From positions 1-64,000 of IMG/VR virus record IMGVR_UViG_3300046170_000378: a stretch of 64,000 bases of DNA. One strand, written 5' to 3'. A program made the translations under genes and the position numbers. Shown piece after piece: positions 1 through 64,000 of the stretch; positions within the stretch are counted from its first letter, which is position 1, and every line of letters begins with the position of its first letter. A model generated the notes under the pieces. That model saw only the letters and a program-made list of their open reading frames with translations. It was not told the origin of the DNA and searched no databases.

Positions 1-53
1 AACCACACCGCGAACATACACACACCCGAAGGACTCCGAATAGCCCCTATGCG

Positions 54-90
54 AAAAAAGAGGGACCCAGTGCTATATTCTGGATCCCTC
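54..90 (-). terminator. Intrinsic terminator after the RadA-like gene
   Basis: Minus strand reads GAGGGATCCAG...CTGGGTCCCTC followed by T6. Confidence 0.7.
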
Positions 91-142
91 AGGTGTAATT
101 AAAAGTCCCGGCTTCATCTGACCCGCCGGAGGGGTATGCGAT

Positions 143-1245
143 TTATGCTGATTCTGCGTCCTGGGCAGCTTCTGCTGTCTCGGCCTCCGTCGGGAGGGAA
201 CCAAACAGGCTATCAAAGGCGCCATCCTCAGCCTTAAGCTTCTCCTTTTCTTCGGCTATCAGGGCTTCATTCAGCAGGTCTCGTGAGTAACGGCCTTCAT
301 CAAAGCTAACCCCGTTGGTGAAATCAAAGAACAGCTTTTGGCCTACATTACCCAGACGGTTCTTAGTGAATTCCATATACCTTTCAGATGAGTTCTCTCC
401 GCCCTTCCAGTTGAGGTCCATCATGGCAGTAGTCATGTGCTTCAGCTTGTTAGAGCCGACGAATGTACCACCCTTAGAGAGCTGGAGGATAGTGATAAAG
501 GTAGGTGTATACCTTGCGCTTGTTTTCACCTTTGTTTTGGGCGATCATCAGGTCTAAGGAACCACTTTTCAGTTTTAGAACGGGTTAGGCCGCACTCCTC
601 TTTAACCGTGTCATTAACCTCAGTGTAAGAGTCAGTTAAGACCAAGTCCCAACCCTGTTTAAGGGTAGCCTCGATTACTGCCTTAGGGTCTTGATCTACA
701 TAGTCACTCAAGAAGAGGATTGGTAGTTGGCCCCAGTGAGGGAATCTTTTAAGGTAACGTGCCATGTCCAACTGATTCATTTCAGCCGAGATAAAGAGTA
801 CCTTCTTGTCAGAGTTTTGTTGCACTTGGTACAGCATCTCTAGGAGCACAGTAGTCTTACCAACACCGGGTGCACCAGCGGCCATGATGTTAGAACCTGG
901 CATGAAACCACCATCATTAGAGAGGAACTTATCAGCCACAGTACCAGTAGCCATAGGCGTGAAGAGATCATCTGAGAATTTCAGATCATCTAGCTTGGTT
1001 AGTTTAACCTTAACTGACTTAGCTTTGGCATTGGCCTGCGGAGTGGTCTTGTAGTGGCCTTCATAATCTTTACGGCCTGACCAAGTACCAGACTCAGTGA
1101 TACTAAGCAGTTTACCTGCGTTGAGGTATTGAGCTACCTTGTCATATTTGGCATCTACGCCTTTGGTAACTTGAATCGTTTTAGCAGTCTCTACTGACCG
1201 CGCCTCAATAGAGGTCTTTGTCTTTTGTTTAAGTGTATATAGCAT
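143..1245 (-). CDS. RadA/Sms-like RecA-fold ATPase (split by two +1 insertions near 505-560)
   Basis: Walker A GAPGVGKTT, LFISAEM motif, Walker B LVLTDS. The second fragment has ILQLSKGGTFVGSNKLKHMTTAM, resembling the RadA 'HvtK.G..aGp..LeH.vD' region. Removing two bases fuses ORFs 526-1245 and 143-529. Confidence 0.65.
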
Positions 1246-1325
1246 ATCTTTAACTTTTAATTACATAGTAAATATACGTGAAACTTTTGACAACCCAAAA
1301 TCTGGGCTGCGAAAGTTACGAACAA

Positions 1326-1547
1326 TTATTTCTTACCAACTAGGATGCGGTTGCCGATTTTAATCTGGTCGATACTCATAAAGGCAGTGATCATACCAAG
1401 TGTAGCGGCCATCAAAAAGAAACCAGCAGCATTGGCTTCACCAGCAAAGGTGATATACTTGTCAATAGTTTCAGTTACAGTCATAGCAGCTACGGCAAAA
1501 CTAGCGATAGCGATAAGAAGGAATTTAATGTCGAATGTGATCTTCAT
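1326..1547 (-). CDS. Small two-TM membrane protein
   Basis: Two hydrophobic segments; own class I promoter at 1572-1595. Confidence 0.65.
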   Translation of the reverse strand: MKITFDIKFLLIAIASFAVAAMTVTETIDKYITFAGEANAAGFFLMAATLGMITAFMSIDQIKIGNRILVGKK

Positions 1548-1635
1548 GATTATTAGCTTTTAATTACAGTACTAATATACCACAAATAAATGACATAAAA
1601 AAATCTGGAGCTAATTATTTTCAAATTATTTTCAT

Positions 1636-1666
1636 AAAAAAAGCCAGCCTCTAAGAGAGACTGGCT
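1636..1666 (-). terminator. Intrinsic terminator
   Basis: AGCCAGTCTCT-CTT-AGAGGCTGGCT followed by a T run on the minus strand. Confidence 0.65.
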
Positions 1667-1822
1667 GGGAAGGGACTTAGATCCTGAGTCTTATTAAGCC
1701 GTTTACTGCAGGTGGCTTGATGCTCTGATCATACTCCCGGTTTTCATAAGCAATTGGTTCGGAACCTCAACGGCACTTAATAGAGTTTCGATTGTCCGTG
1801 TTCTTGGTTCCGAATAGTCCAA

Positions 1823-2975
1823 TTAGTTTAGTAGTGCACCTACTTGAGCTTGAGCGTCAAGGTGTGCGTTAGCTGCAAACGGTGAAGCCATTTGATTACC
1901 AAGATCAAACTCTTTACCAAGAATGTTACCAGCTTGAACCATCATCTCAGTAGATTCTCGGTCAGTCATATTGAAAGCCAAGTTTTCAGGAGCGTGGGTT
2001 GCACAGTGAGTAACACCGTTTACCAATGACCAGATTGATTGGTCAGTACGAGCATTCTTTTTCTGAGCTGAAGTGAAATCTGCAGGATTCATATTCATCT
2101 TAGTGTATGCTGCACGGTTATCATTCAATGGGATCCAAGAGTCAGCTGCGTCACCTGCTGCACGCTTAACAATGTTGTGTGCTCGTTCCATTTCCCAAAG
2201 AGAAGCTGGAGTTTCAGTAGCCAATTTAACAGTGTTAGCAAAGTCAGTTGGAACAAAGCCCATTCTTTTGCAATTGGTTCATGTGTTGGAAGAAGTTCTC
2301 CATAGATTCCTTACTCAAGTTGTTAAGAGAGTAGGATTCGTTAGCCAAACCAGTAGTAAGACCGTTAGTACACCACATACGGTTTACATACGGCATAACT
2401 TGAATACCACCAATCGGTGAGTTCTTAAGTGTAATACCCGAGTTGAATACCTCATCAGAAAGGCCGAGTGCACCAAGATCAAAGTTGGCGTTAGGATTCA
2501 CCGCGTTAATAATAACCGAACCCTTATTACCATCAATACCCCAATTAGTAACCTCAAAGCCGTGTTGATCAATGATCTGATCGGCAAGGTTAATGAATCG
2601 GTCGTGAGAGATAATATCCGTAGCTAGCTTAGTGAAGCCAACAACCTTCTTAGAGGTAGGGGATAGAATAATAGTAATCTCATTTAGCTGAGCCGCCATA
2701 GCGTTCTTCATTTGGTTAATGAAAGAAGCTTTTGCCTCAGGGCTAAAGAGTGATTCGAACTTACTAGCGAATGCTTGGCTCATACCAATGATTTTCATAA
2801 GACCTTTAAAAGCGTCTTTAGTGATCTCTAGTCGTTTACCTTGGTATTCGATCGTAGTATCATTGATGAGGTTGATATCGCGCACTGCAACAGTCTTACG
2901 TAGTGACTGAGAGTTACGTGTCATAGCCTTGCGGTTATCGATTTCAGTTGCGGATAATGTTGTTAATACTGGCAT
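1823..2975 (-). CDS. DUF932-like protein (frameshifted near 2270)
   Basis: VNRMWCTNGL motif and C-terminal SIWSLVNGVTHCATH are typical of DUF932. Fused length is 3n+1. Confidence 0.6.
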
Positions 2976-3039
2976 AATCTGTGTTATTTGTTTATTATAT
3001 GATTTACTTACTGAATTGTTTCAACAATAGGTAGAGTAT

Positions 3040-3330
3040 TTATTCAGCTTCTACTAACTGATTAGCCTTGATATAATCATCTTGATTACCAAGGACTGTA
3101 GGCTCTTGCCATTGGATTTCATAATCAAGATACTCGAACTTTTCTATGTCACTGTTTTGACCTTCAAGCATCTTACCGAAAACCTCACGAGGATCACTAT
3201 ACAGCAAAAGATCTGCATCCATCTCGATCTGAAAGGTGTGTCCACCCTTAGGCTTCCAGTGGAAGTTACCTTCGTGGAACCCGTAGTTTTCATAATATTG
3301 CGTCTGAACTAAAACTTTATTTACACTCAT
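3040..3330 (-). CDS. Hypothetical protein
   Basis: ORF MSVNKVLVQTQYYENYG downstream of the class I promoter at 3372-3395. Confidence 0.65.
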   Translation of the reverse strand: MSVNKVLVQTQYYENYGFHEGNFHWKPKGGHTFQIEMDADLLLYSDPREVFGKMLEGQNSDIEKFEYLDYEIQWQEPTVLGNQDDYIKANQLVEAE

Positions 3331-3432
3331 AATTTCTCTTTTTGCGTTGGCTTCAACCAACAATTACAGTACTAATATACGTGAAACTTTTGACAACCCA
3401 AAATCTGGGCGTCAAAAGTTACGAACATTTTA

Positions 3433-3829
3433 TTAAGCAACTGCAAACTTAACCATCTGAATGGAGACTTTGTAGCTTCCACCATTCTTAACTGACTTAA
3501 CAAGCACAGGAGCTTTCTTAGATCGTGGCTTATAACCAGCAATAGTATACTCATCACCTTGAAGGTAAATAGTATCTCCAACGTTGAGGTCACCTAGACC
3601 AACTAGATTCTTATACTGATCAAAGGCTTGAGCCTCTTTAGTAACAGCAACTCCACCGGAACCGATGACACCTGCGTTAACTTTAATAGTAGCAGTCTCA
3701 GCAGGTAAAAGAGATGTTACCTGCAGACAATGAAATACCGTGCTCAGCAGCTACTTTAGCCAAAGCAGCATCAAGAGATACACGAAGAGACTTAAGGGCT
3801 GGGCGATTGAAAGATTGAATTTTACTCAT
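3433..3829 (-). CDS. Hypothetical protein missed by the ORF track (one +1 insertion near 3705)
   Basis: Manual translation MSKIQSFNRPALKSLRVSLDAALAKVAAEHGISLSAGNISF/TAETATIKV...KVSIQMVKFAVA*. Length 3n+1; own class I promoter. Confidence 0.6.
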
Positions 3830-3926
3830 TTTGTTTTTGTTTAGGATTAACGATTAATTACAATACTAATATACGTGAAATAATTGACAACCCAAAATCT
3901 GGGCTGACAAAGTTACGAACAATTTA

Positions 3927-4091
3927 TTAGACTACTTTAGAGATTGCGATTTGACGACCTACAAAATAGTCGAGTTTCTGAGCGGCAAATTCAATACCGG
4001 CTTGATCAAGGTTCTCAATAGCCTTATTCATCTTATAAGTCCAGTAACCGATCTTCTCAGTGTAGCCATTAGGGTAACGTGAATTTTTCAT
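3927..4091 (-). CDS. Small hypothetical protein
   Basis: MKNSRYPNGYTEKIGYWTYKMNKA downstream of the class I promoter at 4135-4158. Confidence 0.5.
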   Translation of the reverse strand: MKNSRYPNGYTEKIGYWTYKMNKAIENLDQAGIEFAAQKLDYFVGRQIAISKVV

Positions 4092-4183
4092 AAAGGTGTT
4101 TTTTAGTGAGGCAGCAGCCTCGATTAGTATACTACTAATATACAAAAAATATTTGACAAATAAAAATCCGGAGCTAATTATTT

Positions 4184-4351
4184 TTACAGCATGCCTTCTT
4201 CAGCCAATTCAGGAAACTTAGCTCGAAGCGCAATATCAGCGGTCCACTTCATTTCGCGCAGGCTAACAACCATAGCAGCAGTATGCGCAATAACAAGGAT
4301 CTGAATCAGATTAACCGCAAAGGGGTAAGAGTTAGAAAGAATATCAATCAT
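4184..4351 (-). CDS. 55-aa hydrophobic protein (not in the ORF track)
   Basis: MIDILSNSYPFAVNLIQILVIAHTAAMVVSLREMKWTADIALRAKFPELAEEGML*, with a class I promoter at 4384-4407. Confidence 0.55.
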   Translation of the reverse strand: MIDILSNSYPFAVNLIQILVIAHTAAMVVSLREMKWTADIALRAKFPELAEEGML

Positions 4352-4456
4352 AGTATAAGAGGTTTATTAGTTAACTTACATAGCTAATATACCACAAGAA
4401 GTTGACAATAAAAAATAATTTAACAACTATTTTTAGGCCCTTATATTAGGCCATAT

Positions 4457-4548
4457 AAAAAAAATATATGTAGGGCGGAGTCTACTCTTCCTCGGTCCAA
4501 AAAGAACCGACCGCCCTTAGGTGAGGACTGACCTTCAACCTACATATA
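4457..4548 (-). ncRNA. Candidate structured small RNA (about 85-90 nt)
   Basis: Class I promoter immediately upstream and no ORF. Terminal 10-bp inverted repeat (4465-4474/4539-4548), internal 7-bp stems, then a T8 run on the minus strand. Confidence 0.5.
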
Positions 4549-4709
4549 CAATATACGAAAAATAAATGACAACCCAAAGCAATTCAGCGACTAGTTACGA
4601 ACAACTTACGAACCGAAAAAACTCGCAACTTAGCATGAAACAATAAGCAAAAATCACGTATTATATAAGGAGAACCGCGATTAAGCCTAGGGCCCCTATA
4701 ACTAACAAA

Positions 4710-4728
4710 GGCGACTATAGAAGTCGCC
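4710..4728 (-). terminator. Probable terminator hairpin after 4758-5234
   Basis: GGCGACT-TCTAT-AGTCGCC followed by TTTGTT on the minus strand. Confidence 0.5.
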
Positions 4729-4757
4729 AATGTGAATCAACTAGTGCGCGCTACCAA

Positions 4758-5234
4758 TTAAACCTCAACCAGAGTAATATTCTTAAATGAATCCTCTAGC
4801 TTATAAGCATTGTCAGCCCAAGTTTTAGAACCAATAGCCTTCCAGTGACCATGATCCGCCATCTTAGGGAAGCAGCTATGGATAGTACCAATCTTAATAT
4901 TCTCCAAGATACAGTTAGCTACAGTAACAAACTTACCAGCCTTAAGGGCCAAAGCAGTCAAGTAATGATCTGCACCTGGATGGGTAGACTTAAGCTCTAT
5001 AGTATGGAGAGCATTCTTTTGGTATCGGCTAACCAAGTTCTCTAGGGTAGACTTACCATCAGAGATACAAAAGAAACCAGCTCTACACTTAGTGATCACT
5101 CGGTATTCATACTCAACGTCCCACTTAAAGCCATACTCACTAGTATGGAAGCGGTGCATTTTACCACCTATAGCTTGCTCAATAGAGAAGGTAGTGGCAT
5201 CGGAATGTTTGTCATAGTGTTCTTTAATATACAT
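4758..5234 (-). CDS. Hypothetical protein
   Basis: 158-aa ORF with its own class I promoter at 5259-5282. Confidence 0.7.
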   Translation of the reverse strand: MYIKEHYDKHSDATTFSIEQAIGGKMHRFHTSEYGFKWDVEYEYRVITKCRAGFFCISDGKSTLENLVSRYQKNALHTIELKSTHPGADHYLTALALKAGKFVTVANCILENIKIGTIHSCFPKMADHGHWKAIGSKTWADNAYKLEDSFKNITLVEV

Positions 5235-5319
5235 ATCTTTTAGCTTTTAATTACAGTACTAATATACCACAAATAGTTGACACTAAAAAATCCAGGCTAA
5301 TAAAGTTACGAACAATTTG

Positions 5320-6620
5320 AAACCGCCAGGGGACCCGAAGCGTATAAAGAAAGTATTGGGTTCAGAGGAAAGATAAGGTCCCGGGCAAAGCTCCAGGGCA
5401 AAGTACCAGCAGAGCTCCCCAGCGAAGCTCCCGGGACTAAGCCGCCAGAGCGCTCCCAGAAGCTTCTCCAGGAGCTTACCCAGAGAAGTCCCCAGAGCGC
5501 TTCCAGGAAGCTTCCCAGGAGCTCTAGGGGCCTTAGGGCGCACCAGCACCCCATGGTCCAACTTGTACCAAGATTACCCAAAGAGTCGGCGTGCCACCAA
5601 CAGCAATTATCACCTAGAAGACCTAGAGCTCGCAGGCATATACCGGTATCAGCTGAGCTCGCACACGCACAGAAGCACCAACATAACAATCGGATACAGA
5701 GACGCAGAGGAGCGCAGGCGAGCTCGGGGAGCCTACTGGCATAAAAAACCCAGGAGTAATGATCTGGTACCCAGAGGGAGGGAGTGCAAATGAGTCTAAT
5801 CACTCAAATGAATGGAGTGTGTAAATCGGATAAAGGGTCAGAGTGTCATATGAGTCAGAGAGCTTATAATGACGCAATACGCGCATATGAGCTTAATGAG
5901 CTTAAAGAGTACCCAGGGACCCAGAGTCGCGAATTTCCTGGGGGTGACATGTGGAGTCGCGGCGATTTATGGGCCTGGAGAGTAGATAAGTAACTTAGCT
6001 ATAGCTTTATTTCATAAGTGCTATTTGCGCAATAAGTATCACAGCGGGCCCCACCTCATCCCAGGCCTCAGAGGCTTACTAAAGACCCAACTCGATATTT
6101 AGATCACTCAGAGGACTCAGAGGTCCCGACCCCCACCAAAAAAACGTATACCGCAGAGCGCTGAAAAAATATTGGGCCCCCGGGGAAGAGAGCCTCCAGG
6201 GCCTAATCTACCACCAACGCGATCTCAAATGGATCGCGGACTGGTTCTACTTAAACGCACACTTAATCGCGCGCGGTGAAGATGAAGCCTTTGGGTATCC
6301 AATACCTCATACACCAGCAATGGACCTCAGAGACCTCAGATGATTTGCAATGGTATCACTTAGAGTACACAGAGAACTCAAAGAACTCAGAGACCAGAGA
6401 CTCCATGTGGAAATCATCTCACGCGCGAACTCTGGTATCTGGACTATTATAGAATCGCGCGCCCCCGGGGGAAGGACCAACCACACCGGTATCTCAGAGG
6501 GCCAGTGATGGACCAGCGAGGGTGAGGGGCCAGGGAGAGACCTTAAGGGTATACGCGCGAACTAGCGATGCTGAATTTTTCCCCGGTTCTGGGAATTTTC
6601 CTAAATTTCCCTAATAGGAC
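5320..6620. repeat. GC-rich, apparently non-coding region with degenerate short repeats (CCAG/GAGCT), at the divergence point of the two gene blocks
   Basis: Dense CCAGAGAGCTCCC-like units at 5380-5530, and GAGCT/CAGAG/CGCG units further right. ORFs here are low-complexity and overlap in several frames. Confidence 0.55.
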
Positions 6621-6686
6621 CTAAGAGAAATGAAACTAATCAATCTAGCTTTATATAAGAATAAACCCAAATAAAGAGAGCACACT

Positions 6687-6891
6687 ATGGCTAAAGACAA
6701 CAAAAGAAAGGGAATGAAAACAGTTAAGTGTATGAATCACGACCCAGAAAACTCAAAGTGGGGCGAGTATGCACCAGAAGATGGACCATGTGAAGAGACT
6801 CTACAAATAGACGAGCGCTCAACTAAGGGTTTGTGTTGGCGATGTACCTAGTCGCTCGGTTACTATGGTTAAAACATTTAGATCTGAGTAA
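6687..6891 (+). CDS. Small Cys-containing protein (one +1 insertion near 6847)
   Basis: MAKDNKRKGMKTVKCMNHDPE...GPCEE...GLCWRCT; possible Zn ligands; class II promoter at 6632. Confidence 0.55.
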
Positions 6892-6894
6892 CTA

Positions 6895-7383
6895 ATGAGA
6901 CGTTTCTTTAGAAAGCTTAGCAGATTTATTAGCTTTATACCACATGTGTGGCGAGGATACGATTGGGATTATCGTTATGCCGTAGACCTTTTTACTTACC
7001 AACTTTCCAGAACTGCAGACTTTTTAGAAAGCGATCGAGCCTATTCTGATAGAGCTAAACAAGATGCTGCGCGCATTCGCTCAACTGTAGAGCTATTGAC
7101 TAAAGTATATGATGAGGACTATGGAATGGCATACGTAGATGTAATTAAAGAAAAGTATGGAGAGTCTAACTTTAGTTTCAAGCCGACTAATGCACTCGAC
7201 AGCGATGGTCACCCATACTACATTATGCACGAAGAGTTTGAAAAGGATTATACAGATACTGAACTGCTATTAATTGCAGAAGACAGAGAAGCTATGGTAC
7301 ACGAGTGTAGACACAAGCAAAAACGAGCCCATAAAATTGCGTGGGACATGGTAGAACATAATATACAAAAATGGTGGGATTAA
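6895..7383 (+). CDS. Hypothetical protein
   Basis: 162-aa ORF in the operon. Confidence 0.7.
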   Translation: MRRFFRKLSRFISFIPHVWRGYDWDYRYAVDLFTYQLSRTADFLESDRAYSDRAKQDAARIRSTVELLTKVYDEDYGMAYVDVIKEKYGESNFSFKPTNALDSDGHPYYIMHEEFEKDYTDTELLLIAEDREAMVHECRHKQKRAHKIAWDMVEHNIQKWWD

Positions 7384-7384
7384 T

Positions 7385-7781
7385 ATGAAACTAGCACTAA
7401 TAGCACACGATGGTAAAAAGGCAGATATGGTTGCCTTTGTAATGAAAAGAATGGATTTCTTTAAAAGAGATCATGTTGAATTGGTAGGAACTGGAACTAC
7501 AGGAACCATGATCATGCATGCTGGCTTAGAAGTCGAGTTAGTAGCAAGTGGACCAATGGGAGGCGATGCTGAAATTCGGAGCTATGGTTACTCGTGGAGA
7601 AATTGACGGAGTTGTCTTCTTTAGAGATCCACTAGACAAACACCCACATGATGTTGATATTTCTATGTTGATGAGACTATGTGATGTGCACGAAATTCCA
7701 CTAGCAACAAATTATAAGTCTGCACACATCTTAGTAAAATACTTTTCAAACAAACCTCATCAAGTAACAGATAATGTATAA
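7385..7781 (+). CDS. mgsA: Methylglyoxal synthase (frameshift near 7577)
   Basis: LALIAHDGKK, GTGTTG, SGPMGGDAEI, FFRDPL..HPHDVDI..LMRLCDVH.IPLATN. Confidence 0.9.
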
Positions 7782-8667
7782 AAATAGACTCAGCGACTAC
7801 ATAGGTGATACGCCTATGATTAAAATCAATGACAAGCTTTGGGCTAAAGCAGAAGTATTCAACCCGACTGGCTCGATTAAAGATAGACCAGCTTCATATA
7901 TTATTAACGACGCAGAAAAGAACGGAACTCTATTACCAGGTGGAACTATATGTGAAGCCACTTCTGGCAATATGGGTGTGAGCTTTGCTTGGTTAGCGGC
8001 TGAGAGAGGGTATCGCTGTGTGATTATCATGCCTTCTAATATGTCAATGGAACGTAAGAAGACGCTTGAACTCTATGGTGCTGAGCTGATTGAGGTAGAT
8101 CCTGGCGATTTTGACGGAGCTATTGCTCTCAGAGATGAAATGTGTGAAATTAATGGGTGGTTCAACTGTAACCAATTTGGCAATCCTATAAATATAGAAT
8201 CACACAAAGAAGGTACTGCTAAAGAGATCATTAAACGATTCCACGGTCTAAACGACGGTAATGGATATGTAGAATGTTTAGTGACAGGAACTGGAACTGG
8301 CGGAACTCTAATGGGATGTGGACCTCAACTTAAAACTGTTTGGCCAGGAATGAAAGTTGTTGCAGTGGAACCCGATGAATCACCGGTCATGAGTGGTGGA
8401 GAACCTGGTTTACATGGAATTCAAGGCATTGGCGATGGTAGTAAATTCTTAGTAGAGATGAAAGAAGTTTCTGAAGTTTTAAGAATTAAAACAGAAGACG
8501 CAAAATCTAGAGCTAGACAGCTTGCCAAAGAACATGGAATATTTGTTGGTATTTCGGCTGGCGCAAATATATTGGCCGCTGAAAAATGGATTGAAGATAA
8601 TAATCCAACTGGAATCGTAGTCACATTCTTATGTGACAGAGGAGATCGATACTTCAGTTGTATATAA
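7774..8667 (+). CDS. cysK: Cysteine synthase (PLP-dependent)
   Basis: IGDTP, NPTGSIKDR (PLP Lys), EATSGNMG, GTGTGGT, HGIQGIG, GISAGAN, CDRGDRY. Confidence 0.9.
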   Translation: MYKNRLSDYIGDTPMIKINDKLWAKAEVFNPTGSIKDRPASYIINDAEKNGTLLPGGTICEATSGNMGVSFAWLAAERGYRCVIIMPSNMSMERKKTLELYGAELIEVDPGDFDGAIALRDEMCEINGWFNCNQFGNPINIESHKEGTAKEIIKRFHGLNDGNGYVECLVTGTGTGGTLMGCGPQLKTVWPGMKVVAVEPDESPVMSGGEPGLHGIQGIGDGSKFLVEMKEVSEVLRIKTEDAKSRARQLAKEHGIFVGISAGANILAAEKWIEDNNPTGIVVTFLCDRGDRYFSCI

Positions 8668-8678
8668 TATAATAATAA

Positions 8679-9608
8679 ATGAGTAGCATAGAAGAACAAT
8701 ATCGTGGACTGTTAGGTTCGCTTTTGCACAATTCAACACCCAAAGACGATCGCACAGGAACTGGAACACTATCTATATTTGGCAGACAAATAAGACACGA
8801 TATGAAACAGGGGTTTCCTTTATTAACTACAAAGAAAATAGCTGTCAAAACTATGATGACAGAATTAAAGTGGTTCTTAAGAGGAGATACTAACATTAAA
8901 TATTTGGTAGACAATGGCTGTAATATTTGGAATGGCGATGCATATAAACGCTTTACCTATTATACTGACGAAAGCACGTCTATGGAGAGATTCATAGAAT
9001 TAATTAAAACTGACGATGAGTTTGCTGAAAAGTGGGGTGAATTAGGTCCTATATATGGTAAACAATGGAGAAGATGGAAAGGCGATACTTGGGTGGAAGG
9101 AAATACTGATGGAACTGAGGGATTTTATCTTCAATCTGAAACGATTGACCAAATCCAAAACCTAATCAATGACCTTAAAACAAACCCAGATTCTAGACGA
9201 TTGATGGTATCGGCGTGGAATGTTGGAGATTTACCAACTATGACTTTGCCACCTTGTCACTATGGATTTCAGTGTTACGTAAGAGATGGTAAATATCTTT
9301 CATTAATGTGGAACCAAAGATCTGTAGATACTTTCTTAGGTCTTCCATTTAATATTGCAAGTTATGCGGCATTACTTTGTTTGATCGCAGAAGAAGTCGA
9401 TATGATTCCAGATCAATTGATTGGAAACTTAGGCGATGTGCACTTATATTCTAATCATGTAGATCAAGCAATGGAACAGATTTCTAGAGAGATCTATGAT
9501 TTGCCTACAGTTTCATTTAAGAATGTAAACATGCTGGATGGTGAATTTGATTATGAGGTACACAACTATAAGCACCACCCCAGAATTTCGGCACCTTTGT
9601 CAAATTAA
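8679..9608 (+). CDS. thyA: Thymidylate synthase
   Basis: DRTGTGT, FPLLTTKK, LGPIYGKQWR, LPPCH, QRSVDTFLGLPFNIASY. Confidence 0.95.
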   Translation: MSSIEEQYRGLLGSLLHNSTPKDDRTGTGTLSIFGRQIRHDMKQGFPLLTTKKIAVKTMMTELKWFLRGDTNIKYLVDNGCNIWNGDAYKRFTYYTDESTSMERFIELIKTDDEFAEKWGELGPIYGKQWRRWKGDTWVEGNTDGTEGFYLQSETIDQIQNLINDLKTNPDSRRLMVSAWNVGDLPTMTLPPCHYGFQCYVRDGKYLSLMWNQRSVDTFLGLPFNIASYAALLCLIAEEVDMIPDQLIGNLGDVHLYSNHVDQAMEQISREIYDLPTVSFKNVNMLDGEFDYEVHNYKHHPRISAPLSN

Positions 9609-9670
9609 TAAACTTAATCATATTCTCACGTATAACACATAGAATATATTAACACAAAAAACATTACAAC

Positions 9671-10327
9671 ATGCGTAATAAAAGCGAAGATGCGTGGCAG
9701 ATCATGCGAATTCAAGGTGAGTTCACCAAAGGTTTTGATACATTTAATCAATTAGGATCATGTGTCTCTGTATTTGGAAGTGCAAGAACTTTAAATACAC
9801 ATGATTACTATAAAGAGGCCGAAAAAGTAGGAAAGCTTTTGGTAGAAGCTGGATTTGGAGTTATTACTGGCGGAGGTCCAGGAATAATGGAAGCAGCTAA
9901 CAAAGGAGCACATGAGGCTGGAGGTAAATCTATTGGAGTTGGTATTGAATTGCCATTTGAAGCTAGCATGAATGAATATGTTGATTTAGGAGTTGAGAAC
10001 AGATATTTCTTTACTCGCAAGGTGATGTTCCTTAAATACTCACAGGCATTTGTGATATTTCCAGGCGGCGTCGGCACTCTCGATGAGTTATTTGAGGCCA
10101 TCACCCTTGCACAATGTGGACATAATGTAAAATATCCAATAGTTCTTGTAGGTAAATCTTATTGGAGTGGCTTAGTAGATTGGATGCAAGAAACTTTATG
10201 GAAGCATGGTGCAATTAGTCAAAAAGACTTTGATCTATTTAGAGTTGTAGATACAGCAGAAGAAGCCGTAGAAAAGATTACAGAGTATCACGACAAATAT
10301 CGCAAAGATTCTGAAACTAATTTTTAA
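9671..10327 (+). CDS. LOG-family nucleotide phosphoribohydrolase (TIGR00730-like)
   Basis: VSVFGSAR, ITGGGPGIMEAAN, RYFFTRKVMF, PGGVGTLDELFE. Confidence 0.9.
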   Translation: MRNKSEDAWQIMRIQGEFTKGFDTFNQLGSCVSVFGSARTLNTHDYYKEAEKVGKLLVEAGFGVITGGGPGIMEAANKGAHEAGGKSIGVGIELPFEASMNEYVDLGVENRYFFTRKVMFLKYSQAFVIFPGGVGTLDELFEAITLAQCGHNVKYPIVLVGKSYWSGLVDWMQETLWKHGAISQKDFDLFRVVDTAEEAVEKITEYHDKYRKDSETNF

Positions 10328-10331
10328 GTAG

Positions 10332-10788
10332 ATGAAATTTAAAAAACTCACAGGCTATCCAGAGTTTGAATTACAAGCATATGTTAAGAAGTATTTAGAA
10401 GATCATAAAGAATATGATGTTAAAATATATTTAGGATGTGATAGTCAAACTAAAGCAGATCAAACTATTTATGCAACTACTGTGGTTTTTCACGTAGCTA
10501 GCACAGGTTGTCACGTGATATATAAAAAAGAAAAGTCTACCTGTTATCAGAGACATGTGGACCAGACTATGGAAAGAAGCAGAAAAATCAGTAGAGGTCG
10601 CAGTGTACCTAAGAGAATTTGGAATAGAAATTGATACTATAGATTTGGATTACAATATTGACCCTCAACACGGCTCTAACAAATTAGTCAAAGCAGCCGT
10701 TGGATATGTAGAGTCATTGGGTTTTCAAGCTAGGTGTAAGCCTGAACTTTTACCAGGATGTTACGCAGCAGACGATATTGTAAACTAA
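10332..10788 (+). CDS. YkuK/DUF458-like RNase H-fold protein (frameshift near 10538)
   Basis: KIYLGCDSQ, TRLWKEAEKSVEVA..L, IDLDYN, SNKLVKAAVGYVESLGF..RCKPE. Confidence 0.75.
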
Positions 10789-10841
10789 ATGAATTCGATA
10801 CATATAATACCTATAAATAAATAATACACAAAGAATAATTT

Positions 10842-12855
10842 ATGTCATTAGCAGCAGACGGTTACGAAAACGAAAAAGGAAGACGAGGTAGCAAGAAAAA
10901 GGCTACTCCGTTTTTAGATGAGTTCGGAGAAGATTTAACTCAATTAGCAGCGGAAGGCAAATTAGACCCCATTATCGGCAGAGATAAAGAGATCTATAGA
11001 ATTTGTCAAATCCTTGCACGTAGAAAGAAAAACAATCCTATTATTTTAGGAGACCCGGGCGTCGGTAAAACCGCAATCGTTGAAGCTATAGCTCAGCGCA
11101 TTGTGAATAAGAAAGTTGCACGTGTGCTTCTTAACAAAAGACTAATCTCTATCAACATGACAACCATTGTTGCAGGAACAAAGTATAGAGGAGAGTTTGA
11201 GGAGAGAATGAAAAATATAGTAGATGAATTAAAGGGTGCAGACAATGTAATTGTTTTTATCGACGAGATTCATACAATTGTTGGTGCAGGTGGAGTTAGC
11301 GGAGCATTAGACGCATCTAATATTCTCAAGCCAGCGCTAGCACGAGGACAAGTACAATGTATTGGTGCAACCACAACTGATGAGTACAGAGAAAACATTG
11401 AAGATGATGGCGCACTAACACGTAGATTCCAAGAAATCTTTATTGATGCTCCTTCGGTTCAAGACACCATTGAGATTCTAAATAGAATAAAAGGTAATTA
11501 TGAAGAGCATCACTCAGTGATATATGAAGACGATGCAGTTGAAGCTTGCGCCAAATTAAGTGAACGTTATATCAAACAACGTGAGCTACCAGACAAAGCG
11601 ATAGATCTTTTGGATGAGGCTGGTGCGAGAACACATTTACTAGAAGTTAAAATTCCAGCTAAAATTAAAAACCTTGAAAAAGAGTTAGAGATTGTTAAGC
11701 TAGAAAAGAAAATGGCAGTGGAAGAACAAGATTATGAAAAAGCTGCTAGTCACAGAGACGGTCAAATTTCATTAGAAAGTTTGATCCAAAAAGAAACTGA
11801 AAAATGGGAGTCTTCTCTAAAATCTAAAAAGAGAGCGGTAACATTTAATGATATTGCAGAAACGGTTTCAATGCAAACAGGTATTCCTATCAATAAGCTA
11901 GGTACTGATGATCTTAAGATGATCAAAAATATGGCTAAAGAAATTAAAGCGAATATCATTGGACAAGATGATGCAGTTGAGGCTTTAGCACAAGTAATTA
12001 AAAGATCAAGAACTGGAGTTGCTAGTCATAGTAAACCAAGTGGATCATTCATGTTTTTAGGACCAACTGGTGTCGGTAAAACAGAAACAGTAAAAGCGTT
12101 ATCTGAATACTTGTTCGGAGACTCTGACTCTATGATCAGAATTGACATGTCTGAATATATGGAAAAGTTTACAGTTAGTAGATTAACTGGAGCGCCTCCG
12201 GGATATGTTGGACACGAAGATGGTGGTCAGTTAACTGAAGCTGTGAGACGCAAGCCATATTCTGTAGTTCTATTCGACGAGATTGAGAAAGCTCATCCTG
12301 ACGTATTTAATACATTACTACAAGTGCTTGACGAAGGTAGATTAACAGACTCTAACGGGACGTACAGTAGATTTTACGAACACAGTAATTGTAATGACGT
12401 CAAACGTTGGTGCTAGAAAGGTATCTGACTTTGGAACTGGTATTGGATTTGCTAGTGAGTCTAATGTTGCCCAAGAGAAAGCCAAAAAAGAAGCAATCAT
12501 TAAAAAGGAATTAAAAAATAAATTTAGTCCTGAATTTTTGAATAGGCTTGATGATTTAATCTTATTTGATCAACTAAAACAAGAGCACGTAATTAAGATC
12601 GTTACTTTAGAGCTTAATAAGTTTATAGAAAGAATGGAAGATGAAGGTTACGCGTTTAAGTTTACAAACACAGCGAAAGAATTCTTAGCTAAAGAAGGTT
12701 ACGATCCAAAGTTCGGCGCAAGGCCAGTTAAGAGGGCTATTCAAAAATATGTAGAAGATTTAGTAGCTGATTTAATTTTAGACGGATTAAAAAAGTCAGA
12801 AAAAGCTATAACTATAACAAAAGATAAGTCAGAGGATAAACTAATTGTAAGATAG
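10842..12855 (+). CDS. clpC: ClpC-type Hsp100 ATPase lacking the N-domain (frameshift near 12358)
   Basis: [33 protein letters not shown]-like M-domain [35 protein letters not shown], ClpP-docking loop [14 protein letters not shown]. Confidence 0.9.
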
Positions 12856-12890
12856 TCATATAACCTTTATAAGGTTTAAAAACAATACAT

Positions 12891-13746
12891 ATGAATTTTT
12901 CAAATCAATTTATTGATACAATTATAGACATTGAATCAGATGGTGATGTATCACAACCAAGAGATCTTAAAGTAAAAGAATTACAATTTGGCCATATCGC
13001 TATAGATCCCACAAGACCGATAGCAGATTTTGAAGCAAGAGGTTTTAATTGGAAATACTTAGCAGGTGAAATGGCTTGGTATCTAAAAAAAGATAGAGAT
13101 GTAGATTACATTGGTCAATTCTCAGGATTTTGGTCTAATATAACAAACCCTAATACAAACGAAATCAATTCTAATTATGGTTCTTTAGTTTTTAATAAAG
13201 AACAATTTGGATGGGCAGTAGATTCATTACTTAAAGATAAAAATAGCCGACAAGCTATTATGTTCTTTAATCAGCCTAAATTTCAGTTTGAAGGCAATAA
13301 AGACTTTGTATGTACAATGTATGCTAATTTCTTTATTAGAAATAATAAGTTAAACATGAAAATACAAATGAGATCTAACGACATATTCTACGGTCTCACA
13401 TTTGATGCACCTTTCTTTTCATTCTTACACCAATCAGGTTTATCTAATTCTTAAAGATCAATATTCTGACCTAGAACTAGGTGTATATCACCACTTTGCA
13501 GACAATATTCATTTCTACGAAAGACACTTTGAATTAGCAGAAGAAATAAAGTCTAATAGAATATCTAGTGAAGGTCACACATTCGAGCTTAAAGATAAAT
13601 TTATTGATTACACCTCATCAGATGGTGTAAAGCTAACAAATGCAGCAACAGAATTTATAGCTAGAATAGATGACATGGTAACACGCGAACCTTTAGCAAA
13701 AAGACACGACTACAAACAAGTCCTAGAAGACTATTTTAAAATCTAA
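12891..13746 (+). CDS. Thymidylate-synthase-fold enzyme, probably a dCMP hydroxymethylase (frameshift near 13438)
   Basis: DKNSRQA, DFVCT (catalytic Cys), QMRSNDIFYGLTFD with Asp where ThyA has Asn, and NIHFYERH. Confidence 0.7.
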
Positions 13747-13762
13747 TATATAATATAAGAAT

Positions 13763-14089
13763 ATGATTCAAGAAATGAAAGAACCTGTAAAAATATACAT
13801 AGACCCGAGGTTGCTATTAAAAGGAGATTTAGATAAGGTTCTGATGAGTAAGTATGATGTATTCTATAGAAGAATGGTTGAATATGTGCTTAATGTCATA
13901 GAAGGTAAACCAGAATCAAAACTTCTAGCTGTTTTAATTGATGGAGAAGGTCTAGAATACGAAATGCAATTACCTGAATCTGGTTTTGTTAAATCTTTAA
14001 CAAAAGCTAACGAATATTTTTTAGAAATAGAAGAGTATGAAACATGTACTTTAATTAAAGACATGTTAAAAATAATAGAAAACAAATAA
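13763..14089 (+). CDS. Small protein with a C-terminal UVR-like motif
   Basis: YFLEIEEYETCTLIKD. Confidence 0.7.
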   Translation: MIQEMKEPVKIYIDPRLLLKGDLDKVLMSKYDVFYRRMVEYVLNVIEGKPESKLLAVLIDGEGLEYEMQLPESGFVKSLTKANEYFLEIEEYETCTLIKDMLKIIENK

Positions 14090-14139
14090 ACAGTTTTTAT
14101 ATTTACAATATAACTAGTAATAAAACAAATACACCATAC

Positions 14140-14814
14140 ATGGATTACGGAAAAGAATTTGAAAAATATGCGATGAGCGATCACGGTGTGAGCTCTATGA
14201 ATATGCACTATTTTAAAAATCAGGTAGATAACTCATTGACACCATATATTCTTGAAGAAAGAGAAATGAGAGTTACACAAATGGATATATTCTCAAGGTT
14301 AATGGCTGATAGGTTGTTGTGGGTTGCAGGACCAGTGAATGACAACATGTCTACTATTGTCCAAGCACAGTTAATGTTCCTTAGTAATACTTCTACAGAC
14401 GATATTACAATGCACATTGATTCTCCAGGTGGTTCAGTGAAGTCTGGGCTGTCTATGGTAGATGTAATGGATTACATTCCATGTGATATTAGAACAGTTA
14501 ATACAGGTATGGCAGCTTCAATGGGATCAGTTTTATTGGGAGCAGGCACTAAAGGTAAAAGATCTTCACTAAGACACTCGACAACAATGTTGCATCAATC
14601 TTCTGGTGGATTTAGTGGTAATATACAAGATGCTGAAGTTGATTGGGCAGAATGGAAAAAAGTTAATGAAGAATTATTTGTTTTACTTGGCTCCTACTGT
14701 GGAAAAACTGCAGCTAAAGTTAAGAAAGATGCAACACGTGATTTTTGGCTAAACGCGGAAGAAGCCAAGAAATATGGTATTATTGATGAAATCATTAAGC
14801 CTAAAACAAAATAA
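14140..14814 (+). CDS. clpP: ATP-dependent Clp protease proteolytic subunit
   Basis: MDIFSRLM, IDSPGGSV, GMAASMG (Ser), MLHQ (His), RDFWL (Asp); Flavobacterium-like N-terminus MDYGKEFEKYA. Confidence 0.95.
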   Translation: MDYGKEFEKYAMSDHGVSSMNMHYFKNQVDNSLTPYILEEREMRVTQMDIFSRLMADRLLWVAGPVNDNMSTIVQAQLMFLSNTSTDDITMHIDSPGGSVKSGLSMVDVMDYIPCDIRTVNTGMAASMGSVLLGAGTKGKRSSLRHSTTMLHQSSGGFSGNIQDAEVDWAEWKKVNEELFVLLGSYCGKTAAKVKKDATRDFWLNAEEAKKYGIIDEIIKPKTK

Positions 14815-14821
14815 AAACAAA

Positions 14822-15148
14822 ATGGCACGTAGAGATAAAATACAAGAGGTTTTTGTAGAACTAATAAACCTTCAACTCGAGCCTCATGGAAAGACATATA
14901 TAGATGTCAAGAAAGACCCAAATTGGTACATGAATTATGCTACTACTAGGGAAAATGAACAATCTTTTATGAAAGTCGGTACAGACATCATTAGAAAAAA
15001 GCTTAGAATGTCTAAAAAACAGGCAGAAATGGAAATGAGCTGGTTCATTTTACAATGGGGGTTAACCACTAAAGAATCTTTGGATTCTATAGAAAAAGAA
15101 ATAACACAACTACAAGAAAAGCCAAGTAAGACTAAGGCTAAAAAATAG
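14822..15148 (+). CDS. Hypothetical protein
   Basis: ORF beginning MARRDKIQEVF just after the clpP stop. Confidence 0.65.
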   Translation: MARRDKIQEVFVELINLQLEPHGKTYIDVKKDPNWYMNYATTRENEQSFMKVGTDIIRKKLRMSKKQAEMEMSWFILQWGLTTKESLDSIEKEITQLQEKPSKTKAKK

Positions 15149-15342
15149 TGAAATTCTCAAAAAGAATACGAATTCTTCAAAAATTAGATCATAGAGGAAG
15201 ATCTACATTCTTTATTGTACATAGGCGAGCAGGGAGAACCAGCATAAAAGACGTACCTAAATCATTTAGAGTATTTGACAACTTAGATGATGCTGAACGA
15301 CACGCAATATACCTAATACAAAATTATAAAAATATTTTTTAG
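15148..15342 (+). CDS. Small basic hypothetical protein
   Basis: GTG start overlapping the previous stop codon. Confidence 0.5.
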   Translation: MKFSKRIRILQKLDHRGRSTFFIVHRRAGRTSIKDVPKSFRVFDNLDDAERHAIYLIQNYKNIF

Positions 15343-15383
15343 ATATTTGACAACTAAGCATGACAAAATATGATAAATAATTC

Positions 15384-16085
15384 ATGCAAAGTAAGTACAA
15401 ATTACCAGATTGGGCAAATGAAGGTCCAGAAGATTTAGAATACAGGACATATATGATGTTGGCCCATGTCAAATCATTAAAGAAAGATCTTGTAAACGAA
15501 AAATTATTACCAGTATTATTTGAGGTAGACACGACTCTGGATTATTTGTACAGATACGATGCTATCAAAATGACAGAAGAGGATACCAAAATTACCGCAG
15601 GTGATTGGGGACCCTTAAATTTTGTTTTCTCTACAGAAGAAGAGACTATTGAGCAAAGTCAATTAATGGATAAATTAGTAGACAGTGCTATAGATAAATT
15701 TGAAGATCTACATTCTATGTGTAGAGAAATATGGAGAGAAATAGAAGTAAACCTCAAAGCGGGTTACATATCAGATAAAAAATATTTCTTAGCTGATGGG
15801 TTTGTATTTCTAAAAACCAAAAATAATAAATTATTAATATATTATTTTAATAAACCAGTAAAGAACTTTACATCATCGTGGAAAGACTTTAAATTACAAC
15901 ACATCAAGACACAAGATTGGAATCAAGACGATTATTTTGAGAGCTTAGAAGAAATAGTTGAAAAAAAGTCGGATAAGATTATAATAAAATCTGAATTATT
16001 AATAGACGTTACAATTGACAATCACGCAATAGCCGTAATTAATAGTTTTATATTTAGTATGCTGCGTAGAGACTACTCATTTTAA
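15384..16085 (+). CDS. Hypothetical protein
   Basis: 233-aa ORF preceded by GATAAATA (class III variant) 4 nt before the ATG. Confidence 0.75.
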   Translation: MQSKYKLPDWANEGPEDLEYRTYMMLAHVKSLKKDLVNEKLLPVLFEVDTTLDYLYRYDAIKMTEEDTKITAGDWGPLNFVFSTEEETIEQSQLMDKLVDSAIDKFEDLHSMCREIWREIEVNLKAGYISDKKYFLADGFVFLKTKNNKLLIYYFNKPVKNFTSSWKDFKLQHIKTQDWNQDDYFESLEEIVEKKSDKIIIKSELLIDVTIDNHAIAVINSFIFSMLRRDYSF

Positions 16086-16127
16086 CTTTGATATATAATA
16101 CAGAAACAAAACATATAAACTAATATT

Positions 16128-18951
16128 ATGCCACAAGCTTCAAATCAAGACATTATTGTAGTTTTACCTGAAATTAGAAGAATTATTAGAGGACAAGCTC
16201 AGAGCTTTAACTTTATAATCTATAAAAATAACATAGGTAATCAACTTAATATTAATAATGCGGTTGAGGTTATTGCAGAAATAAGCGACCAAAGCTTAAA
16301 TGTAGTAAAAACCTTTAAAAAATCTGACGGTACATTAACATACGGTCAACCAAACTCAGATGTTCAAGGAGAAGTAGTAGTATCACTGACTGCTGAAGAA
16401 TCAGCATCTCTTGTACTTTCTGACAATAACATTCAAGGAGAACTTTATGTTCGATTTATTGTACAACAAAATATTAATCAAGTCGTTGTACCTAAAGTTA
16501 AGACAGCTAATATATTCGATGCTGGACAAAACGTAGGAGATGGTATTGTTGCAAGTAGATTTACTTTGCCTGCACCTGTATATTCTATAAAATCTTTCAA
16601 TATTGCAGATAGTGTTTCTCATGGAGAGATGGTTATTAATTCTGCAGACCCTATGAGTATCACTAAAGTTAAGTTTAGTGTAACTGACGATAAGGGTTAT
16701 AGAAATGGTTTTATTGAAGGTGTTTTAGAAGATAGGTTTGATACAGATGGAACCAGCGCTTCGATATATTTGACCAACGTATACAATAATAGTGAATACA
16801 CGCTATTAAAGGTTGTAAGTTGGGGAAGAATAGATCAAAATACAGCAGATGCTGGAAACACTAGATAACAGAGATATTCATGACGCCATAGAATTAGGTT
16901 GTTCAATGGGAAGATAATTCAAAAATAGCAACAAACGATATTGCACTTGAAATAGGTGACAACATCGGTCTTTTTGCAGAAGCGTATACTAAACCAGGCA
17001 CACAAGTAAGTGTAGATGGACAAACGTATGAAGACATTACAGCCATTGAATGGCAAGGTGGTATTGCAGCATCTGATCTTGGAGATGGGTCTCTTAGACT
17101 TACTATAGCAGGTGGAGCACCTAGTACTTCAGGTACTTCTGGCTCTTCAGGTATTGATGGAGCTACAAGGTGAACAAGGTCCTCGAGGTGAAGCAGGAAG
17201 AGATGGTGTTGATGGAGCACAAGGTGAACAAGGTATCAAAGGACTTGACGGACTTAAAGGCGATGCAGGTACCGACGGAACTTCAGGAATAAGTGGAGCT
17301 GACGGAACTTCAGGTATTGATGGAACTTCAGGTATTGATGGAACTTCAGGTGTTGATGGAACTTCAGGCTATAGTGGCGAAAGAGGTGCAGATGGAACTT
17401 CAGGAAGAGATGGTATTAACGGAACTTCAGGTATTTCAGGTGTTGACGGAACTTCAGGATTAGACGGAACTTCAGGAACAAATGGTTCTTCTGGCTCTTC
17501 TGGTATTTCAGGCGCTGATGGCACTTCTGGTGTTGACGGAACTTCAGGAAGAGACGGCGAAAGAGGACTTCAAGGTGAACAAGGTATTAAAGGACTTGAC
17601 GGCATTCAAGGTATCCAAGGTGAAGCTGGAACTTCAGGAACAAATGGAACATCTGGTGTTGACGGTGCTAAAGGCGATCAAGGTGATCAAGGAATTCAAG
17701 GTGAAGTTGGACCTAAAGGTGACAAAGGTGACCAAGGTTTAACAGGTCAGACTGGACTAGTTGGACCAAAGGGTGACAAAGGGTGATCAAGGTGATCAAG
17801 GCCTTAAAGGTGATCAAGGAATTCAAGGTGAAGTTGGACCTCAAGGAATTAAAGGAGATAATGGTACTTCTGGTACTAATGGATCTTCGGGTATTAATGG
17901 TGCCTAAGGGTGACAATGGTTCTTCTGGAACTGATGGAACTTCAGGGTTCTAATGGATCAAGCGGTACTAATGGTACTAACGGATCTTCAGGTATTAATG
18001 GTGCCAAAGGTGATCAAGGTGTTAAGGGTGAAGATGGATCTTCGGGAGTTAATGGAAACAATGGTACTTCGGGTACTAATGGTACTTCAGGTATTAATGG
18101 AGTTTCTAATATTCCTGGACCTAAGGGTGATAAGGGTGACAAAGGTGATCAAGGTGATCCAGGTAATGATGGAGTTTCTAATATTCCTGGACCTAAGGGT
18201 GATCAAGGTGATCAAGGACCTAAAGGGTGACAAAGGTGATCAAGGTGATCAAGGACTTCAAGGTGATCAAGGTGATCAAGGTATTCAAGGAGCCTAAGGG
18301 TGATCAAGGTGATCAAGGACTTCAAGGTAATAACGGACCTAAGGGTGACAAAGGTGATCAAGGTATTCAAGGTATTCAAGGTCTCAAGGGTGATACTGGT
18401 AACGACGGTGTAGGAATTCCTGCCGGAGGCGTAGATGGACAAGCACTTATAAAATCCGGAGGTACAGATTATTCTGTAACTTGGGGAGATGCTATCGGTT
18501 CAGGTACTAAAAAATATTTAGCATATGTTACGTTTACTGCAGCAGAGGCGATTAACACAATTACAATGGTTGATCCTAATAGGTGACGGTAGATTTGCAA
18601 CCTGGAGGTGTAACCACTTCTACTTCTATTGGTGGCAATGGAGAAAAGTTTGCTGAGTTTACATTTGCTAACGAAGATGGAGCTCCTCTTACAATCACAG
18701 CATTAGCGGCTAACATGATTACAAATGAATATAAAATTACAAGCCTCAACGGAGGTGGAGATGACAAACAATATATACTGTCTAATGTAACTATGTCTAG
18801 CCCTAATAACAACAACGATTATGTTGGTGATGTTTGGACGGCATTCTCAAATAATAAAGTTAAATTAGATTTAACCAAATCAAATATAGATTATGTTAGA
18901 AAGGGTTTCCCAACAAAAGAGGGTCATGCTTATATCATATTCACATTTTAA
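16128..18951 (+). CDS. Structural protein with a central Gly-X-Y collagen-like region (about 10 +1 insertions)
   Basis: Globular N-terminus, then (GTSGID/GPKGDKGDQ)n triplets spread over ORF fragments 17112-18586, then a C-terminal domain shared with the next gene. Confidence 0.65.
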
Positions 18952-18972
18952 TAAACAATAAGATAGTAAAAA

Positions 18973-19942
18973 ATGGCTTACATTAAACCCGATAAAACAC
19001 ACAACCCAGGCGGTTCATTTCCGTATACTAACTTTATAGTACCAAATGATGGCGACTCAATCGTTTGGTATGGCTCATTCATTTAATATGATCGGTGCTA
19101 TAACAGAAATGCCTACAATTGAAGATAGGAATAATATTCCAGTTAACCAATATTCTTCAACTAACACTGGTTTCACTGACAACATGGATGGCATCTCTTC
19201 TGGTAGAAGAAGGATAGGTATGTTAGTATACGTGCTTGAAACACAAAAACATTACCAATTATTACCTAAGGGTTATTTTGGTAATGATGGCGATGGAACA
19301 TTAGAACAGTTTAACTCTTTACCAGAATGGGAAAGAGCAAGATTATTGCATCCAGAATCCGAAGGCATTAAGACAGATCAAAGTTCTTTTGTACCGGGTC
19401 AAGGTTTAGTTTACACAGAAATGCCTATTACTGGAGTAGCTGCTGATTGTTGGGTAGAAATTGACATGCTCAGTTCAGGTGGAATCACACGCCCAAGTGT
19501 TACAAAATATTTAGCATACATTACATTCTCTGTAGCGGAAGAAGTTGAATCAATTACTATGGTTGATCCAGCAGGAGATAATAAATACTCAACAAAAAAT
19601 GTGTCGGCATCGACTTCTATTGGCGGTAATGGAGAAAAGTTTGCAGAATTCTCATTTGGTGATGAAGCTGCAGCACCTAGCTCTATTGTTATCTTAGCAT
19701 CTAATATGATTACTAGTGAATATAAAATCACTAGTTTAAATGGCGGAGGTGACGATAAACAATATGTAATAGCCAATGCATCGATGACACAAACTGAGGG
19801 TACAGATAAATATACGAGTGATATTTTTACATCGTTCGCAAACGCAACTATAAAATTAGATTTAACCAAATCAAATATAGATTATGTTAGACGTGGCTTT
19901 CCAACTAAAGAGGCACATGCATATATCATATTCACATTTTAA
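18973..19942 (+). CDS. Putative structural protein (frameshift near 19060); C-terminal domain paralogous to the previous gene
   Basis: Starts MAYIKPDKTHNPGG. Both genes end with TK(K)YLAY.TF...STSIGGNGEKFAEF...GFPTKE.HAYIIFTF. Confidence 0.65.
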
Positions 19943-19963
19943 TAAAACAGATAAACAAATAAT

Positions 19964-21862
19964 ATGACAACATTAACTCCAATTACATTATCAGGTTCAA
20001 TTTCTGCATGGACAGGACAAAACCTATATGGTGAAAATGATGGACTAGGACTTCAGAATCAATACTCTACATACGAAATAACTGTAAGCTCTATCAATCC
20101 GCAAACACATGGTGATTCTAGTACTAGAGAACCTAACATATACAATGGATTAGATGTTTCTGAAGGAATGTTTCTTTCAAACACAGATGGTAACACCATC
20201 CTAAGAATATCTTCTATTACTGCTAAAACTGCAGATACATTTTCATGTACAGTTGAGGATGTAGATATGATGTCATATAGACTACATTCATCAAATACTA
20301 TAGATCTAAATGAACAAATAAAAATATTCTCTTTGAATCCAGAAGGTGAACCAGTTTTTGCTGGCTCTCCATTTACGGATGCACAGAGTTTACAAAAGGT
20401 ACAATCTAGATTTAGTTTAAACGAAAAAGATGATAGAGTTAAGTTTTCTCAAACTTTATCTTCAAATCTAAGCAAAGGTGATATTGTCTCTGTAGATGCT
20501 TCGGGTAATTTAGTCAAGTACGGTACTGCTGGATCTTCAGAGGTAAAGGTAGGTATTGTAGTTGACATATACAGAGGTGGTAAAGATATTTTTGTAAAAC
20601 CATTTAATGATGTTGTAAGAAATTATGCTGATGCTGAAGGTTTAGTAGGGGCACCCGGTGATGTATATTACACAGACCTAAATAATGCTGGAGAAATTAC
20701 AACAGCAACGGGTGGAAAAGCAGTATTTATGCATTTAAATACAAAAATAGCAACTACTGTAAATATCGTATCAGATGTTGATCCTTCTTCAAATGATGTA
20801 ATAGAAATTAATGGAGTAACAGTTTTTGATGGACCTAATGGCGATACTGTTAATGACGTAGAAGCTTTTAAAGATTTACTAAATACTAAAACTGCAGAAA
20901 CAAATGTTAGTGCTTCAATTACACAGGCACCTGGAGAAGTTAACGCAGAAGGAAATACTTTGGCATATACATCTGGCGATCACGGTGTTGCAGGTCAAGA
21001 TATGCTAAATATTGTTGGAGAAGTTGGTTCAACACCATCTTCAATAGCTTCTATTACTATAGGTGATGGAGTTAATGCTCCAGTGACTATTTCATTTGAT
21101 TCACCAGATATTACTATATTTGGCGGCACATATGATGCTATGTCACCTACTGCTATTTTAGCTGCATTTACAGATGCAATTTCAAGTGGTAGTTTAGATT
21201 TAGTGGCAGAGCTATATGATTCTACGGATCATGCGGGCCAAGCTATTAGAATAACTACAACGGGCAGTGCAACTGGAATATTTTTAAACAATCAATCTTC
21301 AAATGGATTTGGTGCCAACGCTGTTGGTTCAGGTGGATTTACAGGTTTAACAACCACTGCTGCATTAGGCGCTTCAACATTAACATTGACTAGAGCATCT
21401 GGTGGTGCTATCGAAATAGATGGAACTCCACTTGCAGGCGGATATATCAACCAAAACGGAGTAGTATCTTCTAAAAACGGTAGAACACCTTATTTGTTAT
21501 TAATAGAATCTGAAGGTGGTTCAGGACTAGAGGCTACTGGTGTAGATGTTAAAGAAGATTTAAATAAAGCACCATTAGAAACTACAGCCGCCGGAGACAC
21601 AACAGGAATTCAAATCACGTACACTCCATTTTCAGACGGTGCAGTTGCAATAACTGTAAACGGATTAGGTGCAAATATAGGAGACGGTGCTAAAGACGAA
21701 CCGTGTTATTTCTCAAGCGATGACGGAGTAACAGCAAAAGAAATAGCAAATATTTCAGCAGGTGATACTTTATATTGGAACGGTTCTATTGGCGGATTTG
21801 AGCTGGATGCAACTGACGAAATCGACATTATTTATCAAGCGTCTTCATTAGATATTAGCTAA
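19964..21862 (+). CDS. Putative virion structural protein (632 aa, Gly/Thr/Ser-rich, beta-type)
   Basis: Long intact ORF in the structural cluster, followed by a terminator. Confidence 0.65.
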   Translation: MTTLTPITLSGSISAWTGQNLYGENDGLGLQNQYSTYEITVSSINPQTHGDSSTREPNIYNGLDVSEGMFLSNTDGNTILRISSITAKTADTFSCTVEDVDMMSYRLHSSNTIDLNEQIKIFSLNPEGEPVFAGSPFTDAQSLQKVQSRFSLNEKDDRVKFSQTLSSNLSKGDIVSVDASGNLVKYGTAGSSEVKVGIVVDIYRGGKDIFVKPFNDVVRNYADAEGLVGAPGDVYYTDLNNAGEITTATGGKAVFMHLNTKIATTVNIVSDVDPSSNDVIEINGVTVFDGPNGDTVNDVEAFKDLLNTKTAETNVSASITQAPGEVNAEGNTLAYTSGDHGVAGQDMLNIVGEVGSTPSSIASITIGDGVNAPVTISFDSPDITIFGGTYDAMSPTAILAAFTDAISSGSLDLVAELYDSTDHAGQAIRITTTGSATGIFLNNQSSNGFGANAVGSGGFTGLTTTAALGASTLTLTRASGGAIEIDGTPLAGGYINQNGVVSSKNGRTPYLLLIESEGGSGLEATGVDVKEDLNKAPLETTAAGDTTGIQITYTPFSDGAVAITVNGLGANIGDGAKDEPCYFSSDDGVTAKEIANISAGDTLYWNGSIGGFELDATDEIDIIYQASSLDIS

Positions 21863-21891
21863 TAAAAGAATATCCTAATATTTTTATAAAT

Positions 21892-21927
21892 AAGGCCTGA
21901 ATTTAACAAAATTCGGGCCTTCTTTTT
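21892..21927 (+). terminator. Intrinsic terminator
   Basis: AAGGCCTGAAT...ATTCGGGCCTT followed by CTTTTT. Confidence 0.7.
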
Positions 21928-21989
21928 GATATATAATAATACAAGGAGGCAATAATGCTTCTTTAGGCCTAAATAAACAAACATATAAC

Positions 21990-23140
21990 ATGGCAAGATT
22001 AAAAGTAAAACAAATTAGCGACATTCAGACTTATGTACAAGGATTGATTGACAACGATAGCGATCAGAACGCAACGTTGATTTCAAACAATGCTTCTAGC
22101 ATTTCTGCTGTTTCTACTGCTTTAGTAAACGAAGCAACTTCTACTGGTAATGAAATTGATGCTTTAGAAGCTTCAGTTGATTCATTAGAGTTGATTGCTG
22201 GTGGTTCTGTAACTGCTGACTTAGCTGCTTCTGTTGATTCATTAGAGGATATTGATGCTGGATTAGCATCAGATATTGCTACTAACGAAGGCAACATTTC
22301 AACTAATGCTGGTAACATCGTTAAGGTTTCACAAGCACTTAGTGTAAATGACGCTGACAACGTGGCACTTACTGCTTCAGTTGACTCATTAGAGTTATTA
22401 GCTGGTGGTTCTATCATCGCTAACTTAGCTGCTTCTGTTTCAGATAACGACACGAGAGTGGATGCTATCTTAGAATTAGCTGATGGTGAATTAGATTCAT
22501 TTGTTGAAGTTATTGCATACGTTAACTCTGTAGACGCCGTAGGTGACTTAGACTTAACTAACGCATTAGCTGTAGTTAACGCTTCAATTGACTCTTTAGA
22601 GGAGCGTTGATACTGCGCTTTCAACTGCATTAGAACAATGAGATTAACACTACAAACGGTGAGATCAAAGCTCTTCAAGATGCAGTTAGCTCGTTAGATA
22701 CTTTCGAAGATGAAGCTATCGCTTCTATTGACTCATTAGAGTTATTAGCTGGTGGTTCTACTATTGCAGATTTACAGTCTGATTTAGATGCTGTATCTGA
22801 TGCATTAAGTACTGAGATTTCAACTACTAATGATGAGGTTTCTGATCTTCAAGATTCAGTTGATGCACTTGAAGCTGCTGACGTAATGCTACATCAAGAA
22901 GGTACTGTTACCGCTATTGATACATTTAGCTTAGTTGCTCCAGTTAGATTTGGTATAAGTGACGATATTCACGTACACGTGAATGGTCATACTATCAAGC
23001 CTGTATCACTGGTTGACGGTGAAGCTGCACCTAATGATCACGGTTGGATTTCTGCTGACGGTAGAACGTTTAACTTCGTTGGAATCGGTTACGATATTGA
23101 TGCTGAAGACGTAGTTTACGTACAAGCTATCAAAGCGTAA
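21990..23140 (+). CDS. Acidic coiled-coil repeat structural (fibre/whisker-like) protein (two +1 insertions near 22605-22635)
   Basis: Repeated ASVDSLE(L/D)LAGGS units and heptad pattern. N-terminus MARLKVKQI resembles MQLRIKQI of the gene at 26814. Confidence 0.6.
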
Positions 23141-23181
23141 TCATAGTCGATTAACGAATGTCTAATTTGTAGGCAAATTTT

Positions 23182-23212
23182 AAGGGCCTCAGGAAACTGA
23201 GGCCCTTTTTTT
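23182..23212 (+). terminator. Intrinsic terminator
   Basis: AAGGGCCTCAG-GAAA-CTGAGGCCCTT followed by a T run. Confidence 0.85.
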
Positions 23213-23251
23213 ATGAGATATATAATCTAAGTTAAATAAATTAATTTTCAC

Positions 23252-24476
23252 ATGTACATAGGAATTACAATAGGCCTTCAGACAGAAAACGAATCTATCT
23301 GGATTAATGGTATTAAAATGAATGCTATATTTTTGATGAACGCACTACAAGTAGCAGGGACACAAGGTAGTATTATTAGATACTCAAACCACCATAGATG
23401 AAAAGGATCTTGATGAAAAAACAGTTTGGGATACTAAAAAATTCCCAATAAAAAAATATATTAGAGAGGCTAACAACACAGACCTCCTAATAATGTTAGG
23501 TACTTCATTGCAAGATTCTACATTAGAGCACTATAAGAAATCTGGACCCAACAAACGCATCATTAAGTATGCATGTGGTAATAACTATGTAATAGATATG
23601 GAGAGATGTATCTTTCCAAAAGAAGGCTCGGAAGACAGTAAGACATATTATCAAAAACTTATTGATGAAGTGTGGTATGTACCTCAACAAGGAATTCATA
23701 ACCACCACTACTATATGTCACTCCATAATTTAGAAGAAGACAAAGTAAAGCCAGTGCCCTTTATATGGGACCCTCTTTTTTTAGATGAAGAATGTGAGAA
23801 TTATATGACTAGACTAAAAGACAACGAAAAAACAGGAGGTTCCCCAGTATATCAAACAGGTAAGCTAGCAGAAAATATAAAATTGTCAGTTTATGAACCT
23901 AATATGAACGTTGTTAAATTTAGTATGATTCCTACTTTAATAGCAAACGAATATCATAAATCAGGTGGCAAATTTGCAGAATTAAATATTATTAGCAGCA
24001 CACGCTTGGCTAAAAACAAATACTGGAAAAGTATAGTATCTTCTTTAGAAATGTGGAAAGCAGAAAGGCCACATGTTAAACTAATGGGAAGATATAATGT
24101 TATTGACATTTTAGCACAAAAAACAGATATTGTTATTTCACATCAATGGGATAATCCTTTAAACTATGCATATTTAGATGCAATGTATTTACAGTTTCCT
24201 GTAATACACAACGCACCTATGATACAGGATGCTGGTTATTATTATGAAGGTTTTAATATACAAGAAGGCACTAAACTACTAAAAGAAGTTATCGAAACCC
24301 ACGATGAAAATCATGAAGCATATGTAGAAAGGTGTGAAGAAGTACTAACAAGATACACCATATACAACGAAGGCCTAATAGAAACATATAATAAATTATT
24401 AGATAATCTAGTAGACGGTAAAAATACACATGGATTATCATATGAATATGATTGGAAAACAAACCTTTATAAGTAA
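23252..24476 (+). CDS. DUF2827-like putative glycosyltransferase (frameshift near 23358)
   Basis: MYIGITIG...ESIWINGIKMN, DIVISHQWDNPLNYAYLDAMY..FPVIHNAPMI..AGYYY. Confidence 0.7.
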
Positions 24477-24478
24477 GT

Positions 24479-25955
24479 ATGAAATACGTTATATCAATGA
24501 CGTCTGTTCCTAGCAGATTTAAAGACACATTACCTCAAGTAATTTCTATGATCAAAGAGAATCTACAAGGTACTCAAATAATTTTATCACTGCCTAAAAC
24601 ATATAGAAAGGGCTGGGAATGGGACATAAAAGACATAGAACATTTATCTGGAGTTACAGTTAATATATTAGATGAAGATTATGGACCAGCTACTAAATTA
24701 TTAGGTGGTATTAAATACGTCAAAGAAAATAAATTAAACATAGATGGTATTATTACATTAGATGATGATATTTTATTTGACAACATAAACGAGGTTGTAT
24801 CTGATTTATTAGAATCGACAATAGAACACAAGGATGAAATTATTACATCAAGCGGATTATTAGTTTGTAATCCACCGTTTAGAATCGGTAATGGAATAAA
24901 AATAGCCATAAATGAATATTCACACTCGGTCGCTGGCTATATGGGTGTTTTTTATCCTAGTAAATTCTGGGACTCATCTTTACCATTTACGGTGCTAGAG
25001 GATTTAAGCGAAGGTTTTTATTCGGATGATGATGCATATTTTGGAGCGGTAGCTCACATAGCTGGAATAAAGATATGGTCAAAATCTAAATCTAAATATA
25101 AATTTAGTGCTATAGATGACATTTCGGTGGTGAGTTTGAGTCAAGAAGGTAATAGACACGAAAGAGAGTCATTGTTGTATAAAGAACTTATTGAAAAGAA
25201 ATTTATAGACACGTCTAATATATCTGATAAAGAAAATAAAGTATGTGCAGTGTTAACATCATGTGGTAGATTAGATCTTCTTAAGGACACATTAAATAGT
25301 TTTATTTTAAACAACACATATTATATAGAAAAGTTTATTATTATTGAAGATTCAGGTGATAAAGAAATTGGCGAGGAATTAATCAAACTTAATAAAGAAA
25401 AATATAAATCAATGTTTACTATTGTTTTAAACGAAAAACAAATAGGCCAAACTGCATCTATAGATAAAGCATATGACATGATCAAAGACGAATGCGATTA
25501 CATATTTCACTGCGAAAACGATTGGCTTTTTTATAAACGAGGTTTTATTGAAGATTCTATCAAAGTATTAGAAACTCAGCCTAAAGTTTTACAAGCATGG
25601 ATTAGACCTAAAAATGACGGCATACTTAATAAAATAGAAGATAAGGTGTTTATGCTTCCAAGTGGAGTGGCTGTTAGAAGGGTTTTGCCAGGTTAATTAT
25701 TCTACTGGTCAAATAAATGAAGATGGAACACCTAGAATAGTACATAATTATATGGGATTTAGTTTTAATCCTGGACTAAAACGAGTTTCTGATTATAAAT
25801 TGATAGGCAATTATAAATCAAAAAACGAAGAGCATTTGGTTGATGCATTTTACAGAGATAATGGATACATGGTAGTAAGCTTATCTACTAATGATCAAGA
25901 AGGTTACGTTAGACATAACGGATGGGATAATAGAACAGAAAATTATGAAGTATGA
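24479..25955 (+). CDS. Two-domain GT-A glycosyltransferase (frameshift near 25688)
   Basis: Domain 1: SMTSVPSRF, DYGPATKLLG, DDDI, DDDAYFG. Domain 2: TSCGRLDLL..TLNSF, IIEDSG, FHCENDW. Confidence 0.75.
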
Positions 25956-26736
25956 TATAAGTTGGATAATGCAAAGTTATTTGGGTGAATATCCAGGTTC
26001 TAGAGCAGATTCAGATAAAAAGTTTATTAGAGCTGTGCGTTCATTTCTTGCAATGAAAAATCCAAAAACTCAGCTTGTAATAGCTAGTGATGGTTGTGAA
26101 ATCACACATGAATTATATTATAAGCATTTTAAAAAACACGATAATATAGCATACGTCTTTGTAGATAAATCTACCCAAAATATGTATGAAAAAATAGAAG
26201 GTCAAACAGAAACCACTAAATTTTATAGAGGTATTCCTAGAGAAGCTGGAAGATCCATAGCAGAAGGTTATCTAATAGCATATATGGATAGTGATGATTT
26301 TTTAATGCCAAACGCAGCCCAAATAATATGCACATATTGGAATGCTAATGTTAAAAATAAACCAGATGCTGACTATAAGTGGACATTTATACAAAATTGG
26401 ATAGAGAACATAGCATTCGAAAATAAAAACAACACATCACAAGATGAGAAGTTTCTTGTAATGCCTACTGGTGATTCATTTAAAATTAAAGGTTTAAAAA
26501 GTAAATGGCAGAAATTTAAAATGAGAAGTGAAGGTAATGTGCTTTCTTCTACTTGGGCCAGTGTACACAGACATGATTGTAATTCTAAATGGAAAGATCA
26601 TGTTTCAGATCCTAAAACCGGTGGAGTTTCAGAGGACACTATATTTTGGAGAAGCATTAGAAAAGAAGGAAAGGGTTTTTTAACACCCGACGGTTTTTAT
26701 GTAAGGTGTCACTATAACGGCATATGGGATTATTAA
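25945..26736 (+). CDS. GT2-like glycosyltransferase
   Basis: LVIASDGC, IAYMDSDDF (DxD), SEDTIF. Confidence 0.75.
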   Translation: MKYDISWIMQSYLGEYPGSRADSDKKFIRAVRSFLAMKNPKTQLVIASDGCEITHELYYKHFKKHDNIAYVFVDKSTQNMYEKIEGQTETTKFYRGIPREAGRSIAEGYLIAYMDSDDFLMPNAAQIICTYWNANVKNKPDADYKWTFIQNWIENIAFENKNNTSQDEKFLVMPTGDSFKIKGLKSKWQKFKMRSEGNVLSSTWASVHRHDCNSKWKDHVSDPKTGGVSEDTIFWRSIRKEGKGFLTPDGFYVRCHYNGIWDY

Positions 26737-26813
26737 AAATATATTATCGAATTGAGCCTTGGCAGAATAAAAGAAAAGATATATACATTAACGCGAAAAA
26801 ATTAAAATAGAGC

Positions 26814-29800
26814 ATGCAACTAAGAATTAAGCAAATTTTAGATTTAATCAGTAGTAATCCCAGTAACGGCGATTACTTTTCATACAACTCTAATACTGGA
26901 CAATATGAAAATACTGCGGCTCCACTTGATGGGACCTCTGTAAAATATGCGACAACGTTTAATGGTCCACATGGAACGGATGAAAGTCGTGGTCCTGGTG
27001 AAGACTTGGGTAGTTTAACTGTAGAAGAAGGTTTATCATATATTGGAGGTGAACTTATTACAATTGTACCAGTCGTTAACCCTGAAAATATTCAAGTAGC
27101 AAGAGTAACCAGCTATAGCGGTACAACTTTGACAATTGAACATATCTCACACACAGGAACTCAATCGTATTCTGGTAGTGAAGATTGGAATATTAATTTA
27201 ACGGGTTTAAGTGGCACGTCTGGCACATCAGTAAAATATGCTACAGTATTTGACGCTCCTCATGGAACAGCTGAAAGCCGTGGTCCTAGTGAAGACTTAG
27301 GTTCTTTAACAATAGAAACAGGCTTATCATATATCGGCGGTGAATATATTACTATTTCACCAGTTGTTAGCCCTGAAAATATTCAAGTAGCAAGAGTAAC
27401 TAGTTACAATGCGACTACTGGTGTTATAACATTTGAACACATATCACACACAGGAACTCAATCATATTCAGGTAGTGAAGATTGGAATCTTAATCTAAGT
27501 GGTGAAAACGGTTCTTCGGGAACTTCTGGAACTTCAGGAACTGATGGCTCTTCAGGAACTGACGGAACTTCAGGAACTGATGGCTCTTCTGGTACAAATG
27601 GTACAGATGGATCAAGCGGTTCTTCAGGTACAAATGGTACAAATGGTTCTTCAGGTGTTGATGGTTCTTCAGGTACTGATGGTACTTCTGGTACAAACGG
27701 TACTGATGGATCAAGCGGTTCTTCTGGAACAAACGGTACAGATGGTTCTTCAGGAACTGATGGCACAAATGGTTCTTCTGGAACTAATGGTACTGATGGA
27801 TCAAGCGGTTCTTCAGGTATTGATGGTAGTCCAGGTTGGGGTATTCAAATGCAAGGCCAAGTTGCAACAGAAGATGATTTACCTGCTGACGATGATTCAA
27901 CACGCTTAGAAGATGGTTATGCTTATATAGTACAATCAGACGATTCTATATGGGTTTGGACTCAAGAAGATGGCTGGATTTCTGGTGGTTCTATTCAAGG
28001 GCCTTCGGGTTCTTCAGGTACTGACGGTACTAATGGAACTTCAGGTACAGATGGTTCTTCTGGCACAAATGGCACAAATGGTTCTTCTGGAACTAACGGA
28101 ACTTCTGGAACTAACGGAACTTCTGGAACTAATGGTACTGATGGATCAAGCGGTTCTTCTGGAACTGATGGAACTTCTGGTACAAATGGCTCTTCAGGTA
28201 CTGATGGCTCTTCTGGAACTGACGGAACAAATGGCTCTTCAGGTACTGATGGCTCTTCAGGTACTGATGGAACTTCAGGAACTGATGGAACTTCAGGTAC
28301 AAATGGTACAGATGGTTCGAGCGGTTCTTCTGGAACTGATGGAACTTCAGGAACAAATGGCTCTTCTGGTACTAATGGAACAAATGGATCAAGTGGTTCT
28401 TCTGGAACTGACGGAACTTCAGGTTCTAATGGATCAAGTGGTTCTTCAGGGTCGAGCGGTGTAAGTGCACAGCAATGTGACGGTTATTCAAGAATAACTT
28501 CAGGTAATTTATTAAGTCCTAATCCATTAGCAGAAGGAAATATTCAACTACTACAAAGCTATAGCGTACATACTACAACAGCAGCTAATGTTGGTTATAT
28601 AAGAATTGGAGAAAATACTCCAGGAACAATTTCGACCATTGCAGGCGGAGAACGTTTTATAAAAATAGAAAACATAGGAGATCCTACTGCATATACTTTA
28701 TTTAATATAAGTAACTACAACGGTGCCTACAAAATATGGTATATTAGTAACGCATTACAATATGGTGGCGGTGCAGACTTAAGTCAAGATGAATTTTGTG
28801 TTTCATCACATACACAATATCTACCGGTAGTAGACGAAGATGGTAGTGCTCCAAGCGAAAGAGGCGTTCCTAATACAAATCTTACATTTCTTTGGGACAA
28901 CGTAAGCGCAACTAGTATATCTTCTGGTGACATAAACATTGATGTAAATTTACAAAATGCAGTCGTAGGAGATCTATATCAATTTAATATTTCGGCTACT
29001 AACTCAAAGGGTACATCAGTGGCCACTGAATTACAGGCAATCAACAGTGTTAATAACACAATGGGTTCTGGATTCTTAACAATATATGATCAAAATTCGG
29101 ACAGTACAGCAACATTTATTGTTCCTTCTAGTCATTCGCAGACTTCAGCTGGATTAAACTTTAGAGATGCAGAGCTTGTTCAAATAAAAGGTCTTTGGGA
29201 AACTACAAAGGGCTTAGATTCTAATGGAAACGAAATATCTATAGATACTGAAGTATTGCTAGGATATGAGTTATTTGGAAACGATGGAACAAGCGGTACT
29301 AATGGTACTAATGGATCAAGCGGATCAAGTGGTTCTTCAGGTTCAAACGGTACAGATGGATCAAGCGGATCTTCAGGTTCGAATGGTTCGAGTGGAACGA
29401 GTGGATCTTCGGGTTCAAGTGGATCTTCAGGAACTGATGGAACTTCAGGAACTGATGGATCAAGCGGATCTTCAGGAACTGACGGAACTTCAGGAACTGA
29501 CGGAACTTCAGGAACAAATGGAACTTCAGGAACTGATGGATCAAGTGGATCTTCGGGTTCAAGTGGATCTTCGGGTTCAAGTGGATCAAGTGGATCTTCG
29601 GGATACGACGTTCCAACAGGTGCAACAGTCGGTGACTTACCAAATGGAGAATACGAAGGACAGATTGGTTTTACTGGAGAAGGTTTAGTTTACATTTGGA
29701 AAGGCGGAGCATGGTCTCCATATTTAGACATGAACGGAACTAGTGGAACAACTGGAACTTCAGGTTCTGATGGATCAAGCGGTTCTTCAGGAACTGATGG

Positions 29801-31802
29801 ATCAAGTGGCTCTTCAGGTTCGAGTGGTAGAAGTGGTACTTCAGGAACTGATGGATCAAGCGGATCTTCAGGAACTGATGGATCAAGCGGATCTTCAGGT
29901 TCAAATGGTTCAAGTGGATCAAGCGGTGTAGACGGCGACAGAGGTGGAAAAGGAATTGAATCATCTAACAATGACGACCCGAATGATGCTGGTATTGTAG
30001 GAGATTACGAAGGAGTGTTATACTATTCTGCTATTGGAACAGTTTGGGTATGGGACAAAGCATCAAACATATGGAAATTTGTAGGAAGCATAAGCGGTTC
30101 TTCAGGAACTAATGGAACAAATGGTTCTTCAGGAACTGATGGTTCTTCAGGAACAAATGGTACAAATGGTTCTTCAGGAACTGATGGTTCTTCAGGAACA
30201 AATGGTACAAATGGATCGAGTGGTTCTTCGGGAACTGATGGCTCTTCAGGAACTGATGGCTCTTCAGGAACTAATGGAACAAATGGCTCTTCAGGAACTG
30301 ATGGCTCTTCAGGAACTGATGGAACAAATGGATCAAGTGGTTCTTCAGGAACTGATGGATCTTCAGGTACTAATGGATCGAGTGGTTCTTCAGGAACTGA
30401 TGGCTCTTCAGGTACAAGTGGTTCTAATGGATCTTCAGGATCGAGTGGTTCTAATGGATCTTCAGGGTCGAGTGGTACTAATGGTACTGATGGATCGAGT
30501 GGTTCTTCGGGTTACCAAGGTGCTTTAACAGGTGAAGAGAGTAATCCAAACAACAATTATACTGGCTCTTTTGCTGGACAGTTATACTTTGCATTTGATG
30601 GAACAGTTTGGTTCTGGGACGGTGCGAGTTGGAAAATAATTAACGATTTAAATGGAACTTCAGGTACTAATGGTACTAATGGATCAAGCGGTTCTTCAGG
30701 GTCAGATGGCTCTTCTGGTTCTAGTGGATCGAGCGGATCTTCAGGAACTAATGGAACTTCAGGAACTAATGGAACTAATGGTTCAAGCGGTTCTTCTGGA
30801 ACTGATGGATCAAGTGGATCAAGTGGATCTTCTGGATCTAGCGGAAAAAACGGAACTAATGGAACTTCAGGTTACCAAGGTGCGCTATCAGGTGAAGAAA
30901 ACGATCCAAATGGCACATACACTGGCTCTTTTGTAAATCAGTTATACTTTGCATTTAATGGATCAGTTTGGTTCTGGGACGGTGTGAGTTGGAAACAAGT
31001 TACTGATTTAAATGGTTCTTCTGGAACTGATGGAACTTCAGGTTCTAATGGATCAAGCGGTACTAATGGTACTAACGGTTCAAGTGGTTCAAGTGGTTCT
31101 TCAGGAACAACTACTATTGACTACAACGTAAAAGATAGAATCTTAGTATCTACTGGAAATTCTACAATAGAAGCTGAAGAAGCTCTAACATATCACAGAG
31201 AACAGAGTATTTTACACACAGCAACAAATAGAAATATCTTTGGTATTGCTGAAGAACATACAATATATGCTGGTGGTTTCGGTATAGGTAACGGTTTAGA
31301 TAAAATGGTTACTGATTATGGCCTAACTGAATGGTATAGATTTGTACCTACTGCTGAAAGATCAGAATATGGAGGAAAATCTCACTTCTCAATAGGAACA
31401 GGTTCTATGTTGGACGAAAGAGATATGTCAGCCCCACAAAATGTTATATGGGACGCATCTTGGCCAAATGGATTTGGTATACAAAAATCTACTAGAAAGC
31501 TCAAGCATGATATTATTGATTTAGATTTTAATGCTGATGAATTCTTTAAACACATGAGACCAGTTTCTTTCAAATGGAACGGAACCGATAGATTAGATTC
31601 AGGTTTTATTGCAGAAGAAGTTGCAGAATTTGATTCTAGATTGGTAGCATGGATGCCAAGTAAAGACGAAGAAAGTGGAGAAGACATTATGGAAGTATCT
31701 TCTGTAAACTATGACAAGATAACTGCATACTTAGTGAAAGTTGTTGGAGATCTTAGAGAAGAAGTTAAGTCTTTAAAAGATGAAATTAAGAAACTTAAAT
31801 AA
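26814..31802 (+). CDS. Tail fibre with Ser/Thr-rich Gly-X-Y repeats and a C-terminal peptidase S74 intramolecular chaperone
   Basis: Long (GTSGTDGSS)n runs; duplicated ~100-aa N-terminal domain; STRKLKHDI...RPVSFKWN...GFIAEEV...VNYDKI plus a terminal coiled coil. Confidence 0.8.
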   Translation: MQLRIKQILDLISSNPSNGDYFSYNSNTGQYENTAAPLDGTSVKYATTFNGPHGTDESRGPGEDLGSLTVEEGLSYIGGELITIVPVVNPENIQVARVTSYSGTTLTIEHISHTGTQSYSGSEDWNINLTGLSGTSGTSVKYATVFDAPHGTAESRGPSEDLGSLTIETGLSYIGGEYITISPVVSPENIQVARVTSYNATTGVITFEHISHTGTQSYSGSEDWNLNLSGENGSSGTSGTSGTDGSSGTDGTSGTDGSSGTNGTDGSSGSSGTNGTNGSSGVDGSSGTDGTSGTNGTDGSSGSSGTNGTDGSSGTDGTNGSSGTNGTDGSSGSSGIDGSPGWGIQMQGQVATEDDLPADDDSTRLEDGYAYIVQSDDSIWVWTQEDGWISGGSIQGPSGSSGTDGTNGTSGTDGSSGTNGTNGSSGTNGTSGTNGTSGTNGTDGSSGSSGTDGTSGTNGSSGTDGSSGTDGTNGSSGTDGSSGTDGTSGTDGTSGTNGTDGSSGSSGTDGTSGTNGSSGTNGTNGSSGSSGTDGTSGSNGSSGSSGSSGVSAQQCDGYSRITSGNLLSPNPLAEGNIQLLQSYSVHTTTAANVGYIRIGENTPGTISTIAGGERFIKIENIGDPTAYTLFNISNYNGAYKIWYISNALQYGGGADLSQDEFCVSSHTQYLPVVDEDGSAPSERGVPNTNLTFLWDNVSATSISSGDINIDVNLQNAVVGDLYQFNISATNSKGTSVATELQAINSVNNTMGSGFLTIYDQNSDSTATFIVPSSHSQTSAGLNFRDAELVQIKGLWETTKGLDSNGNEISIDTEVLLGYELFGNDGTSGTNGTNGSSGSSGSSGSNGTDGSSGSSGSNGSSGTSGSSGSSGSSGTDGTSGTDGSSGSSGTDGTSGTDGTSGTNGTSGTDGSSGSSGSSGSSGSSGSSGSSGYDVPTGATVGDLPNGEYEGQIGFTGEGLVYIWKGGAWSPYLDMNGTSGTTGTSGSDGSSGSSGTDGSSGSSGSSGRSGTSGTDGSSGSSGTDGSSGSSGSNGSSGSSGVDGDRGGKGIESSNNDDPNDAGIVGDYEGVLYYSAIGTVWVWDKASNIWKFVGSISGSSGTNGTNGSSGTDGSSGTNGTNGSSGTDGSSGTNGTNGSSGSSGTDGSSGTDGSSGTNGTNGSSGTDGSSGTDGTNGSSGSSGTDGSSGTNGSSGSSGTDGSSGTSGSNGSSGSSGSNGSSGSSGTNGTDGSSGSSGYQGALTGEESNPNNNYTGSFAGQLYFAFDGTVWFWDGASWKIINDLNGTSGTNGTNGSSGSSGSDGSSGSSGSSGSSGTNGTSGTNGTNGSSGSSGTDGSSGSSGSSGSSGKNGTNGTSGYQGALSGEENDPNGTYTGSFVNQLYFAFNGSVWFWDGVSWKQVTDLNGSSGTDGTSGSNGSSGTNGTNGSSGSSGSSGTTTIDYNVKDRILVSTGNSTIEAEEALTYHREQSILHTATNRNIFGIAEEHTIYAGGFGIGNGLDKMVTDYGLTEWYRFVPTAERSEYGGKSHFSIGTGSMLDERDMSAPQNVIWDASWPNGFGIQKSTRKLKHDIIDLDFNADEFFKHMRPVSFKWNGTDRLDSGFIAEEVAEFDSRLVAWMPSKDEESGEDIMEVSSVNYDKITAYLVKVVGDLREEVKSLKDEIKKLK

Positions 31803-31828
31803 TTATATAAAAAAAAGTAACTAGTAAA

Positions 31829-34800
31829 ATGCCTAGAAGATCACTAAAAAGTATTGCCAATATGGTTGCAGCTATGAAGTTTGGCAGAAATGCAACAAAT
31901 ATAGCTAACGCAAAAAACGCAAAAATAGGTTTAAATAATCCTGGTTTTAAAGATGCGCATAAACCAAGTGCTTATTCTGCTTCGCAAGAATACACTGATT
32001 TATACACACTTGGCCCAATAATAGACGACATCTTAGATGCAATTCATGCTCTTGAAGATGAATCTGCCGGAATAGGTGAGTATTTACATGATCACTTTGG
32101 ATCCGAAGAAGATAAGATTCAAATACCTGCAGATTTAAGAGTAGAAATAGGAGGCGCTTTTGTTCAAGCTCTATATGAAAACTCAGACAATATAATTATA
32201 GGTGCAGACGTCTTTTTGCCTAATTCAGGTATAGTTAATTTTCAAATAACTGGAAATAATACATTACAAGTAGGTGGAGTACCAATCATTAACGCAAGTG
32301 GAGAATGGATTGGACCTTCTACGGGACTTAAGGGCCAGAAAGGTCAGAGAGGTGTAGCTGGAACTTCAGGAACTGATGGTACATCAGGATCTTCAGGTTC
32401 AAGTGGATCTTCGGGTACTGACGGATCTTCAGGTACTAATGGAACAAATGGATCTTCAGGTACTGACGGATCTTCAGGTACTAATGGAACTAGTGGTGTT
32501 GACGGAGCTAAAGGTCAAAAAGGACAGACAGGCCAAAAAGGACAAAAGGGTCAAACCGGTGCGGCAGGAACTAGTGGTACTAATGGAACCGATGGAACTA
32601 GCGGAATTAAAGGCCAAAAGGGTCAAAAAGGACAAACAGGTTCAACAGGTGCCAAGGGTAACACAGGTAACTTCGGTGGAGCTAGTTTTGATTACACGCA
32701 TGATTCTTCTACAAATGCAATGTCTGACCCAGGAAGAGGTAGAGTTAGAACAAACAGCAATACAATGTCGAGCGTTAGCTCATTAGCAATAGACGCTGAA
32801 GACGATTTTGGTAATGATATTAGTAATTTCTTAACTACTGTAGATGCATCAACATCTGCAGTTAAAGGTTTTGTAAGATTTGCAGAAAAGACAAATACTA
32901 CTTCATTTGTAACATATGCAATATATGATTTAATAAACAGATCAGGTTGGTGGGAATTAAGTGTCGATATGACTGCAACATCTGCACCAACTATTCCATT
33001 TGCAAACGGAGCAGACATTATAATGTCCTTTGTTGTAACTGGTAATGTGGGTGATAAAGGTCAAAAAGGAGCGTCAGGTGTTGATGGAATCTCTGGAACA
33101 TCTGGTCAAGACGGAACATCTGGAACTGATGGTACATCAGGATCTAGTGGATCAAGCGGTTCTTCTGGAACCGATGGATCTTCAGGTACTAATGGTACTA
33201 ATGGATCTTCAGGTTCATCTGGTTCAAGCGGAACTTCAGGTTCATCTGGTTCAAGCGGTACTAATGGTACTAATGGATCTTCGGGTTCTTCAGGATCTAG
33301 TGGATCTTCAGGTTCTTCAGGATCTAGTGGTTATCAAGGCGCAAAAAGTGGTGAATATGGAGATCCAAATAGTGTAAATCTACTTGGAGAATTTAACGGC
33401 CAATTATACTTTGATGGAAACGGTTTTGTTTGGACATGGATCTCAGCAGAAGGCGCTTGGATAAAGGTAAATAATTTAACTGGTCAAAAAGGACAAAAAG
33501 GGCAAACTGGAGCCCAAGGTATTAAAGGTGTTACTGGACCAAAAGGTAATGCTGGTTCTTCTGGAACCGATGGATCAAGTGGATCAAGTGGTTCTTCAGG
33601 ATCGAGCGGAAGAAATGGAACTAGTGGAGTTAACGGTGCTAAAGGACAAACTGGGGCACAAGGTGCTCAAGGTGCACAAGGACCACAGGGTGCTCAAGGT
33701 GTACAAGGTATTAAAGGTCAGAAAGGTCAAAAAGGTCAAACAGGAGCTCAAGGTCCTCAGGGACAAAAAGGTCAAACAGGTTCTCAAGGTTTTCAAGGAC
33801 ATGGTTATACAAAAGCTGCCTTAGATGGTGTAGATTTAGTATTAACACACACGTTAGATGGAGACATTAATGTCGGTAGAGTTTACGGAAATCAAGGTGC
33901 TCAAGGTGCTCAAGGTCAGAAAGGTCAGAAAGGTCAAACTGGTGGTCAAGGTGGTCAAGGTGCTCAAGGTATTAAAGGTGTTACTGGGCCGACCGGACCG
34001 CAAGGTGCTACTGGACCACAGGGTATTAAAGGTGTTACTGGGCCGACCGGACCGCAAGGTGCTACTGGACCACAGGGTATTAAAGGTGCTACTGGTGCTA
34101 AAGGTGTTACTGGACCTAAAGGAAACACCGGTGCTCAAGGACCTACCGGACCACAGGGACCTCAAGGTCATGGCGTTAAAACAGCCTACTTATCAGGCAC
34201 TGATTTAATTATAGATCATACATTAGAAGGTTTAATAAATGTCGGTAGAGTTTATGGAAATCAAGGTGCTAAAGGTCAGAAAGGACAAACCGGTGGCCAA
34301 GGTGGCCAAGGTGCACAAGGTATTAAAGGTGTTACTGGACCGACCGGACCTCAAGGGCCAACAGGTGCACAAGGTGCACAAGGTATAAAAGGTCAGAAAG
34401 GTCAGAAAGGTCAAACTGGAAATACTGGACCTAAAGGAAGTACAGGTGCTCAAGGACCACAGGGTCATGGCTATACAAGAGCCACTCTAGTTGGTGCAAA
34501 TTTAGTATTAACACATACACTAGACGGAGATCTTGATATTGGTAGAGTTTACGGAAATCAAGGTGCTCAAGGACCAACAGGTGCACAAGGTGCTCAAGGA
34601 CCAACAGGTGCTGGCGGTGCTAAGGGACAAAAAGGTCAAAAAGGACAAACCGGTGCTCAAGGTGGTGGAGGTGCTCAAGGAGCTAAAGGTGCAACTGGGC
34701 CAACCGGACCAAAGGGTGCTATTGGTGTTACAGGTGCTCAAGGTCCAACTGGAGCTAAGGGTCAAAAAGGACAAACTGGTGCTCAAGGTGGACAAGGTGC

Positions 34801-35059
34801 TCAAGGTATTAAAGGTGCAACTGGGCCGACAGGACCAAAGGGTTCTACCGGGCCAACTGGGCCGCAAGGTGCAACCGGACCACAAGGTGCAACCGGACCA
34901 ACACTAAACGTTTCCAATAATTCTAACAATAGAATTATCACGGCAACTGGTGGATCTACAGTAAATGCTGAGTCTGCATTAACATTCGATGGAACATATT
35001 TAAATATTAACGGAGCTGGAATATCACACGATGGCACCGTAATGAGATTTACAGTATAA
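31829..35059 (+). CDS. Collagen-like fibre protein (1076 aa), possibly the proximal long-tail-fibre (gp34-position) subunit
   Basis: Long GQK/GAQ/GPT/GIK triplet runs interrupted by repeated HTL(D/E)G..VGRVYG modules; directly precedes the gp35-like gene. Confidence 0.75.
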
Positions 35060-35083
35060 TAATAAGATAACAAATAACTTAAT

Positions 35084-36984
35084 ATGCAGTTAAATACAGA
35101 AAGAGAAACCAGAGTAAATATCGCAGGTGAAGCCGGAGGTCCATGTTCAGCTACATTGTCTGCATATGGAACATCATATAATTGCTCAGATACAAGTGCT
35201 GGTCACTTTGCTTTAGCCATTAAAGGGCAAGTAAAAGAGTATGCAGCTTCAACTAGGGGCTTGACATTATTAATCATAGATCACAGCTCACTTGAAGTAA
35301 TAACACATACAACACTTGATACATACGGTGACGATCAAGCTAGAATTAAACTGGCGGGTCTTTTAACAAATATAGTCAACGGTGAGTATGGAAATGTTAT
35401 TTTTGCACTCGCATCTCAAGACGCTATAGGTACTAATGCCACTTTGGCAGCTGCATTTAGAGAACTAAGAGCATATCATTGGTTTCAACTTCCAGGTTTA
35501 TCTAACGGTCCAACGCACAGACATCCATACGCTGCAATAGGAACAAGCAACTTAGGTATTATTAAAGAAGCTTTACATTCTAACACAGTAGGTGCAGCAC
35601 CTTCTCAGGTGACTATGAATATTCCAGATGATTGGGATACTATTGGTCACGAGGGCTATGGTCCAGATTTAAATTTTGGATCTAAGTTATCAGAATTTTC
35701 GTACACCGGAACTGGATATAGTTTTAATCATGGACCACATTTAACAGTCGAAAACTCTGGATATAAACACATAAAAGACGGTGAATATGTTAGAATGACT
35801 GGACAGATGAAAATAAGTTTAGAAAGAAAAGAAGCTGGTGGCTATGTGAGATCTTATTTTTGGAGTGCATCTACTACTGATGGATGGATTACATCTGCTA
35901 GTCACGGTAGTTATTCTACAGAATGGGAAAGATTTGAACTTTATTTTAGATGGAATAAATCATCTCAAACGGCGTCTGGTAGCAATAGTGGCGGAGGCGA
36001 ATCTATTTATTTAAGATGGGGACAATATCATTATCCTAGTAGTATTGATCCTGGAACTTCTTATATAAAAGACATTACTATACAAAAATGTGGATTTAAA
36101 CCAAACCAAGATCGCGACATAACTTTAAATTTAACCTAGTGATGCAATAGATGGTAAACAAATAAATGAATCTGTTGGTCCATTTGGAATTACAAATCCA
36201 GATAATTATTGGACCGTATTTCATTCAGAAAGAAATTTAACAGGCCGACCAAATTTAGGTGATTCTAGAATGGGTTCAGGCTTTGATACAAATAATGTAA
36301 AATGGTTTGATAGAGAGTTGACAGATAGATCACAGTACTCTATACACTGAAGGCAAGAATTTTACTGGAGACTCTAACAGATACAACGACATTGGATATG
36401 TAAATATTGACCCTACTAAAATGTACGCAGGTATGATTTGGCATTATTGTCATGAAAAGGGAAATGGTAACACATATCTAGGAACACACACTAGAAATGC
36501 ATCAGGAAGTACCGTACCAACATACGCATATGCAGGAACTAGTAACACAACTAACCCATATTGTATGTACCCTGCGGCATCTAATGTAGAGAAGAATACT
36601 TGGACACTTTGGACATATTTCTTTTTACCACATTGGTTCACTGATCAACAAGGTACAGATTTTTACAATGAAAACTGGTGTTATTGGGCTGGCAATTATG
36701 AAAACGCGAGTGCAGATAATTTATCAAAAACAGCAGGTTCTAGAGGTAGTAATGGCGGTAACATCAGAGTTTCTAGATTTAAAGAATCAGATGCACAGAT
36801 ACATTTAAGGTGGCTAGATTATTACAACACAAATGCTAACCATAAAACATGGTGGGCTTTACCTATGATTATTGAAATAGATCCACTAGATTTAGGAGCA
36901 AATGGTGCAATAGATCCATTTAAATTAATTGAAGATAATACTCAATTTAATAGTCAGTTTGGAAACATAAAAGGAATGAGTTAA
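35084..36984 (+). CDS. ILEI-domain protein resembling the T4 gp35 tail-fibre hinge (two +1 insertions near 36136 and 36345)
   Basis: RGLTLLIID...LDTYGD (ILEI-like), PYAAIGTS, DWDTIGHEGYG; continuous reading restored by removing two bases. Confidence 0.55.
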
Positions 36985-36995
36985 ATATATAGAAT

Positions 36996-37097
36996 ATGAG
37001 CAACGAAGAAAAATATACATGTCAAGTTTGTGGAAGCGACTCTAGTGGTTGTACTTCTGATCAATGCTTACCGACATTAAATCAAAACTTAGAATAA
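36996..37097 (+). CDS. 33-aa Cys-rich peptide (not in the ORF track)
   Basis: MSNEEKYTCQVCGSDSSGCTSDQCLPTLNQNLE*; fills the gap between two fibre genes; AATATATA 4 nt before the ATG. Confidence 0.5.
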   Translation: MSNEEKYTCQVCGSDSSGCTSDQCLPTLNQNLE

Positions 37098-37100
37098 GAA

Positions 37101-38351
37101 ATGGCAGATTTAAAACAAGGAACAACAGTAGGAGGTAACGAAGTATTACATACCGGAAACTTTATTACAGCCAATTACCCAGGATTTAAAGGTTCTACTG
37201 GAGCCCAAGGTGCTAAAGGTGCTACTGGACCCCAAGGTGCTACAGGACCTAAAGGTTCTACTGGAAACACTGGAGCCCAAGGTGCTAAAGGTGCTACTGG
37301 CCCTCAAGGTGGTACAGGACCACAGGGGATTAAAGGTCAAAAAGGTCAAACTGGTGCTACAGGTGCTATTGGACCGAAGGGTACTACTGGAAATACTGGG
37401 GCACAAGGTGCTAAAGGTGCTACTGGACCGACTGGTGCTACCGGCCCTCAAGGAGCACAAGGTGCTACCGGCCCTCAAGGTGGTGGAGGTGCAACTGGTG
37501 CCAAAGGTCAAAAAGGTCAAAAGGGTGCAACGGGTGCTCAAGGAGCTCAAGGTGTAATTGGACCAAAAGGAAACGTAGGAAGTACAGGACCAACGGGTGC
37601 TCAAGGTGCTAAAGGTCAGAAAGGACAAACAGGTGCTCAAGGTGGCGGTGGTGCTAAAGGTGCTACTGGACCCACTGGACCTACCGGACCTAAAGGAAGT
37701 ACAGGCGCTCAAGGGCCACAAGGTCATGGCGTTAAAACAGCCTACTTATCAGGTGTTGATTTAATTATAGACCACACATTAGATGGTTTAATAAATGTTG
37801 GTAGAGTTTACGGTGCTCAAGGTGCTAAAGGTCAGAAAGGACAAACAGGTGCTCAAGGTGGCGGTGGTGCCACTGGAGCTAAAGGTCAGAAAGGACAAAC
37901 AGGTGCCACTGGACCACAAGGTGCTCAAGGTGGTGGAGGTGCTCAAGGCGCTAAAGGCCAGAAAGGTGCACCAGGTGCTACCGGACCGATCGGACCAGAA
38001 GGTAAAACTGGAGCCCAAGGTGCAACAGGTGCTCAAGGTGGAATTGGACCAAAAGGTAATACAGGAAATACCGGTGCCGCTGGAGCTAAAGGTCAAAAAG
38101 GTGCACCAGGTGCTACCGGACCGACTGGACCTAAAGGAAATACTGGTGCTACTGGACCTACCGGTGCTACTGGACCTACCGGTGCTACTGGACCTGCTGG
38201 TCAAGATGGCGGTGGAGGATGTATTGCCCTATTCGTAGACGGTCGAGATTCAAACGCATGTCTTGATTCTGTAAATGTCGATACTAGAGCTGGCGCTATG
38301 CAACTGGTATTTGATAACGGCGATGCTTTCACAGCAATGTTACTAAAATAA
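37101..38351 (+). CDS. Collagen-like fibre protein with a T4 gp36-like N-terminus
   Basis: [21 protein letters not shown], then roughly 100 Gly-X-Y triplets rich in GAK/GQK/GPK/GPT. Confidence 0.75.
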
Positions 38352-38368
38352 ATACATACTAAATAATT

Positions 38369-38398
38369 AAAAGACCTAATTCGTTAGGTCTTTTTTTT
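38369..38398 (+). terminator. Intrinsic terminator
   Basis: AAAAGACCTAA-TTCG-TTAGGTCTTTT followed by a T run. Confidence 0.8.
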
Positions 38399-38454
38399 GC
38401 TCTAAACTTTTGTAAGATATATAATATAATAGTATGATATTAATAATACACTAA

Positions 38455-39051
38455 ATGGCTTATAGTTTTAAAAGAGATCAAAACGATCCACAACAATATT
38501 ATTGGTTTGAGTCAGGTTTGACTAAAGAAGAACTTATTAAATTTAATAACCTTATTCTAAATTTAGAATATCATGATGCCACGATCATCGGTGATTCTGC
38601 CAGTGGAGAGAAATCATTAGATGTTAGATCTTCTAAAATTAAATGGATTCCGCATTCTAATGATTGGACTTGGTTATATAATAAATTTCAGGATATGATT
38701 ACCGAAGCCAATGGTGAATTATGGAATTTCAATATCTATGACATTGTTGAAGAAATTCAATATACAGAATATCACGCATCTGATAGTGGTCATTATGACT
38801 GGCACCAAGATATTGGCCCTGGAGATGCATCTCTAAGAAAGATTTCGTTGACGGTTCAATTGACAGATTCTGATCTATACGAAGGAGGAGACCTAGAAAT
38901 ATGGCAAGGCGGTGAAGTTAGAGATAAAACACCGAGAGGATCAGGAATAGTTATTATATTTCCAAGCTACATGATGCATAGAGTTACACCAGTTACAAAA
39001 GGTGTTAGAAGGAGTTTAGTATTGTGGGTCGGAGGAGAACATTATAAATAA
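38455..39051 (+). CDS. 2OG-Fe(II) oxygenase (prolyl-4-hydroxylase/PKHD-like)
   Basis: YDWHQD (HxD), RKISLTVQL, YEGGDL, IFPSYMMHRVTPVTKGVRRSLV.W. Confidence 0.85.
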   Translation: MAYSFKRDQNDPQQYYWFESGLTKEELIKFNNLILNLEYHDATIIGDSASGEKSLDVRSSKIKWIPHSNDWTWLYNKFQDMITEANGELWNFNIYDIVEEIQYTEYHASDSGHYDWHQDIGPGDASLRKISLTVQLTDSDLYEGGDLEIWQGGEVRDKTPRGSGIVIIFPSYMMHRVTPVTKGVRRSLVLWVGGEHYK

Positions 39052-39057
39052 TTAAAT

Positions 39058-40092
39058 ATGAGGATTTTGTTTTATGCAGGCTATCAAAGAGTCCCATTAA
39101 ATCAAACAATAAACACTGGAGGAGGGACAGAAATAGCTTTAGTTTCTATAGCCGAAGAAATGGTAAAATTTGGATATGAGGTAATAATCTCAGGTGAAGT
39201 AGAAAAATTAGGTAAAATAAATGGAGTTACTTGGCTGCCTACCCATGAGATTCACCAAACATATGATTATTTTGATGTTATAATAAGTGCAAGCTATATT
39301 CACTTTTTGCATGAATTTAAAAACTATACTTCTGCAAAAAAAGTATTTTGGGCACACAACACACACCACCATGCATGGTATAATGGGTTTGAACTTACTA
39401 GTGCAGATGAGTTAGTCAAAGAAGTAGACGCTACGGTGTGTTTAACAAATTGGCACGCAGACATATGGTCAAAAAAATATAACATCGATAGAGATTCTAT
39501 AAAAATTATAGGAAATGGAATTAACACCAATAGCTTTATTGGAAATCCACCTAAAATTAAAAATAAATTTATATGGTCATCAGAGCCAGAAAGAGGTTTG
39601 ATGTCTTTATTGCACAATTGGCCTAAAATAAAAATGATTAATAATAGTGCATCATTGGACATATATTCACCTGAGTATGGTCTAGATCAATTAGAGCATA
39701 TGATGCCTATTATTAATATGTTAGAAGATGTAAACGTTATTGGAAATAAAAGTCAATCAGAACTGCATGATGCTATGTTAAGAGCAGAATATTGGTGTTA
39801 TATTACAGATTATGAAGAAACATATTGTATCACCGCTTTAGAAATGCAATATGCTAAAGTAATACCTATTGCCACCAAAGCAGCTGCACTTAATGAAACT
39901 ATAAAATCGGGAATTATATGTGACTCTACAGATGAAACAAATTGGAATAGCGCTATATTATCTATAGGTAGAGCGGGTTCACAAATAAAAGAAAAGGTCA
40001 TTGAGTCTAATTATAATTGGGCAAAGTGTCAAACATGGAACCAAAGATCATATGATTGGAAAAACCTAATAGAGAAATTAACACATGAGTAA
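39058..40092 (+). CDS. GT4-like (GT-B) glycosyltransferase
   Basis: GGGTEIAL, IIGNGI, FIWSSEPERGL, EETYCITALE. Confidence 0.8.
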   Translation: MRILFYAGYQRVPLNQTINTGGGTEIALVSIAEEMVKFGYEVIISGEVEKLGKINGVTWLPTHEIHQTYDYFDVIISASYIHFLHEFKNYTSAKKVFWAHNTHHHAWYNGFELTSADELVKEVDATVCLTNWHADIWSKKYNIDRDSIKIIGNGINTNSFIGNPPKIKNKFIWSSEPERGLMSLLHNWPKIKMINNSASLDIYSPEYGLDQLEHMMPIINMLEDVNVIGNKSQSELHDAMLRAEYWCYITDYEETYCITALEMQYAKVIPIATKAAALNETIKSGIICDSTDETNWNSAILSIGRAGSQIKEKVIESNYNWAKCQTWNQRSYDWKNLIEKLTHE

Positions 40093-41380
40093 ATTAAATT
40101 TTGATAAAATCTATATAATATCACTGGACCATAGTCAAAGCGGATATGATAAGATAGCTAAAAAATTAAATGACTTAGGCCTAACTAAATCTGTGCCGTA
40201 TGAGATAATAAATGCACATGATGGAAATACAGATAAGTTGCCAGAAAATTATCACGTTTATGATAAGTGGCAATTATCAGGAAGTAACAATAAATGGTGG
40301 TCTCAAGATGTAACTGCCTCAGAAATAGGATGTGCAATAAGCCATATCAAATGTTGGCAAAAAATAATTAAAGATAATGTTAGATCAGCTTTAATTTTAG
40401 AAGAAGACTTTTTACCGCAAAAACCAATATCTGATTTAAATCAACCTGAGCTAATTTATGATTTAGCGTACTTAGGTAAGTGGTTATTGCCTGAAAAAGA
40501 AGATACTAAAATACCAAATGATGCACAGTGGTTTTATTCAGGTGCGTCTTATAATACACATGCATATATTATTACTAATTCATGTGCTCTTAAATTCCTA
40601 GACTATAACTTACATAAAAATATAATTCCAGTAGATGAGTTTATTATAGCAACATACAGCGATCACCCTAGAAAAGACGTGAGAGAATTGTATGCAAATA
40701 AAAACATAGTAACTATTACACCTAGTGAAGATTATATTGAACAAGAAACTAACACTATGAAAAATACAACATACTTTGAAATATTAGATGATTCTAATTG
40801 GGAAGAATGGAAATCAAAATATGTCAATCACACATTAGCTAAAGGCGAATATGATCTAATGCTAGATGATTTAGGCAACAACGTATACGAATTTCAATTA
40901 TTTACAGAAAAATTCTGTAAAGAAGCTGTTGCACTTGCAGAAGCCAAAGATAATTGGACAATAGACAGACATGAATTTTATCCAACAAACGATGTTCTTT
41001 TACAGGACATTGATTTACAAAAAATATATCATAGAGTATTAAAGGAAGTTGTATATCCTCTTTGTATCCACGTATGGACTCTAGAGGGTGCAGGATGGAA
41101 AGATATGTTTAGTGAAAACTTTATGGCTAGATATACAACAGACAGACAATCACACCTATCATTGCACCACGATTTTAGTCATGTAACTATGGTGGTTAAA
41201 CTTAACGATGAGTTTGAGGGTGGAGGAACTTGGTTTCCAAAATACAACTTGCTATCAAATCCTAAAAAGATAGGAACAGCAACACTGCATCCAGGAATGG
41301 TAACTCACTTACACGGTGCTAGACCAATAGATTCTGGAAAAAGATACATTATAGTATCGTTTATGAGAAAGGAAAAGTAA
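40085..41380 (+). CDS. Fusion of a GT25/COLGALT-like glycosyltransferase and a PLOD-like lysyl hydroxylase domain
   Basis: N-half: KIYIISL, EIGCAISHIKCW, ALILEED, SYNTHAYII, IIPVDEFI...HP. C-half: FTEKFC, LHHDFS (HxD), FEGGGTWF, LHPGMVTHLHGA, GKRYIIVSF. Confidence 0.8.
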   Translation: MSKLNFDKIYIISLDHSQSGYDKIAKKLNDLGLTKSVPYEIINAHDGNTDKLPENYHVYDKWQLSGSNNKWWSQDVTASEIGCAISHIKCWQKIIKDNVRSALILEEDFLPQKPISDLNQPELIYDLAYLGKWLLPEKEDTKIPNDAQWFYSGASYNTHAYIITNSCALKFLDYNLHKNIIPVDEFIIATYSDHPRKDVRELYANKNIVTITPSEDYIEQETNTMKNTTYFEILDDSNWEEWKSKYVNHTLAKGEYDLMLDDLGNNVYEFQLFTEKFCKEAVALAEAKDNWTIDRHEFYPTNDVLLQDIDLQKIYHRVLKEVVYPLCIHVWTLEGAGWKDMFSENFMARYTTDRQSHLSLHHDFSHVTMVVKLNDEFEGGGTWFPKYNLLSNPKKIGTATLHPGMVTHLHGARPIDSGKRYIIVSFMRKEK

Positions 41381-41397
41381 CACATAATAAACATTTA

Positions 41398-41826
41398 ATG
41401 AAAAAAGAAATAACATTTAACAAAGTAGTTGGTGATGATGGTCACTTAGTTTCACCAGTCTTAAAGAATGGTGCAAAAAACTACTTAATCGACATCGACG
41501 GTACAATCACAGATGACGTGCCAAATGAAGAACCCGAAAGAATGTCAGTAGTATTACCATATAATGGCTCTGTAGAAACATTAAATAAATGGTATGACGA
41601 AGGACATGTAATTACTTTCTTTACTTCAAGAACTGAAGAGGTAAGAGATATTACAGAAACGTGGCTAAATAAACACGGATTCAAATACCACGGTCTATTA
41701 ATGGGTAAACCTAGGGGTGGAAACTACCATTGGGTTGATAATCATATCGTAAAGGGTACTAGATACGAAGGCAAGTGGGCAGACTTGGTTAGAGAAGAAA
41801 GAACAATAGAAGTTTTTCCCTCTTAG
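41398..41826 (+). CDS. HAD-superfamily phosphatase
   Basis: LIDIDGTI, FFTSRTEE, LMGKPRGG. Confidence 0.8.
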   Translation: MKKEITFNKVVGDDGHLVSPVLKNGAKNYLIDIDGTITDDVPNEEPERMSVVLPYNGSVETLNKWYDEGHVITFFTSRTEEVRDITETWLNKHGFKYHGLLMGKPRGGNYHWVDNHIVKGTRYEGKWADLVREERTIEVFPS

Positions 41827-41837
41827 ATATATAGTAC

Positions 41838-42833
41838 ATGATTATAAAAGATTTCCAAACATTTTTAAACGAAAGGTTTGCTGAACATGAGATTCCGCAA
41901 ATTCAAATCATTATGCGAGATATTGGCTTATCGCCAAAACAAGAGGATTTTACAAAAAGAATGTTGGCGGAAATATATGAAAAATATGCTCACTTAGTAC
42001 TAGTTGACGATGATGGGTATAATCAAGACGAGAGGATTCCAGACAATAGAAGACATAACAAAACTAAATATGATGAACCTATTTTAAACTTTATGTCGGT
42101 GTCTCATGTTGAACTTGAAAAAATGAAAGCTCGAGTCTATAACAAAGTAGAAGATATTCAAATAGCTGCAGATAAAATTAAATTCTACAAAGAATTTGAT
42201 CAAACAGATTTTGTTCCAAACTGTGCATACAAACTAGACGACATAGAAAAATTAGAACTTCCAATTATAGCTAAGCCAGCGATAGGTGAAAGTGCACAAG
42301 GAATCGAGAAGTTTGATACGTATGAAGATGCTAAGAGTTCTAAAATGAAATTCGATGTTTGGCAAGAGGCTAAAGAAATAGACAGAGAATTTAGAGCCTT
42401 TGTTATGAATAATAAAATTATCCACTTGTGCGAAAGAGTTACCAATACTAAAAACGACAAATCAGTTGGTAAAAAAGATGCTGATGAAAAAATAGATCTA
42501 GTGTACCTTGATCAAGACATGTCCAAGTTTCCACACATGGATGAAATAGAGAAAATTAAAGAGGAGCTTAGTAAAAAAGTAAAGCTAGAATTTTATAACA
42601 TTGATTTAATGTTAGATAAAGACGGGACGATGTGGGTACCAGAACTTAATGGAAATCCAGGAATTGGTCCAGGTAGTTTTACGGTAATTTACAAGCATTG
42701 GATAGAATGGGTTTATGATCAAGAATTGAGTGAAGAAGTAGATAAAGACCTTAAAGAAATGGCAAAAGCATACCGAGAAGGTATGAAAAAGGAGCATCCT
42801 GATGAATACGCGGGTAGTTTATCACCAATATAA
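41838..42833 (+). CDS. ATP-grasp (RimK-like) ligase with a capsid-targeting-like N-terminus
   Basis: LPIIAKPAIGESAQGI, EFRAFV, IDLM, ELNGNPG; starts MIIKDFQTFLNE. Confidence 0.75.
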   Translation: MIIKDFQTFLNERFAEHEIPQIQIIMRDIGLSPKQEDFTKRMLAEIYEKYAHLVLVDDDGYNQDERIPDNRRHNKTKYDEPILNFMSVSHVELEKMKARVYNKVEDIQIAADKIKFYKEFDQTDFVPNCAYKLDDIEKLELPIIAKPAIGESAQGIEKFDTYEDAKSSKMKFDVWQEAKEIDREFRAFVMNNKIIHLCERVTNTKNDKSVGKKDADEKIDLVYLDQDMSKFPHMDEIEKIKEELSKKVKLEFYNIDLMLDKDGTMWVPELNGNPGIGPGSFTVIYKHWIEWVYDQELSEEVDKDLKEMAKAYREGMKKEHPDEYAGSLSPI

Positions 42834-42868
42834 AAAAGTAAGATAATTCTTACTGCGATATATAATTT

Positions 42869-43798
42869 ATGAAAATTAAAGATTTCCAAACATTTATTAA
42901 TGAACGCGATAGTCAATTGCGCAAAGTAATCATGTGTGTTTCTACCGAACTAAGTGACTTTGAGTTTGTAATAGGTGATGATTTTCATGCTAGTCAATAT
43001 ATGGAATTATTTACAAAGGGAGATAATCCTAAAAAAGCCACATTACCTGTAATTAATTTTTGCAATACACACACTGAAAGATTATTAGAAGCGGGTACTC
43101 CAAAGGAATTAATTTATAATCCTAAAGAGAAAAAGATGGAAATAGCATCTAAAGTAAAATGGCATAAAACTCACAACAATTCTGAGCACGTGCCTAAAAC
43201 TATCTTAAACGTAGATGACATTGATCAACTTAAATTTCCTATTATAGCAAAACCTGAGAACAGATTTTCAGGCCAAGGTATAATTAAAATCGATTCACTC
43301 GAGGATGCTAAGGATATGGATCTTTCTGACTTTGAAGTTTTCAGCGAGAAGATAGACATCGATGAAGAACATAGAATAATGATGTGGAGAGGCGAGCCTG
43401 TTATGTGGGTACAAAGAGTACATGGTAACGAGGAGACCAAAAAGATGACTAAGAAAAAGGACGATAAGTTATACTTTAAATATGTACTTAAGAAAATGGA
43501 AGACATGCCACAGGATTGGCAAGCAGTCTTTGATGAATTTGCAGAAGCACATAATGAATTAGACATATATTCAGTTGACTTGATGGTAGATACAGACGGA
43601 AAACCGTGGGTAGTAGAAATGTCTTCTGAATTTATGCCGCTATATGGTGTAATGTCATATTACTATAAAAAAGTTTTTGAAGATTTTTATGGTAAAAAAC
43701 TAAATAAAGAAGAAGAGTCACAGATAGATATGCTTCAGCAAAAAGACGTTGAAGCTACTATTAATTTTGATCAAAAAAGATTTTCAGTAGAAAAATAA
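42869..43798 (+). CDS. ATP-grasp ligase paralog with a capsid-targeting-like N-terminus
   Basis: FPIIAKPENRFSGQGI, EHRIMM, VDLM...WVVEMS; starts MKIKDFQTFINE. Confidence 0.7.
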   Translation: MKIKDFQTFINERDSQLRKVIMCVSTELSDFEFVIGDDFHASQYMELFTKGDNPKKATLPVINFCNTHTERLLEAGTPKELIYNPKEKKMEIASKVKWHKTHNNSEHVPKTILNVDDIDQLKFPIIAKPENRFSGQGIIKIDSLEDAKDMDLSDFEVFSEKIDIDEEHRIMMWRGEPVMWVQRVHGNEETKKMTKKKDDKLYFKYVLKKMEDMPQDWQAVFDEFAEAHNELDIYSVDLMVDTDGKPWVVEMSSEFMPLYGVMSYYYKKVFEDFYGKKLNKEEESQIDMLQQKDVEATINFDQKRFSVEK

Positions 43799-43803
43799 AA
43801 AAC

Positions 43804-44037
43804 ATGGGACAAGCTAACATGGAATGTATGATCGTTAACGTATGGGTTCACCATATGCAAGTCGACGAGTTATTTGATTTTTTAAATGACAGGATAGATA
43901 CTGCTCCTGATTATTGGTTTAATTATGAGTCAACACCTGCGTCTATCACAGGTGGTCACGTAATGATAAGCCTTACATTTGAATCTTATTCTAAACTTTC
44001 AGCATACAAATCTTGGGACGATACCGTCTGGCAATAA
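43804..44037 (+). CDS. Hypothetical protein
   Basis: 77-aa ORF in line with its neighbours. Confidence 0.6.
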   Translation: MGQANMECMIVNVWVHHMQVDELFDFLNDRIDTAPDYWFNYESTPASITGGHVMISLTFESYSKLSAYKSWDDTVWQ

Positions 44038-44104
44038 ACTTTTTTATTCTTTAGTGTATAAGTAATACCTACATAGTTAGGAAGTTTACTTTAAAGGATA
44101 TATT

Positions 44105-44849
44105 ATGTACACATCACAGGAATTAAAGCAGATGATCTTTATTGATATAGAGACATCAACACAGAAAGAAACATTACAAGAAGTAATTGATGAAAATCCA
44201 ACTTTAGAAGAGTATTGGAACTTAAAAACTACTCAACTTCTAGAAAATCAACCAGAAACACTTAAAGATTTTAAAGATCCACATAAAATGTGGTCAAGAA
44301 TGGCAGGGCTTTATCCAGAATGGGGTAAAATAGTCTGTATTTCTATGGGCCAAATACAATTTGATGAGACTGGTCACCCAAATGATTTTAAAGCTGTCTC
44401 GTTTCATGGTGATGATGAAACTAATATTCTTAAAGAATTTATGACGACTGCAGCCAAGATCATGCAGAAGTACCCAAAGATGCAGTGGGTTGGGCATAAT
44501 ATTAAAGGATTCGATATGCCATATCTAATTAAAAGGTCATTGATCAATAGAGTTAGTGTACCTTCACCGTTTCATCTACATAAGCAAAAGCCATGGGAAA
44601 ACTGTTTATTGGACACACAAGACGTTTGGAAATTTGGAGGCTGGAACTCAGCTAAATTAGGTTTAATCTCAGAACTACTGGGTATTCCATCGCCCTAAGG
44701 ACGCAATGTCAGGTCCAGAAGTAAATGAGTATTATTGGAACGGTAGACTTGAAGAAATAAAAACTTATTGTGAAAAGGATATTCAAGCTACTGCTAACAT
44801 CATGTTGAAGTTGGCTAATATGCCAATTGTTGCAGAGGCACCGTTTTAA
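44105..44849 (+). CDS. Predicted DEDD 3'-5' exonuclease, PolB-exo-like (frameshift near 44695)
   Basis: FIDIET, VGHNIKGFDMPYL, DTQDVWKFG, EIKTYCEKDI. Confidence 0.8.
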
Positions 44850-44963
44850 ACCTGACAAACTGACATACGCTTAAGACAATAAGTCTTAAATACTACATTG
44901 GAATAATATTTTCAGTATACCTATCGAGCACGTTGCTCATATAAACAAATAAAAAACAAAATT

Positions 44964-45338
44964 ATGTATTTAACAAATTTATCAAACTTAGGTAACGGTG
45001 CATTGGAAGATGCATTCGACAATTTTTTTAACTTTCCAGTTGCGAGAGAAACATGGGACACATTAGGAATTACAGGACCTCAATATAAGACTGCAAAAGA
45101 CATGCTAATGGTTAGTCTTCCAGGATTTAGTAAAAAAGATATTAATCTAGAAATCAAAGGTCAAGTAATTACCATTAGTGCTGAAGACAAAGACAATTCT
45201 TTTGCTAAAGGCTTTACCAAAAAATTTAGATTTCCTGAAGAAATCGACATGGACTCTATTACGGCTAAAATGTCAGACGGTATCTTAACGCTTAACTTTA
45301 AGCCATCGAATGACACTAAGAAAATAAATATAAAATAA
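44964..45338 (+). CDS. Small heat-shock protein (Hsp20)
   Basis: LPGFSKKDINLE, FTKKFRFPEEID...ITAKMSDGILTL. Confidence 0.85.
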   Translation: MYLTNLSNLGNGALEDAFDNFFNFPVARETWDTLGITGPQYKTAKDMLMVSLPGFSKKDINLEIKGQVITISAEDKDNSFAKGFTKKFRFPEEIDMDSITAKMSDGILTLNFKPSNDTKKINIK

Positions 45339-45399
45339 TTTAGCCAGGATTTTTTTATGTCAATTATTTGTGGTATATTAGTACTATAATAATCAAAAT

Positions 45400-45711
45400 A
45401 TGGAAGAAGATAACTTTGACTTTGACGACTTTTTAGAAAATTCTAATAACGAGTTTAATCACAAGCTAGAAAAATATAAGGAAGCCATGATTTCGGCGGC
45501 GATCGATCAGAACTATCAAAACATCGTGAACCAAGGTATAAGCGATTGGCATCTTAGAATGATGGAGCCTACTGAATTAAACGAATTGATGCAAACGTTT
45601 AACGTGATGATCAAACATTATGAAGACCTAGAAGAGTTTGAAAAATGTGCAGAGTTGGCAAAACATAGAAAAATCATAGATCAAAGCATGTCGCTAAGGC
45701 AAGATATATAA
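45400..45711 (+). CDS. Small protein with a C-terminal UVR-like motif
   Basis: HYEDLEEFEKCAELAK. Confidence 0.7.
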   Translation: MEEDNFDFDDFLENSNNEFNHKLEKYKEAMISAAIDQNYQNIVNQGISDWHLRMMEPTELNELMQTFNVMIKHYEDLEEFEKCAELAKHRKIIDQSMSLRQDI

Positions 45712-45755
45712 TCTATAACGTGTTAGTGCTATCTAACTAACGCGGGCCCCCGATT

Positions 45756-45785
45756 AAACCCAGTCAGAAACGACTGGGTTTTTTA
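45756..45785 (+). terminator. Intrinsic terminator
   Basis: AAACCCAGTC-AGAAAC-GACTGGGTTT followed by a T run. Confidence 0.8.
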
Positions 45786-45798
45786 TGATATATAATGT

Positions 45799-46143
45799 AT
45801 GAAACACCTTAAATCTCTAAAAGAATTTTTAAATGAAGAGTATGTTATGCAGCATTTGGAAAAAGAGTATAATATTATTCTTGATATATGGGACAATGGA
45901 GAGTATTTAGAACTGGGTAAAATAGAAGTTCCTAAAAATCTTAGATCTTTAGGCGTCGGCACCAAAGTCATGAAAAGAATTGTGAAAATGGCAGACGAAC
46001 AAAACAAAGATATTAGGCTTACGCCTTCTAAAGATTTTGGTGCTACCTCGGTATCTAGACTTGAAAAATTCTATAGAACTTTTGGTTTTGTAAAGAATAA
46101 AGATTTAAAATATAAGGACACTATGGTCCGATATAGTAAGTAA
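45799..46143 (+). CDS. GNAT acetyltransferase with a capsid-targeting-like N-terminus
   Basis: IEVPKNLRSLGVGTKVM (acetyl-CoA motif), LEKFYRTFGF; starts MKHLKSLKEFLNE. Confidence 0.75.
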   Translation: MKHLKSLKEFLNEEYVMQHLEKEYNIILDIWDNGEYLELGKIEVPKNLRSLGVGTKVMKRIVKMADEQNKDIRLTPSKDFGATSVSRLEKFYRTFGFVKNKDLKYKDTMVRYSK

Positions 46144-46147
46144 CAAT

Positions 46148-46675
46148 ATGAAATATCTAAAATTATTTGAACAATTTCTTTTAGAAAAAGAACCAGAGTG
46201 GCAAGACGCCGATTGGCCTGATGCTGAAGGTAGATTTAGAGATTTATCTATTAAGGATTTAGCAGCATGGCTAATTAAAACCAGAAAGAAAGATCTAAAA
46301 GCAATTAGTGGATCATTGACGCAACAGATAGTCTTTAACAGAAATGAAGATCCTGAATATGCTGAAAAAATGGAAAAGACTAGACAGGAAGTTTATAAAC
46401 AATTAGATAGACAAGATCTTATGGAAGATTTTGAAACAGATAATCCAGAACTGGACAGAATTAGAAAATTTGCAGGATCTATACAAGATTTACACACATG
46501 GATGAGAAGAGCGATGCAAGATCAGGGTCGTGATGGTGAAACAAATCCGTATAAAGACACTATAATGGTAAATGGTCCACAAACTGGCGAATTAGATCAG
46601 TCTTTACCATATCAAGATTTTCAAAATGGTAAATCAGACCTAGTAAAGAATAGACATGGAAGAAAAGACAGCTAA
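46148..46675 (+). CDS. Hypothetical protein with a capsid-targeting-like N-terminus
   Basis: Starts MKYLKLFEQFLLE. Confidence 0.7.
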   Translation: MKYLKLFEQFLLEKEPEWQDADWPDAEGRFRDLSIKDLAAWLIKTRKKDLKAISGSLTQQIVFNRNEDPEYAEKMEKTRQEVYKQLDRQDLMEDFETDNPELDRIRKFAGSIQDLHTWMRRAMQDQGRDGETNPYKDTIMVNGPQTGELDQSLPYQDFQNGKSDLVKNRHGRKDS

Positions 46676-46838
46676 AGAAATTGCAATTCAACTAAAAAGA
46701 ATTGCCGATGCTCTTGAATCTAAGAGTAAACTAGAGATGCAAAGAGAAAAACGTAAAATCAAGTTAGAAAAACTTGAAGAACGTAAATTAAGATCTGACC
46801 TTCGTATTAACGAAAATTCTAGAAATGAATCATTATGA
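46656..46838 (+). CDS. Small coiled-coil hypothetical protein
   Basis: IAIQLKRIADALE; overlaps both neighbours. Confidence 0.55.
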   Translation: MEEKTAKEIAIQLKRIADALESKSKLEMQREKRKIKLEKLEERKLRSDLRINENSRNESL

Positions 46839-47634
46839 TACATTAGGTGTAGACAGAACTGCAACACAAGAAGAAATTAAGAAGGCTTATAGAAAGCTAG
46901 CCAAAGAATATCATCCAGACAGATCTGGCGGTGATGATTCAAAATTCAAAAAAGTTGCTGAAGCATATGATGTTATCGGTGATGAATCCAAAAGAAGCAT
47001 GTACGACATGCAAGGCTCAGGTGATAATTTCTTTGGGCAATTTCAAGATTCAAATGTAAATTTAAGCGACATCTTTGATCAGATGTTTGGCGGTGCACAA
47101 CAACCACAGCAGCGCGGTCTAGATCTTAGAATGGAAATGCACGTTAGTTTTATGGAAGCCATGAATGGCTTAGATAAACAATTTACTATTAACGGTACTT
47201 TAGTTAATGTGAGTTTTAAACCTGGTTTAAAAACTGGCCAGAAATTTAGATTACACGGTAAGGGTCAACCCCATCCGTACAATTCTAATCTTCCAAACGG
47301 AGATCTAGTAATTCATACACACGTTGAAGTAAATCCTAATTTTATTTTACAAGGCGATGATATTTGGATAGAACATAATCTGCCATGGTACGATATTATG
47401 AGTGGCTGTAAAATCGAAGTATGGTCTCCTGATGGACTGCTAGCAATAAATGTACCTAAAGGCACAAAACCTGGAAAAACACTACGAATAAAAGATAAAG
47501 GCTACCCAATATATGGCAAAAATAGACGAGGTGCTCTTTTATGTAGAATAAACGCAGTGTACCCAGAATTAAATGAAGAATCTCTTGAATATATAAATAA
47601 AATAAAACAAGTACAGGAGAGTAATAATGAATAA
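46825..47634 (+). CDS. dnaJ: DnaJ/CbpA-type co-chaperone (no Zn finger)
   Basis: J-domain YDTLGV...IKKAYRKLAKEYHPDR; C-terminal domain with LRIKDKGYP. Confidence 0.9.
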   Translation: MNHYDTLGVDRTATQEEIKKAYRKLAKEYHPDRSGGDDSKFKKVAEAYDVIGDESKRSMYDMQGSGDNFFGQFQDSNVNLSDIFDQMFGGAQQPQQRGLDLRMEMHVSFMEAMNGLDKQFTINGTLVNVSFKPGLKTGQKFRLHGKGQPHPYNSNLPNGDLVIHTHVEVNPNFILQGDDIWIEHNLPWYDIMSGCKIEVWSPDGLLAINVPKGTKPGKTLRIKDKGYPIYGKNRRGALLCRINAVYPELNEESLEYINKIKQVQESNNE

Positions 47635-47908
47635 TTCATTTTTTGATAAGAATAGAAACGAAGAAGGCGACATGTGGTATAACATTGTCAATAATATTAT
47701 GTTATTGAATTCTGAGGCTTTCTTTAGAGCTGTATTTGATGCAATGCAAAATCATCCAACTTATGTAATATTATCTGATTTTGAAAGTGATAGAAAGATT
47801 TATATAATGGATCAAATGTTAGAACATTATGAAAAAAAGGAAGACTTTGAAAAGTGTAAAGTTATTTTTGAAATTAAAAAGCAAATAGAAATAGAAAATA
47901 GATGCTAA
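47627..47908 (+). CDS. Small protein with a C-terminal UVR-like motif
   Basis: HYEKKEDFEKCKVIFE. Confidence 0.7.
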   Translation: MNNSFFDKNRNEEGDMWYNIVNNIMLLNSEAFFRAVFDAMQNHPTYVILSDFESDRKIYIMDQMLEHYEKKEDFEKCKVIFEIKKQIEIENRC

Positions 47909-48090
47909 AAATAGAAGTTAATAAAGGGGGAATAGAAAGAGCCCTAAAAAACTATAAATCCAAGGTAATTAGAACTAAGCAATTAAAAAAACTTAGAGAT
48001 AGAAAACAATTTACCAAGCCTAGCGAAACAAGACGCAAGCAAATAGCTAAGGCTAAATACGTCCAATCTAAGAAGGATTCAAACGAATAA
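47902..48090 (+). CDS. rpsU: 30S ribosomal protein bS21
   Basis: IERALKNYKSKV.RTKQLKKLRDRKQFTKPSETRR...KAKY. Confidence 0.85.
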   Translation: MLKIEVNKGGIERALKNYKSKVIRTKQLKKLRDRKQFTKPSETRRKQIAKAKYVQSKKDSNE

Positions 48091-48193
48091 AGTAATATCC
48101 TAATATTTTAGGTATCAAATTATTCTTCATTACCATTTCACACAAAATATATACCTAGAGTGTTAGTCATACGACACACTTAATAAAAAACAA

Positions 48194-48466
48194 TTGGACA
48201 AGGAGATGAGCGATTTTATTTCTAATTCTGACAAAGATAGCTTGATGAGAGCATCATACTATCAAATAACTAGAAACTTTACAAAGACTGTAAATAGGTT
48301 CATCGCGTTTAAGGATAGTGATCATATTGTAGAAATTCCACATGGTATTGGCCAAAGAAGCCACTTCATAGATCTTATGATCAAATACTTTGAATCTTTA
48401 GAAGAGTACGAAAAATGTAATAAATTACTTAAGTTAAAGGAACTTGTCATGATGGCAGGTGATTAA
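48194..48466 (+). CDS. Small protein with a C-terminal UVR-like motif
   Basis: YFESLEEYEKCNKLLK. Confidence 0.7.
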   Translation: MDKEMSDFISNSDKDSLMRASYYQITRNFTKTVNRFIAFKDSDHIVEIPHGIGQRSHFIDLMIKYFESLEEYEKCNKLLKLKELVMMAGD

Positions 48467-49169
48467 AAATATTAAAACTATGGCAAAAAGGAGTCAACCA
48501 ACAACAGGCGATTCACTAAAAAGAGTGCAACTAAGAGAATCTCAAAAACACTATGTTAGAAATATTGAAGAAAACGAAATCACATTTTGTTACGGACCAG
48601 CAGGAACGTCTAAAACATTTACAGCATGTTATGTAGCATTAAAGATGTTATCTGAAAAAAAGATTAAAGAGATTATTCTTTGTAAGCCTATTCAAGAGGC
48701 TGGCGAAAAATTAGGTTTTTTGCCGGGAGACAAAGACGAAAAGATTGACCCTTATATGAAATCTTATAAATCCAATATCGAGAAGATTATTGGTGTCACT
48801 GCAGCAAAAACGCTGTTTGATAAAAACATAATCAGATTTGAGCCACTTGCTTATATGAGAGGAGACACATTCGATAATTCTCTTATGATATTAGATGAGG
48901 CTCAAAACGCAACCTTTAAACAACTGATGTTATTCGTAACCAGAATGGGAAAGGATAGTAAAGTTGTAGTAACAGGTGATGTTAGTCAACATGATATTGC
49001 GGCGTCGCAGGTTAGTTTACCAGATTTTATAGAACTTATAGACAGCGTAAAGGGTGTAGGAACCCATATATTTACAGAAAACGACATCGTAAGGGCTAAA
49101 ATATTACAAGAGGTTGTTAAGCGATACGACAAATGGAAATCAACGAACCCGAATCACAACAAGAGATAA
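48459..49169 (+). CDS. phoH: PhoH-family ATPase
   Basis: GPAGTSKT, GEKLGFLPGD, PLAYMRGDTF, LDEAQN, TGDVSQHD. Confidence 0.9.
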   Translation: MIKNIKTMAKRSQPTTGDSLKRVQLRESQKHYVRNIEENEITFCYGPAGTSKTFTACYVALKMLSEKKIKEIILCKPIQEAGEKLGFLPGDKDEKIDPYMKSYKSNIEKIIGVTAAKTLFDKNIIRFEPLAYMRGDTFDNSLMILDEAQNATFKQLMLFVTRMGKDSKVVVTGDVSQHDIAASQVSLPDFIELIDSVKGVGTHIFTENDIVRAKILQEVVKRYDKWKSTNPNHNKR

Positions 49170-49594
49170 TTGTTAGATTAGCGAAGACCGACGATTTAAC
49201 AAGAATTTGTGAAATATACAGCCAACACTTTGGCTACACAGAAGCACCATTAAGACAATGGTGGAACATATTAGAAGACGATAGTATTACATATATAGTT
49301 GCGGAAGATGATGGCCGAGTTATCGGTGCAGCCAGCATGATCACTATTAACAAGATCATTAGATCTGGTAATAGGGTTGCACTTATTGAGGACGTGGCCG
49401 TAGATGACAACTCTATGGGCATGGGCGTAGGTAGATTACTTATATCGTATTTACAGGATTTAGCGGTAGAAAAGAATTGCTACAAGACAATTTTAAACTG
49501 TAGCAAAAAGAACGTAAAGTTTTATGAAAAATTAGGGTTCTACAAAAAAGAAATTCAAATGAGGTGGGATAGACCTCAAAGGAAACAAATATAA
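49133..49594 (+). CDS. GNAT acetyltransferase, glucosamine-6-phosphate N-acetyltransferase-like
   Basis: ALIEDVAVD...GMGVGRLL...CYKTILNCS..NVKFYEKLGF. Confidence 0.75.
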   Translation: MEINEPESQQEIIVRLAKTDDLTRICEIYSQHFGYTEAPLRQWWNILEDDSITYIVAEDDGRVIGAASMITINKIIRSGNRVALIEDVAVDDNSMGMGVGRLLISYLQDLAVEKNCYKTILNCSKKNVKFYEKLGFYKKEIQMRWDRPQRKQI

Positions 49595-49626
49595 ATTAGT
49601 GTGTATAACAGTCATAAAACAAACTT

Positions 49627-50256
49627 ATGGCAAAGCACATATTACTTAAGTCTAATTATCACGAAGACTTCTCGGTTGTTGAAATCGGCGTAGACGAAGC
49701 TGGAAGAGGCGCACTAGCAGGTCCAGTAACAGTTGCGGCATGCATTATGCCCCACGGATTTCAACATGAATTGATCAAAGATTCTAAACTTTTAAATGAA
49801 GGACAAAGAGCTGATGCCAGAAAAATGGTATTGGAAAACTGTATCGCATATTCTATTCAGCATGTCAGTGTTGAAGATATTGAAAATACTAATATCTTAA
49901 AAGCAACACTTGAAGGCATGAGAAGGTGCTTAGAAGATGTAAAGCAAAACACTAACTTTGAATTTATCCTAATTGATGGAGATCAATTTCACGGGTTTGA
50001 AGGCATTCCATTTGAAACGGTAGTGGGTGGAGATAACATGTATACTAGTATCGCTGCTGCTTCTATTTTGGCCAAAACAGAACGCGATCTATTAATGAAA
50101 TCATTAAGCGAAGGAAACGAAGTGTATGGCTGGGGATCAAATAAAGGATATGGCACTAAACAACACAGGGATGCTATCGTAGAAAGCGGAGCTACTGAAC
50201 ACCATAGAAATTCATTCATTAGTCACATGTTGACTAAAACTACTACATTGTTTTGA
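49627..50256 (+). CDS. rnhB: Ribonuclease HII
   Basis: GVDEAGRGALAGPV, IKDSKLL, LIDG, IAAASILAKTERD, NKGYGTKQH. Confidence 0.95.
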   Translation: MAKHILLKSNYHEDFSVVEIGVDEAGRGALAGPVTVAACIMPHGFQHELIKDSKLLNEGQRADARKMVLENCIAYSIQHVSVEDIENTNILKATLEGMRRCLEDVKQNTNFEFILIDGDQFHGFEGIPFETVVGGDNMYTSIAAASILAKTERDLLMKSLSEGNEVYGWGSNKGYGTKQHRDAIVESGATEHHRNSFISHMLTKTTTLF

Positions 50257-50597
50257 GAGGGCTAATAATAGGAATGTTATTGTTTTTAGGTGGACAAACA
50301 CTGATCTGGTTTCAAACTAATGGCCAATTTATAAGCACATGGGCCAAAAAGAATCCACTGATTATTAGTGTTTTAGGCGGAACAATTATTAGTTATATGT
50401 TTATTAAAGCAACGGCATTAATTGCAGGTTATTATGATGGCGCGTTATGGCCGGGAAGATTTATAGGATTTTCTATGGGCATAACTTCATTCGCATTCTT
50501 AACGTGGTACTTCTTAGATGAGGGTATTAATATAAAGACTGCAGTTTCTTTGTGCTTAGCATTTGCACTTATTTCTGTACAATTATTTTGGAAATGA
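50253..50597 (+). CDS. Small multi-TM membrane protein
   Basis: Four hydrophobic segments. Confidence 0.7.
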   Translation: MRGLIIGMLLFLGGQTLIWFQTNGQFISTWAKKNPLIISVLGGTIISYMFIKATALIAGYYDGALWPGRFIGFSMGITSFAFLTWYFLDEGINIKTAVSLCLAFALISVQLFWK

Positions 50598-50848
50598 AAA
50601 AGTTAAAATTACCTTGGTTAGAAAAAGATAAGCCAACAAATGTTGTAGTTTATAAAAAACAAAAGAATAGCAACACATACTATATGATAGTAACAGATAT
50701 ACATGTAGATGTGATCAACAATGCTCGAGCTACTAAACCAATAGTAGACCATAAGTATGAAATAGTAGAACTTGGCATTGGATTTAACTTCATATCTGAG
50801 TGGTCAAAAAAATATAATATAAAAAGCCCTAAAGTTTTAGCTAAATAA
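50594..50848 (+). CDS. Hypothetical protein
   Basis: ATG overlaps the previous stop; MKKLKLPWLEK. Confidence 0.6.
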   Translation: MKKLKLPWLEKDKPTNVVVYKKQKNSNTYYMIVTDIHVDVINNARATKPIVDHKYEIVELGIGFNFISEWSKKYNIKSPKVLAK

Positions 50849-50905
50849 TTTTTTTATGTCATTTATTTTTTGTATATTAGCTAAGTAATAATAAAGATAA
50901 GAATT

Positions 50906-51124
50906 ATGAAAAACAAATCAATTGGATTTATCATTGGCGCTGCCATTGTTTTAGTAGGCGCAGCCGCAGCCGCAGGTTTAATTACACAAATACTTTGGAA
51001 TAAGTGTTTGGTTCCTGCAATAGACTCTGTAAATACAGTAACATATCTACAAGGTCTGGGCATTTATGTGCTAGCAAACGCATTATTCAAAAACGTTAAC
51101 CTAAAATCTAATAATGCCAAATAA
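50906..51124 (+). CDS. Small membrane protein
   Basis: Two hydrophobic segments; class I promoter at 50857. Confidence 0.65.
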   Translation: MKNKSIGFIIGAAIVLVGAAAAAGLITQILWNKCLVPAIDSVNTVTYLQGLGIYVLANALFKNVNLKSNNAK

Positions 51125-51575
51125 AAAAATCATATACGTAGATTTAGACGGTGTCATTGTTGACCTTTTAGGTTTTATTGACAGTGAATACAATAAAGAG
51201 TATATCGATCAAATAGGATATGGCACTATTATTGACAGAGACGCTAGACCTTTCTATAAAGCAAAACCAATCACAGGCGCTATCGATGCAATTAATCAAT
51301 TACAAGCGTCTGAAAAGTACGAAGTATATTTATTGTCTACTGCACCTTGGGCCAATGAAGAAGCATGGAAAGCCAAAAGAATTTGGGTAGATGATCACTT
51401 AGGACACATAATGAATAGAAGATTAATCCTATCTCACAATAAAAATCTACTAAAAGGTGATTATCTGATAGATGATAGGCCTAACAACGGTGCTGATAAA
51501 TTTGAAGGAGAGCTAATTAAGTTTGGAGAAACTTATAAAGACTGGAAACAAGTAATTAACTATCTAAATCCATAA
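51114..51575 (+). CDS. 5'(3')-deoxyribonucleotidase (HAD, NT5C-like)
   Basis: IYVDLDGVIVD, LSTAPW, KNLLKGDYLIDDRP. Confidence 0.85.
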   Translation: MPNKKIIYVDLDGVIVDLLGFIDSEYNKEYIDQIGYGTIIDRDARPFYKAKPITGAIDAINQLQASEKYEVYLLSTAPWANEEAWKAKRIWVDDHLGHIMNRRLILSHNKNLLKGDYLIDDRPNNGADKFEGELIKFGETYKDWKQVINYLNP

Positions 51576-51580
51576 GATGA

Positions 51581-51820
51581 ATGGTATTCGAAAAAAACAT
51601 TTCTCAAATATTTGACATTAACAGAAAATCACATGCAGTTATTCAAAGCTGCCACACCCTAGATCAACTAGAAGGTGCTACTAAGTATGTAGAAATAGTA
51701 GAAAACTTTTATAGTCATATTGAGTGCACAGACAAATTACAATCTGATTATTTAAAAAAATCACTAGACAACATCAGGTCTGTTCTTAAGATCCAAAAGA
51801 AAAAAATGGCATCTTATTGA
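51581..51820 (+). CDS. Hypothetical protein
   Basis: 79-aa ORF in the operon. Confidence 0.55.
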   Translation: MVFEKNISQIFDINRKSHAVIQSCHTLDQLEGATKYVEIVENFYSHIECTDKLQSDYLKKSLDNIRSVLKIQKKKMASY

Positions 51821-51896
51821 AAATAATTAGCTCTAGATTTTTTTTTGTCAAATATTTGTGGTATATTAGTACTGTATCATTAATCAAAACAAAAAC

Positions 51897-52032
51897 ATGA
51901 ACTACGAAATCGAGCTTCTCCAAACTGCAGGCTACACTGCTGACGAAATTAACAATATGTCTCAGCATCGCCGTCCGAAATTTGGCCCTTGAAATTGAGA
52001 TGGAACTAGAAGCTATTGGTGAAAGTATTTAA
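51897..52032 (+). CDS. Very small acidic protein, probably frameshifted
   Basis: MNYEIELLQTAGYTADEINNM... directly after the class I promoter at 51846. Confidence 0.35.
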
Positions 52033-52042
52033 AAACAAAATT

Positions 52043-52458
52043 ATGAGTAAATTTATTGCAACAAAAGTAAAGTGTAATGGAACCGGCGGAGCTGGTTATC
52101 AGGGTGCACTTAAAGCACAAAGACACTATTTTTAAAATAGTAGAAGAAGTTAGGAGTAGTATGAGCCCAGAGTCTTTTTGGCAATTAGTACAGCTTCAAA
52201 ATCAAAAGGAAGCATATTCTGCCTGAGCTCTATGCCGGTAGGAGATATAATAGCAATGACGATATTACATATAGGCTCGTTTCAGGATTGGCTAGGCACT
52301 GCTACTCTTATCTAGAATCTGATGAGCTGATAGAAATGCACTTAATTCATGTCCTAAAAACATTGTCACTCGAAGAGAAACAATATCTAGTTGTTGATGC
52401 TGCCAGAGATTGTGCAGGTGCAGATCATTGGTATACATTTGAAAAGGACTGGGGATAA
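52043..52458 (+). CDS. Hypothetical protein, frameshifted
   Basis: MSKFIATKVKCNGTGGAGYQG... with coding-like sequence continuing to EKDWG*. Confidence 0.4.
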
Positions 52459-52670
52459 TGAGTATTGAAGAGCGATACTATCGCATAGATTCAGCACCTT
52501 ATGTAGTGTTTCCAGATGACAAGACAATTCACACAGTTGAAAGCATCGAAGTCATTGGCGATACGATCTTAATTGAGACCAACACGGGTTGGCTATTTAA
52601 TGACATGGATGTATTTACTGTTGAAGAAATGGTGGACATTGAAAATAAATTAGAAGACCTCCTAAAATAA
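52458..52670 (+). CDS. Hypothetical protein
   Basis: 70-aa acidic ORF. Confidence 0.6.
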   Translation: MSIEERYYRIDSAPYVVFPDDKTIHTVESIEVIGDTILIETNTGWLFNDMDVFTVEEMVDIENKLEDLLK

Positions 52671-52736
52671 ACGCTCAAATATTTTTTTATGTCAAATATT
52701 TGTGGTATATTAGTAGTATAATTAAAAGCAAAAGAA

Positions 52737-53204
52737 ATGAAAAAAGTAATATTTGATTTAGACGGAACTTTGGCTCTCATCGATAAGCGAAGAGCAATTT
52801 CTACAAAGGACAATGGTAAAATGGATTGGGACACTTTCTTTGATCCTAAAAACATTGATCTTGACCAGCCACACGATGCCGTAATTAAGATGGCTCAAAT
52901 GTTAGATGCCGCTGGACACATGATTGTTATTTTTAGTGGAAGATCTAAAGCTACTAAAGATGCTACTAAAGCTTGGTTAAAAAAGTTTGATGTACCATTT
53001 GATGTATTGAAGATGAGACCAACTAGTAGCGACTTTAAGTTTATGCCAGATGACGATCTTAAGAAGAAATGGTTTAACGACTTATTTCCAACACAAAATC
53101 ACATTGACGATATAGTTTGTGTATTTGATGACAGACAAAAAGTAGTTGATATGTGGAGAGACATGGGTTTAACTTGTATGCAAGTTGCTCCTGGTAATTT
53201 TTAA
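52737..53204 (+). CDS. HAD phosphatase (T4 PseT phosphatase-domain-like)
   Basis: IFDLDGTLA, IFSGRS, MRP...DDDLKK, VFDDRQKVVDMWR..GLTCMQV. Confidence 0.85.
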   Translation: MKKVIFDLDGTLALIDKRRAISTKDNGKMDWDTFFDPKNIDLDQPHDAVIKMAQMLDAAGHMIVIFSGRSKATKDATKAWLKKFDVPFDVLKMRPTSSDFKFMPDDDLKKKWFNDLFPTQNHIDDIVCVFDDRQKVVDMWRDMGLTCMQVAPGNF

Positions 53205-53208
53205 AATT

Positions 53209-53805
53209 ATGAGTAGTAGACAATTTACATGGTGGCGTAGATTTCATGGGAGCGTAAAGCTCCCTAAGAAATATATGTTTAAAGGTGCTAGTCAATTACT
53301 CCAACGAATTGAATTTGGAGAGTTCGAGTTTGATCATTTGGGCAGGGAAGTATATTTAGAAGATGCTATTTATGAAAAACAAGTAAATGACCTGACAATA
53401 GAAAAAACATATCTTAGAACTAAAGATGCACTCGAAGACCAAATCATAACCTTTAGAAAGCAATATCACAAACGAAAGACTGTAATAATGAAAAACCACT
53501 TAGAAGCGGAGAATAAATTATTGCGAAAACTTTCTGAAGAATTAGATGCCGAATTTAAATTAGGAGTTGATGTTATTAGAGATATTATGGAAACATTTGA
53601 TGGAACCACACGTGAGTTGTATTTCAAGTGTATGAGTATGAAAACTGGTAAAAACATAGATCCTAATAAAATGCAGAGATTTATTAATGAACAGCCTAGG
53701 CATATCTTAAAACCTAAAGAAAGAAAATATGCTAAACTTTGGATGAAATTAGTTAAAGAAAAGAAATGGCAAGAATTTCTCAATTGGGATCAATTGAAAC
53801 AATAG
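53209..53805 (+). CDS. Hypothetical protein
   Basis: ORF MSSRQFTWWRRF. Confidence 0.65.
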   Translation: MSSRQFTWWRRFHGSVKLPKKYMFKGASQLLQRIEFGEFEFDHLGREVYLEDAIYEKQVNDLTIEKTYLRTKDALEDQIITFRKQYHKRKTVIMKNHLEAENKLLRKLSEELDAEFKLGVDVIRDIMETFDGTTRELYFKCMSMKTGKNIDPNKMQRFINEQPRHILKPKERKYAKLWMKLVKEKKWQEFLNWDQLKQ

Positions 53806-53827
53806 CGACACTTAACATATAAGAAAT

Positions 53828-54049
53828 ATGCTAACAACTTATTATGCCGAATTTTATTTTATCCTCACTTATTTGACATGTGGTGTGGTTCTAAATCTAT
53901 TCTATGACCTACTTATTTCTTGGATCAAGGAGGAACCACTAAGATTTGGTAATTGGGAAAGACTAGGCGTAACTATCATTTGGCCTATATTTCTAATCAT
54001 ATTTATTATTAATTTTATAAAAGCCTTATTTGGAAATGACAAACAGTAA
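53828..54049 (+). CDS. Small membrane protein
   Basis: Two hydrophobic segments with IIWP; class II promoter at 53796. Confidence 0.6.
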   Translation: MLTTYYAEFYFILTYLTCGVVLNLFYDLLISWIKEEPLRFGNWERLGVTIIWPIFLIIFIINFIKALFGNDKQ

Positions 54050-54965
54050 TTATGGATATTGTTGTATTAATACAACCCTACAGAAATCAGATAAAATTAC
54101 AACAAACCGCAGCATGATCAAGCGAACATTTGCGGCTAAAGGTATTGAGTACGCTTCAGAGTTGGCACTGCTTAACGCTAAAGACTTAGTTAAAATTATC
54201 AATTGGAATAATCGTAATGGCATCAAGCTGTTCCGTATCAGTTCTGACATGTTTCCATGGATGAGCGAGTACAATCTTAGTGATTTACCAGATTATACTA
54301 AGATTGCCAATACCCTTAAAGGTGCCGGCAAAATTGCAATGGATAATGGTCAACGCTTGACGTTTCATCCTGGCCCGTTTGATGTTTTGGCATCGCTCAC
54401 TCAGCGAGTAGTTGATAAATGTATTATTGATCTCAACAAACACGGTGAAATTATGGATTTGTTAGGTCTACCTAGAGATCATTCTGCACCTATTAATATT
54501 CACGTTAACACCACACAAGGTGGCAAGGAAGCTGCAATGCAACGATTCGTAGACAACTTTCATCTACTAGATGCATCTGTGCGCAAACGTCTTGTTGTAG
54601 AAAATGACGATAAAGAAAGTCAATACACTACAGAGGACCTATATGTAGGTGTATACAATAAAATTGGTGTGCCTATTACATTTGACTATCACCACCATTG
54701 GTGTCATCCTGGTGAATTATCTCAAGAAGAAGCCCTTAAATTAGCATCTACGACATGGCCTAAAGGTATTCGTCAACTTGTACATTTTTCTTCCTGCCAA
54801 CAGATACACGAAGACAGTACACAAACCAATAAGCGTGCACACGCAGATTATATTTATGAGCACATAGACGATTACGGTTTAGATTTAGACATTGAGTTAG
54901 AAGCTAAAGCTAAGGAATTAGCGCTACAACAATATGTGAAACAATTTAAACACCAATTAGTATAA
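54036..54965 (+). CDS. uvsE: UV-damage endonuclease
   Basis: YGYCCIN, LFRISSD, RLTFHPG, RLVVENDD, ITFDYHHH, HADYI, ELEAKAKELA. Confidence 0.9.
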   Translation: MTNSNYGYCCINTTLQKSDKITTNRSMIKRTFAAKGIEYASELALLNAKDLVKIINWNNRNGIKLFRISSDMFPWMSEYNLSDLPDYTKIANTLKGAGKIAMDNGQRLTFHPGPFDVLASLTQRVVDKCIIDLNKHGEIMDLLGLPRDHSAPINIHVNTTQGGKEAAMQRFVDNFHLLDASVRKRLVVENDDKESQYTTEDLYVGVYNKIGVPITFDYHHHWCHPGELSQEEALKLASTTWPKGIRQLVHFSSCQQIHEDSTQTNKRAHADYIYEHIDDYGLDLDIELEAKAKELALQQYVKQFKHQLV

Positions 54966-54983
54966 ACATTATAAAAAACGATT

Positions 54984-55184
54984 ATGAAGTATTTAAACAA
55001 TTTTTTTGGCGCATTTGGAAGATTCTTAAATTATTTACTAGATAACCAAATGGGTGTACAGTCAAATATATTTTGGCTTATAGCAATTCTTAAAATTAAC
55101 ACAAATAGTTTTTGGACTTTTGCTATACCCGCAATTCTATTTAGAGGATTGCAAATAATAATTGATGAATTAAAAAAGAAATAA
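54984..55184 (+). CDS. Small hydrophobic protein
   Basis: 66-aa ORF. Confidence 0.5.
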   Translation: MKYLNNFFGAFGRFLNYLLDNQMGVQSNIFWLIAILKINTNSFWTFAIPAILFRGLQIIIDELKKK

Positions 55185-55188
55185 ACTT

Positions 55189-55434
55189 ATGAATTTAAAA
55201 GTAGAAGCTTTAAGATTAAAGTATGAAGCTCAAAAACTAGAGGCCCTTGCAACACTAGAGGTTTACATGAAAAACTCAGCAGGTATTGGTGAACATCCAC
55301 AAGTAATTGAAGAAATGGACAATTTAGTAAAATCTGTGGCTGAAGCTACGGATTGTTTAGAAACACTAAATGAAATATTTACTAGCTCTGATGAGGGTAC
55401 AGCATTGACAGATTCAGGCTCCGTTAACAGTTGA
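55189..55434 (+). CDS. Small conserved-type phage protein
   Basis: LEVYMKNSAGIGEHPQVIEEMD. Confidence 0.7.
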   Translation: MNLKVEALRLKYEAQKLEALATLEVYMKNSAGIGEHPQVIEEMDNLVKSVAEATDCLETLNEIFTSSDEGTALTDSGSVNS

Positions 55435-55463
55435 ATTATTTAGGCATAATATACTAACGAGCC

Positions 55464-55494
55464 AGGGGGAAGATAGCATCTTCCCCCTTTTTTT
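55464..55494 (+). terminator. Intrinsic terminator
   Basis: AGGGGGAAGAT-AGC-ATCTTCCCCCT followed by a T run. Confidence 0.85.
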
Positions 55495-55506
55495 GATATA
55501 TAAAGT

Positions 55507-56205
55507 ATGAAACACATTAAGGCATACGAAAGTTTTGTGAATGAAGGTAGATCTAAGTATGATGGTCTTGCCTCAAAACTGACTAAATTAACGTTTAGGA
55601 AATGGGTAAACACATATAAAGGTGGCAAAGCAGTTATCAATTATATGGACCAAATCGAAGAACGAGGTTTAGAATTTGACTTTGATGCAACTATTCATAT
55701 CGATAAGAAATATAAAGGCTTTGAAGTTTTACCTTCAACTGGTGCAGATGGTAGAGATGAAGACGATGATGGTGATTATCAAACTCCATATATTCTAATA
55801 GATTTTGGTATAAATCCTGATTGGATTCCAGGAGAATGGTCTACTGTATATTTTCATTTAGCAGATGTTATTAGACATGAAATGGAACACATAACACAGG
55901 ATGGCGTAGACACTGGTAATTATAGAGCTGGCAAACCTATTGAAGATGATAGCGAAATAAGAAATCTAATTAAATTAGGTCTTCTACCATACTTTCATTA
56001 TTTAATGTTACCTAAAGAAGTAGATGCTAATTTACAGGGACTTAGATATGAGGCTAAAAAAAGAAAAGAGCCAATGAGTGATGCAGTTAACAGATACTTA
56101 GACACTCAAATAGAAGGTGACGTAATTAGTAAACAAGAAAAAGAAGAAGTGTTAGATCTTTGGAGAAAACGCGCTGCAAAAATAGGTGGTATACCGAAAT
56201 TTTAA
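55507..56205 (+). CDS. HExxH zincin-motif protein with a capsid-targeting-like N-terminus
   Basis: VIRHEMEHITQ and downstream EVDA; starts MKHIKAYESFVNE. Confidence 0.65.
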   Translation: MKHIKAYESFVNEGRSKYDGLASKLTKLTFRKWVNTYKGGKAVINYMDQIEERGLEFDFDATIHIDKKYKGFEVLPSTGADGRDEDDDGDYQTPYILIDFGINPDWIPGEWSTVYFHLADVIRHEMEHITQDGVDTGNYRAGKPIEDDSEIRNLIKLGLLPYFHYLMLPKEVDANLQGLRYEAKKRKEPMSDAVNRYLDTQIEGDVISKQEKEEVLDLWRKRAAKIGGIPKF

Positions 56206-56206
56206 T

Positions 56207-59200
56207 ATGAAATACATTAATGAAAAGGCGCCTAGCGTAAAAAGCAAAATTAAGGACATCAATAAAAAGATTGGTAAACTGGTTTCTAAAAAAGAGGATG
56301 CTATTAGTAAAGCCAAAGAAATGGCAGATTCTGAAGAACCTTCTGGAAAAATGCAAGCTTCATTGGCAAAGATACAACTTAGACAATCTGAAAGCGAAGC
56401 TGAAAAATTAATGTTGCAAAAGCAGGCTGAAATACTTAAAGCTAAAATAGACACTGCTAAGAAAAAAGAAAAAACAACCAAAGACATAGATATAGAAGAA
56501 ATGGAAAATAGATCAATTACAATATTAGAAGGTGTTATGTCTGATATACACCAGATGATTAACAACCATAAAAACTTTGATTCTTTTCAAAAAGAATTCT
56601 TCAAAGAGTACGGACATAAAAAGGTAATGAAGAAAACACCAGAATTTTTGGAATGGCTAGAAGCTCTTTATAACGACAGTCAATTTGCAGTCGCTGAAGC
56701 AGATGCAAAACCAGGACCAGATCCATACATGAGAGGTTTAGATGACGATGATGAAGAGAAAAAAGAAGATAAAATGAAAAAGCAAGCTGAAATGGACGAT
56801 GACGATCCAGATGCTTATAAAGAATTACCAGGTGACAAAGAGGCCAAAGCTAAAGGTGAAGTAAAAACTTCTAAACATGTAAAAAAATATCACGAATTAT
56901 ATGGTGATAAAAAAGATGAATCAGTAGTTACTGAAGCTAAAGGTTTACCAAGCCATGCTAGAAATTTATCTATAAAACTAAAAACGCACTGGTTACCTGA
57001 CACAGACAACAAGGATATTTATTTCTTAGCTGATACAAACAAAGGTCAAACAATAACCATTGATTTATCTGTAAGAACTGGAGAATATAAAGTTATTGAT
57101 AAAAAAGATAATGTTATTTATCAGGGCGGAGACCCTTATGCTGCCGCTAAGTTAATTGAATCAGTAGAAATATCTGAAAAGGCTAAGCCTTATGCTTTTG
57201 TACTCAATGATTGGTTTAACGCAGTAGAAAAGGCTGGTAATTTTGAAAATATTGGAAAAGAATTAAAAGCAGCTGGATACGAATTTGAATTTGAAGATAA
57301 TAAAAACAATCCAGCATATAAAGTTGAACATGATGAAGCTACTTTTGCAATTGCTAATAAGAAATATTGGGGAAGACAATGGCGGGCCATTGAGAAACAA
57401 ATAGGTGATATCGCAATAGGTTGGGTTTTTCCAAATGATACGTATAATGAATCTAATATTAATGAAGAAAAGGCAGAAGGCGATAGAGGTAAAATAGCCG
57501 ATGCTAAAATAGAAACTGCTCTTAAAACTAAGGCTGAAGAAACTGGAGTACCAATTGGTTTAATTAGAATCATAATGAGAAGAGGTATGGCCGCGTGGAA
57601 AACTGGTCACAGGCCAGGTGCAAGTGAACAACAATGGGGATATGCACGAGTAAATGCATTTTTAACTAAAGGTGAAGGTACATGGGGTGGAGCAGACAAA
57701 GATGTCGCTAAAGAAGTTAGAGATGGCGGTCATGACAAAGGACTTAAAGAGAGAATAGAATCAGATATTAGATTGAGTGATAAAGTAGTTGCCTTTAAAA
57801 CTGATGATTCTAGTTTCAACGGACAATCTCCTAATACAATTACATGTAATAACTGTACATGGACTTGGATGAAACAAGACGGTGGAGATGATATGTACGT
57901 GTGTCATAAATGTGGAACAAATAATGCACCTCTATTGGGTGAATCTACATTAAACGAAGAAGATACTTACAACGACTATCCTGCTGCCGCAAAGAAAAAT
58001 GCTAAGAAAGCTCTTGATTGGAGAGACGAGCATGGAAGAGATGAAGTTGATGCGGGAACAGCAGTTGGCTGGACTCGTGCAAATCAATTAGCAAAGGGTG
58101 AAAAGATCTCAGCTGACACTGTAAAAAGAATGGCATCGTTCAATAGACACAGAAAGAATTCTTCAATAAAGGCTGAATTAAAAGGAACTCCATGGAAAGA
58201 CAAAGGTTATGTTTCTTGGTTAATTTGGGGCGGAGATGAAGGCGTCGATTGGGCTATGAAAAAATCAAAAGAAATAGACGATATGAAAAAAGAGTCAAAA
58301 CAAATGAAGTACGTTAAACCACTTAATGAAGCTGAGAAGTATATCACTGATGAATTTAAAGTAGGTGATAAAATTAAAACTAATTTTGGTGAATGGGAAG
58401 TAATTGAAACTGACTATGCACCTAATAAAAGTTTTATAGCACCTTTTGTATTTAAAGGAAAAGATATGGAAAGAGTAAACATACCTAATCCTCCTAAGAC
58501 TAATAAGAAAGCTGTAGGCTATAAAGTTACTGATGGTGGCAAATACCCTATTATTGGTTTCTTGTATCAATATAAAGATATTACTAAACTTGCAACAGTT
58601 GGCGTTGATGAATCAGTGGTTAACGAAAAAGATAAACACACATCAACTGATTTTTCTAAACCAGGAAATAATGGTGACATTTACTTTTCAAAAAGAGAAG
58701 GTGATGCTGTTGGTATTAGATTAGAAGATAAATTACAAATGATTTATGTTTTTCAAGAAGAACCTAAATTAGGAAGGATTCAAAAAACAGATAAACGTTG
58801 GGAAAACATGGGTCCAGCTTCTGAAGAACTTTTAATTGATTTAAGAGGTAGAACAAATGGTAAAATATTATTTGACTTTGTTTCAACTCTTGAAGAATCA
58901 GTAGTTACTGAAGCATTCATCGATCATGATAAAATGAAGTACGTTAAACCACTATATGAAGCTAAAATCAAAGTCACTAAAGATAAATGGCCTTACTTAG
59001 AGTTTAAAGTAGGTAGCAAGAAACACAAAGTAGAGTTTGATTATGAAGATATTATTGATGATCATGGAAATGAGGGTCAAGATCAATATTGGATAGGTAA
59101 AGATGATGAAGGTCAGGAATGGATGATTGATGTTTATGCAAACTATATGGGCGATGTTGAAGAGGTTCACTATGATACTATTGTAAAAGAATCTGTTTCG

Positions 59201-60199
59201 TCTGAATTTTCTCCAATGGGATATGCTAAGCGCGTGGTTTCAGGAGCAATTAAAATAAAAGATGCAATGAAAGAAGCTGGAATTTCTCTAGCTAACATGG
59301 CCAAATTAATTAAGAGAATCGATAAATCTTTTGATGTCGATGCAGCATTTTTAGAAAAGAATGTTATGCAAGATGATCCTGAAAAATTCGTTGAATCTAG
59401 TAAGCGTAAGCTTAAGTATATTAGAGTACTTAATGAAGACTACTCTCAAAGAGCAAGAAATTTTAGAGTTAATCTTAGAACAAGACTTGAAGCTATGAAG
59501 AAAGGAGAAAAGATTAGTTATGGTAAACTTGCTTGGACGGCATTAGGTAATGGTAATTTCAAAGACAGTAAAGGTAGAACAGTACCTTATCAAGATATAG
59601 TACAAGATTTGAAACATGCAGTAAAACCTGATATATTGAGACATCGTGGTGCAAGCGGTGCTGATATGGTAGATGCTTATTTAGCATTTGAAAGTAAAGT
59701 AAATGAAGGTTACTGGTCTAGTTATGAATATGACAAGTGGACTAAAGAGAATGGCAAACCTAAATATCCAAAATGGGTAAGGACTACTTTAAAAGAAATC
59801 GTTAAAGGTGGTTTTATGGAGCCAGTCTATGATGCTGAACACAACTACATGGTTTTATGGTTAGCTTCATTAGAGAACAAGAATAGAGCTGAATTATATG
59901 CATATGATAAGAAGGGTGAAAAAGCTCTCGGTAAAGTAGGTTATGCAATGTATCAAAGATTCTATAACGACTTAACTGGATACAATATGTTCTTTATGCA
60001 AGGGGCGATGTATGCCTTAGAAGTATCTAAGAATATTAAAGATAGAGTGGCTAATGGCGAACCAGTTGAACCTGCATATTATATGATGAAAGAATTCTTT
60101 AACAACATGGGCATGGACACTAAGAGAAGTAGAGTTTTTAATGCAGCTTATGAAAAGTTAGAAAAATGGATGAAAGAAAACAGCATTCCAACTTTATAA
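56207..60199 (+). CDS. Large multi-module protein (about 1330 aa), putative head-internal polyprotein
   Basis: Starts MKYINE; recurring ES-x-[VIL]-[NT]-E and KYV/I..L.E linkers; Zn-ribbon CNNC..CHKC; RRGMAAWKTGHRPG..QQWGYARVN module; YP...KNA...GWTRANQLA...WLIWGG module. Confidence 0.75.
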   Translation: MKYINEKAPSVKSKIKDINKKIGKLVSKKEDAISKAKEMADSEEPSGKMQASLAKIQLRQSESEAEKLMLQKQAEILKAKIDTAKKKEKTTKDIDIEEMENRSITILEGVMSDIHQMINNHKNFDSFQKEFFKEYGHKKVMKKTPEFLEWLEALYNDSQFAVAEADAKPGPDPYMRGLDDDDEEKKEDKMKKQAEMDDDDPDAYKELPGDKEAKAKGEVKTSKHVKKYHELYGDKKDESVVTEAKGLPSHARNLSIKLKTHWLPDTDNKDIYFLADTNKGQTITIDLSVRTGEYKVIDKKDNVIYQGGDPYAAAKLIESVEISEKAKPYAFVLNDWFNAVEKAGNFENIGKELKAAGYEFEFEDNKNNPAYKVEHDEATFAIANKKYWGRQWRAIEKQIGDIAIGWVFPNDTYNESNINEEKAEGDRGKIADAKIETALKTKAEETGVPIGLIRIIMRRGMAAWKTGHRPGASEQQWGYARVNAFLTKGEGTWGGADKDVAKEVRDGGHDKGLKERIESDIRLSDKVVAFKTDDSSFNGQSPNTITCNNCTWTWMKQDGGDDMYVCHKCGTNNAPLLGESTLNEEDTYNDYPAAAKKNAKKALDWRDEHGRDEVDAGTAVGWTRANQLAKGEKISADTVKRMASFNRHRKNSSIKAELKGTPWKDKGYVSWLIWGGDEGVDWAMKKSKEIDDMKKESKQMKYVKPLNEAEKYITDEFKVGDKIKTNFGEWEVIETDYAPNKSFIAPFVFKGKDMERVNIPNPPKTNKKAVGYKVTDGGKYPIIGFLYQYKDITKLATVGVDESVVNEKDKHTSTDFSKPGNNGDIYFSKREGDAVGIRLEDKLQMIYVFQEEPKLGRIQKTDKRWENMGPASEELLIDLRGRTNGKILFDFVSTLEESVVTEAFIDHDKMKYVKPLYEAKIKVTKDKWPYLEFKVGSKKHKVEFDYEDIIDDHGNEGQDQYWIGKDDEGQEWMIDVYANYMGDVEEVHYDTIVKESVSSEFSPMGYAKRVVSGAIKIKDAMKEAGISLANMAKLIKRIDKSFDVDAAFLEKNVMQDDPEKFVESSKRKLKYIRVLNEDYSQRARNFRVNLRTRLEAMKKGEKISYGKLAWTALGNGNFKDSKGRTVPYQDIVQDLKHAVKPDILRHRGASGADMVDAYLAFESKVNEGYWSSYEYDKWTKENGKPKYPKWVRTTLKEIVKGGFMEPVYDAEHNYMVLWLASLENKNRAELYAYDKKGEKALGKVGYAMYQRFYNDLTGYNMFFMQGAMYALEVSKNIKDRVANGEPVEPAYYMMKEFFNNMGMDTKRSRVFNAAYEKLEKWMKENSIPTL

Positions 60200-60242
60200 A
60201 CTAAATTTGATATATAATAAAAGAAAACAATAATACAATATT

Positions 60243-60803
60243 ATGGCAAAACAAATATTATCGTTCGAAGAGTACAGCAAGAATCTTAAAGCTTCTGATG
60301 TAGGAGAACACGAAAACCCTGAAGGGTATCCAGCACCAGAAGGTGAAACTGATGACGTCGAAGATTTTAATGACGAAGAGGTTGAAGAAGACGAGGAAAG
60401 AGAAGAAGAAGTTGCAGACGCAGAAGATGTTGAAGAAGCTGAACTAGAGGCAGATCCTGAACAAAGATCTGAAGACGAAAACGATGCTGAAGTTTTAGTT
60501 GTTTCAGAAATGGTTGCTAAGGTTTATAAGAACGTAGTTATGGAAGCATGTAATTATGCAGGAGATGATTACGATGACCACACTTTAGAAACATATATGA
60601 AAGAAAATGCTGCACTAGTTGCAGGTATGGCAGCACAAGCACTCGAAGAAGCTTACAAAGAAATCAACGAAGCTGATGAAATGGCTAACGAAACTTACGA
60701 AGCTATGATGAATGAGATGAAAGAGGCTTATTGTAATAAAATTGATCAATGTAGAGAATCTTTTACTGGTGCACCAAGAGGTTACGCTGAAGACGAAGCA
60801 TAA
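60243..60803 (+). CDS. Highly acidic protein, possible head-internal or scaffold-like
   Basis: D/E-rich; MAKQILSFEEY start; class III promoter at 60209. Confidence 0.65.
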   Translation: MAKQILSFEEYSKNLKASDVGEHENPEGYPAPEGETDDVEDFNDEEVEEDEEREEEVADAEDVEEAELEADPEQRSEDENDAEVLVVSEMVAKVYKNVVMEACNYAGDDYDDHTLETYMKENAALVAGMAAQALEEAYKEINEADEMANETYEAMMNEMKEAYCNKIDQCRESFTGAPRGYAEDEA

Positions 60804-60820
60804 AAATAACGAGAAGAATC

Positions 60821-61117
60821 ATGAAATACTTGAAATTATTTGAACAGTTTGTTAACGAAAAATTTAATTCTAAGAGAGCAGCGAAAGAGCTAATAGCAAT
60901 GGGATTTAAAAACGTTGATGGCAATGGCGGTGAAATCTCAGTTGAAACTGCAGAAATGGAAAATCCATTCGGTCATGATGCGGCGTTTACGTTCTTTTGG
61001 AACGGTAAAGACGTATGGGCAGAAGCTGAAGATGGTTCTTATGTAGAACAAACCCAAGAAATCGAAACTGTAGAGCAGTTTGCAGACTGTCTTGAATTTG
61101 GAGAGGGCTGGTCATAA
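60821..61117 (+). CDS. Hypothetical protein with a capsid-targeting-like N-terminus
   Basis: Starts MKYLKLFEQFVNE. Confidence 0.7.
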   Translation: MKYLKLFEQFVNEKFNSKRAAKELIAMGFKNVDGNGGEISVETAEMENPFGHDAAFTFFWNGKDVWAEAEDGSYVEQTQEIETVEQFADCLEFGEGWS

Positions 61118-61189
61118 ACAGGCACACATTTTAATAAACTTTTTAAGAAGTCCGTGTATAATACATGGACTTTTTTATTTTAACAAGAT

Positions 61190-61696
61190 ATGCCTAGAAT
61201 ACCCGTAGATTTAATATACATGCAAATGGCTTACCAAATAGCCAAACTATCCTATGCTAAAAGAAAGCGCGTTGGTTGCATTATAGTAAAAGATAATCAA
61301 GTTATATCGACTGGATACAATGGTACGCCACATGGCTTTAAAAACGATTGTGAAGAGATACAAACCAGAAAGGTAGAAAACGACAATCACAAAACAGTGC
61401 TTGAAGAAAAAGGATATGACTGTCACGATGGTTGTTGTTCTAAAGAAGTGACTAAGAGAGTAGTATTACACGCAGAGTCTAACGCTCTTGCAAAGGTCAG
61501 TAAATCTACACTAAGTTCAGATGGCGCAGACATGTATATTACAATGTCCCCTTGTTTTGACTGTGCAAAATTAATTATTCAATCAGGTATTAAAAAGGTT
61601 TTTTATTCGGAAAGCTATCGAGACACTAGCGGTATTGATATTCTAGAAGAGGCAGGAATCGAAGTAAAAGAAGTTATATGTTGGAACGCGGAATAA
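61190..61696 (+). CDS. dCMP deaminase
   Basis: VGCIIVKD..VISTGYNGTP, LHAESNAL, SPCFDCAKLIIQSGI. Confidence 0.9.
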   Translation: MPRIPVDLIYMQMAYQIAKLSYAKRKRVGCIIVKDNQVISTGYNGTPHGFKNDCEEIQTRKVENDNHKTVLEEKGYDCHDGCCSKEVTKRVVLHAESNALAKVSKSTLSSDGADMYITMSPCFDCAKLIIQSGIKKVFYSESYRDTSGIDILEEAGIEVKEVICWNAE

Positions 61697-63408
61697 ATGA
61701 AATTATCGAAAGTGGATTAGATTCTAATGTATTTGGAAAAGACTTTAAGTTTAGAAAAAACCAACGTGAAATTATTACAAAAATATGCGAAGCTTATCTA
61801 AAAGATCCGGATTCAACAGTTGTCATAGATGCGCCAACGGGCTCAGGCAAATCTCTTATCGCAATGTGGTCTTCATACGTTCTCAAAGAATTGGGGAATC
61901 GAGGTTATCTTGTCACAAGCGATCTTACATTGCAAGATCAATACGAGTCGGACTTCATGAGGCTCAAACTGAATTGGCCTTCAATTCGAGGTGTTGACAA
62001 TTATGAATGTTCTGTAAACGGCTTGCCGTTTTCATTAGGTGATTGTAAACTTAAAGGCTTAGGTTACGAGGCCGCTAAAGAATTATCTTGTTACAATTCG
62101 TGTGAGTATCTACAAAACAGATCGAGAGCAATTAATCAACCTGTCGCTTTACTAAATTACGCGTTTTGGTTAATTCAACGAAATTATGTAGATGCTAAAA
62201 TGAAATTAGATGATAGACCTATTCCATTTGAAAAAAGAGATTTTGTGTTTTTTGACGAAGCACATAAAATAGATGAAATTGTTCAAAACCATTTTAGTCC
62301 GAGAGTTGATCCTTCCTTAGTAGATAAAATCTTAGACGCAACTAAATTTTCAAATAAACAAGGATTTGGTAGTAGTGCATATACTAGAGGTAAATTAACA
62401 AGCCTAGTTAATGACATGATGAAAGGTGATAAGACAACTGTTTTTGAGGCTCTTCAGGAATTTGACGCTATTCTCAAAGTATATGGTAAAATTAAAAATG
62501 AAGGAAGTAAAGTAGCTAAATTAAGATATAAAAATCAAACACTTCCAAGAGATTGGCAAAAGGCATTCGGGCTATTCGATAGATTAAAAGACACTCACTG
62601 TAAAATAAACGATTATGTTGCATTGATAAAAACAGTAGGTGTTGATAAAATGGTACTGGATCAGAGAGAAGAAGAATCAACATTTAAATGTGTTGAAGAA
62701 GCTCTTATGATTAATAAGTATTTACATGAACAGTCTGGATTTAAAGTATTTATGAGTGCAACTATTGGTGATCCTAGATCTTTTGTAAAAATTATGGGAA
62801 TCAAGAACGCTCAGTTTATTAGATTAGACAATGCGTTCAATTATGATAAATCTCCAGTGGTTTTTATTAATAGGCACAAATTAACATATAGAGAGAAAGT
62901 TAAAAGTCTACCACATGTGGTTGCTATCTTAGATCAAATCATAGACAAGCATAAGGGTCAGCGTGGAATCATTCACACAGGATCATATGAGTTTACTAAT
63001 TATATTAAACAGAACACTAAGCATCCTTTTAGAATTATGGATTATGAAAATTCTAAAGAGAAGGCTGGGATGATTGATCTATTCAAGAAAAAAGAAAATG
63101 CTATATTAATGGGACCATCTCTGTTAGAAGGGTTAGATCTTAAAGACGATACTAGTAGATTTCAAATATTTTTTAAAGTACCTTATCCTAATTTAAACGA
63201 GCCTCTTATTAAAGCCAAATTAAATACATCTAATGAGTGGTATGATTGGAAAACTGGCATTAGTGTTATGCAAGGTGTAGGTAGATCTGTAAGAAGTGAA
63301 GATGATTGGGCTATTACATATATCCTGGACGCTAGCTTTAAAAACCTGATAAATAAGAAGGGATTCTTCCCTCCATCCTTTTTAGAAAGGCTTAAAACTA
63401 TAAAATAA
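61678..63408 (+). CDS. DinG/YoaA-like SF2 helicase
   Basis: DAPTGSGKS, FFDEAH, MSATI, SLLEGLDLK, KVPYP, QGVGRSVRSEDD. Confidence 0.85.
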   Translation: MLERGINEIIESGLDSNVFGKDFKFRKNQREIITKICEAYLKDPDSTVVIDAPTGSGKSLIAMWSSYVLKELGNRGYLVTSDLTLQDQYESDFMRLKLNWPSIRGVDNYECSVNGLPFSLGDCKLKGLGYEAAKELSCYNSCEYLQNRSRAINQPVALLNYAFWLIQRNYVDAKMKLDDRPIPFEKRDFVFFDEAHKIDEIVQNHFSPRVDPSLVDKILDATKFSNKQGFGSSAYTRGKLTSLVNDMMKGDKTTVFEALQEFDAILKVYGKIKNEGSKVAKLRYKNQTLPRDWQKAFGLFDRLKDTHCKINDYVALIKTVGVDKMVLDQREEESTFKCVEEALMINKYLHEQSGFKVFMSATIGDPRSFVKIMGIKNAQFIRLDNAFNYDKSPVVFINRHKLTYREKVKSLPHVVAILDQIIDKHKGQRGIIHTGSYEFTNYIKQNTKHPFRIMDYENSKEKAGMIDLFKKKENAILMGPSLLEGLDLKDDTSRFQIFFKVPYPNLNEPLIKAKLNTSNEWYDWKTGISVMQGVGRSVRSEDDWAITYILDASFKNLINKKGFFPPSFLERLKTIK

Positions 63409-63989
63409 TGGCATACACATCAATAATTATTGACGACTTTTATGAAAACCCAGATGATGTTAGAGAATTTGCACTAACTCAAGAATATAATGTTAGTGGC
63501 AATTTTCCTGGTAATAGGACGATTCCATTTTTAAACGAAAGCACAGCCGGACACATTGCTGAACACATCGAGCCATATCATGGTAAAATATCATGGGTTA
63601 CAGAAGAATATACGGGTGCTTTTCAATACACAACACAAGAAGATAGAAGTTGGATCCATGCTGATGAAAATAATCATTGGGCTGGAGTTTTATATTTAAC
63701 ACCTAACGCACCTCTTTCTGGTGGAACTGGAATTTTTAAACATAAGGCAACCAACACGTATAAAATACCAAGACTGCCGTCAGGTGAAATAAACGAACCA
63801 ATGATGGAATTAATTTATCAAGACTCAAGGGATATGACAAAATGGGAAATGGTAGATTTTATTGGTAATAAGTATAATAGATTAGTCATTTATCAAGGTG
63901 ATCTTTTTCATTCTTCACTTGACTATTTTGGAACAGATATTAACAATGGAAGATTGTTTCAAACATTCTTTTTTGACACAGAAAAATAA
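63408..63989 (+). CDS. DUF6445-like 2OG-Fe(II) oxygenase
   Basis: IIIDDFYENPD.VR, WIHAD...WAGVLYLTP..P..GGT, NRLVIY.GDLFHS, RLFQTFFF. Confidence 0.75.
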   Translation: MAYTSIIIDDFYENPDDVREFALTQEYNVSGNFPGNRTIPFLNESTAGHIAEHIEPYHGKISWVTEEYTGAFQYTTQEDRSWIHADENNHWAGVLYLTPNAPLSGGTGIFKHKATNTYKIPRLPSGEINEPMMELIYQDSRDMTKWEMVDFIGNKYNRLVIYQGDLFHSSLDYFGTDINNGRLFQTFFFDTEK

Positions 63990-64000
63990 ACAATATGGGA

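What the first reader, a model, noticed from the sequence alone, without database searches (positions are those of the whole stretch)
10842..48466. Phage ClpCP protease with four UVR-motif proteins as candidate adaptors
Seen: ClpC lacks the N-domain but keeps the UVR M-domain (EQDYEKAA) and the IGF ClpP-docking loop, and clpP is nearby. Four otherwise unrelated ~90-110-aa proteins end in a similar motif: 13763 YFLEIEEYETC (between clpC and clpP), 45400 HYEDLEEFEKC, 47627 HYEKKEDFEKC (after dnaJ) and 48194 YFESLEEYEKC. Established: UVR coiled coils dimerise with each other, the ClpC M-domain takes part in adaptor control, and McsA carries a UVR motif. Inference: interchangeable adaptors aim a phage protease at chosen host or phage proteins, alongside Hsp20 and DnaJ.
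Basis: partly seen in the sequence, partly recalled or inferred. Interest (0 to 1): 0.6.

Follow-up and report, generated by a model that had tools for sequence, protein, structure and literature searches.

The report
Phage ClpCP and EEYEKC-hairpin small proteins
A 212-kb marine phage that probably infects Bacteroidota carries its own ClpC/ClpP protease, with ClpC missing its usual N-terminal control domain, plus four copies of a large, undescribed, virus-only family of small proteins ending in an invariant EEYEKC helical hairpin; their link to the protease is possible but only weakly supported.

Summary
The window encodes a ClpC without an N-domain. It has two AAA+ rings, a short M-domain that passes Pfam UVR, and a GIGF ClpP loop. 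A true ClpP, Hsp20, DnaJ and PhoH are also present. The motif E[ED][FY]ExC occurs exactly four times in the 212-kb genome (0.07 expected), each near the C-terminus of a 90-108-aa protein.

Three corrections:
- The clpC frame is split by one extra base. Three near-identical seawater assemblies lack that base, so it is an assembly error.
- The four proteins are related to each other. Profile comparison and AlphaFold show one family.
- The hairpin resembles UVR in shape and turn sequence, but it fails Pfam UVR and does not match the phage's own M-domain.

The family is virus-only and large (1341 representative clusters). It has no Pfam or PHROG model.

The adaptor idea gets only weak support. The U1-ClpC co-fold scored 0.38 against a best control of 0.02. 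Against the idea, the family occurs in phages without ClpC or ClpP, including a complete cultured Flavobacterium phage genome. Three of the four copies overlap dnaJ, a phage bS21 gene or phoH rather than sitting near clpC.

Most likely these are modular small binding proteins that share one docking hairpin. The shared partner is unidentified; a ClpC-type M-domain is the leading candidate.

The parts
10842..12855 (+). clpC, N-domain-less (about 670 aa if read through). One spurious extra base near 12357-12360 splits it into ORFs 10842-12416 and 12394-12855.
   Evidence: Three metagenome assemblies omit the base.
11694..11780 (+). UVR motif at the tip of the ClpC M-domain (aa 285-313, containing QDYEKAA). 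Y298 aligns with S. aureus ClpC F436.
   Evidence: Pfam PF02151, 22.9 bits. Alignment to 6em8. Y298, E299, A301, R305 and D306 are invariant in 14 phage ClpCs.
12442..12450 (+). IGF tripeptide of the ClpP-docking loop (GIGF).
   Evidence: Translation of the ORF at 12394.
12891..13746 (+). Thymidylate-synthase-like gene lying between clpC and U1. It is split by a spurious extra base at 13437.
   Evidence: Pfam Thymidylat_synt 8e-12. Three metagenome assemblies omit the base.
13763..14089 (+). U1, a 108-aa EEYEKC-hairpin family member (motif EEYETC), between the TS gene and clpP.
   Evidence: AlphaFold pLDDT 80.
14140..14814 (+). clpP (224 aa).
   Evidence: Pfam 2.6e-56. NCBIfam PRK14514 2.6e-69, though its 233 bits are under that model's 361-bit cut-off. 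At least 78% identical in more than 599 IMG/VR contigs.
44964..45338 (+). Hsp20 small heat-shock protein.
   Evidence: Pfam HSP20 8e-12.
45400..45711 (+). U2, a 103-aa family member (EEFEKC).
46825..47634 (+). DnaJ (J domain plus C-terminal domain).
   Evidence: Pfam DnaJ 1.7e-23 and DnaJ_C 7e-31.
47627..47908 (+). U3, a 93-aa family member (EDFEKC). Its start overlaps the dnaJ stop by 8 nt.
   Evidence: A DnaJ gene followed by an overlapping family member is also seen in a distant relative (L166).
47902..48090 (+). Phage-encoded ribosomal protein bS21 (62 aa). Its start overlaps the U3 stop by 7 nt.
   Evidence: Pfam Ribosomal_S21 3e-11.
48194..48466 (+). U4, a 90-aa family member (EEYEKC). 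It is the best conserved of the four. The true start is probably the ATG at 48206. Its end overlaps the phoH start by 8 nt.
   Evidence: AlphaFold pLDDT 84.5. The overlap of a family member with phoH is kept in distant relatives L169, L170 and L172.
48459..49169 (+). PhoH-like ATPase.
   Evidence: Pfam PhoH 4.7e-64.

Best explanation
Two real features share this window, but nothing shown here makes them one system.

(1) A working phage protease. ClpC of Bacteroidota type has lost its N-domain throughout this phage clade. It keeps the M-domain, with an aromatic residue at the tip, and the ClpP-docking loop. A canonical ClpP accompanies it.

(2) Four paralogues of a large, virus-only, unannotated small-protein family. 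Each has a variable N-terminal half (a long helix plus a beta-hairpin) and an invariant C-terminal alpha-hairpin with the pattern h..hh.YFE..EEYEKC..h..h.

The most likely mode of action is inferred, not shown. The invariant hairpin would be a shared docking surface for one common partner, and the variable half would give each paralogue its own second contact. That would make them small modular adaptors or regulators used in host takeover.

The family also occurs in phages that encode none of ClpC, ClpP, DnaJ or PhoH. The common partner is therefore more likely a host protein of the Bacteroidota hosts than the phage ClpC specifically. In this clade the copies have settled next to proteostasis and translation genes (clpP, hsp20, dnaJ-bS21, phoH).
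For: Family is real and under selection:
- The motif occurs 4 times against 0.07 expected.
- E and C are invariant across 71 modules and 137 representatives.
- An exhaustive profile search finds 1341 representative clusters at E<=1e-3. Nearly all are 40-150 aa with the module at the C-terminus.

One family with a variable front half:
- hhalign on full-length proteins gives 95-99% probability, but the N-terminal halves alone match only weakly.
- AlphaFold gives U1 and U4 the same topology.

Virus-only and unannotated:
- No Pfam, NCBIfam or PHROG family matches.
- Atlas neighbours are all viral hypothetical proteins.

Independent of any one phage partner. In 19 records of other lineages that carry the module:
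- ClpC is present in 2, ClpP in 1, PhoH in 6 and DnaJ in 1.
- Records that are 97% and 85% complete lack all four.
- The complete Flavobacterium phage immuto genome has a member (gene 144) but no ClpC or ClpP.

Hosts are probably Bacteroidota:
- The nearest cellular ClpCs (57-60% identity) are nearly all from Bacteroidota and carry 158-250 extra N-terminal residues.
- A second module-bearing lineage has a large terminase 63% identical to that of the Flavobacterium phage.

ClpC integrity: relatives' genes are intact, and three metagenome assemblies lack the extra base.
Against: - No binding partner has been shown for any member.
- An invariant hairpin could instead serve folding or self-association.
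- The tight, conserved overlaps with phoH and dnaJ suggest partners specific to each neighbour rather than one common hub.
- The U1-ClpC co-fold, though weak, points to the phage ClpC.
- The fold searches gave only noise-level matches (best Z 6.4), so the structure gives no functional anchor.
Confidence: 0.45

Rival explanations
1. The hairpin imitates the tip of a ClpC M-domain and binds the M-domain of ClpC, either the phage's N-domain-less copy or the host's ClpC. This would break the repressive M-domain to M-domain contacts, switch the protease on, and let the variable half deliver chosen substrates.
For: - EEYEKC aligns in register with the QDYEKAA tip of the phage M-domain. Its Tyr falls on ClpC Y298, which corresponds to S. 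aureus F436.
- Published work shows that S. aureus ClpC without its N-domain stays proteolytically inactive unless the M-domain contacts are also broken (F436A). With both changes it is highly active (PMC12583610). A natural N-domain-less ClpC with an aromatic tip should therefore need such an unlocking factor.
- U1 lies between clpC and clpP in most relatives.
- Co-fold of U1 with ClpC 1-350: score 0.38, best of 3 controls 0.02, verdict 'weak support'. The mark was reached by 58 of 80 solved complexes and 2 of 110 mismatched pairs. At 0.60 or under it was reached by only 7 of those 80 and by both of the mismatches that passed. The runs agree in at least 43% of contacts, and the partner's pLDDT is at least 74.
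- A few relatives give sub-threshold Pfam UVR hits (best E 0.0074). An Atlas neighbour cluster has UVR in 39% of its members.
- Megaphage LR756502 has both ClpC and module proteins.
- The inferred hosts (Bacteroidota) have a ClpC with an M-domain. Phages without their own ClpC could therefore target the host's copy.
Against: - The similarity to UVR is not significant (P 0.019, probability 2.5%).
- The module profile misses the phage's own ClpC.
- Pfam UVR fails for all four window proteins and for all 71 modules.
- The RD pair of UVR is not conserved in the module.
- The family is common in phages without ClpC or ClpP.
- In the sub-clade where clpC and clpP lie apart or directly adjacent, no module gene is near either.
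- The complex tool returned no interface, so contact with the M-domain in particular is not shown.
Confidence: 0.25
2. Each paralogue is a dedicated small subunit or regulator of the product of its neighbouring gene: U4 with PhoH, U3 with DnaJ and/or bS21, U1 with ClpP, U2 with Hsp20. The shared hairpin is then only the family's structural core.
For: - Start and stop codons overlap by 7-8 nt in the chain dnaJ/U3/bS21 and at U4/phoH, which suggests translational coupling.
- A module gene overlapping the start of phoH is kept in relatives whose ClpC is only 53-57% identical and whose upstream neighbour has changed to the terminase (L169, L170, L172).
- A DnaJ gene followed by an overlapping module gene is also kept (L166).
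- PhoH is the commonest co-occurring gene in other lineages (6 of 19).
Against: - Most records with the family lack PhoH, DnaJ and ClpP.
- The large ~145-aa subfamily sits among unrelated hypothetical genes.
- It is hard to see why four different partners would demand the same invariant EEYEKC turn.
Confidence: 0.15
3. The hairpin is a self-association or metal- or redox-dependent dimerisation element. The single invariant Cys and the acidic cluster would sit at a dimer interface. The proteins would then have unrelated functions, for example as small regulators.
For: - Cys is invariant in 71 of 71 modules and in the aligned representatives, where a packing role alone would tolerate Ala or Ser.
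- The UvrB-type UVR hairpins that it resembles dimerise (established knowledge, not tested here).
Against:
- The profile used to collect the relatives favours Cys, so part of the invariance is selection bias.
Confidence: 0.1

Closest known systems
ClpC of Firmicutes and Bacteroidota (class I Hsp100 with a short M-domain), e.g. S. aureus ClpC (6em8) and B. subtilis ClpC (3j3s)
   Same: - Two AAA+ modules.
- A short M-domain that passes Pfam UVR.
- A ClpP-docking IGF-type loop.
- E 1.5e-185 to S. aureus ClpC over residues 149-646.
- 57-60% identity to Bacteroidota ClpC.
   Different: The whole N-domain (about 150-250 aa) is missing in every phage copy examined. That domain is where MecA, phospho-arginine substrates and cyclic peptides act, and it stabilises the resting state (PMC12583610).
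Engineered N-domain deletion of S. aureus ClpC (Jenne et al. 2025, PMC12583610)
   Same: The domain make-up is the same as in the natural phage protein.
   Different: The laboratory construct is proteolytically silent unless the M-domain tip is also mutated (F436A). The phage protein keeps an aromatic residue (Y298) at that position. How it is activated is unknown.
UVR motif (Pfam PF02151) of UvrB/UvrC, the ClpC M-domain and McsA
   Same: - Both are alpha-helical hairpins of about 35-40 residues.
- Both have an acidic-aromatic-acidic turn followed by a small residue: EEYEKC here, (E/Q)DYEKAA in ClpC.
- The alignment falls in register.
- A few relatives give sub-threshold Pfam UVR hits.
   Different: - No family member reaches the Pfam threshold.
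- The UVR RD pair is absent.
- An invariant Cys replaces Ala.
- The profile-profile match is not significant, and the module profile does not find the phage's own UVR.
ClpC and ClpA adaptors (MecA, McsB/McsA, ClpS; phage-encoded ClpS noted by Iyer et al. 2021, PMC7824862)
   Same: Small proteins of about 100 aa encoded with, or acting on, Clp ATPases. Their logic is modular: one docking part plus one specificity part.
   Different: - No sequence or fold similarity to MecA, McsB or ClpS was detected.
- The known adaptors dock mainly on the N-domain, which is missing here.
- Binding is unproven.
Bacteroidetes phages encoding bS21, chaperones, Clp protease and PhoH (Chen et al. 2022, PMC9723584)
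   Same: The inferred host phylum and the gene repertoire match: bS21, Hsp20, chaperone ATPase, Clp protease and PhoH.
   Different: In those phages bS21 lies on the opposite strand within the structural module. Here it lies in the chain dnaJ-U3-bS21-U4-phoH. In the passages read, that paper does not describe the EEYEKC family or the loss of the N-domain.

Membership tests
ClpC (Hsp100/Clp class I unfoldase that docks on ClpP) | Two AAA+ modules with Walker motifs and a D2-small domain. | tested here: met
   Pfam AAA, AAA_lid_9, AAA_2 and ClpB_D2-small. E 1.5e-185 to S. aureus ClpC.
ClpC (Hsp100/Clp class I unfoldase that docks on ClpP) | A short coiled-coil M-domain carrying a UVR motif. | tested here: met
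   PF02151 scores 22.9 bits against a 21.5 cut-off at aa 285-313. The alignment to ClpC is one continuous stretch, whereas alignments to ClpB break into two.
ClpC (Hsp100/Clp class I unfoldase that docks on ClpP) | An IGF-type ClpP-docking loop. | tested here: met
   GIGF at aa 16-19 of the ORF at 12394. The same pattern was used to pick out the 59 relatives' ClpC ORFs.
ClpC (Hsp100/Clp class I unfoldase that docks on ClpP) | An N-terminal Clp_N repeat domain. | tested here: not met
   The protein starts at the position equivalent to residue 149 of S. aureus ClpC. All 59 relatives' ClpC ORFs are 656-675 aa. Cellular Bacteroidota copies have 158-250 more residues.
ClpC (Hsp100/Clp class I unfoldase that docks on ClpP) | An uninterrupted reading frame. 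| tested here: met
   The frame is broken in this assembly. Contigs of three seawater metagenomes that are otherwise identical omit one base at 12357/12360, and the relatives' genes are intact.
ClpP (S14 peptidase) | A full-length CLP_protease domain, scoring better against ClpP models than against ClpP-related prohead protease models. | tested here: met
   Pfam 2.6e-56 over profile positions 5-181 of 182. NCBIfam ClpP models score 1e-69 to 1e-54, against 4.5e-19 for the head-maturation model. The Ser, His and Asp triad motifs are visible in the translation. All NCBIfam scores are below those models' own strict cut-offs.
UVR motif (PF02151), applied to the four small proteins | A score above the Pfam gathering threshold. 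| tested here: not met
   Hits in 0 of 4 window proteins and 0 of 71 modules at the E limits used (1 and 10). 3 of 137 representatives hit at E<1, best 0.0074, all under 21.5 bits.
UVR motif (PF02151), applied to the four small proteins | Profile-level similarity to a bona fide UVR, here the phage ClpC M-domain. | tested here: inconclusive
   The local hhalign alignment is in register, but with P 0.019 and probability 2.5%. hmmsearch --max with the module profile does not hit ClpC at E<=10.
UVR motif (PF02151), applied to the four small proteins | A helix-turn-helix hairpin of about 35 residues. | tested here: met
   The AlphaFold models show H72-88 with H92-106 in U1 and H54-68 with H72-87 in U4, with pLDDT around 90 in this part.
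ClpC adaptor proteins (a functional class) | Physical binding to ClpC. | tested here: inconclusive
   Co-fold of U1 with ClpC 1-350: score 0.38, best control 0.02, verdict 'weak support', no interface reported.
ClpC adaptor proteins (a functional class) | Presence tied to the presence of the phage ClpC. | tested here: not met
   17 of 19 module-bearing records of other lineages lack ClpC. The complete Flavobacterium phage immuto genome has a member but no ClpC or ClpP. A tie to host ClpC was not tested.
ClpC adaptor proteins (a functional class) | Stimulation of ClpC ATPase activity or substrate delivery. | not testable with these tools
   This needs biochemical assays.
TPR-type repeat | A match to a TPR family model. 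| tested here: not met
   No TPR family appears among the listed Pfam matches for 71 modules and 137 representatives. The only recurring match is a sub-threshold one to the helical DHR-2 lobe A.

The most novel reading that the evidence does not exclude
The EEYEKC-hairpin proteins are a viral family of M-domain-tip mimics. Their hairpin caps the coiled-coil tip of a ClpC-type unfoldase, either the phage's own N-domain-less ClpC or the host's ClpC. This releases the unfoldase from its self-inhibited resting state, and the variable half feeds it selected host or phage proteins. Phages of Bacteroidota would thereby reprogramme an AAA+ protease with interchangeable small adaptors.
Probability: 0.2. 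Interest if true: 0.8.

Novelty: new variant of a known kind. Interest (0 to 1): 0.55.

Why it matters
- Clp genes in large phages have been listed in surveys, but how a phage-encoded ClpC/ClpP is controlled is unknown.
- This abundant marine and freshwater clade (ClpP at least 78% identical in more than 599 viral contigs) carries a ClpC that has naturally lost the domain through which all known adaptors, phospho-arginine tags and antibiotic peptides act. It is a natural experiment on ClpC regulation.
- Recent biochemistry predicts that such a protein needs a factor acting on the M-domain.
- Separately, the EEYEKC-hairpin family is one of the larger unannotated phage protein families (1341 clusters at 50% identity). 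It is multi-copy per genome, has an invariant Cys and Glu, and has a member in a cultured Flavobacterium phage. Its partner can therefore be found experimentally.

Tried and rejected
- Pfam, NCBIfam and PHROG scans of the four proteins and of longer relatives gave no family.
- A profile of the module searched against PDB sequences gave one chance-level hit, at E 0.72.
- Foldseek of U1 against the PDB gave nothing below E 1.
- VIA-align of U4 against 48,161 chains gave a best Z of 6.4, which is within noise for helical proteins. BAG three-helix bundles appear at Z about 5.5, but I do not rely on them.
- tblastn of U1, U3, U4 and a 146-aa relative against 50,697 GenBank phage records gave no match. 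Only the profile search found the member in Flavobacterium phage immuto.
- The search for related loci with U2 found no relative.
- Contigs carrying the longer relatives P0078 and P0080 were too short to give context.
- Conserved neighbours of the ~145-aa subfamily have no informative annotation.
- I considered and rejected reading the clpC frameshift as programmed or as a pseudogene. The same assembly has at least three such breaks within 3.5 kb, and independent assemblies lack the two that I tested.
- I considered a eukaryotic giant virus because of the collagen repeats, GT25 and DUF5824. I rejected it because a baseplate wedge protein and T4-type terminase relatives are present.
- The complex prediction was tried only for U1 with ClpC. 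Its result is 'weak support', not a finding of binding.

Full report
**What the window is.** The window is the first 64 kb of a single 212,342-bp virus contig with 34.6% G+C. Almost all genes lie on the + strand. It encodes a baseplate wedge protein (phrog_219), collagen-like fibre proteins and glycosyltransferases. It is therefore a large tailed phage. No GenBank phage record is close to it. IMG/VR, however, holds hundreds of relatives from marine and freshwater samples. ClpP is at least 78% identical in more than 599 contigs, and U4 has 72 related loci. Near-identical DNA is present in at least 14 seawater metagenome runs.

**The protease.**
- ORF 10842-12416 plus ORF 12394-12855 together make a ClpC. 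Pfam finds AAA, AAA_lid_9, UVR (aa 285-313, 22.9 bits against a 21.5 cut-off), AAA_2 and ClpB_D2-small.
- The best solved relatives are S. aureus and B. subtilis ClpC (E 1e-185). The alignment is continuous through the short M-domain and starts at their residue 149, so the N-domain is absent.
- The second ORF carries GIGF, the ClpP-docking loop.
- The two ORFs are separated by one extra base in a G run near 12357-12360. Shifting by one base there restores the conserved AAA+ sequence.
- All 59 relatives' ClpC ORFs examined are single ORFs of 656-675 aa, and all lack the N-domain.
- Contigs from three seawater metagenomes, otherwise identical to the window over 1.5-2.3 kb, omit exactly one base at 12357/12360 and one at 13437, in the thymidylate synthase gene.
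- A third split gene of the same kind (RNaseH_like, 10332-10788) lies just upstream.
- The breaks are therefore errors of this assembly, and the phage has an intact ClpC without an N-domain.
- The nearest cellular ClpCs (57-60% identity) are almost all from Bacteroidota, and they carry 158-250 extra N-terminal residues. The phage gene thus looks like a Bacteroidota ClpC that lost its N-domain. That is an inference, and it also suggests the host phylum.
- ClpP (14140-14814) is a full-length ClpP. It scores far better against ClpP models than against ClpP-related prohead protease models.

**The four small proteins.**
- E[ED][FY]ExC occurs four times in all six-frame ORFs of the genome, against 0.07 expected. 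Each occurrence lies near the C-terminus of a 90-108-aa ORF: U1 at 13763, U2 at 45400, U3 at 47627 and U4 at 48194.
- In 72 related loci the orthologues keep the motif almost letter for letter.
- An alignment of 71 non-redundant C-terminal modules has an invariant Glu and an invariant Cys. Its profile finds only the four U ORFs in this genome.
- The four are related to each other. Profiles of the four orthologue groups match at 95-99% probability, mostly through the last 40 residues, with weak signal further upstream.
- AlphaFold gives U1 (pLDDT 80) and U4 (pLDDT 84.5) the same topology: long helix, beta-hairpin, helix, helix. The EEYEKC sequence sits at the turn between the last two helices.
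- An exhaustive profile search of 1.84 billion representative proteins finds 1341 clusters at E<=1e-3. Nearly all are 40-150 aa with the module at the C-terminus.
- Every source calls these proteins hypothetical. Atlas neighbours, both by language-model features and by shape, are all viral. No Pfam, NCBIfam or PHROG model covers the family.

**Is the module a UVR motif?**
- In shape and turn chemistry it resembles one. It is an alpha-hairpin whose turn, EEYEKC, lines up in register with QDYEKAA of the phage M-domain.
- Statistically it does not qualify. Pfam UVR matches none of the four proteins and none of the 71 modules. It matches only 3 of 137 representatives, all below threshold, with a best E of 0.0074.
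- hhalign gives P 0.019 and probability 2.5%.
- The module profile does not find the UVR of the phage's own ClpC.
- I therefore call it UVR-like and do not file it as a UVR domain.

**Is it tied to ClpC?** In favour:
- U1 lies between clpC and clpP, after the thymidylate synthase gene, in most relatives.
- Every member of this clade that I checked has both ClpC and 2-3 module proteins.
- Megaphage LR756502 has both as well.
- The one complex job, U1 against ClpC residues 1-350 with my own alignments, gave 0.38, against a best of three controls of 0.02. The verdict was 'weak support'.
- That mark was reached by 58 of 80 solved complexes and 2 of 110 mismatched pairs. At 0.60 or under it was reached by only 7 of the 80 and by both mismatches that passed. 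The runs agree in at least 43% of contacts, and the partner's pLDDT is at least 74. No interface was reported.

Against:
- A motif scan of IMG/VR returned mostly loci with no other similarity to this genome, including a large ~145-aa subfamily.
- In 19 such records, ClpC is present in 2, ClpP in 1, PhoH in 6 and DnaJ in 1. Records that are 97% and 85% complete have none of the four.
- One of these lineages has a large terminase 63% identical to that of the cultured Flavobacterium phage vB_FspM_immuto.
- The complete 160-kb genome of that phage has a family member (gene 144, ending in EMYEKC) but no ClpC and no ClpP.
- It is not met for host ClpC. The inferred hosts are Bacteroidota, which have a ClpC with an M-domain.

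**Context of the other three copies.**
- U3 starts 8 nt before the dnaJ stop.
- A phage ribosomal protein bS21 gene (Pfam 3e-11) starts 7 nt before the U3 stop.
- U4 ends 8 nt after the phoH start.
- The overlap of a module gene with phoH persists in distant relatives where the upstream gene is now the terminase. A DnaJ gene followed by an overlapping module gene also persists.
- This suggests translational coupling to those genes, and it is the basis of rival 2.

**Mechanism.**
- Shown here: a conserved fold, an invariant hairpin, variable front halves, several copies per genome, and independence from any single phage-encoded partner.
- Inferred: the hairpin is a common docking surface and the front half gives specificity.
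- The most interesting candidate for the shared partner is a ClpC-type M-domain. Jenne et al. (PMC12583610) showed that S. aureus ClpC without its N-domain remains proteolytically silent unless the contacts between M-domain tips are also abolished (F436A). With both changes it is as active on an SsrA-tagged substrate as adaptor-activated wild type.
- The phage ClpC keeps an aromatic residue (Y298, invariant in 14 copies) at that tip. It should therefore still need something that engages the M-domain. A hairpin that presents the same acidic-aromatic turn is a plausible candidate.
- This remains an inference resting on a weak co-fold score and a non-significant alignment. I give it about 0.2-0.25.

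**Novelty.**
- Clp protease genes, chaperones, Hsp20, PhoH and bS21 in Bacteroidetes and jumbo phages have been reported (PMC9723584 and PMC7824862).
- Clade-wide loss of the ClpC N-domain and the EEYEKC-hairpin family are not covered by any library I searched, nor by the passages of those papers that I read.
- I rate the finding a new variant of a known kind, with moderate interest.

Noticed in passing
window 47902-48090 (+): A 62-aa phage-encoded ribosomal protein bS21 (Pfam Ribosomal_S21 3e-11). It overlaps the U3 stop and sits in the chain dnaJ-U3-bS21-U4-phoH. This differs from the published Bacteroidetes bS21 phages, where the gene lies on the opposite strand within the structural module.
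   Followed up: partly
window 10332-10788, 12357-12360 and 13437: Three genes within 3.5 kb (RNaseH_like, clpC and thymidylate synthase) are each split by a one-base shift. Independent metagenome assemblies lack the extra base at the two sites tested. The assembly therefore carries indel errors, and other short or split ORFs in this genome should be read with care.
   Followed up: partly
window 26814-31802, 31829-35059, 37101-38351 and 39058-41380: Three large collagen-triple-helix repeat proteins, one with an S74 intramolecular chaperone domain, lie next to GT25, GT4 and GT1 glycosyltransferases. These are probably glycosylated collagen-like fibres.
   Followed up: no
window 9671-10327 (+): A LOG/SLOG-family protein (Pfam Lysine_decarbox 1.5e-36) lies just upstream of clpC. 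It is conserved at 62-93% identity in many relatives.
   Followed up: no
window 56186-60199 (+): A 1337-aa protein whose only Pfam match is DUF5824.
   Followed up: no
L181 3906-4277 (-) and 2590-3909 (-), megaphage LR756502: A 123-aa module protein (ending in EKYEKC) overlaps the start of a 439-aa P-loop ATPase. This is another case of a family member coupled to an ATPase gene.
   Followed up: no
L391 1931-2449 (MW353177.1 74430-74948): Gene 144 (QQO92300.1, hypothetical) of the cultured Flavobacterium phage vB_FspM_immuto_13-6C is a family member ending in EMYEKC. This offers a laboratory system for finding the partner.
   Followed up: partly
alignment A6 (representatives): One of the 137 representative family members also matches Pfam Bac_DNA_binding (HU/IHF, 2.6e-10). 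This may be a fusion of the module to a DNA-binding domain. I did not identify which protein it is.
   Followed up: no
window 11748-13867: Contigs from a marine metatranscriptome run cover parts of clpC, the thymidylate synthase gene and the start of U1. One piece, 13738-13867, has no differences from the window. This is compatible with expression, but DNA carry-over is not excluded.
   Followed up: partly
L307 and L308 (genome contigs): The two best 'cellular' ClpC matches lie on short contigs (3.5 and 8.2 kb) of metagenome-assembled genomes, one of them labelled Limnohabitans. Both are full-length, with an N-domain. The binning of such short contigs may be unreliable.
   Followed up: no

What the first reader, a model, noticed from the sequence alone, without database searches (positions are those of the whole stretch)
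23252..31802. Proline-free, Ser/Thr-rich collagen fibre preceded by a three-gene glycosyltransferase operon
Seen: the 1662-aa fibre has long perfect Gly-X-Y runs made almost entirely of [12 protein letters not shown], with virtually no Pro. A DUF2827-like protein, a two-domain GT-A protein and a GT2 lie directly upstream, behind the late-type motif at 23217. Established: imino-acid-poor triple helices are unstable, and O-glycosylation of Thr stabilises the Riftia cuticle collagen. Inference: these GTs densely O-glycosylate Ser/Thr, stabilising the helix or building a mucin-like glycan coat. This would be a second arm of fibre modification, distinct from the Lys arm.
Basis: partly seen in the sequence, partly recalled or inferred. 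Interest (0 to 1): 0.62.

Follow-up and report, generated by a model that had tools for sequence, protein, structure and literature searches.

The report
Sugar-adding enzymes beside phage collagen fibre
An uncultured marine T4-like phage carries three late-expressed sugar-transferase genes directly in front of a proline-free, serine/threonine-rich collagen-like fibre gene. One of the enzymes belongs to a family that also sits next to trimeric fibrous adhesins in bacteria, so the fibre is probably sugar-coated, though nothing here shows that directly.

Summary
ORF 26814..31802 encodes a 1662-aa fibre with 237 Gly-X-Y triplets in seven runs. Of 474 X/Y positions, 74% are Ser/Thr, 21% are Asp/Asn, and only 2 are Pro. 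The protein ends in a Peptidase_S74 chaperone domain.

Upstream lie a DUF2827 gene (GT-B/GT4-like fold), a gene with two GT-A domains, and a GT2-like gene. In this contig the first two are each broken by a one-base insertion (about 23357 and 25691). Contigs from four independent seawater metagenomes lack both extra bases, and close relatives have intact genes. The breaks are therefore private to this contig.

Support for fibre glycosylation is indirect but comes from several directions:
- In 55 of 76 viral contigs, including all with at least 45% identity, DUF2827 lies 1.2-5.7 kb upstream of a collagen-like ORF on the same strand.
- In bacteria, DUF2827 sits beside YadA-type trimeric adhesins, many of them very Ser/Thr-rich.
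- The operon and the fibre gene both carry the motif GATATATA, which also precedes the portal, protease, capsid, sheath and tube genes.
- None of the three enzymes has a membrane-spanning segment.

The number of glycosyltransferase genes does not track Ser/Thr richness. Unglycosylated (GAS)n already forms a triple helix, so helix stabilisation is unnecessary.

Verdict: partly supported; a new variant of virion-protein glycosylation.

The parts
23182..23207 (+). Terminator-like hairpin (11 pairs, 7 G-C) followed by a T-run. It closes the upstream 377-aa-type gene and sets the glycosyltransferase operon apart.
   Evidence: sequence read
23217..23226 (+). Late-type promoter motif GATATATAAT, 35 nt before ATG 23252.
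   Evidence: the same octamer precedes the portal, prohead protease, major capsid, sheath and tube genes
23252..24476 (+). DUF2827 glycosyltransferase gene (GT-B, GT4-like fold). In this contig it is split by one extra G at 23356-23358. The intact form is 407 aa.
   Evidence: Pfam PF10933, 231.8-250.8 bits; homologues; break located; extra base absent in 4 metagenomes; AF2 model pLDDT 88.3, Z about 22 to BshA/TarM/MshA
24479..25955 (+). Glycosyltransferase gene with two GT-A domains (N-domain motif ITLDDD, C-domain GT2-like). In this contig an extra G at 25691 causes an early stop at 25696. The intact form is about 491 aa.
   Evidence: AF2 model of P0002, pLDDT 89.4, with Foldseek hits to enzymes with two GT-A domains
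25945..26736 (+). GT2-like glycosyltransferase, 263 aa, with an invariant DSDD motif. It is intact and overlaps the end of the previous gene by 11 nt.
26778..26785 (+). Second copy of the late-type motif (GATATATA), 36 nt before the fibre ATG. No terminator-like site lies between the glycosyltransferase genes and the fibre gene.
26814..31802 (+). Collagen-like fibre gene, 1662 aa. It has a duplicated N-terminal domain, seven Ser/Thr/Asp/Asn-type G-X-Y runs, five roughly 42-52-aa W-x-W spacer modules, a 270-aa central globular part, and a C-terminal S74 chaperone domain.
31488..31628 (+). Peptidase_S74 (endosialidase-type intramolecular chaperone) domain of the fibre, residues 1559-1605.
31829..35059 (+). 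Second collagen-like fibre gene, 1076 aa. It mixes Ser/Thr-type runs with Gln/Lys/Pro/Thr-type runs and is another possible acceptor.

Best explanation
This is a late-expressed fibre-modification module of an uncultured marine T4-like phage. Three soluble glycosyltransferases are made together with the virion proteins: a DUF2827 GT-B enzyme, a bifunctional-looking enzyme with two GT-A domains, and a GT2-like enzyme. I propose that they attach sugars in the cytoplasm to the collagen-like fibre encoded immediately downstream, and probably to the next fibre as well.

The most likely order is that DUF2827 adds the first sugar to Ser/Thr hydroxyls and the GT-A enzymes extend it. The seven Ser/Thr-rich triple-helical segments would then carry a dense, mucin-like glycan coat. 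The coat most plausibly shields the fibre, stiffens it or tunes its adhesiveness. It is not needed to let the helix form.

Shown here: the gene identities and folds, the shared promoter motif, the conserved adjacency, and that the genes are intact in the natural population. Inferred: the acceptor, the O-linkage, the order of action, and the role of the glycan.
For: 1. Adjacency in phages. Of 76 viral contigs with a DUF2827 relative, 55 carry a large collagen-like ORF on the same strand, starting 1.2-5.7 kb after the DUF2827 start. These 55 comprise every locus with at least 45% identity (52 loci) plus three at 31-37%. The adjacency holds although the genes in between and the collagen composition vary.
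2. Independent association in bacteria. DUF2827 genes that are 31-37% identical lie beside YadA-type trimeric autotransporter adhesins, often in 2-3 tandem copies. Several adhesins are extremely Ser/Thr-rich, for example Polaromonas (2290 aa, S+T 54%) and Ralstonia (1698 aa, S+T 38%). A preprint reports the same association and proposes adhesin glycosylation (10.64898/2026.01.22.700529).
3. Timing. The motif GATATATA lies 35-36 nt before both the operon and the fibre gene. It also precedes the portal, protease, capsid, sheath and tube genes. A different, sigma-70-like motif precedes small early-type genes. No terminator-like site separates the glycosyltransferase genes from the fibre gene.
4. 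Enzyme properties. DUF2827 has a GT-B/GT4 fold (Z about 22; the protein O-GlcNAc transferase SdgB is among the matches at Z 18.6). The second protein has two GT-A domains, like enzymes that add two different sugars. None has a TM-like segment.
5. Acceptor density. 349 of 474 X/Y positions are Ser or Thr.
6. Selection. The genes are intact in four independent metagenomes and in relatives.
7. Context. All collagen-like genes of the contig lie at 16-38 kb, together with other likely collagen-modifying enzymes: 2OG-Fe(II) oxygenases and a GT25-oxygenase fusion.
8. Precedent. Phage-encoded glycosyltransferases are reported to glycosylate mycobacteriophage capsid and tail-tube proteins (Freeman et al. 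2023, as cited in PMC12619734).
Against: - There is no direct evidence of a glycan on any protein.
- The phage adjacency may partly reflect inherited gene order within one clade, so the number of independent events is small.
- DUF2827 also precedes collagens poor in Ser/Thr; in L032/L033 S+T is only 0.02-0.03 of X/Y positions. Ser/Thr of the triplets may therefore not be the acceptor, or not the only one.
- Glycosyltransferase number does not follow Ser/Thr content.
- The fold does not reveal the acceptor. T4 DNA alpha-glucosyltransferase and LPS or teichoic-acid enzymes score almost as well.
- In the window's own contig two of the three genes are broken. If that is real, this particular genome would lack the activity.
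- None of the three genes has a tblastn match in 50,697 deposited phage genomes, apart from the third gene in two records of an uncultured 735-kb phage. Collagen-like phage fibres therefore do not generally need them.
Confidence: 0.5

Rival explanations
1. The enzymes remodel the host cell envelope (O-antigen, LPS core or capsule) during infection, for example to block superinfection by competing phages. They sit in the fibre region only because that region is the phage's hypervariable host-recognition cluster.
For: This is the published reading of glycosyltransferases found in the host-recognition cluster of pelagimyophages and cyanomyophages (PMC7029224). The GT4 and GT2 folds are typical of LPS and polysaccharide enzymes such as WaaG, TarM, heparosan synthase and chondroitin synthase. 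The operon has a lower G+C content (0.306 at 24-26 kb) than its neighbours, as an acquired cargo gene would.
Against: The operon carries the late-type motif shared with virion genes, not the early-type motif. Exclusion of competitors would be expected early. DUF2827 keeps strict adjacency to a fibre gene while the other genes come and go. Bacterial DUF2827 genes sit by adhesin genes, not in O-antigen clusters. The operon has no membrane-embedded partner such as a flippase, polymerase or lipid-carrier transferase, and no TM segments.
Confidence: 0.2
2. The enzymes glycosylate virion proteins other than the Ser/Thr-rich triplets. Candidates are the non-collagen domains of the fibres, or other structural proteins such as the capsid, sheath, or the 632-aa and 377-aa-type proteins encoded upstream.
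For: Late-type expression fits any virion target. DUF2827 also precedes collagens with almost no Ser/Thr in their triplets (L032/L033). In mycobacteriophages the reported acceptors are capsid and tail-tube C-termini.
Against: The constant neighbour of DUF2827 is a collagen-like or adhesin gene, not a capsid or tail-tube gene. Bacterial neighbours are strikingly Ser/Thr-rich. In the window the densest supply of hydroxyl acceptors by far is the collagen runs.
Confidence: 0.17
3. The enzymes modify phage DNA by glucosylating a hydroxymethylated base, as T4 alpha- and beta-glucosyltransferases do.
For: T4 alpha-glucosyltransferase is among the structural matches of the DUF2827 model (Foldseek E 1.5e-9; Z 19.6). 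The contig encodes a thymidylate-synthase-family enzyme at 8679..9608.
Against: GT4 enzymes with non-DNA acceptors match better (Z about 22). That enzyme's best family match is ordinary thymidylate synthase (phrog_160, E 3.8e-105). The promoter is of the late type. Bacterial DUF2827 genes accompany adhesins. The operon lies inside the fibre module in every related phage.
Confidence: 0.03
4. The genes are decaying cargo (pseudogenes) with no present function in this phage.
For: In the window as given, two of the three genes carry frameshifts.
Against: All four independent metagenomes lack both extra bases at full depth. Relatives have intact genes at 83-98% identity. Other genes of the contig are split in the same way: 16128-18948, 21990-23140 and 211040-211740. 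That points to errors in the contig.
Confidence: 0.05

Closest known systems
DUF2827 (PF10933) genes next to trimeric autotransporter adhesins in Burkholderia, Polaromonas, Ralstonia and others
   Same: Same Pfam family (231.8-250.8 bits; 31-37% identity). The proteins are soluble and have a predicted GT-B fold. The genes lie directly beside a gene for a long, trimeric, often Ser/Thr-rich fibrous surface protein.
   Different: There the neighbour is a YadA-type outer-membrane adhesin, and the genes often come in 2-3 tandem copies. Here the neighbour is a collagen-like phage fibre, the gene is single, and two GT-A-type genes follow it. The function is untested in both settings.
Glycosylated collagen-like exosporium protein BclA of Bacillus anthracis (own knowledge, not checked here)
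   Same: A microbial collagen-like filament with Thr-containing G-X-Y triplets that carry O-linked oligosaccharides.
   Different: BclA triplets are mostly GPT and so are proline-rich. Its enzymes belong to other families. It is a spore-surface protein, not a virion protein.
Mycobacteriophage virion glycosylation (Freeman et al. 2023, cited in PMC12619734)
   Same: Phage-encoded glycosyltransferase genes next to structural genes, which modify virion proteins.
   Different: The reported acceptors there are the C-termini of capsid and tail-tube subunits. No collagen repeats or DUF2827 genes are mentioned in the citing text I read. Glycosylation there is shown by experiment; here it is only inferred.
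Serine-rich-repeat adhesin and SD-repeat glycosylation in Gram-positive cocci (GtfA/B, dGT1/GalT1, SdgA/B; own knowledge plus weak matches)
   Same: The logic is the same: a GT-B enzyme starts O-glycosylation of a Ser-rich repetitive fibrous adhesin in the cytoplasm, and GT-A enzymes, one of them with two domains, extend the glycan. SdgB is a structural match (Z 18.6). GalT1 is a weak profile match of the third gene (E 0.0012).
   Different: The similarity goes no further than the general GT4 and GT2 folds. There is no GtfB-like partner and no accessory Sec export. The substrate is a collagen-type triple helix.
Animal and Mimivirus collagen hydroxylysine glycosylation (COLGALT1, LH3, Mimivirus L230/R699)
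   Same: The enzyme with two GT-A domains gives Foldseek matches to COLGALT1, LH3 and Mimivirus R699 (E about 1e-9 to 1e-10). The same phage encodes a GT25-oxygenase fusion downstream.
   Different: The matches are no better than those to heparosan or chondroitin synthases, and TM-scores are about 0.3. This fibre has only 2 Lys among 474 X/Y positions, so hydroxylysine cannot be its main acceptor.
Riftia cuticle collagen with galactosylated Thr
   Same: An imino-acid-poor collagen with Thr in the triplets. Glycosylation of Thr raises the stability of its helix.
   Different: It is an animal extracellular collagen with Thr in the Y position. Here Thr is in X and Ser in Y. An unglycosylated (GAS)n already folds, so stabilisation is not required.

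Membership tests
Collagen triple-helix repeat proteins (PF01391), bacterial/phage collagen-like fibres | Long uninterrupted Gly-X-Y repeats | tested here: met
   Pfam E 1.5e-93 in 15 stretches; 237 triplets in seven runs of 11-52.
Collagen triple-helix repeat proteins (PF01391), bacterial/phage collagen-like fibres | A trimerising or registering non-collagen domain next to the repeats | tested here: met
   C-terminal Peptidase_S74 intramolecular chaperone domain, 28.9 bits against a cut-off of 22. Five conserved W-x-W spacer modules lie between the runs.
Collagen triple-helix repeat proteins (PF01391), bacterial/phage collagen-like fibres | The repeats actually form a triple helix | not testable with these tools
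   Only a precedent is available: proline-free (GAS)19 gives a triple-helix CD signal at 25 C (PMC7682875).
DUF2827 (PF10933) | Profile match above the curated cut-off over the full length | tested here: met
   231.8-250.8 bits against a cut-off of 25. Profile positions 1-39 and 37-362 are covered by the two fragments.
DUF2827 (PF10933) | One intact reading frame | tested here: not met
   The gene is split by one extra G at 23356-23358 in the window. The frame is intact in four metagenomes and in relatives.
DUF2827 (PF10933) | Glycosyltransferase fold | tested here: met
   AF2 model of the 92%-identical P0242, pLDDT 88.3. It has a GT-B fold with Z 22.5 to BshA, and Z 22.1 to TarM and to B. anthracis BshA.
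DUF2827 (PF10933) | Neighbourhood of a trimeric fibrous surface-protein gene | tested here: met
   Collagen-like ORFs in 55 viral loci. YadA-type adhesins in bacterial loci.
GT-A / GT2 glycosyltransferases (PF00535) | Profile match above the cut-off | tested here: inconclusive
   Third gene: 14.7 bits against a cut-off of 23.3, though many of its homologues carry PF00535. For the two-domain gene, homologues of the C-domain carry PF00535. The N-domain has no Pfam match; it gives only ESM Atlas leads to GT2-like clusters.
GT-A / GT2 glycosylttransferases (PF00535) | Acidic DXD-type metal/nucleotide-sugar motif conserved | tested here: met
   Invariant D115-S-D-D118 in the third gene. Invariant D95-D-D97 in the N-domain. 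Conserved ED-S and CE-x-DW in the C-domain.
Phage virion-protein glycosylation systems | Phage-encoded glycosyltransferases co-located and co-expressed with structural genes | tested here: met
   The operon abuts the fibre gene. The late-type motif is shared with the capsid, portal, sheath and tube genes. Expression itself is inferred from the motif.
Phage virion-protein glycosylation systems | A glycan demonstrated on a virion protein | not testable with these tools
   This needs mass spectrometry or staining of virions or of co-expressed proteins.
Phage DNA glucosyltransferases (T4 AGT/BGT type) | Early expression together with a hydroxymethyl-base pathway | tested here: not met
   The motif is of the late type, not the early type. 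The ThyA-family gene matches ordinary thymidylate synthase best. A dCMP hydroxymethylase was not specifically excluded.
Collagen hydroxylysine glycosyltransferases (COLGALT1/LH3/Mimivirus L230) | Lys or hydroxylysine in the Y position as acceptor | tested here: not met
   The fibre has 2 Lys among its 474 X/Y positions. In the second and third fibres, Lys fills 21-25% of Y positions.

The most novel reading that the evidence does not exclude
DUF2827 defines a family of cytoplasmic O-glycosyltransferases, present in both bacteria and phages, that is dedicated to long trimeric fibres: YadA-type adhesins in bacteria and collagen-like tail fibres in a widespread clade of marine T4-like phages. In these phages it starts a dense, mucin-like glycan coat on proline-free Ser/Thr collagen. 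Part of what the host sees of the fibre would then be sugar rather than protein.
Probability: 0.35. Interest if true: 0.72.

Novelty: new variant of a known kind. Interest (0 to 1): 0.55.

Why it matters
Tail fibres decide which cells a phage can infect. If abundant marine phages coat their collagen-like fibres with sugars, predictions of host range from fibre sequence would miss part of the recognition surface. The many glycosyltransferases in marine phage host-recognition regions are currently read as host O-antigen modifiers (PMC7029224), and some of them would need re-annotating as virion-modifying enzymes.

The finding also gives DUF2827 a testable function that links phage fibres with bacterial trimeric adhesins. 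DUF2827 is an uncharacterised family mentioned in only two papers of the searched library. In addition, the fibre is a natural proline-free Ser/Thr collagen, which could be used to study how triple helices are stabilised.

Tried and rejected
- DNA and protein searches of the three genes against 50,697 deposited phage genomes found nothing. The only exception was the third gene, in two records of an uncultured 735-kb phage. No isolate is available for comparison.
- Profile searches against PDB sequences gave nothing useful for DUF2827 or for the N-domain of the second gene, and only weak GT2 matches for the C-domain and the third gene.
- Programmed +1 frameshifting at the two breaks was considered and rejected. 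The sites are not slippery, and all four metagenomes simply lack the extra base.
- The classic T4 late motif TATAAATA is not the one used here. It occurs 18 times, mostly inside genes.
- Nucleotide-sugar genes: no NTP_transferase was found. One epimerase/dehydratase lies at 211040-211740, split over two frames. The sugar donor therefore remains unknown.
- I did not run complex prediction, because a transient enzyme-substrate contact with a repetitive fibre is not a fair test for it. I did not run the large representative-protein search, because the word search had already found hundreds of homologues.
- The host could not be assigned. No psbA was found in the contig. The major capsid protein is only 50.7% identical to its best match, an uncultured 462-kb phage. 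One related contig is binned in a Flavobacteriaceae MAG, which may be a mis-binning.

Full report
**What the window is.** The window is the first 64 kb of a 212,342-bp IMG/VR viral contig that CheckV rates 76% complete. It is a T4-like phage. Its Gp23-type major capsid protein is only 50.7% identical to its nearest deposited relative, an uncultured 462-kb phage. No psbA was found. Twenty seawater or marine metagenome runs, each from a different study, hold 75-91% of the sampled words of 22000-26800, so this is a common marine phage population.

**The fibre.** ORF 26814..31802 encodes 1662 aa.
- Pfam finds Collagen repeats (E 1.5e-93, 15 stretches) and a C-terminal Peptidase_S74 intramolecular chaperone domain (residues 1559-1605; 28.9 bits, cut-off 22).
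- There are seven G-X-Y runs of 11-52 triplets, 237 triplets in all, making 43% of the protein.
- The 474 X/Y positions hold S 237, T 112, N 51 and D 49, with only two Pro and two Lys. X is T 47% / S 46%. Y is S 54% / N 21% / D 20%.
- Between the runs lie five roughly 42-52-aa modules with a conserved Y...W-x-W...W pattern. There is also a duplicated N-terminal domain and a 270-aa central globular part.

**The three upstream genes.**
- Gene 1 is DUF2827 (PF10933, up to 250.8 bits). An AF2 model of the 92%-identical homologue P0242 (pLDDT 88.3) has a GT-B, GT4-like fold. It scores Z about 22 against BshA, TarM and MshA, 18.6 against the protein O-GlcNAc transferase SdgB, and 19.6 against T4 DNA alpha-glucosyltransferase.
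- Gene 2 has two GT-A domains. The model of P0002 has pLDDT 89.4. Its best Foldseek matches are other two-domain enzymes: heparosan synthase 2, Mimivirus R699, human COLGALT1, chondroitin polymerase, LH3 and LARGE1. E-values are about 1e-9 to 1e-11, with low TM-scores because the domain arrangement differs. Both domains also occur as stand-alone proteins.
- Gene 3 is a 263-aa GT2-like protein with an invariant DSDD motif. Its own Pfam score is below the cut-off, but many homologues carry PF00535.
- None of the three has a TM-like hydrophobic segment; the highest 19-residue Kyte-Doolittle mean is 1.3 or less.

In the window, gene 1 is split by an extra G in the run at 23356-23358, into 23252..23401 and 23355..24476. 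Gene 2 stops early because of an extra G at 25691, and its last 87 aa continue in the next frame to 25955.

I laid the contigs of four independent seawater metagenomes on 22000-26800. Every contig that covers these sites lacks the extra base, at full depth in all four runs. The close relatives L005-L008 have intact genes of 407, 468-490 and 256 aa.

Other genes of the contig are split in the same way:
- the 377-aa-type gene at 21990-23140, where the four runs also lack two bases;
- a collagen-like gene at 16128-18948, which lies in three frames;
- an epimerase gene at 211040-211740.

The breaks are therefore private to this contig and are most simply read as sequence errors. The natural population carries intact genes.

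**Timing.**
- The octamer GATATATA occurs 38 times in 212 kb, mostly 12-65 nt upstream of gene starts.
- The genes behind it include the portal, prohead protease, major capsid, tail sheath and tail tube genes, as identified by PHROGs.
- It also precedes the glycosyltransferase operon (35 nt before ATG 23252), the fibre gene (36 nt), the first collagen gene (16090) and the 2OG oxygenase gene (38416).
- A different motif, ATGTCAA-N8-TGGTATATTAG, resembles a sigma-70 promoter and precedes small genes.
- A strong terminator-like hairpin at 23182-23207 precedes the operon. None separates the operon from the fibre gene.

The operon is thus predicted, though not shown, to be transcribed late together with the fibre.

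**Comparative evidence in phages.** A scan of IMG/VR found 76 loci with a DUF2827 relative. In 55 of them a large collagen-like ORF starts 1.2-5.7 kb after the DUF2827 start, on the same strand. These 55 are all loci with at least 45% identity plus three at 31-37%.
- The genes in between vary: none, the GT2-like gene alone, the C-domain gene plus the GT2-like gene, or the full trio. The full trio occurs only in the window and L005-L008.
- The collagen type also varies. Some are Ser/Thr-rich and proline-free (S+T 0.62-0.86 of X/Y positions). Others are Q/K/T/P/D-type (0.02-0.29). L032/L033 have almost no Ser/Thr in their triplets.

More distant viral DUF2827 genes (27-33% identical) come as tandem pairs without collagen. 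Many of them sit in structural modules, some near Gly/Ser/Thr-rich large proteins.

**Comparative evidence in bacteria.** A scan of one genome per species gave 80 loci, mainly from Burkholderia, Polaromonas, Ramlibacter and Ralstonia.
- There DUF2827 lies next to YadA-type trimeric autotransporter adhesins, often in two or three copies. Pfam confirms YadA_stalk, YadA_anchor and ESPR domains.
- Several adhesins are extremely Ser/Thr-rich: Polaromonas (2290 aa, S+T 54%) and Ralstonia (1698 aa, 38%).
- 43 of the 80 loci hold an ORF of at least 400 aa with S+T of at least 25% within 10 kb.
- A 2026 preprint reports the same association independently and proposes adhesin glycosylation.

This second association involves distant family members and a different kind of trimeric fibre. 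It is the strongest argument that DUF2827 enzymes act on fibrous proteins.

**Interpretation.** The best-supported model is that the trio is a late fibre-modification module. DUF2827 probably starts O-glycosylation of the fibre in the cytoplasm, and the GT-A enzymes extend the glycan, giving a mucin-like coat on the Ser/Thr-rich helices. I put this at about 0.5.

An unglycosylated (GAS)19 segment made in E. coli shows a triple-helix CD signal at 25 C (PMC7682875). Here each run is also flanked by folded modules and ends in a trimerising S74 domain.

**Rivals.**
- Host envelope remodelling, about 0.2. This is the published reading for glycosyltransferases in pelagimyophage host-recognition clusters.
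- Glycosylation of other virion proteins or of non-collagen domains, about 0.17.
- Pseudogenes, about 0.05.
- DNA glucosylation, about 0.03.

**Context.** All collagen-like genes of the contig lie at 16-38 kb. Downstream of the third fibre lie a 2OG-Fe(II) oxygenase, a GT4, a GT25-oxygenase fusion and two ATP-grasp genes. In the second and third fibres Lys fills 21-25% of Y positions, while the Ser/Thr fibre has almost none.

**Novelty.** Only two papers in the searchable library mention DUF2827, and neither concerns phages. Searches that combined collagen-like fibres, phages and glycosylation found no description of this arrangement. Virion glycosylation by phage enzymes and glycosylated microbial collagens are both known, so I rate this a new variant of a known kind.

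**Limits.** The main limitation is that the acceptor and the glycan are inferred entirely from gene neighbourhood, fold and promoter motifs.

Noticed in passing
window 22601-22636, 23356-23358, 25691; also 16128-18948 and G000 211040-211740: The contig carries single-base insertions that split several genes: the 377-aa-type gene, DUF2827, the two-domain glycosyltransferase, a collagen-like gene lying in three frames, and an epimerase. Four independent metagenomes lack the extra bases wherever they were laid (22000-26800). Gene calls on this contig should therefore be checked for frameshift errors.
   Followed up: partly
whole contig; for example window 16090, 21928, 23217, 26778, 38416, 41826, 42857, 45787, 55495, 60209: There are two promoter-like motif classes. 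GATATATA(A/T) precedes virion and fibre-module genes, and in several cases lies only 12 nt before the ATG. ATGTCAA-N8-TGGTATATTAG, which resembles an extended -10 sigma-70 promoter, precedes small genes (for example 45372, 52704). The classic T4 late box TATAAATA is not enriched upstream of genes.
   Followed up: partly
window 38455-43798: A second set of likely collagen-modifying genes lies behind the third fibre: a 2OG-Fe(II) oxygenase (38455..39051), a GT4 (39058..40092), a GT25 fused to a 2OG oxygenase (40085..41380), and two ATP-grasp ligase-like genes (41838..42833, 42869..43798). In the neighbouring fibres Lys fills 21-25% of Y positions.
   Followed up: partly
window 26814-31802 (residues 344-395, 933-974, 1050-1094, 1239-1280, 1359-1400): Five conserved modules of about 42-52 aa with a Y...W-x-W...W pattern separate the collagen runs. 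The N-terminus holds two copies of a domain of about 95 aa. No family match was found for either, and neither was folded.
   Followed up: no
L092:59-6928, L094:32-6844, L146:4849-9942: Trimeric autotransporter adhesins of about 1,700-2,300 aa with 38-56% Ser+Thr, from Polaromonas, Ralstonia and a MAG labelled Synechococcus. Each is followed by two or three tandem DUF2827 genes. They are candidate heavily glycosylated adhesins.
   Followed up: partly
L086 (PAUJ01000018.1, 44 kb): A contig binned in a Flavobacteriaceae MAG has the same phage gene order: collagen gene, 632-aa gene, 627-aa gene, DUF2827 (51% identical), C-domain glycosyltransferase, GT2-like gene, collagen gene. This is either a mis-binned phage contig or a hint at the host group.
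   Followed up: no
window 31829-35059: The second fibre is a mosaic. Ser/Thr-type triplet runs like those of the first fibre alternate with Gln/Lys/Pro/Thr-type runs, which suggests recombination between collagen cassettes.
   Followed up: no
window 46825-47634, 54030-54965, 56186-60199: Unusual cargo for a phage: a full DnaJ homologue (J domain plus C-terminal domain), a UvdE UV-damage endonuclease, and a 1337-aa protein with a DUF5824 match and a PHROG cytidylyltransferase-family match.
   Followed up: no
G000 149727-151187 (L004): The major capsid protein is only 50.7% identical to its nearest deposited relative, an uncultured 462-kb phage (LR756500). The next best matches are another uncultured 635-kb phage (32%) and the Lak megaphages (about 40% over 76% of the query). 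The contig therefore belongs to a poorly sampled lineage of large aquatic phages.
   Followed up: partly

Follow-up and report, generated by a model that had tools for sequence, protein, structure and literature searches.

The locus described here raises the question whether a phage can keep the knee joint of the T4 long tail fibre while both shafts meeting at that joint are built of another material. The window, i.e. the whole stretch of 64,000 nucleotides that was analysed, belongs to a 212-kb record of an uncultured marine large phage (about 76% complete). Its region 31829-38351 contains a collagen gene, a gp35-like gene and a second collagen gene, placed as in a preliminary description of this DNA, which had read them as the gp34-gp35-gp36 order of a T4-like long tail fibre with collagen shafts. 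Judged by sequence, the locus keeps a T4-type knee between two collagen-like proteins; this knee consists of a homologue of gp35 and the N-terminal 21 residues of gp36. Our preferred reading, to which we assign a probability of about 0.68, is that a hinged long tail fibre is encoded here, in which a T4-type knee joins two shafts that are both collagen-like triple helices. This reading builds on directly observed homologies, conserved synteny, a pattern of conservation and an intact reading frame. The features are collected in Table 1. A megablast search of cultured phages with the region gave no match, and a scan of the window for tRNAs found none.

Table 1. Fibre-related features of the window, with strand and the main supporting observation.
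Feature	Position	Strand	Observation
Collagen-like fibre (1662 aa) with C-terminal Peptidase_S74 intramolecular chaperone	26814..31802	+	Pfam Collagen E 1.5e-93, Peptidase_S74 E 1.4e-6
Candidate proximal half-fibre	31829..35059	+	1076 aa, Pfam Collagen E 1.7e-79
Conserved C-terminal 51 aa of proximal protein	34904..35056	+	58-82% identical in five relatives
gp35-like knee connector	35084..36984	+	632 aa, one gene without two artefactual letters
Assembly artefact 1	36135..36137	.	ACCT in window, ACC or ACT elsewhere (synonymous Thr); extra letter gives TAG
Assembly artefact 2	36347..36348	.	CACT in window, CAC or CAT elsewhere (synonymous His); extra letter gives TGA
Micro-ORF (33 aa) with four invariant Cys	36996..37097	+	ends 3 nt before distal ATG
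Candidate distal half-fibre	37101..38351	+	416 aa, Pfam Collagen E 1.5e-38
gp36 N-terminal connector motif (21 aa)	37101..37163	+	13/21 identical to T4 gp36
Variable C-terminal tip (41 aa)	38226..38348	+	2-22% identical among relatives
Small 2OG-Fe(II) oxygenase (198 aa)	38455..39051	+	PF13640 E 3.1e-13; PDB PKHD/PiuC-type hydroxylases E 3e-5; syntenic in L010
GT4/GT1 glycosyltransferase (344 aa)	39058..40092	+	Glycos_transf_1 E 3.3e-8, Glyco_transf_4 E 1.2e-7; syntenic in L010
GT25 :: lysyl-hydroxylase-like fusion (431 aa)	40085..41380	+	GT25-like collagen-galactosyltransferase residues 3-210, LH-like 238-427

Reading frame and homology of the middle gene

In the window, two single extra letters split the gp35-like gene into three frames. 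Since both breaks are +1 shifts that run into a stop at once (ACC-T-AGT and CAC-T-GAA), and since the adjacent ORFs of 5 kb and 3.2 kb are unbroken, a pseudogene or a gene requiring two programmed +1 frameshifts was considered. It is refuted, and in our judgement hardly conceivable, because contigs of four independent seawater runs from four studies (X1, X4, X9 and X19) lack one letter at each site: at the first, the letter at 36135 (X1, X19) or 36137 (X4, X9), at full depth, and at the second, that at 36347 (X1, X4) or 36348 (X9, X19). At each break these contigs carry one of two alleles, C or T, of a synonymous site; the window has thus written both in a row. Dropping the letters, in any of these variants, restores the frame and yields one ORF of 632 aa. 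The three window pieces are colinear with the intact protein of a relative (P0001), which reads from YSIH into EGKN across the second site unbroken, and the gp35-like ORFs of all relatives are intact (614-643 aa). Both frame breaks are thus assembly artefacts, as the correction of 35084-36984 in the preliminary description had presumed.

The restored protein is a bona fide homologue of gp35, the knee-cap protein, by sequence, profile and fold. It comprises an N-terminal GG/ILEI domain, a middle beta-sandwich and a C-terminal beta-sandwich, of which the first two together correspond to T4 gp35 and the third is common to KVP40-type gp35. Among the PHROGs it matches phrog_1154 (E 1.3e-12), into which T4 gp35 itself falls at E 7e-170, and phrog_16097 (E 1.2e-8). 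A tblastn search matched 73 phage records, all annotated as gp35 or hinge (best an RB43-type gp35, E 2e-15; at least 80% of the query covered in 61 of them), and the C-terminus finds that of KVP40-type gp35 at E 1e-10. Direct BLASTP of the window pieces against T4 gp35 was not significant (E 0.48). The profile comparison that had been suggested as a check aligns the family with T4 gp35 by hhalign at a probability of 98% (E 2e-13, 328 columns, T4 residues 8-347). It also pairs the segments that the preliminary description had named, GLHLRVFD, YAAFYTS and EDVGATGF, all of them present in T4 gp35, with RGLTLLIID, YAAIGTS and DTIGHEGY.

A search of PDB sequences with P0001 matched nothing, there being no solved gp35 for sequence comparison. 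An AlphaFold model (pLDDT 80) has gp35 connectors as its best structural matches in BFVD (E 4e-29 to 6e-14); the Foldseek hits include RB16 gp35 (E 5.8e-23) as well as a number of gp35 models about 370 aa long (TM 0.62-0.72). Calling the gene an ILEI-domain gene holds in part: the Pfam ILEI hit in the window protein is sub-threshold (residues 58-153, E 0.012, scoring 16.5 bits where the cut-off is 27), but T4 gp35 passes (E 1.1e-8, residues 59-127, starting at the aligned motif) and the N-domain of the model resembles the GG stem domain of POMGnT1 (TM 0.70). GG domains in gp35 have been reported (PMC10276149).

The collagen-like proteins and their conserved ends

The protein downstream of the connector is collagen-like over 77% of its length, with 107 triplets in two G-X-Y runs (61 triplets, the longest uninterrupted run among the fibre proteins, and 46) on either side of a 27-aa insert, and with K at the Y position in 26 of the 107. 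Its start is of the gp36 type, as had been claimed: T4 gp36 begins with MADLKVGSTTGGSVIWHQGNF in the T4 record, a 30-aa N-terminal piece matches positions 1-21 of phrog_5667 (E 4.2e-5) and phrog_1425 (E 2.2e-4), and a 26-aa query matched 1,372 phage records, of which 60 were sampled and proved to be almost all gene 36 starts. PF03903 (Phage_T4_gp36), for which T4 gp36 scores E 9.6e-53, is absent from the 416-aa protein and from the whole 212-kb record at E up to 10. The recognisable remainder of gp36 is these 21 residues only. Similarity to gp37 and gp38 was not found by tblastn with T4 queries in the 212-kb record, itself about 76% complete.

Upstream, the 1076-aa protein starts with 165 aa of non-collagen sequence, followed by six G-X-Y runs (205 triplets, 57% of the length) between which lie a 119-aa domain, one W-rich insert of 45 aa and three inserts of 27 aa; K occupies the Y position in 45 of the 205 triplets. 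It is the collagen repeats that suggest that such chains would form trimers and triple helices. The long collagen gene is accordingly as it had been described, but its identification with gp34 found no support in sequence. Pfam recognises only Collagen in this protein, with no Gp34_trimer and no Gp34_2nd; BLASTP against the gp34 of T4 and RB43 was not significant; tblastn of T4 gp34 against the 212-kb record and PHROG searches with the N- and C-terminal pieces gave nothing. The C-terminal 59 aa, compared with cultured phages, found only matches of E 0.6, and the C-terminus aligns with a 503-aa protein of the relative L003. A gp34 role is suggested only by position and by the conserved C-terminus. 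What stands of the gp34-gp35-gp36 order is therefore the gp35 homologue, the gp36-type start and an arrangement as in T4 and RB43.

Six related marine phage contigs possess the same set, i.e. a collagen protein, always directly upstream of the gp35-like gene as in the window, the gp35-like gene, a micro-ORF, and a gp36-type N-terminus joined to collagen and a variable tip. Such loci were found with a 6-row alignment; a single 351-aa piece as query found none. The recurrence of gene order and junction motifs in six other contigs places the arrangement beyond chance. Distal homologues occupy the same position in five relatives (268-463 aa), and in one, L007, a Peptidase_S74-type chaperone tail replaces the tip. 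Across five relatives in which the gp35-like protein is 42-60% identical, identity amounts to 58-82% in the C-terminal ~50 aa of the proximal protein and to 78-93% in the N-terminal 27 aa of the distal one, and drops to its lowest in the tip, a pattern expected for junction ends and a receptor-binding end. We propose that the conserved C-terminal 51 aa form a docking end facing the knee and that the variable tip is the receptor-binding end.

Alternatively, the genes could be mere neighbours, with independent collagen fibres or whiskers of tail, neck or capsid, a gp35-like protein that is a free-standing carbohydrate-binding receptor protein, and end motifs that are recombination cassettes. The folds of the connector, a GG domain and CBM-like sandwiches, are indeed lectin-like, and collagen-like proteins are common in host-recognition clusters of marine myophages, for which no architecture is given (PMC7029224, PMC1079782). 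We consider this improbable, since the 212-kb record contains a single gp36 motif, which immediately follows its sole gp35 homologue; the motif starts gene 36 in the sampled cultured phages and lies just after gene 35 in T4 and RB43; and conservation is much stronger at the junction ends than in the hinge protein between them.

The micro-ORF before the distal gene (Y-x-C-x2-C-G-x4-G-C-x4-C-L-x3-N-Q-N) recurs at the same place, 30-33 aa long, in each of the five other loci extending into the gap (L009 ends before it). There are five distinct sequences in all, L003 and L008 being identical; the Cys codons vary, and differences are distributed over the codon positions as 102/69/129. Pfam and PHROG searches gave no match. 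Its product is possibly a Zn-binding or disulfide assembly factor.

A possible assembly and its modifying enzymes

The precedent for gene order and assembly is T4 (PMC3004832). The 1076-aa protein would trimerise through its G-X-Y runs into a proximal half-fibre, presumably on the side of the baseplate, and present its conserved 51-aa end; the 632-aa gp35 homologue, with its GG/ILEI domain and two beta-sandwiches, would sit at the knee like the monomeric gp35 of T4. The 416-aa protein would trimerise into a distal half-fibre, dock on the knee with its gp36-type N-terminal 21-27 residues and expose the small, fast-evolving C-terminal tip to the receptor, so that a single chain would serve as both gp36 and gp37. 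The 33-aa four-Cys peptide may aid assembly. No baseplate-attachment feature was identified, and a complex prediction for P0001 with three copies of its cognate 60-aa distal N-terminus scored 0.00, which speaks neither for nor against binding.

The gp35-like protein might instead act as an adaptor through which the 416-aa fibril hangs from another fibre, the 1076-aa or the 1662-aa one, either as a side branch or as an appendage at its end, as in branched fibre systems. It exceeds T4 gp35 by 260 aa and carries an extra CBM-like sandwich, the distal protein is short in the relatives as well, and several other fibre genes lie nearby. Such a branch is unlikely, if slightly less so than mere neighbourhood: only the immediately upstream gene keeps a conserved C-terminus across the relatives, which fits a fixed two-partner joint, and the extra domain is also present in KVP40-type gp35, which belongs to an ordinary hinged fibre. 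The 1662-aa protein is retained upstream in the relative L010 only and is probably a separate fibre outside the conserved set.

Directly after the 416-aa gene follow the enzyme genes, i.e. the oxygenase, the GT4 enzyme and the GT25::lysyl-hydroxylase fusion, which make the "modifiable collagen" of the preliminary description plausible. PDB sequence searches relate the fusion to mimivirus L230 (6ax6, E 6.4e-27), human LH3 (E 4e-21) and human COLGALT1 (E 6e-13), and Pfam to GT25 (E 5.4e-22); by eye, its C-terminal half contains an HxD...H...R pattern in translation. Cultured cyanophages and a roseophage have homologues that bear no annotation beyond hypothetical or 2OG oxygenase. The abundant G-X-K triplets of the fibres would be the probable targets of hydroxylation and glycosylation by the three enzymes.

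Comparison with known fibre systems

The window shares with T4 (Tequatrovirus, genes 34-35-36-37-38) the order of proximal fibre, knee connector and gp36-motif protein, and T4 is matched over gp35 residues 8-347, including the GG/ILEI domain, and, at the start of gp36, in 13 of 21 residues. The shafts of T4, however, are beta-structured beads, whereas those of the window are collagen G-X-Y helices; T4 has gp34 C-terminal domains, the PF03903 body of gp36, gp37 and gp38, none of which was found in the 212-kb record; its gp35 measures 372 aa against 632 aa; and the Cys micro-gene is extra to the window. T4 late-promoter words are not enriched (TATAAATA at 5 sites against 9.7 expected), and none lies ahead of these fibre genes.

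Among other gp35 proteins, the RB43/RB16 type (Pseudotevenvirus) is the best match of the N-terminal 350 aa of the connector (E 2e-15; P0001 against RB43 gp35, E 6e-17) and the KVP40 type (Schizotequatrovirus) that of its C-terminal sandwich (E 1e-10). An alignment with the connector of Vibrio phage 1.081.O spans 95% of P0001. The gp36 of RB43, a long fibre, has an S74-type chaperone at its end, as has the L007 distal protein. Identity is no more than 23-29%, none of the partner fibres of these phages is collagen-like, and gp37 and gp38 are retained in them.

The attribute "T4-like" applies to the knee homologies and not to the phage. Its capsid protein contains the Gp23 Pfam domain (E 3e-46), yet the nearest capsid proteins, outside Straboviridae, are those of uncultured huge phages (LR756500, 50.7%, and LR745206), followed by Lak phages at about 40%. 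By this protein it is a phage with a gp23-type capsid that is not T4-like in the strict sense (Straboviridae), and with a lineage so far from that family, T4 assembly rules may not transfer.

G-X-Y proteins beside glycosyltransferases, as here, are known, as tail-fibre candidates or under the name of "bacteriophage collagen", from host-recognition clusters of marine cyano- and pelagimyophages, in reports that give no architecture and in which tail fibres were not assignable (PMC1079782, PMC7029224). No paper in the literature searched links collagen fibres to a gp35/gp36 hinge, and collagen lysine modification is reported there for animals and giant viruses only, not for phages. Compared with mimivirus L230, human LH3 and COLGALT1, whose hydroxylase and GT25 domains are matched, the fusion has the order GT25 then LH in one 431-aa chain, and its putative substrates are the nearby G-X-K-rich fibres.

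A bolder reading, which we hold as tentative and rather doubtful, is that a widespread lineage of large marine phages displays a hinged adhesin of animal-type-modified collagen, with hydroxylysine-linked sugars added by its own GT25::lysyl-hydroxylase; the lectin-like knee, together with the four-Cys micro-protein, would in that case act as a joint of a new type that clamps triple helices, a portable connector without described counterpart.

Tail fibres of uncultured marine myophages are notoriously difficult to annotate (PMC7029224). The locus provides a defined architecture, conserved across contigs, together with three short signature motifs by which further fibres of this kind may be recognised. 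With the hydroxylase/galactosyltransferase fusion next to it, collagen lysine modification by phages becomes open to experiment. The T4 knee, i.e. gp35 and the gp36 N-terminus, would be a portable joint that occurs outside Straboviridae with shafts of a completely different chemistry. This is of interest for the evolution of fibres and for modular fibre engineering.

Homology of the connector gene to gp35

Between the proximal (1076 aa) and distal (416 aa) collagen-like proteins lies a gene (35084-36984) which, in three-frame translation, is interrupted twice by a +1 shift (near 36136; at 36348). As each break coincides exactly with a stop codon, programmed +1 frameshifting was considered; it is ruled out by contigs of four runs, each belonging to a separate study, which lack the extra letters. 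These contigs read ACC-AGT or ACT-AGT at the first site (window ACCT, 36135-36137) and CAC-GAA or CAT-GAA at the second (window CACT, 36347-36348), one letter fewer in each case, so that at each place the window contains the C and the T allele of a synonymous site in tandem. The breaks are an assembly artefact, and all four allele combinations yield a single stop-free ORF of 632 aa; together with the intact relatives, this bears out the correction of the gene to one reading frame in the preliminary description. The same doubled-allele error may break further genes of this IMG/VR record.

The gene is a homologue of gp35. An exhaustive profile search returned 49 relatives (full-length members 578-643 aa), and the three pieces in the window align in the same order along the best relative, the 618-aa protein P0001: the first with residues 1-349 (52% identity), the middle one with 352-419 (E 4e-22) and the last with 420-613 (66%, E 6e-94). 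The 351-aa piece matches phrog_1154, "long tail fiber protein proximal connector" (E 1.3e-12), as does T4 gp35 itself (E 7e-170). With tblastn the connector found 73 cultured-phage records, those listed being annotated as gp35, hinge or tail-fibre connector, apart from a few unnamed ones; the best matches are RB43-type (E 2e-15, ~24% identity over ~90% of the query), and the C-terminal piece resembles KVP40-type gp35 in the C-terminal region of the latter (E down to 1e-10). In phrog_16097 this piece aligns to positions 733-878 and T4 gp35 to 416-617, which makes the two window pieces colinear with a long gp35; long forms are already known within the gp35/gp36 hinge of RB43 and KVP40.

Direct BLASTP against T4 gp35 was not significant (E 0.48); a profile of 23 marine homologues matched it at 98% probability (E 2e-13, 328 columns). 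The alignment pairs GRGISLAILD with SAGLHLRVFD, HPYAAIGTS with VSYAAFYTS and DMLGAEGYG with EDVGATGFP, thereby reproducing the three segment pairings proposed in the preliminary description. The Pfam ILEI domain is significant in T4 gp35 (E 1.1e-8, residues 59-127) and below threshold in the window connector (E 0.012, residues 58-153); a GG domain of FAM3/ILEI proteins has previously been reported in gp35 (PMC10276149). The AlphaFold model of P0001 (pLDDT 80.3) has gp35 hinge connectors as its top viral structural matches (phi-pp2, E 4e-29; RB16 gp35, E 5.8e-23) and reaches TM 0.62-0.72 with several T4-size gp35 models. In the PDB its N-domain resembles the POMGnT1 stem (GG) domain (TM 0.70) and its remainder CBM-like sandwiches.

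The two flanking collagen-like proteins

The distal protein shares 13 of its 21 N-terminal residues with T4 gp36, whose start, as given in the preliminary description, agrees with the T4 record. A 26-aa N-terminal query found 1,372 phage records, and 60 of these sampled across the ranking were almost all gene 36 starts with 57-76% identity over residues 1-21. A 30-aa N-terminal piece matched positions 1-21 of phrog_5667 (E 4.2e-5), phrog_11011, phrog_8378 and phrog_1425 (E 2.2e-4), the last being the family of T4 gp36 itself. PF03903, the remainder of gp36, is absent from the distal protein and from the whole record. The 212 kb contain a single gp36 motif and a single gp35 homologue, and the two adjoin. 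In RB43 (NC_007023) gene 36 is annotated from a TTG start, and the motif (MADLKLGTTLGGAAIW..) stands in another frame, within a 29-aa ORF; this points to a frame error in the RB43 record or a wrongly placed start.

The proximal protein had been taken as the counterpart of gp34. Its position upstream of the gp35-like gene fits; no significant similarity to gp34 emerged by Pfam, where collagen is the sole match, by BLASTP against T4 and RB43 gp34, or by a PHROG search of its non-collagen pieces. An internal 131-aa domain weakly matches the uncharacterised family phrog_35140 (E 6e-4). T4 gp34, gp37 and gp38 found no match in the 212-kb record.

A 1662-aa collagen-like fibre precedes these genes, its 237 triplets being almost exclusively G-T/S-S/N/D and its Peptidase_S74 domain a self-cleaving chaperone. 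It has five W-rich inserts of 42-52 aa, a type of which the 1076-aa protein has one. A different insert, 27 aa long (..L.G.DL...HTL.G...[VI]GRVY), is found three times in the 1076-aa protein and a single time in the 416-aa protein.

Features of the fibre region, its relatives and the source record (coordinates in the window unless a record is named)
Feature	Coordinates	Strand	Remarks
Thymidylate synthase	8679-9608	+	phrog_160, E 4e-105
FtsH-like ATP-dependent protease	10842-12416	+	phrog_4871, E 1e-195
Collagen-like fibre, 1662 aa	26814-31802	+	Pfam Collagen E 1.5e-93; C-terminal Peptidase_S74 chaperone
Proximal protein, 1076 aa	31829-35059	+	Collagen E 1.7e-79; 205 G-X-Y triplets, six runs
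Connector ORF pieces as assembled	35084-36139, 36421-36984	+	no Pfam match at E 0.01
Micro-ORF	36996-37097	+	four Cys
Distal protein, 416 aa	37101-38351	+	Collagen E 1.5e-38; 107 triplets
2OG oxygenase	38455-39051		Pfam and PDB sequence search
GT4 glycosyltransferase	39058-40092		Pfam
Fusion, 431 aa: GT25 collagen-galactosyltransferase-like and collagen lysyl-hydroxylase-like	40085-41380	+	PDB sequence search
Micro-ORFs of relatives	L003 11847-11948; L007 3498-3590; L010 7874-7975; L011 7856-7957		30-33 aa, four Cys
CrAss_Ring_1, CrAss_Ring_2 Pfam matches	L003 17912-19464		few kb downstream of fibre genes
RB43 gp36-motif ORF	L012 7537-7626		29 aa
Major capsid protein, gp23-type	G000:C1:149982-151148		outside window; PF07068, E 3e-46

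Conservation among related marine contigs

The gene set recurs in six other contigs, two from Tara assemblies (L003, L007) and four from IMG/VR (L008-L011). All six carry a collagen-like protein ending in ..NNR[IV]ITATGG..LTF.G....DG.TMRF[TI]V and a gp35-like gene that is unbroken (614-643 aa); those reaching past it (L009 stops short) continue with a micro-ORF of 30-33 aa and a protein starting MADL[KR]QGTT[VI]GGNE[VA]LHTGNF, followed by collagen. Identity to the window is 42-60% for the gp35-like proteins, 58-82% for the proximal C-terminal 50 aa, 78-93% for the distal N-terminal 27 aa, and only 2-22% for the distal C-terminal 40 aa. Conserved connector-facing ends with a variable far end are the pattern expected of a joint and a receptor-binding tip. 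In L007 an S74-type chaperone forms the end of the distal protein, as it does in RB43 gp36.

The micro-ORF, situated between the gp35-like and distal genes, keeps its position, length and four Cys in five distinct sequences (window, L003/L008, L007, L010, L011). Its Cys codons differ among relatives, second codon positions vary least, and neither Pfam nor PHROG gave a family match. At its 3' end the DNA sequence, too, is strongly conserved, and this stretch may additionally serve the distal gene as a signal for translation or transcription.

Source phage, probable modification genes and the proposed fibre

The window covers the opening 64 kb of an IMG/VR virus record of 212,342 bp (CheckV completeness ~76%). 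The nearest relatives of its capsid protein are the uncultured "huge phages" LR756500 (50.7% identity) and LR745206, with Lak phages ~40% identical; judged by this protein, the affinity is with huge phages and Lak, not with Straboviridae or T4-like families. The two nearest huge phages measure 462 and 635 kb, and the source genome may be much larger than 212 kb. Positions 1-6000 differ from the remainder of the window in having minus-strand ORFs and a G+C of 0.40-0.44, against 0.31-0.38 across most of the rest. The studied stretch turns up in 20 runs of seawater metagenomes belonging to 19 studies; the phage thus has a wide marine distribution.

The genes downstream of the distal protein probably form a fibre-modification set. 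The N-half of the fusion resembles human collagen galactosyltransferase COLGALT1 (E 6e-13) and its C-half mimivirus L230 (E 6.4e-27) and human LH3 (E 4e-21) in their lysyl-hydroxylase domain; Lys is one of the commonest Y-position residues (45 of 205 triplets in the proximal, 26 of 107 in the distal protein). Oxygenase, GT4 and hydroxylase domain are syntenic in L010, the closest relative. Homologues of the fusion occur in a few cultured cyanophages (S-8S55, S-PRM1, S-CAM9) and roseophage CRP-6, annotated solely as hypothetical or 2OG oxygenase; we found no report of phage lysyl hydroxylases in the literature searched.

In T4, a gp34 trimer forms the proximal half-fibre and monomeric gp35 the knee, to which the distal half is bound by its gp36 end (PMC3004832). 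Transferred to the present genes, this would mean that a collagen trimer of the 1076-aa protein turns its conserved C-terminus towards a knee made of the gp35-like protein, and that the 416-aa collagen trimer, itself bearing the receptor-binding tip, docks there via its gp36-type N-terminus. A complex prediction of P0001 with three copies of the cognate 60-aa distal N-terminus scored 0.00, which speaks neither for nor against these putative contacts. We give odds of about two in three that the region encodes a hinged fibre with a T4-type knee joining collagen shafts. Collagen-like fibre candidates are known from marine myophages (PMC1079782, PMC7029224), and in the literature searched we found no paper linking collagen fibres with the gp35/gp36 hinge. 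What would be new is a T4-type knee between shafts of collagen in a marine lineage outside Straboviridae, together with a probable modification set.

What the first reader, a model, noticed from the sequence alone, without database searches (positions are those of the whole stretch)
31829..41380. Phage-encoded collagen maturation system: a fused COLGALT-like galactosyltransferase / PLOD-like lysyl hydroxylase next to Lys-rich collagen fibres
Seen in sequence: ORF 40085-41380 joins a GT25 domain (EIGCAISHIKCW, ALILEED, SYNTHAYII, IIPVDEFI..Y..HP) to a 2OG-Fe(II) domain (LHHDFS, EGGGTWF, LHPGMVTHLHGA, GKRYIIVSF). The fibre genes just upstream (31829, 37101, also 16128) contain dozens of Gly-X-Lys triplets (GQK, GAK, GPK, GIK, GDK). 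The enzyme operon and the fibre genes sit downstream of the same GATATATA motif. Established: PLOD lysyl hydroxylases act on Y-position Lys in X-Lys-Gly, and COLGALT (GT25) then galactosylates the hydroxylysine. Animals use separate proteins for the two steps, and a PLOD homolog is known from Mimivirus (L230). From recall, the two halves match human COLGALT1 (PVDEFL...KHP) and the PLOD C-terminal domain (HHD..., LHPGRLTHYHEG, RYIMVSF) closely. Inference: this phage hydroxylates and glycosylates its own collagen tail fibres with one enzyme, aided by the adjacent P4H-like oxygenase (38455) and GT4 (39058). I do not know of this pathway having been described in a bacteriophage.
Basis: partly seen in the sequence, partly recalled or inferred. 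Interest (0 to 1): 0.92.

Follow-up and report, generated by a model that had tools for sequence, protein, structure and literature searches.

The report
Phage collagen lysine hydroxylase-glycosyltransferase module
A large marine bacteriophage encodes, beside its collagen-like tail-fibre genes, one protein joining the two enzyme types that animals use to hydroxylate and then sugar-coat collagen lysines; relatives of it sit next to collagen genes in many other phages, a pathway I could not find described for any bacterial virus.

Summary
The core observation holds. ORF 40085-41380 (431 aa) is a fusion of two domains. The N-terminal half is a COLGALT1-type GT25 catalytic domain with its Mn-binding E-x-D and its Cys conserved. 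The C-terminal half is a PLOD/L230-type lysyl hydroxylase domain with the H-x-D...H triad and the 2OG-binding Arg conserved (TM 0.86 to mimivirus L230).

Two upstream fibre genes, 31829 and 37101, are true collagens. They carry 71 Lys at the Y position of Gly-X-Y and 1 at X, which is the X-Lys-Gly geometry a lysyl hydroxylase needs.

Across related loci, 17 of 21 independent lineages with at least 6 kb of upstream sequence have collagen ORFs upstream, against at most 7 of 80 control loci.

The adjacent GT4 gene belongs to the same pathway. It overlaps the enzyme gene by 8 nt, and in other phages it is fused in frame to give GT4-GT25-LH proteins of 718-830 aa. Cultured cyanophages and a roseophage lack the GT4 and instead carry a PLOD/R699-type glucosyltransferase domain inside the enzyme.

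Three details fail. ORF 16128 is not collagen. The GATATATA motif is a general phage promoter-like element. The "P4H-like" oxygenase has almost no Y-position proline to act on.

No activity has been shown. I rate this a new variant of the known mimivirus and animal system.

The parts
26814..31802 (+). Collagen-like tail fibre protein (1662 aa). 237 triplets of G-[TS]-[SND] type with one Lys at Y and one at X. C-terminal intramolecular chaperone (Peptidase_S74).
   Evidence: Pfam Collagen E 1.5e-93 and Peptidase_S74 E 1.4e-6. C-terminus hits tail-fibre PHROGs. Triplet counts. GATATATA motif at 26778.
31829..35059 (+). Lys-rich collagen fibre protein (1076 aa), in the position of T4 gp34. 205 triplets; Lys 45 at Y and 0 at X; Pro 29 at X and 0 at Y. 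Proposed main substrate.
35084..36139 (+). Long-tail-fibre proximal connector (gp35-like).
   Evidence: phrog_1154, E 1.3e-12.
36421..36984 (+). Long-tail-fibre hinge / distal connector (gp36-like).
   Evidence: phrog_16097, E 1.2e-8.
37101..38351 (+). Lys-rich collagen fibre protein (416 aa), in the position of T4 gp37. 107 triplets; Lys 26 at Y and 1 at X; Pro 23 at X and 2 at Y. Proposed substrate.
38416..38425 (+). GATATATAAT promoter-like motif after a T-run, at the head of the enzyme operon.
38455..39051 (+). 2OG-Fe(II) oxygenase with a PHD/PKHD-type prolyl-hydroxylase-like fold (H117, D119, H175, R185 invariant). Substrate unknown.
   Evidence: Pfam 2OG-FeII_Oxy_3 E 3e-13. PiuC/Sbal_3634 E 3e-5. 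Model pLDDT 87, best fold match PHD2 at TM 0.75. Invariant residues. Conserved next to the enzyme in most lineages.
39058..40092 (+). GT4-type (GT-B) glycosyltransferase. Its stop overlaps the start of the next gene by 8 nt. Proposed second sugar transferase.
   Evidence: Pfam Glycos_transf_1 and Glyco_transf_4. Overlap ATGAGTAA. Directly upstream of the enzyme in nearly all two-domain loci. Fused in frame to GT25-LH in other phages.
40085..40729 (+). GT25 domain of the fused enzyme (aa 1-215), homologous to the catalytic GT2 domain of COLGALT1. E106-E107-D108 (nt 40400-40408) corresponds to the Mn-binding E435-D436-D437. C83 corresponds to C412.
   Evidence: PMC12003778.
40751..40768 (+). Flexible inter-domain linker (aa 223-228).
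   Evidence: pLDDT below 50 in the model.
40796..41380 (+). PLOD/L230-type lysyl hydroxylase domain (aa 238-431). Fe ligands H361 and D363 (nt 41165-41173) and H410 (41312-41314). 2OG-binding R420 (41342-41344).
41398..43798 (+). HAD-like phosphatase (41398-41826) and two paralogous ATP-grasp ligases (41838-42833 and 42869-43798). Conserved downstream in the closest lineages only, so probably accessory or unrelated.
17109..18586 (+). A further collagen-coding stretch with Lys at Y (8+5+3, none at X), split over at least four frames. A possible extra substrate gene, either broken or misassembled.
   Evidence: One long ORF at this position in relatives L063 and L065.

Best explanation
This is a late-gene module that matures the phage's own collagen-like long tail fibres inside the infected bacterium.

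Proposed steps. (1) The nascent, still unfolded chains of the fibre proteins 31829 and 37101 expose dozens of X-Lys-Gly sites. (2) The C-terminal domain of the 431-aa enzyme uses Fe2+, 2-oxoglutarate and O2 to convert Y-position lysines to 5-hydroxylysine. (3) The tethered N-terminal GT25 domain uses Mn2+ and a UDP-hexose to attach the first sugar to the new hydroxyl group. By analogy with COLGALT1 this would be galactose, but the identity is not known. (4) The GT4 enzyme, whose gene overlaps the enzyme gene by 8 nt and is therefore probably translationally coupled, adds a second sugar. (5) The chains then trimerise into glycosylated triple helices.

Fusing the domains does the job that the LH3/COLGALT1 complex does in animals, namely handing the intermediate from one active site to the next.

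Shown here: homology, fold, conserved catalytic residues, substrate geometry, conserved synteny and gene fusions. Inferred: every chemical step, the sugar identities, the order of action, and the benefit to the phage. Likely benefits are fibre solubility or stability, protease resistance, or receptor recognition.
For: Sequence. The LH half matches L230 (E 6e-27) and LH3 (E 4e-21), against only 3e-4 for P4H. The GT25 half matches COLGALT1 GT2 (E 2e-13), against 0.01 for bacterial GT25.

Structure. The model has pLDDT 90. Foldseek gives the L230 LH domain at TM 0.86, rmsd 2.1 A and 33% identity, LH3 at E 1e-23, and COLGALT1 at E 9e-18.

Catalytic residues. H361/D363/H410/R420, E106/D108 and C83 are invariant in 37 aligned homologs, and the motifs are retained in 110-120 of 120 homologs. 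E435, D437 and C412 of COLGALT1 are essential by mutagenesis (PMC12003778).

Substrate geometry. Lys is 71 at Y and 1 at X in the two fibres, and 939 at Y against 25 at X pooled over lineage representatives.

Synteny. 17 of 21 lineages with at least 6 kb upstream have collagen ORFs upstream, and in the loci I inspected these lie on the same strand. The control rate is 7 of 80 loci (Fisher p 2e-10), and 4 of those 7 come from enzyme-carrying contigs. The same holds in the cultured phages S-8S55, S-PRM1, S-CAM9 and CRP-6.

GT4 linkage. There are in-frame GT4-GT25-LH ORFs of 718-830 aa, and lengths of 740-860 aa are the commonest among the strongest hits in the exhaustive search. The alternative architecture GT25 + R699/LH3-type GT + LH has no GT4 neighbour.

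Feasibility. Mimiviral hydroxylases are active in E. coli (PMC9546862).
Against: No biochemical or proteomic data exist for any member.

Lys at Y is also the generally preferred position in collagens, so the bias is necessary but not diagnostic.

Some lineages keep the enzyme with few or no nearby Gly-X-Lys sites. L007/L008, L028 and L053/L055 have no collagen within the sequence held. L011 has 8 Lys in 775 triplets. In the L016 lineage the fibre slots hold Thr/Ser-rich repeat proteins without Gly-X-Y, although that contig has a collagen ORF with 4 Lys at Y and 2 at X elsewhere (L064).

The non-catalytic GT1 scaffold domain of COLGALT1 is absent.

Donor sugar and anomeric outcome cannot be read from sequence. 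Mimivirus L230 puts glucose, not galactose, on hydroxylysine.
Confidence: 0.7

Rival explanations
1. The hydroxylase acts on collagen lysines as proposed, but the glycosyltransferases (GT25 and/or GT4) mainly decorate Ser/Thr or other acceptors on the fibres. Candidates are the Lys-free G-[TS]-[SND] collagen 26814, or the Thr/Ser-rich repeat fibres of the L016 lineage. On this reading hydroxylysine serves another role, such as helix stabilisation or cross-linking.
For: A Lys-free, Ser/Thr-rich collagen heads the fibre cluster here and in L010 and L011. The L016 lineage keeps GT4 and GT25-LH next to Thr/Ser-rich non-collagen fibres. GT4 enzymes have broad acceptor ranges (general knowledge of the family).
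Against: In most loci examined GT25 is fused to the hydroxylase, and where it is a separate gene (L055, L062) it sits immediately beside it; the reversed-order locus L056 was not examined for this. Permanent association is expected if hydroxylysine is the acceptor. The GT25 half is much closer to the hydroxylysine-specific COLGALT1 than to other GT25 enzymes. No lysyl oxidase-like gene was noticed in the locus.
Confidence: 0.12
2. The enzyme does not target the fibres. It is an auxiliary or host-takeover gene that modifies host envelope glycans (GT25 is the LPS family) or a host or other phage protein, and its position next to fibre genes reflects only shared late expression.
For: Pfam and JGI label the family as an LPS biosynthesis GT25. 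A few lineages show no collagen within 10 kb. A split homolog sits in an Aquimarina bacterial scaffold with no phage or collagen genes nearby.
Against: Co-localisation with collagen recurs across 17 of 21 lineages and four unrelated phage types: a jumbo phage, T4-like cyanophages, a 45-kb roseophage, and small contigs. The best homologs are the collagen-specific enzymes. Bacterial GT25 structures match about 10 orders of magnitude worse.
Confidence: 0.08
3. The module is a decayed or non-functional acquisition, for example from a giant virus or a eukaryote.
For: A neighbouring collagen gene at 17.1-18.6 kb is frameshifted in this assembly.
Against: There are hundreds of full-length homologs at 50-94% identity with all catalytic motifs retained. 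There are 112 clusters at 50% identity with E no higher than 1e-30. Operon structure is conserved and fusions have arisen in several architectures. All this indicates purifying selection.
Confidence: 0.02

Closest known systems
Acanthamoeba polyphaga mimivirus collagen-modification set: L230 (lysyl hydroxylase + hydroxylysyl glucosyltransferase), R699 (galactosylhydroxylysyl glucosyltransferase), R655 (GT25-like, uncharacterised), L593 (prolyl hydroxylase)
   Same: A virus that encodes both its own collagens and the enzymes that hydroxylate and glycosylate collagen lysine. L230 is also a GT-LH fusion with the LH domain at the C-terminus. The LH domains superimpose at TM 0.86 with 33% identity. 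The cyanophage homologs contain an R699-like GT domain (E 2e-33).
   Different: The host is a eukaryote, not a bacterium. The GT half of L230 is of the LH3/PLOD type, not GT25. In mimivirus the GT25 homolog R655 is a separate protein that matches the window's GT25 only weakly (E 0.015). The phage versions add a GT4 partner or fusion that is not known from mimivirus. The phage collagens are tail fibres, not capsid fibrils.
Human LH3/PLOD3-COLGALT1 (GLT25D1) complex
   Same: The same two catalytic domain families act in succession on Y-position Lys. The Fe triad and Arg of LH3, and the EDD Mn site and Cys412 of COLGALT1 GT2, are conserved. The physical coupling achieved in animals by a complex (PDB 8zgc; PMC11897130) is achieved here by covalent fusion.
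   Different: The phage protein lacks the GT and accessory domains of LH3 and the GT1 scaffold domain of COLGALT1. It is cytoplasmic rather than in the ER lumen. Identities are low (about 20-33%). The second sugar transferase is a GT-B GT4 rather than the GT-A domain of LH3, except in the cyanophage/roseophage type.
Bacterial GT25 LPS/LOS glycosyltransferases (Pfam PF01755 founders; PDB 8xlz beta-1,4-galactosyltransferase)
   Same: The same Pfam family and GT-A-like fold.
   Different: Much weaker similarity (E 0.013 against 2e-13 for COLGALT1). They act on lipo-oligosaccharide and are never reported fused to a lysyl hydroxylase.
Tandem 2OG-Fe(II) oxygenase clusters of cyanophages, and predicted hydroxylation of bacterial collagen-like and tail-collar proteins (Iyer et al. 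2010, PMC2938197)
   Same: The earlier prediction that bacterial and phage dioxygenases modify co-encoded glycine-rich collagen-like proteins. Small 2OG oxygenases flank the enzyme here and in cyanophages.
   Different: That work concerned beta-hydroxylase, phytanoyl-CoA hydroxylase and JmjC families coupled to sulfotransferases. It named neither PLOD-type lysyl hydroxylases nor GT25, and the word glycosyltransferase does not occur in the paper.

Membership tests
PLOD/L230-type collagen lysyl hydroxylase domain | Double-stranded beta-helix with the Fe(II) ligands His-X-Asp...His | tested here: met
   H361-H362-D363 and H410 align with the LH3 and L230 ligands. They are invariant in 37 homologs and the motifs are present in 110-120 of 120.
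PLOD/L230-type collagen lysyl hydroxylase domain | 2-oxoglutarate-binding Arg ten residues after the distal His (the R-Y-I-x-V-S-F strand) | tested here: met
   R420 in GKRYIIVSF aligns with the RYI(M/L)VSF of LH3 and L230. Invariant.
PLOD/L230-type collagen lysyl hydroxylase domain | Whole-domain similarity, including the N-terminal helical part that other P4H-like oxygenases lack, and closer to LH than to other oxygenases | tested here: met
   The alignment covers L230 residues 32-234 of 235. TM 0.86 and rmsd 2.1 A. 98 bits for LH against 23 bits for P4H.
PLOD/L230-type collagen lysyl hydroxylase domain | 5-hydroxylation of Lys in X-Lys-Gly peptides | not testable with these tools
   Needs an enzyme assay or virion mass spectrometry.
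PLOD/L230-type collagen lysyl hydroxylase domain | Fe2+-stabilised tail-to-tail dimer (L230/LH2; PMC5802723) | not tested
   Only a monomer model was made.
COLGALT (GLT25D) hydroxylysine galactosyltransferase | GT25 catalytic (GT2) domain above the Pfam threshold and closest to COLGALT1 | tested here: met
   PF01755 at 79 bits against a cut-off of 24. COLGALT1 residues about 297-519, E 2e-13. Foldseek E 9e-18.
COLGALT (GLT25D) hydroxylysine galactosyltransferase | Unusual E-D-D Mn2+ site (E435, D437) and Cys412 after the G-x-x-G uridine clamp, all essential by mutagenesis (PMC12003778) | tested here: met
   E106-E107-D108 and S79-E-I-G82-C83 align with them. E106, D108, G82 and C83 are invariant, and position 79 is Gly in at least 90% of homologs but Ser in the window protein.
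COLGALT (GLT25D) hydroxylysine galactosyltransferase | Two-domain architecture with an N-terminal non-catalytic GT1 scaffold that mediates dimer and LH3 complex formation | tested here: not met
   The phage protein begins directly with the GT2-like domain at residue 3. It is therefore a relative of the catalytic domain, not a full COLGALT ortholog.
COLGALT (GLT25D) hydroxylysine galactosyltransferase | UDP-galactose donor, beta-1-O linkage to hydroxylysine | not testable with these tools
   Donor specificity cannot be read from these alignments.
Mimivirus L230-type bifunctional enzyme | LH3/PLOD-type GT-A domain N-terminal to the LH domain | tested here: not met
   The window protein has GT25 instead. 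PF25342 (the PLOD GT domain) is present only in the cyanophage and roseophage homologs.
Collagen triple-helix repeat proteins (PF01391) | Long uninterrupted Gly-X-Y runs | tested here: met
   ORFs 26814, 31829 and 37101 have 237, 205 and 107 triplets in runs of 11-61. Pfam E 1.5e-93, 1.7e-79 and 1.5e-38. ORF 16128 has none.
Collagen prolyl 4-hydroxylase (for ORF 38455) | P4H-type 2OG oxygenase core with H-x-D...H and a basic 2OG ligand | tested here: met
   PF13640, E 3e-13. H117, D119, H175 and R185 are invariant.
Collagen prolyl 4-hydroxylase (for ORF 38455) | Closest to collagen P4Hs, with Y-position Pro (X-Pro-Gly) substrate available | tested here: not met
   The best matches are PiuC/YbiX-type PKHD hydroxylases and PHD2. 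The window's three collagen ORFs have only 3 Pro at Y against 53 at X. Pooled over lineages, 169 at Y against 2465 at X.
GT4 / GT-B glycosyltransferase (ORF 39058) | Glyco_transf_4 N-domain plus Glycos_transf_1 C-domain | tested here: met
   PF13439 at 32.4 bits and PF00534 at 33.7 bits, both above their cut-offs. No solved relative by sequence.

The most novel reading that the evidence does not exclude
Bacteriophage tail fibres carry hydroxylysine-linked mono- or disaccharides made in the bacterial cytoplasm by a self-contained phage module (LH + GT25 + GT4, or LH + GT25 + R699-type GT). This would be the metazoan-type collagen lysine modification pathway operating in viruses of prokaryotes. 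It is widespread in the ocean, including T4-like cyanophages, and is possibly older than, or a donor to, the animal PLOD/COLGALT pair. The single-chain three-activity enzymes would also be ready-made tools for producing glycosylated collagen in bacteria.
Probability: 0.55. Interest if true: 0.85.

Novelty: new variant of a known kind. Interest (0 to 1): 0.74.

Why it matters
Hydroxylysine glycosylation of collagen is treated as a hallmark of animal extracellular matrix, with mimivirus as the single viral curiosity. Reviews state that prokaryotic and phage collagens are in most cases unmodified (PMC8968730). Phage P4H-type genes are called cryptic auxiliary genes (PMC9301287).

If this module works as predicted, three things follow.

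1. A new class of virion post-translational modification exists in abundant marine phages and probably affects fibre stability and host recognition.

2. The many unexplained 2OG-Fe(II) oxygenase and glycosyltransferase genes near cyanophage fibre genes gain a concrete function.

3. The origin of the animal PLOD and COLGALT enzymes becomes testable against a large prokaryotic-virus clade.

There is also a practical side. Compact enzymes native to bacteria that combine two or three of the activities address a stated obstacle, namely that glycosylated collagen cannot yet be produced in bacterial expression systems (PMC9546862).

Tried and rejected
- Megablast of the enzyme region against the 50,697 phage records gave no match. 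The phage has no close sequenced relative.

- The thymidylate-synthase control loci turned out to be partly confounded. 4 of the 7 collagen-positive control loci are from contigs that carry the enzyme (one is the window itself) and 2 more are close kin. I report both the conservative contrast (7/80) and the cleaned one (1/74).

- PHROG searches of the non-collagen N-terminal and internal parts of 31829, 26814 and 37101 gave nothing useful except tail-fibre hits for the C-terminus of 26814.

- A PDB sequence search with the GT4 gave no hit. NCBIfam gave only sub-threshold hits for all six operon proteins.

- The association between the P4H-like gene and X-position proline is weak (Mann-Whitney p 0.04, with only 3 lineages lacking the gene). 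I treat it as a hint only.

- I considered that ORF 16128 might be the head of a long collagen gene. Its own frame ends at 16868 and the collagen frames start after 17109. I did not read across the stops.

- The genome-contig scan was limited to two exact peptide patterns and found only 2 loci. It cannot show that cellular homologs are rare.

It was rerun without that row. One Pfam call failed on wrong coordinates.

- No paper on a phage lysyl hydroxylase/GT25 system was found in six literature searches. The library covers open-access papers only.

Full report
**What the window is.** The window is the first 64 kb of a 212-kb IMG/VR viral contig (IMGVR_UViG_3300046170_000378). It has no tRNAs, about 33-44% GC, and almost all genes from about 6.9 kb onward on the + strand. 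Several markers place it among large tailed phages:
- T4-type long-tail-fibre connectors (phrog_1154 and phrog_16097).
- A tail-fibre C-terminal chaperone.
- Thymidylate synthase, an AAA protease and a helicase.

The helicase's best matches are an uncultured 462-kb phage, the Lak megaphages of Prevotella and a 218-kb Chryseobacterium phage. The nearest cellular-assembly hits for the enzyme lie in a Flavobacteriaceae MAG and in an Aquimarina scaffold. A marine Bacteroidota host is therefore a reasonable guess, but it is only an inference. Megablast finds no close sequenced phage.

**The enzyme.**
- Pfam places GT25 at residues 7-187 (E 5e-22).
- Against all PDB sequences, residues 238-427 match the lysyl hydroxylase domain of mimivirus L230 (E 6e-27) and human LH3 (E 4e-21). 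Prolyl 4-hydroxylases reach only E 3e-4.
- Residues 3-210 match COLGALT1 (E 6e-13 for the whole protein, 2e-13 for the half alone). Bacterial GT25 enzymes and mimivirus R655 reach only E about 0.01.
- An AlphaFold model built on 37 homologs has mean pLDDT 90, with two domains joined by a disordered linker at residues 223-228.
- Foldseek puts the C-terminal domain on L230 at TM 0.86, rmsd 2.1 A and 33% identity. The whole model matches LH3 at E 1e-23, and the N-terminal half matches COLGALT1 at E 9e-18.

**Catalytic residues.** H361, D363, H410 and R420 align with the Fe and 2-oxoglutarate ligands of LH3 and L230. The COLGALT1 structure paper shows three things: the GT2 domain is the catalytic one, its Mn2+ is held by an unusual E435-D436-D437 motif, and E435A, D437A and C412S mutants are inactive (PMC12003778). 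In the alignment these residues correspond to E106-E107-D108 and C83. All of them are invariant in the 37-sequence alignment, and the motifs persist in 110-120 of the 120 listed homologs. The protein lacks the non-catalytic GT1 domain of COLGALT1 and the GT and accessory domains of LH3. It is therefore a minimal fusion of the two catalytic domains, not an ortholog of either animal protein.

**The proposed substrates.** ORFs 31829-35059 and 37101-38351 are collagens with 205 and 107 Gly-X-Y triplets.
- Lys is at Y 45 and 26 times, and at X 0 and 1 times.
- Pro is at X 29 and 23 times, and at Y 0 and 2 times.
- The residues before Lys are mainly Gln, Ala, Ile and Pro.

The two genes flank the gp35-like and gp36-like connectors, so they occupy the positions of T4 gp34 and gp37, the two half-fibres. 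That assignment is an inference from gene order. A third and larger collagen, 26814-31802, heads the cluster. Its 237 triplets are G-[TS]-[SND] with one Lys at Y and one at X, and it ends in a Peptidase_S74 chaperone. It is therefore not a substrate for a lysyl hydroxylase.

However, a collagen-coding stretch with Lys at Y does lie at 17109-18586. It is broken over at least four frames, whereas relatives have one long ORF at this position.

**Is the link to collagen more than local coincidence?** I fetched 58 viral loci and 2 cellular-assembly loci through the enzyme, plus four cultured phages. Clustering the LH domains at 85% identity gives 33 lineages.
- Of the 21 lineages with at least 6 kb upstream, 17 have collagen ORFs upstream, and 15 of those have at least 4 Lys at Y. 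In the loci I inspected, these ORFs lie on the same strand as the enzyme.
- Of 80 control loci (1.35 Mb) fetched through the window's thymidylate synthase, 7 have a collagen ORF. Four of those are from enzyme-carrying contigs and two more are close kin.
- Fisher p is 2e-10 on the conservative count and 4e-14 on the cleaned count.
- Pooled over lineage representatives, Lys is 939 at Y and 25 at X.

The pattern recurs in unrelated phage types. These include T4-like Kyanoviridae (S-8S55, S-PRM1 and S-CAM9), whose 1824-1830-aa fibre proteins hold one 59-triplet segment with 22-23 Lys at Y (S-PRM1 and S-CAM9). They also include the 45-kb Roseobacter phage CRP-6.

One caveat: Lys generally prefers the Y position in collagens, so the position bias is a precondition for the model and not proof of it.

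**The GT4 neighbour.** ORF 39058-40092 has the Glyco_transf_4 and Glycos_transf_1 domains. Its stop overlaps the enzyme's start by 8 nt (ATGAGTAA). A GT4 homolog sits directly upstream of the two-domain enzyme in nearly every locus.

In a divergent lineage (L011, L030, L034, L037, L039, L042-L045) the GT4 is fused in frame with the enzyme, giving GT4-GT25-LH proteins of 718-830 aa. I verified this with an independent ORF list and with Pfam. In the exhaustive search of 1.84 billion representatives, lengths of 740-860 aa are the commonest among the strongest hits. That search returned 2785 proteins at E no higher than 1e-3 and 112 clusters at E no higher than 1e-30.

The cultured cyanophage and roseophage proteins (589-621 aa) have no GT4 neighbour. 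Instead they carry a PF25342 "PLOD GT" domain between GT25 and LH. That domain aligns with LH3 residues 18-234 and with mimivirus R699 (E 2e-33), the characterised galactosylhydroxylysyl glucosyltransferase (PMC9546862). Two different second glycosyltransferases thus occupy the same functional slot. This is what one expects if the pathway ends in a disaccharide on hydroxylysine. Split versions with separate GT25 and LH genes also exist (L055; Aquimarina).

**The "P4H-like" neighbour.** ORF 38455-39051 is a 2OG-Fe(II) oxygenase (PF13640) with invariant H117, D119, H175 and R185. Its nearest sequence relatives are PKHD-type hydroxylases of the PiuC/YbiX kind. Its model (pLDDT 87) is closest to HIF prolyl hydroxylase PHD2 (TM about 0.75) and to bacterial PPHD.

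It is conserved next to the enzyme in most lineages. But the classical collagen P4H substrate, Y-position Pro, is almost absent here. It might act on the abundant X-position Pro, for which there is a weak association (p 0.04), or on another residue. I leave its role open.

**Promoter motif.** GATATATA occurs 12 times, always on the + strand, against 4.75 expected. It usually extends to GATATATAAT, often follows a terminator-like T run, and lies 12-40 nt before a start codon. It precedes 26814 and 38455, both ATP-grasp genes, and several unrelated genes. It looks like a real phage promoter class, but it says little specific about this system.

**Exceptions.**
- L007/L008 have thymidylate synthase, a LOG-family protein and an M42 peptidase upstream, and no collagen within 10 kb.
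- L028 and L053/L055 also lack nearby collagen.
- L011 has only 8 Lys in 775 triplets.
- In the L016 lineage the fibre slots hold two Thr/Ser-rich repeat proteins with no Gly-X-Y, and the P4H-like gene is missing. The same contig has a collagen ORF with 4 Lys at Y and 2 at X near its thymidylate synthase (L064).

These cases keep alive the rival that the glycosyltransferases may also, or instead, decorate Ser/Thr-rich fibres.

**Comparison with what is known.** The mimivirus set (L230, R699, R655 and L593) and the human LH3/COLGALT1 complex are the closest known systems. The window's module works like them but is a member of neither architecture: it has no GT1 scaffold, no PLOD-type GT domain, and an added GT4.

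Automatic annotations already hint at the function. JGI labels one homolog "collagen beta-1,O-galactosyltransferase", and UniProt labels an uncultured Caudovirales protein "procollagen-lysine 5-dioxygenase". Six full-text searches found no paper describing such a system in a bacteriophage. Iyer et al. 2010 predicted hydroxylation of bacterial collagen-like proteins, but by other oxygenase families.

**Verdict.** It is a new variant of a known kind of system, widespread in marine phages, and directly testable in cultured phages. All chemical steps remain inferred.

Noticed in passing
window 17109-18586 (+), with 18583-18951 and 19046-19942: A collagen-coding stretch (GPK/GDK/GIK triplets, Lys only at Y) is split over at least four shifted frames. 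Related phages have one long ORF at this position (L063:11147-13909 and L065:14283-20429). The following C-terminal domain (18583-18951) is paralogous to the C-terminus of ORF 19046-19942. It is either a broken gene or an assembly error in repeats.
   Followed up: partly
window 26814-31802: A 1662-aa collagen made almost entirely of G-[TS]-[SND] triplets (237), with one Lys at Y and one at X and one Pro at each position. It ends in a Peptidase_S74 chaperone. The same kind of Ser/Thr collagen heads the fibre cluster in L010 and L011. It is a candidate for Ser/Thr O-glycosylation, but this was not tested.
   Followed up: partly
window 31829-35059 (aa 660-686, 783-809, 882-908) and 37101-38351 (aa 211-237): A 27-residue non-collagen module interrupts the triple-helix regions three times in one fibre and once in the other. 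Two copies are nearly identical between the two proteins. It is likely a knot or hinge element, or a registration element.
   Followed up: no
window 41398-43798: A HAD-like phosphatase and two paralogous ATP-grasp ligases (weak RimK/TTL-like hits), each ATP-grasp gene with its own GATATATA motif. They are conserved directly downstream of the enzyme in the closest lineages but absent from the distant ones and from cyanophages. Function unknown; a peptide-ligase type of protein modification is conceivable.
   Followed up: partly
window, 12 sites (10517, 16090, 21928, 23217, 26778, 38416, 41826, 42857, 45703, 45787, 55495, 60209): A GATATATA(AT) motif, found only on the + strand, 12-40 nt upstream of starts and often after a terminator-like T run. 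It is a likely phage-specific promoter class.
   Followed up: partly
L016:1478-4927 and L016:4977-7901: Two giant (1149 and 974 aa) Thr/Ser-rich repeat proteins with regularly spaced aromatic and Lys/Arg residues. They occupy the fibre slots in place of collagens in one lineage that still keeps GT4 and GT25-LH but lacks the P4H-like gene.
   Followed up: no
L034:9017-11344, L011:8918-11302, L044:8879-11347: Single-chain GT4-GT25-LH proteins (775-823 aa). In the 1.84-billion-protein search, lengths of 740-860 aa are the commonest among the strongest hits.
   Followed up: yes
L062 (Aquimarina sp. RZ0, NZ_VTZU01000089.1) 4271-6337: A split version (a 460-aa GT25-containing protein followed by a 215-aa LH) in a bacterial isolate scaffold, flanked by IS200-like and DDE transposases and an ECF sigma factor, with no collagen or phage genes nearby.
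   Followed up: partly
L056:515-12051: Reversed order: the LH region (10001-10564) lies upstream of the GT25 region (11386-12009). This follows a giant ORF of about 2330 aa with a short collagen segment of 28 triplets, 18 of them with Lys at Y.
   Followed up: no
protein P0044: One full-length homolog cluster is recorded on a contig of 104 Mb, which may be a eukaryotic chromosome-scale assembly or contamination.
   Followed up: no
window 1-6000: The first ~6 kb have genes on the - strand, higher GC (0.40-0.44) and slightly negative GC skew, unlike the rest of the window.
   Followed up: no
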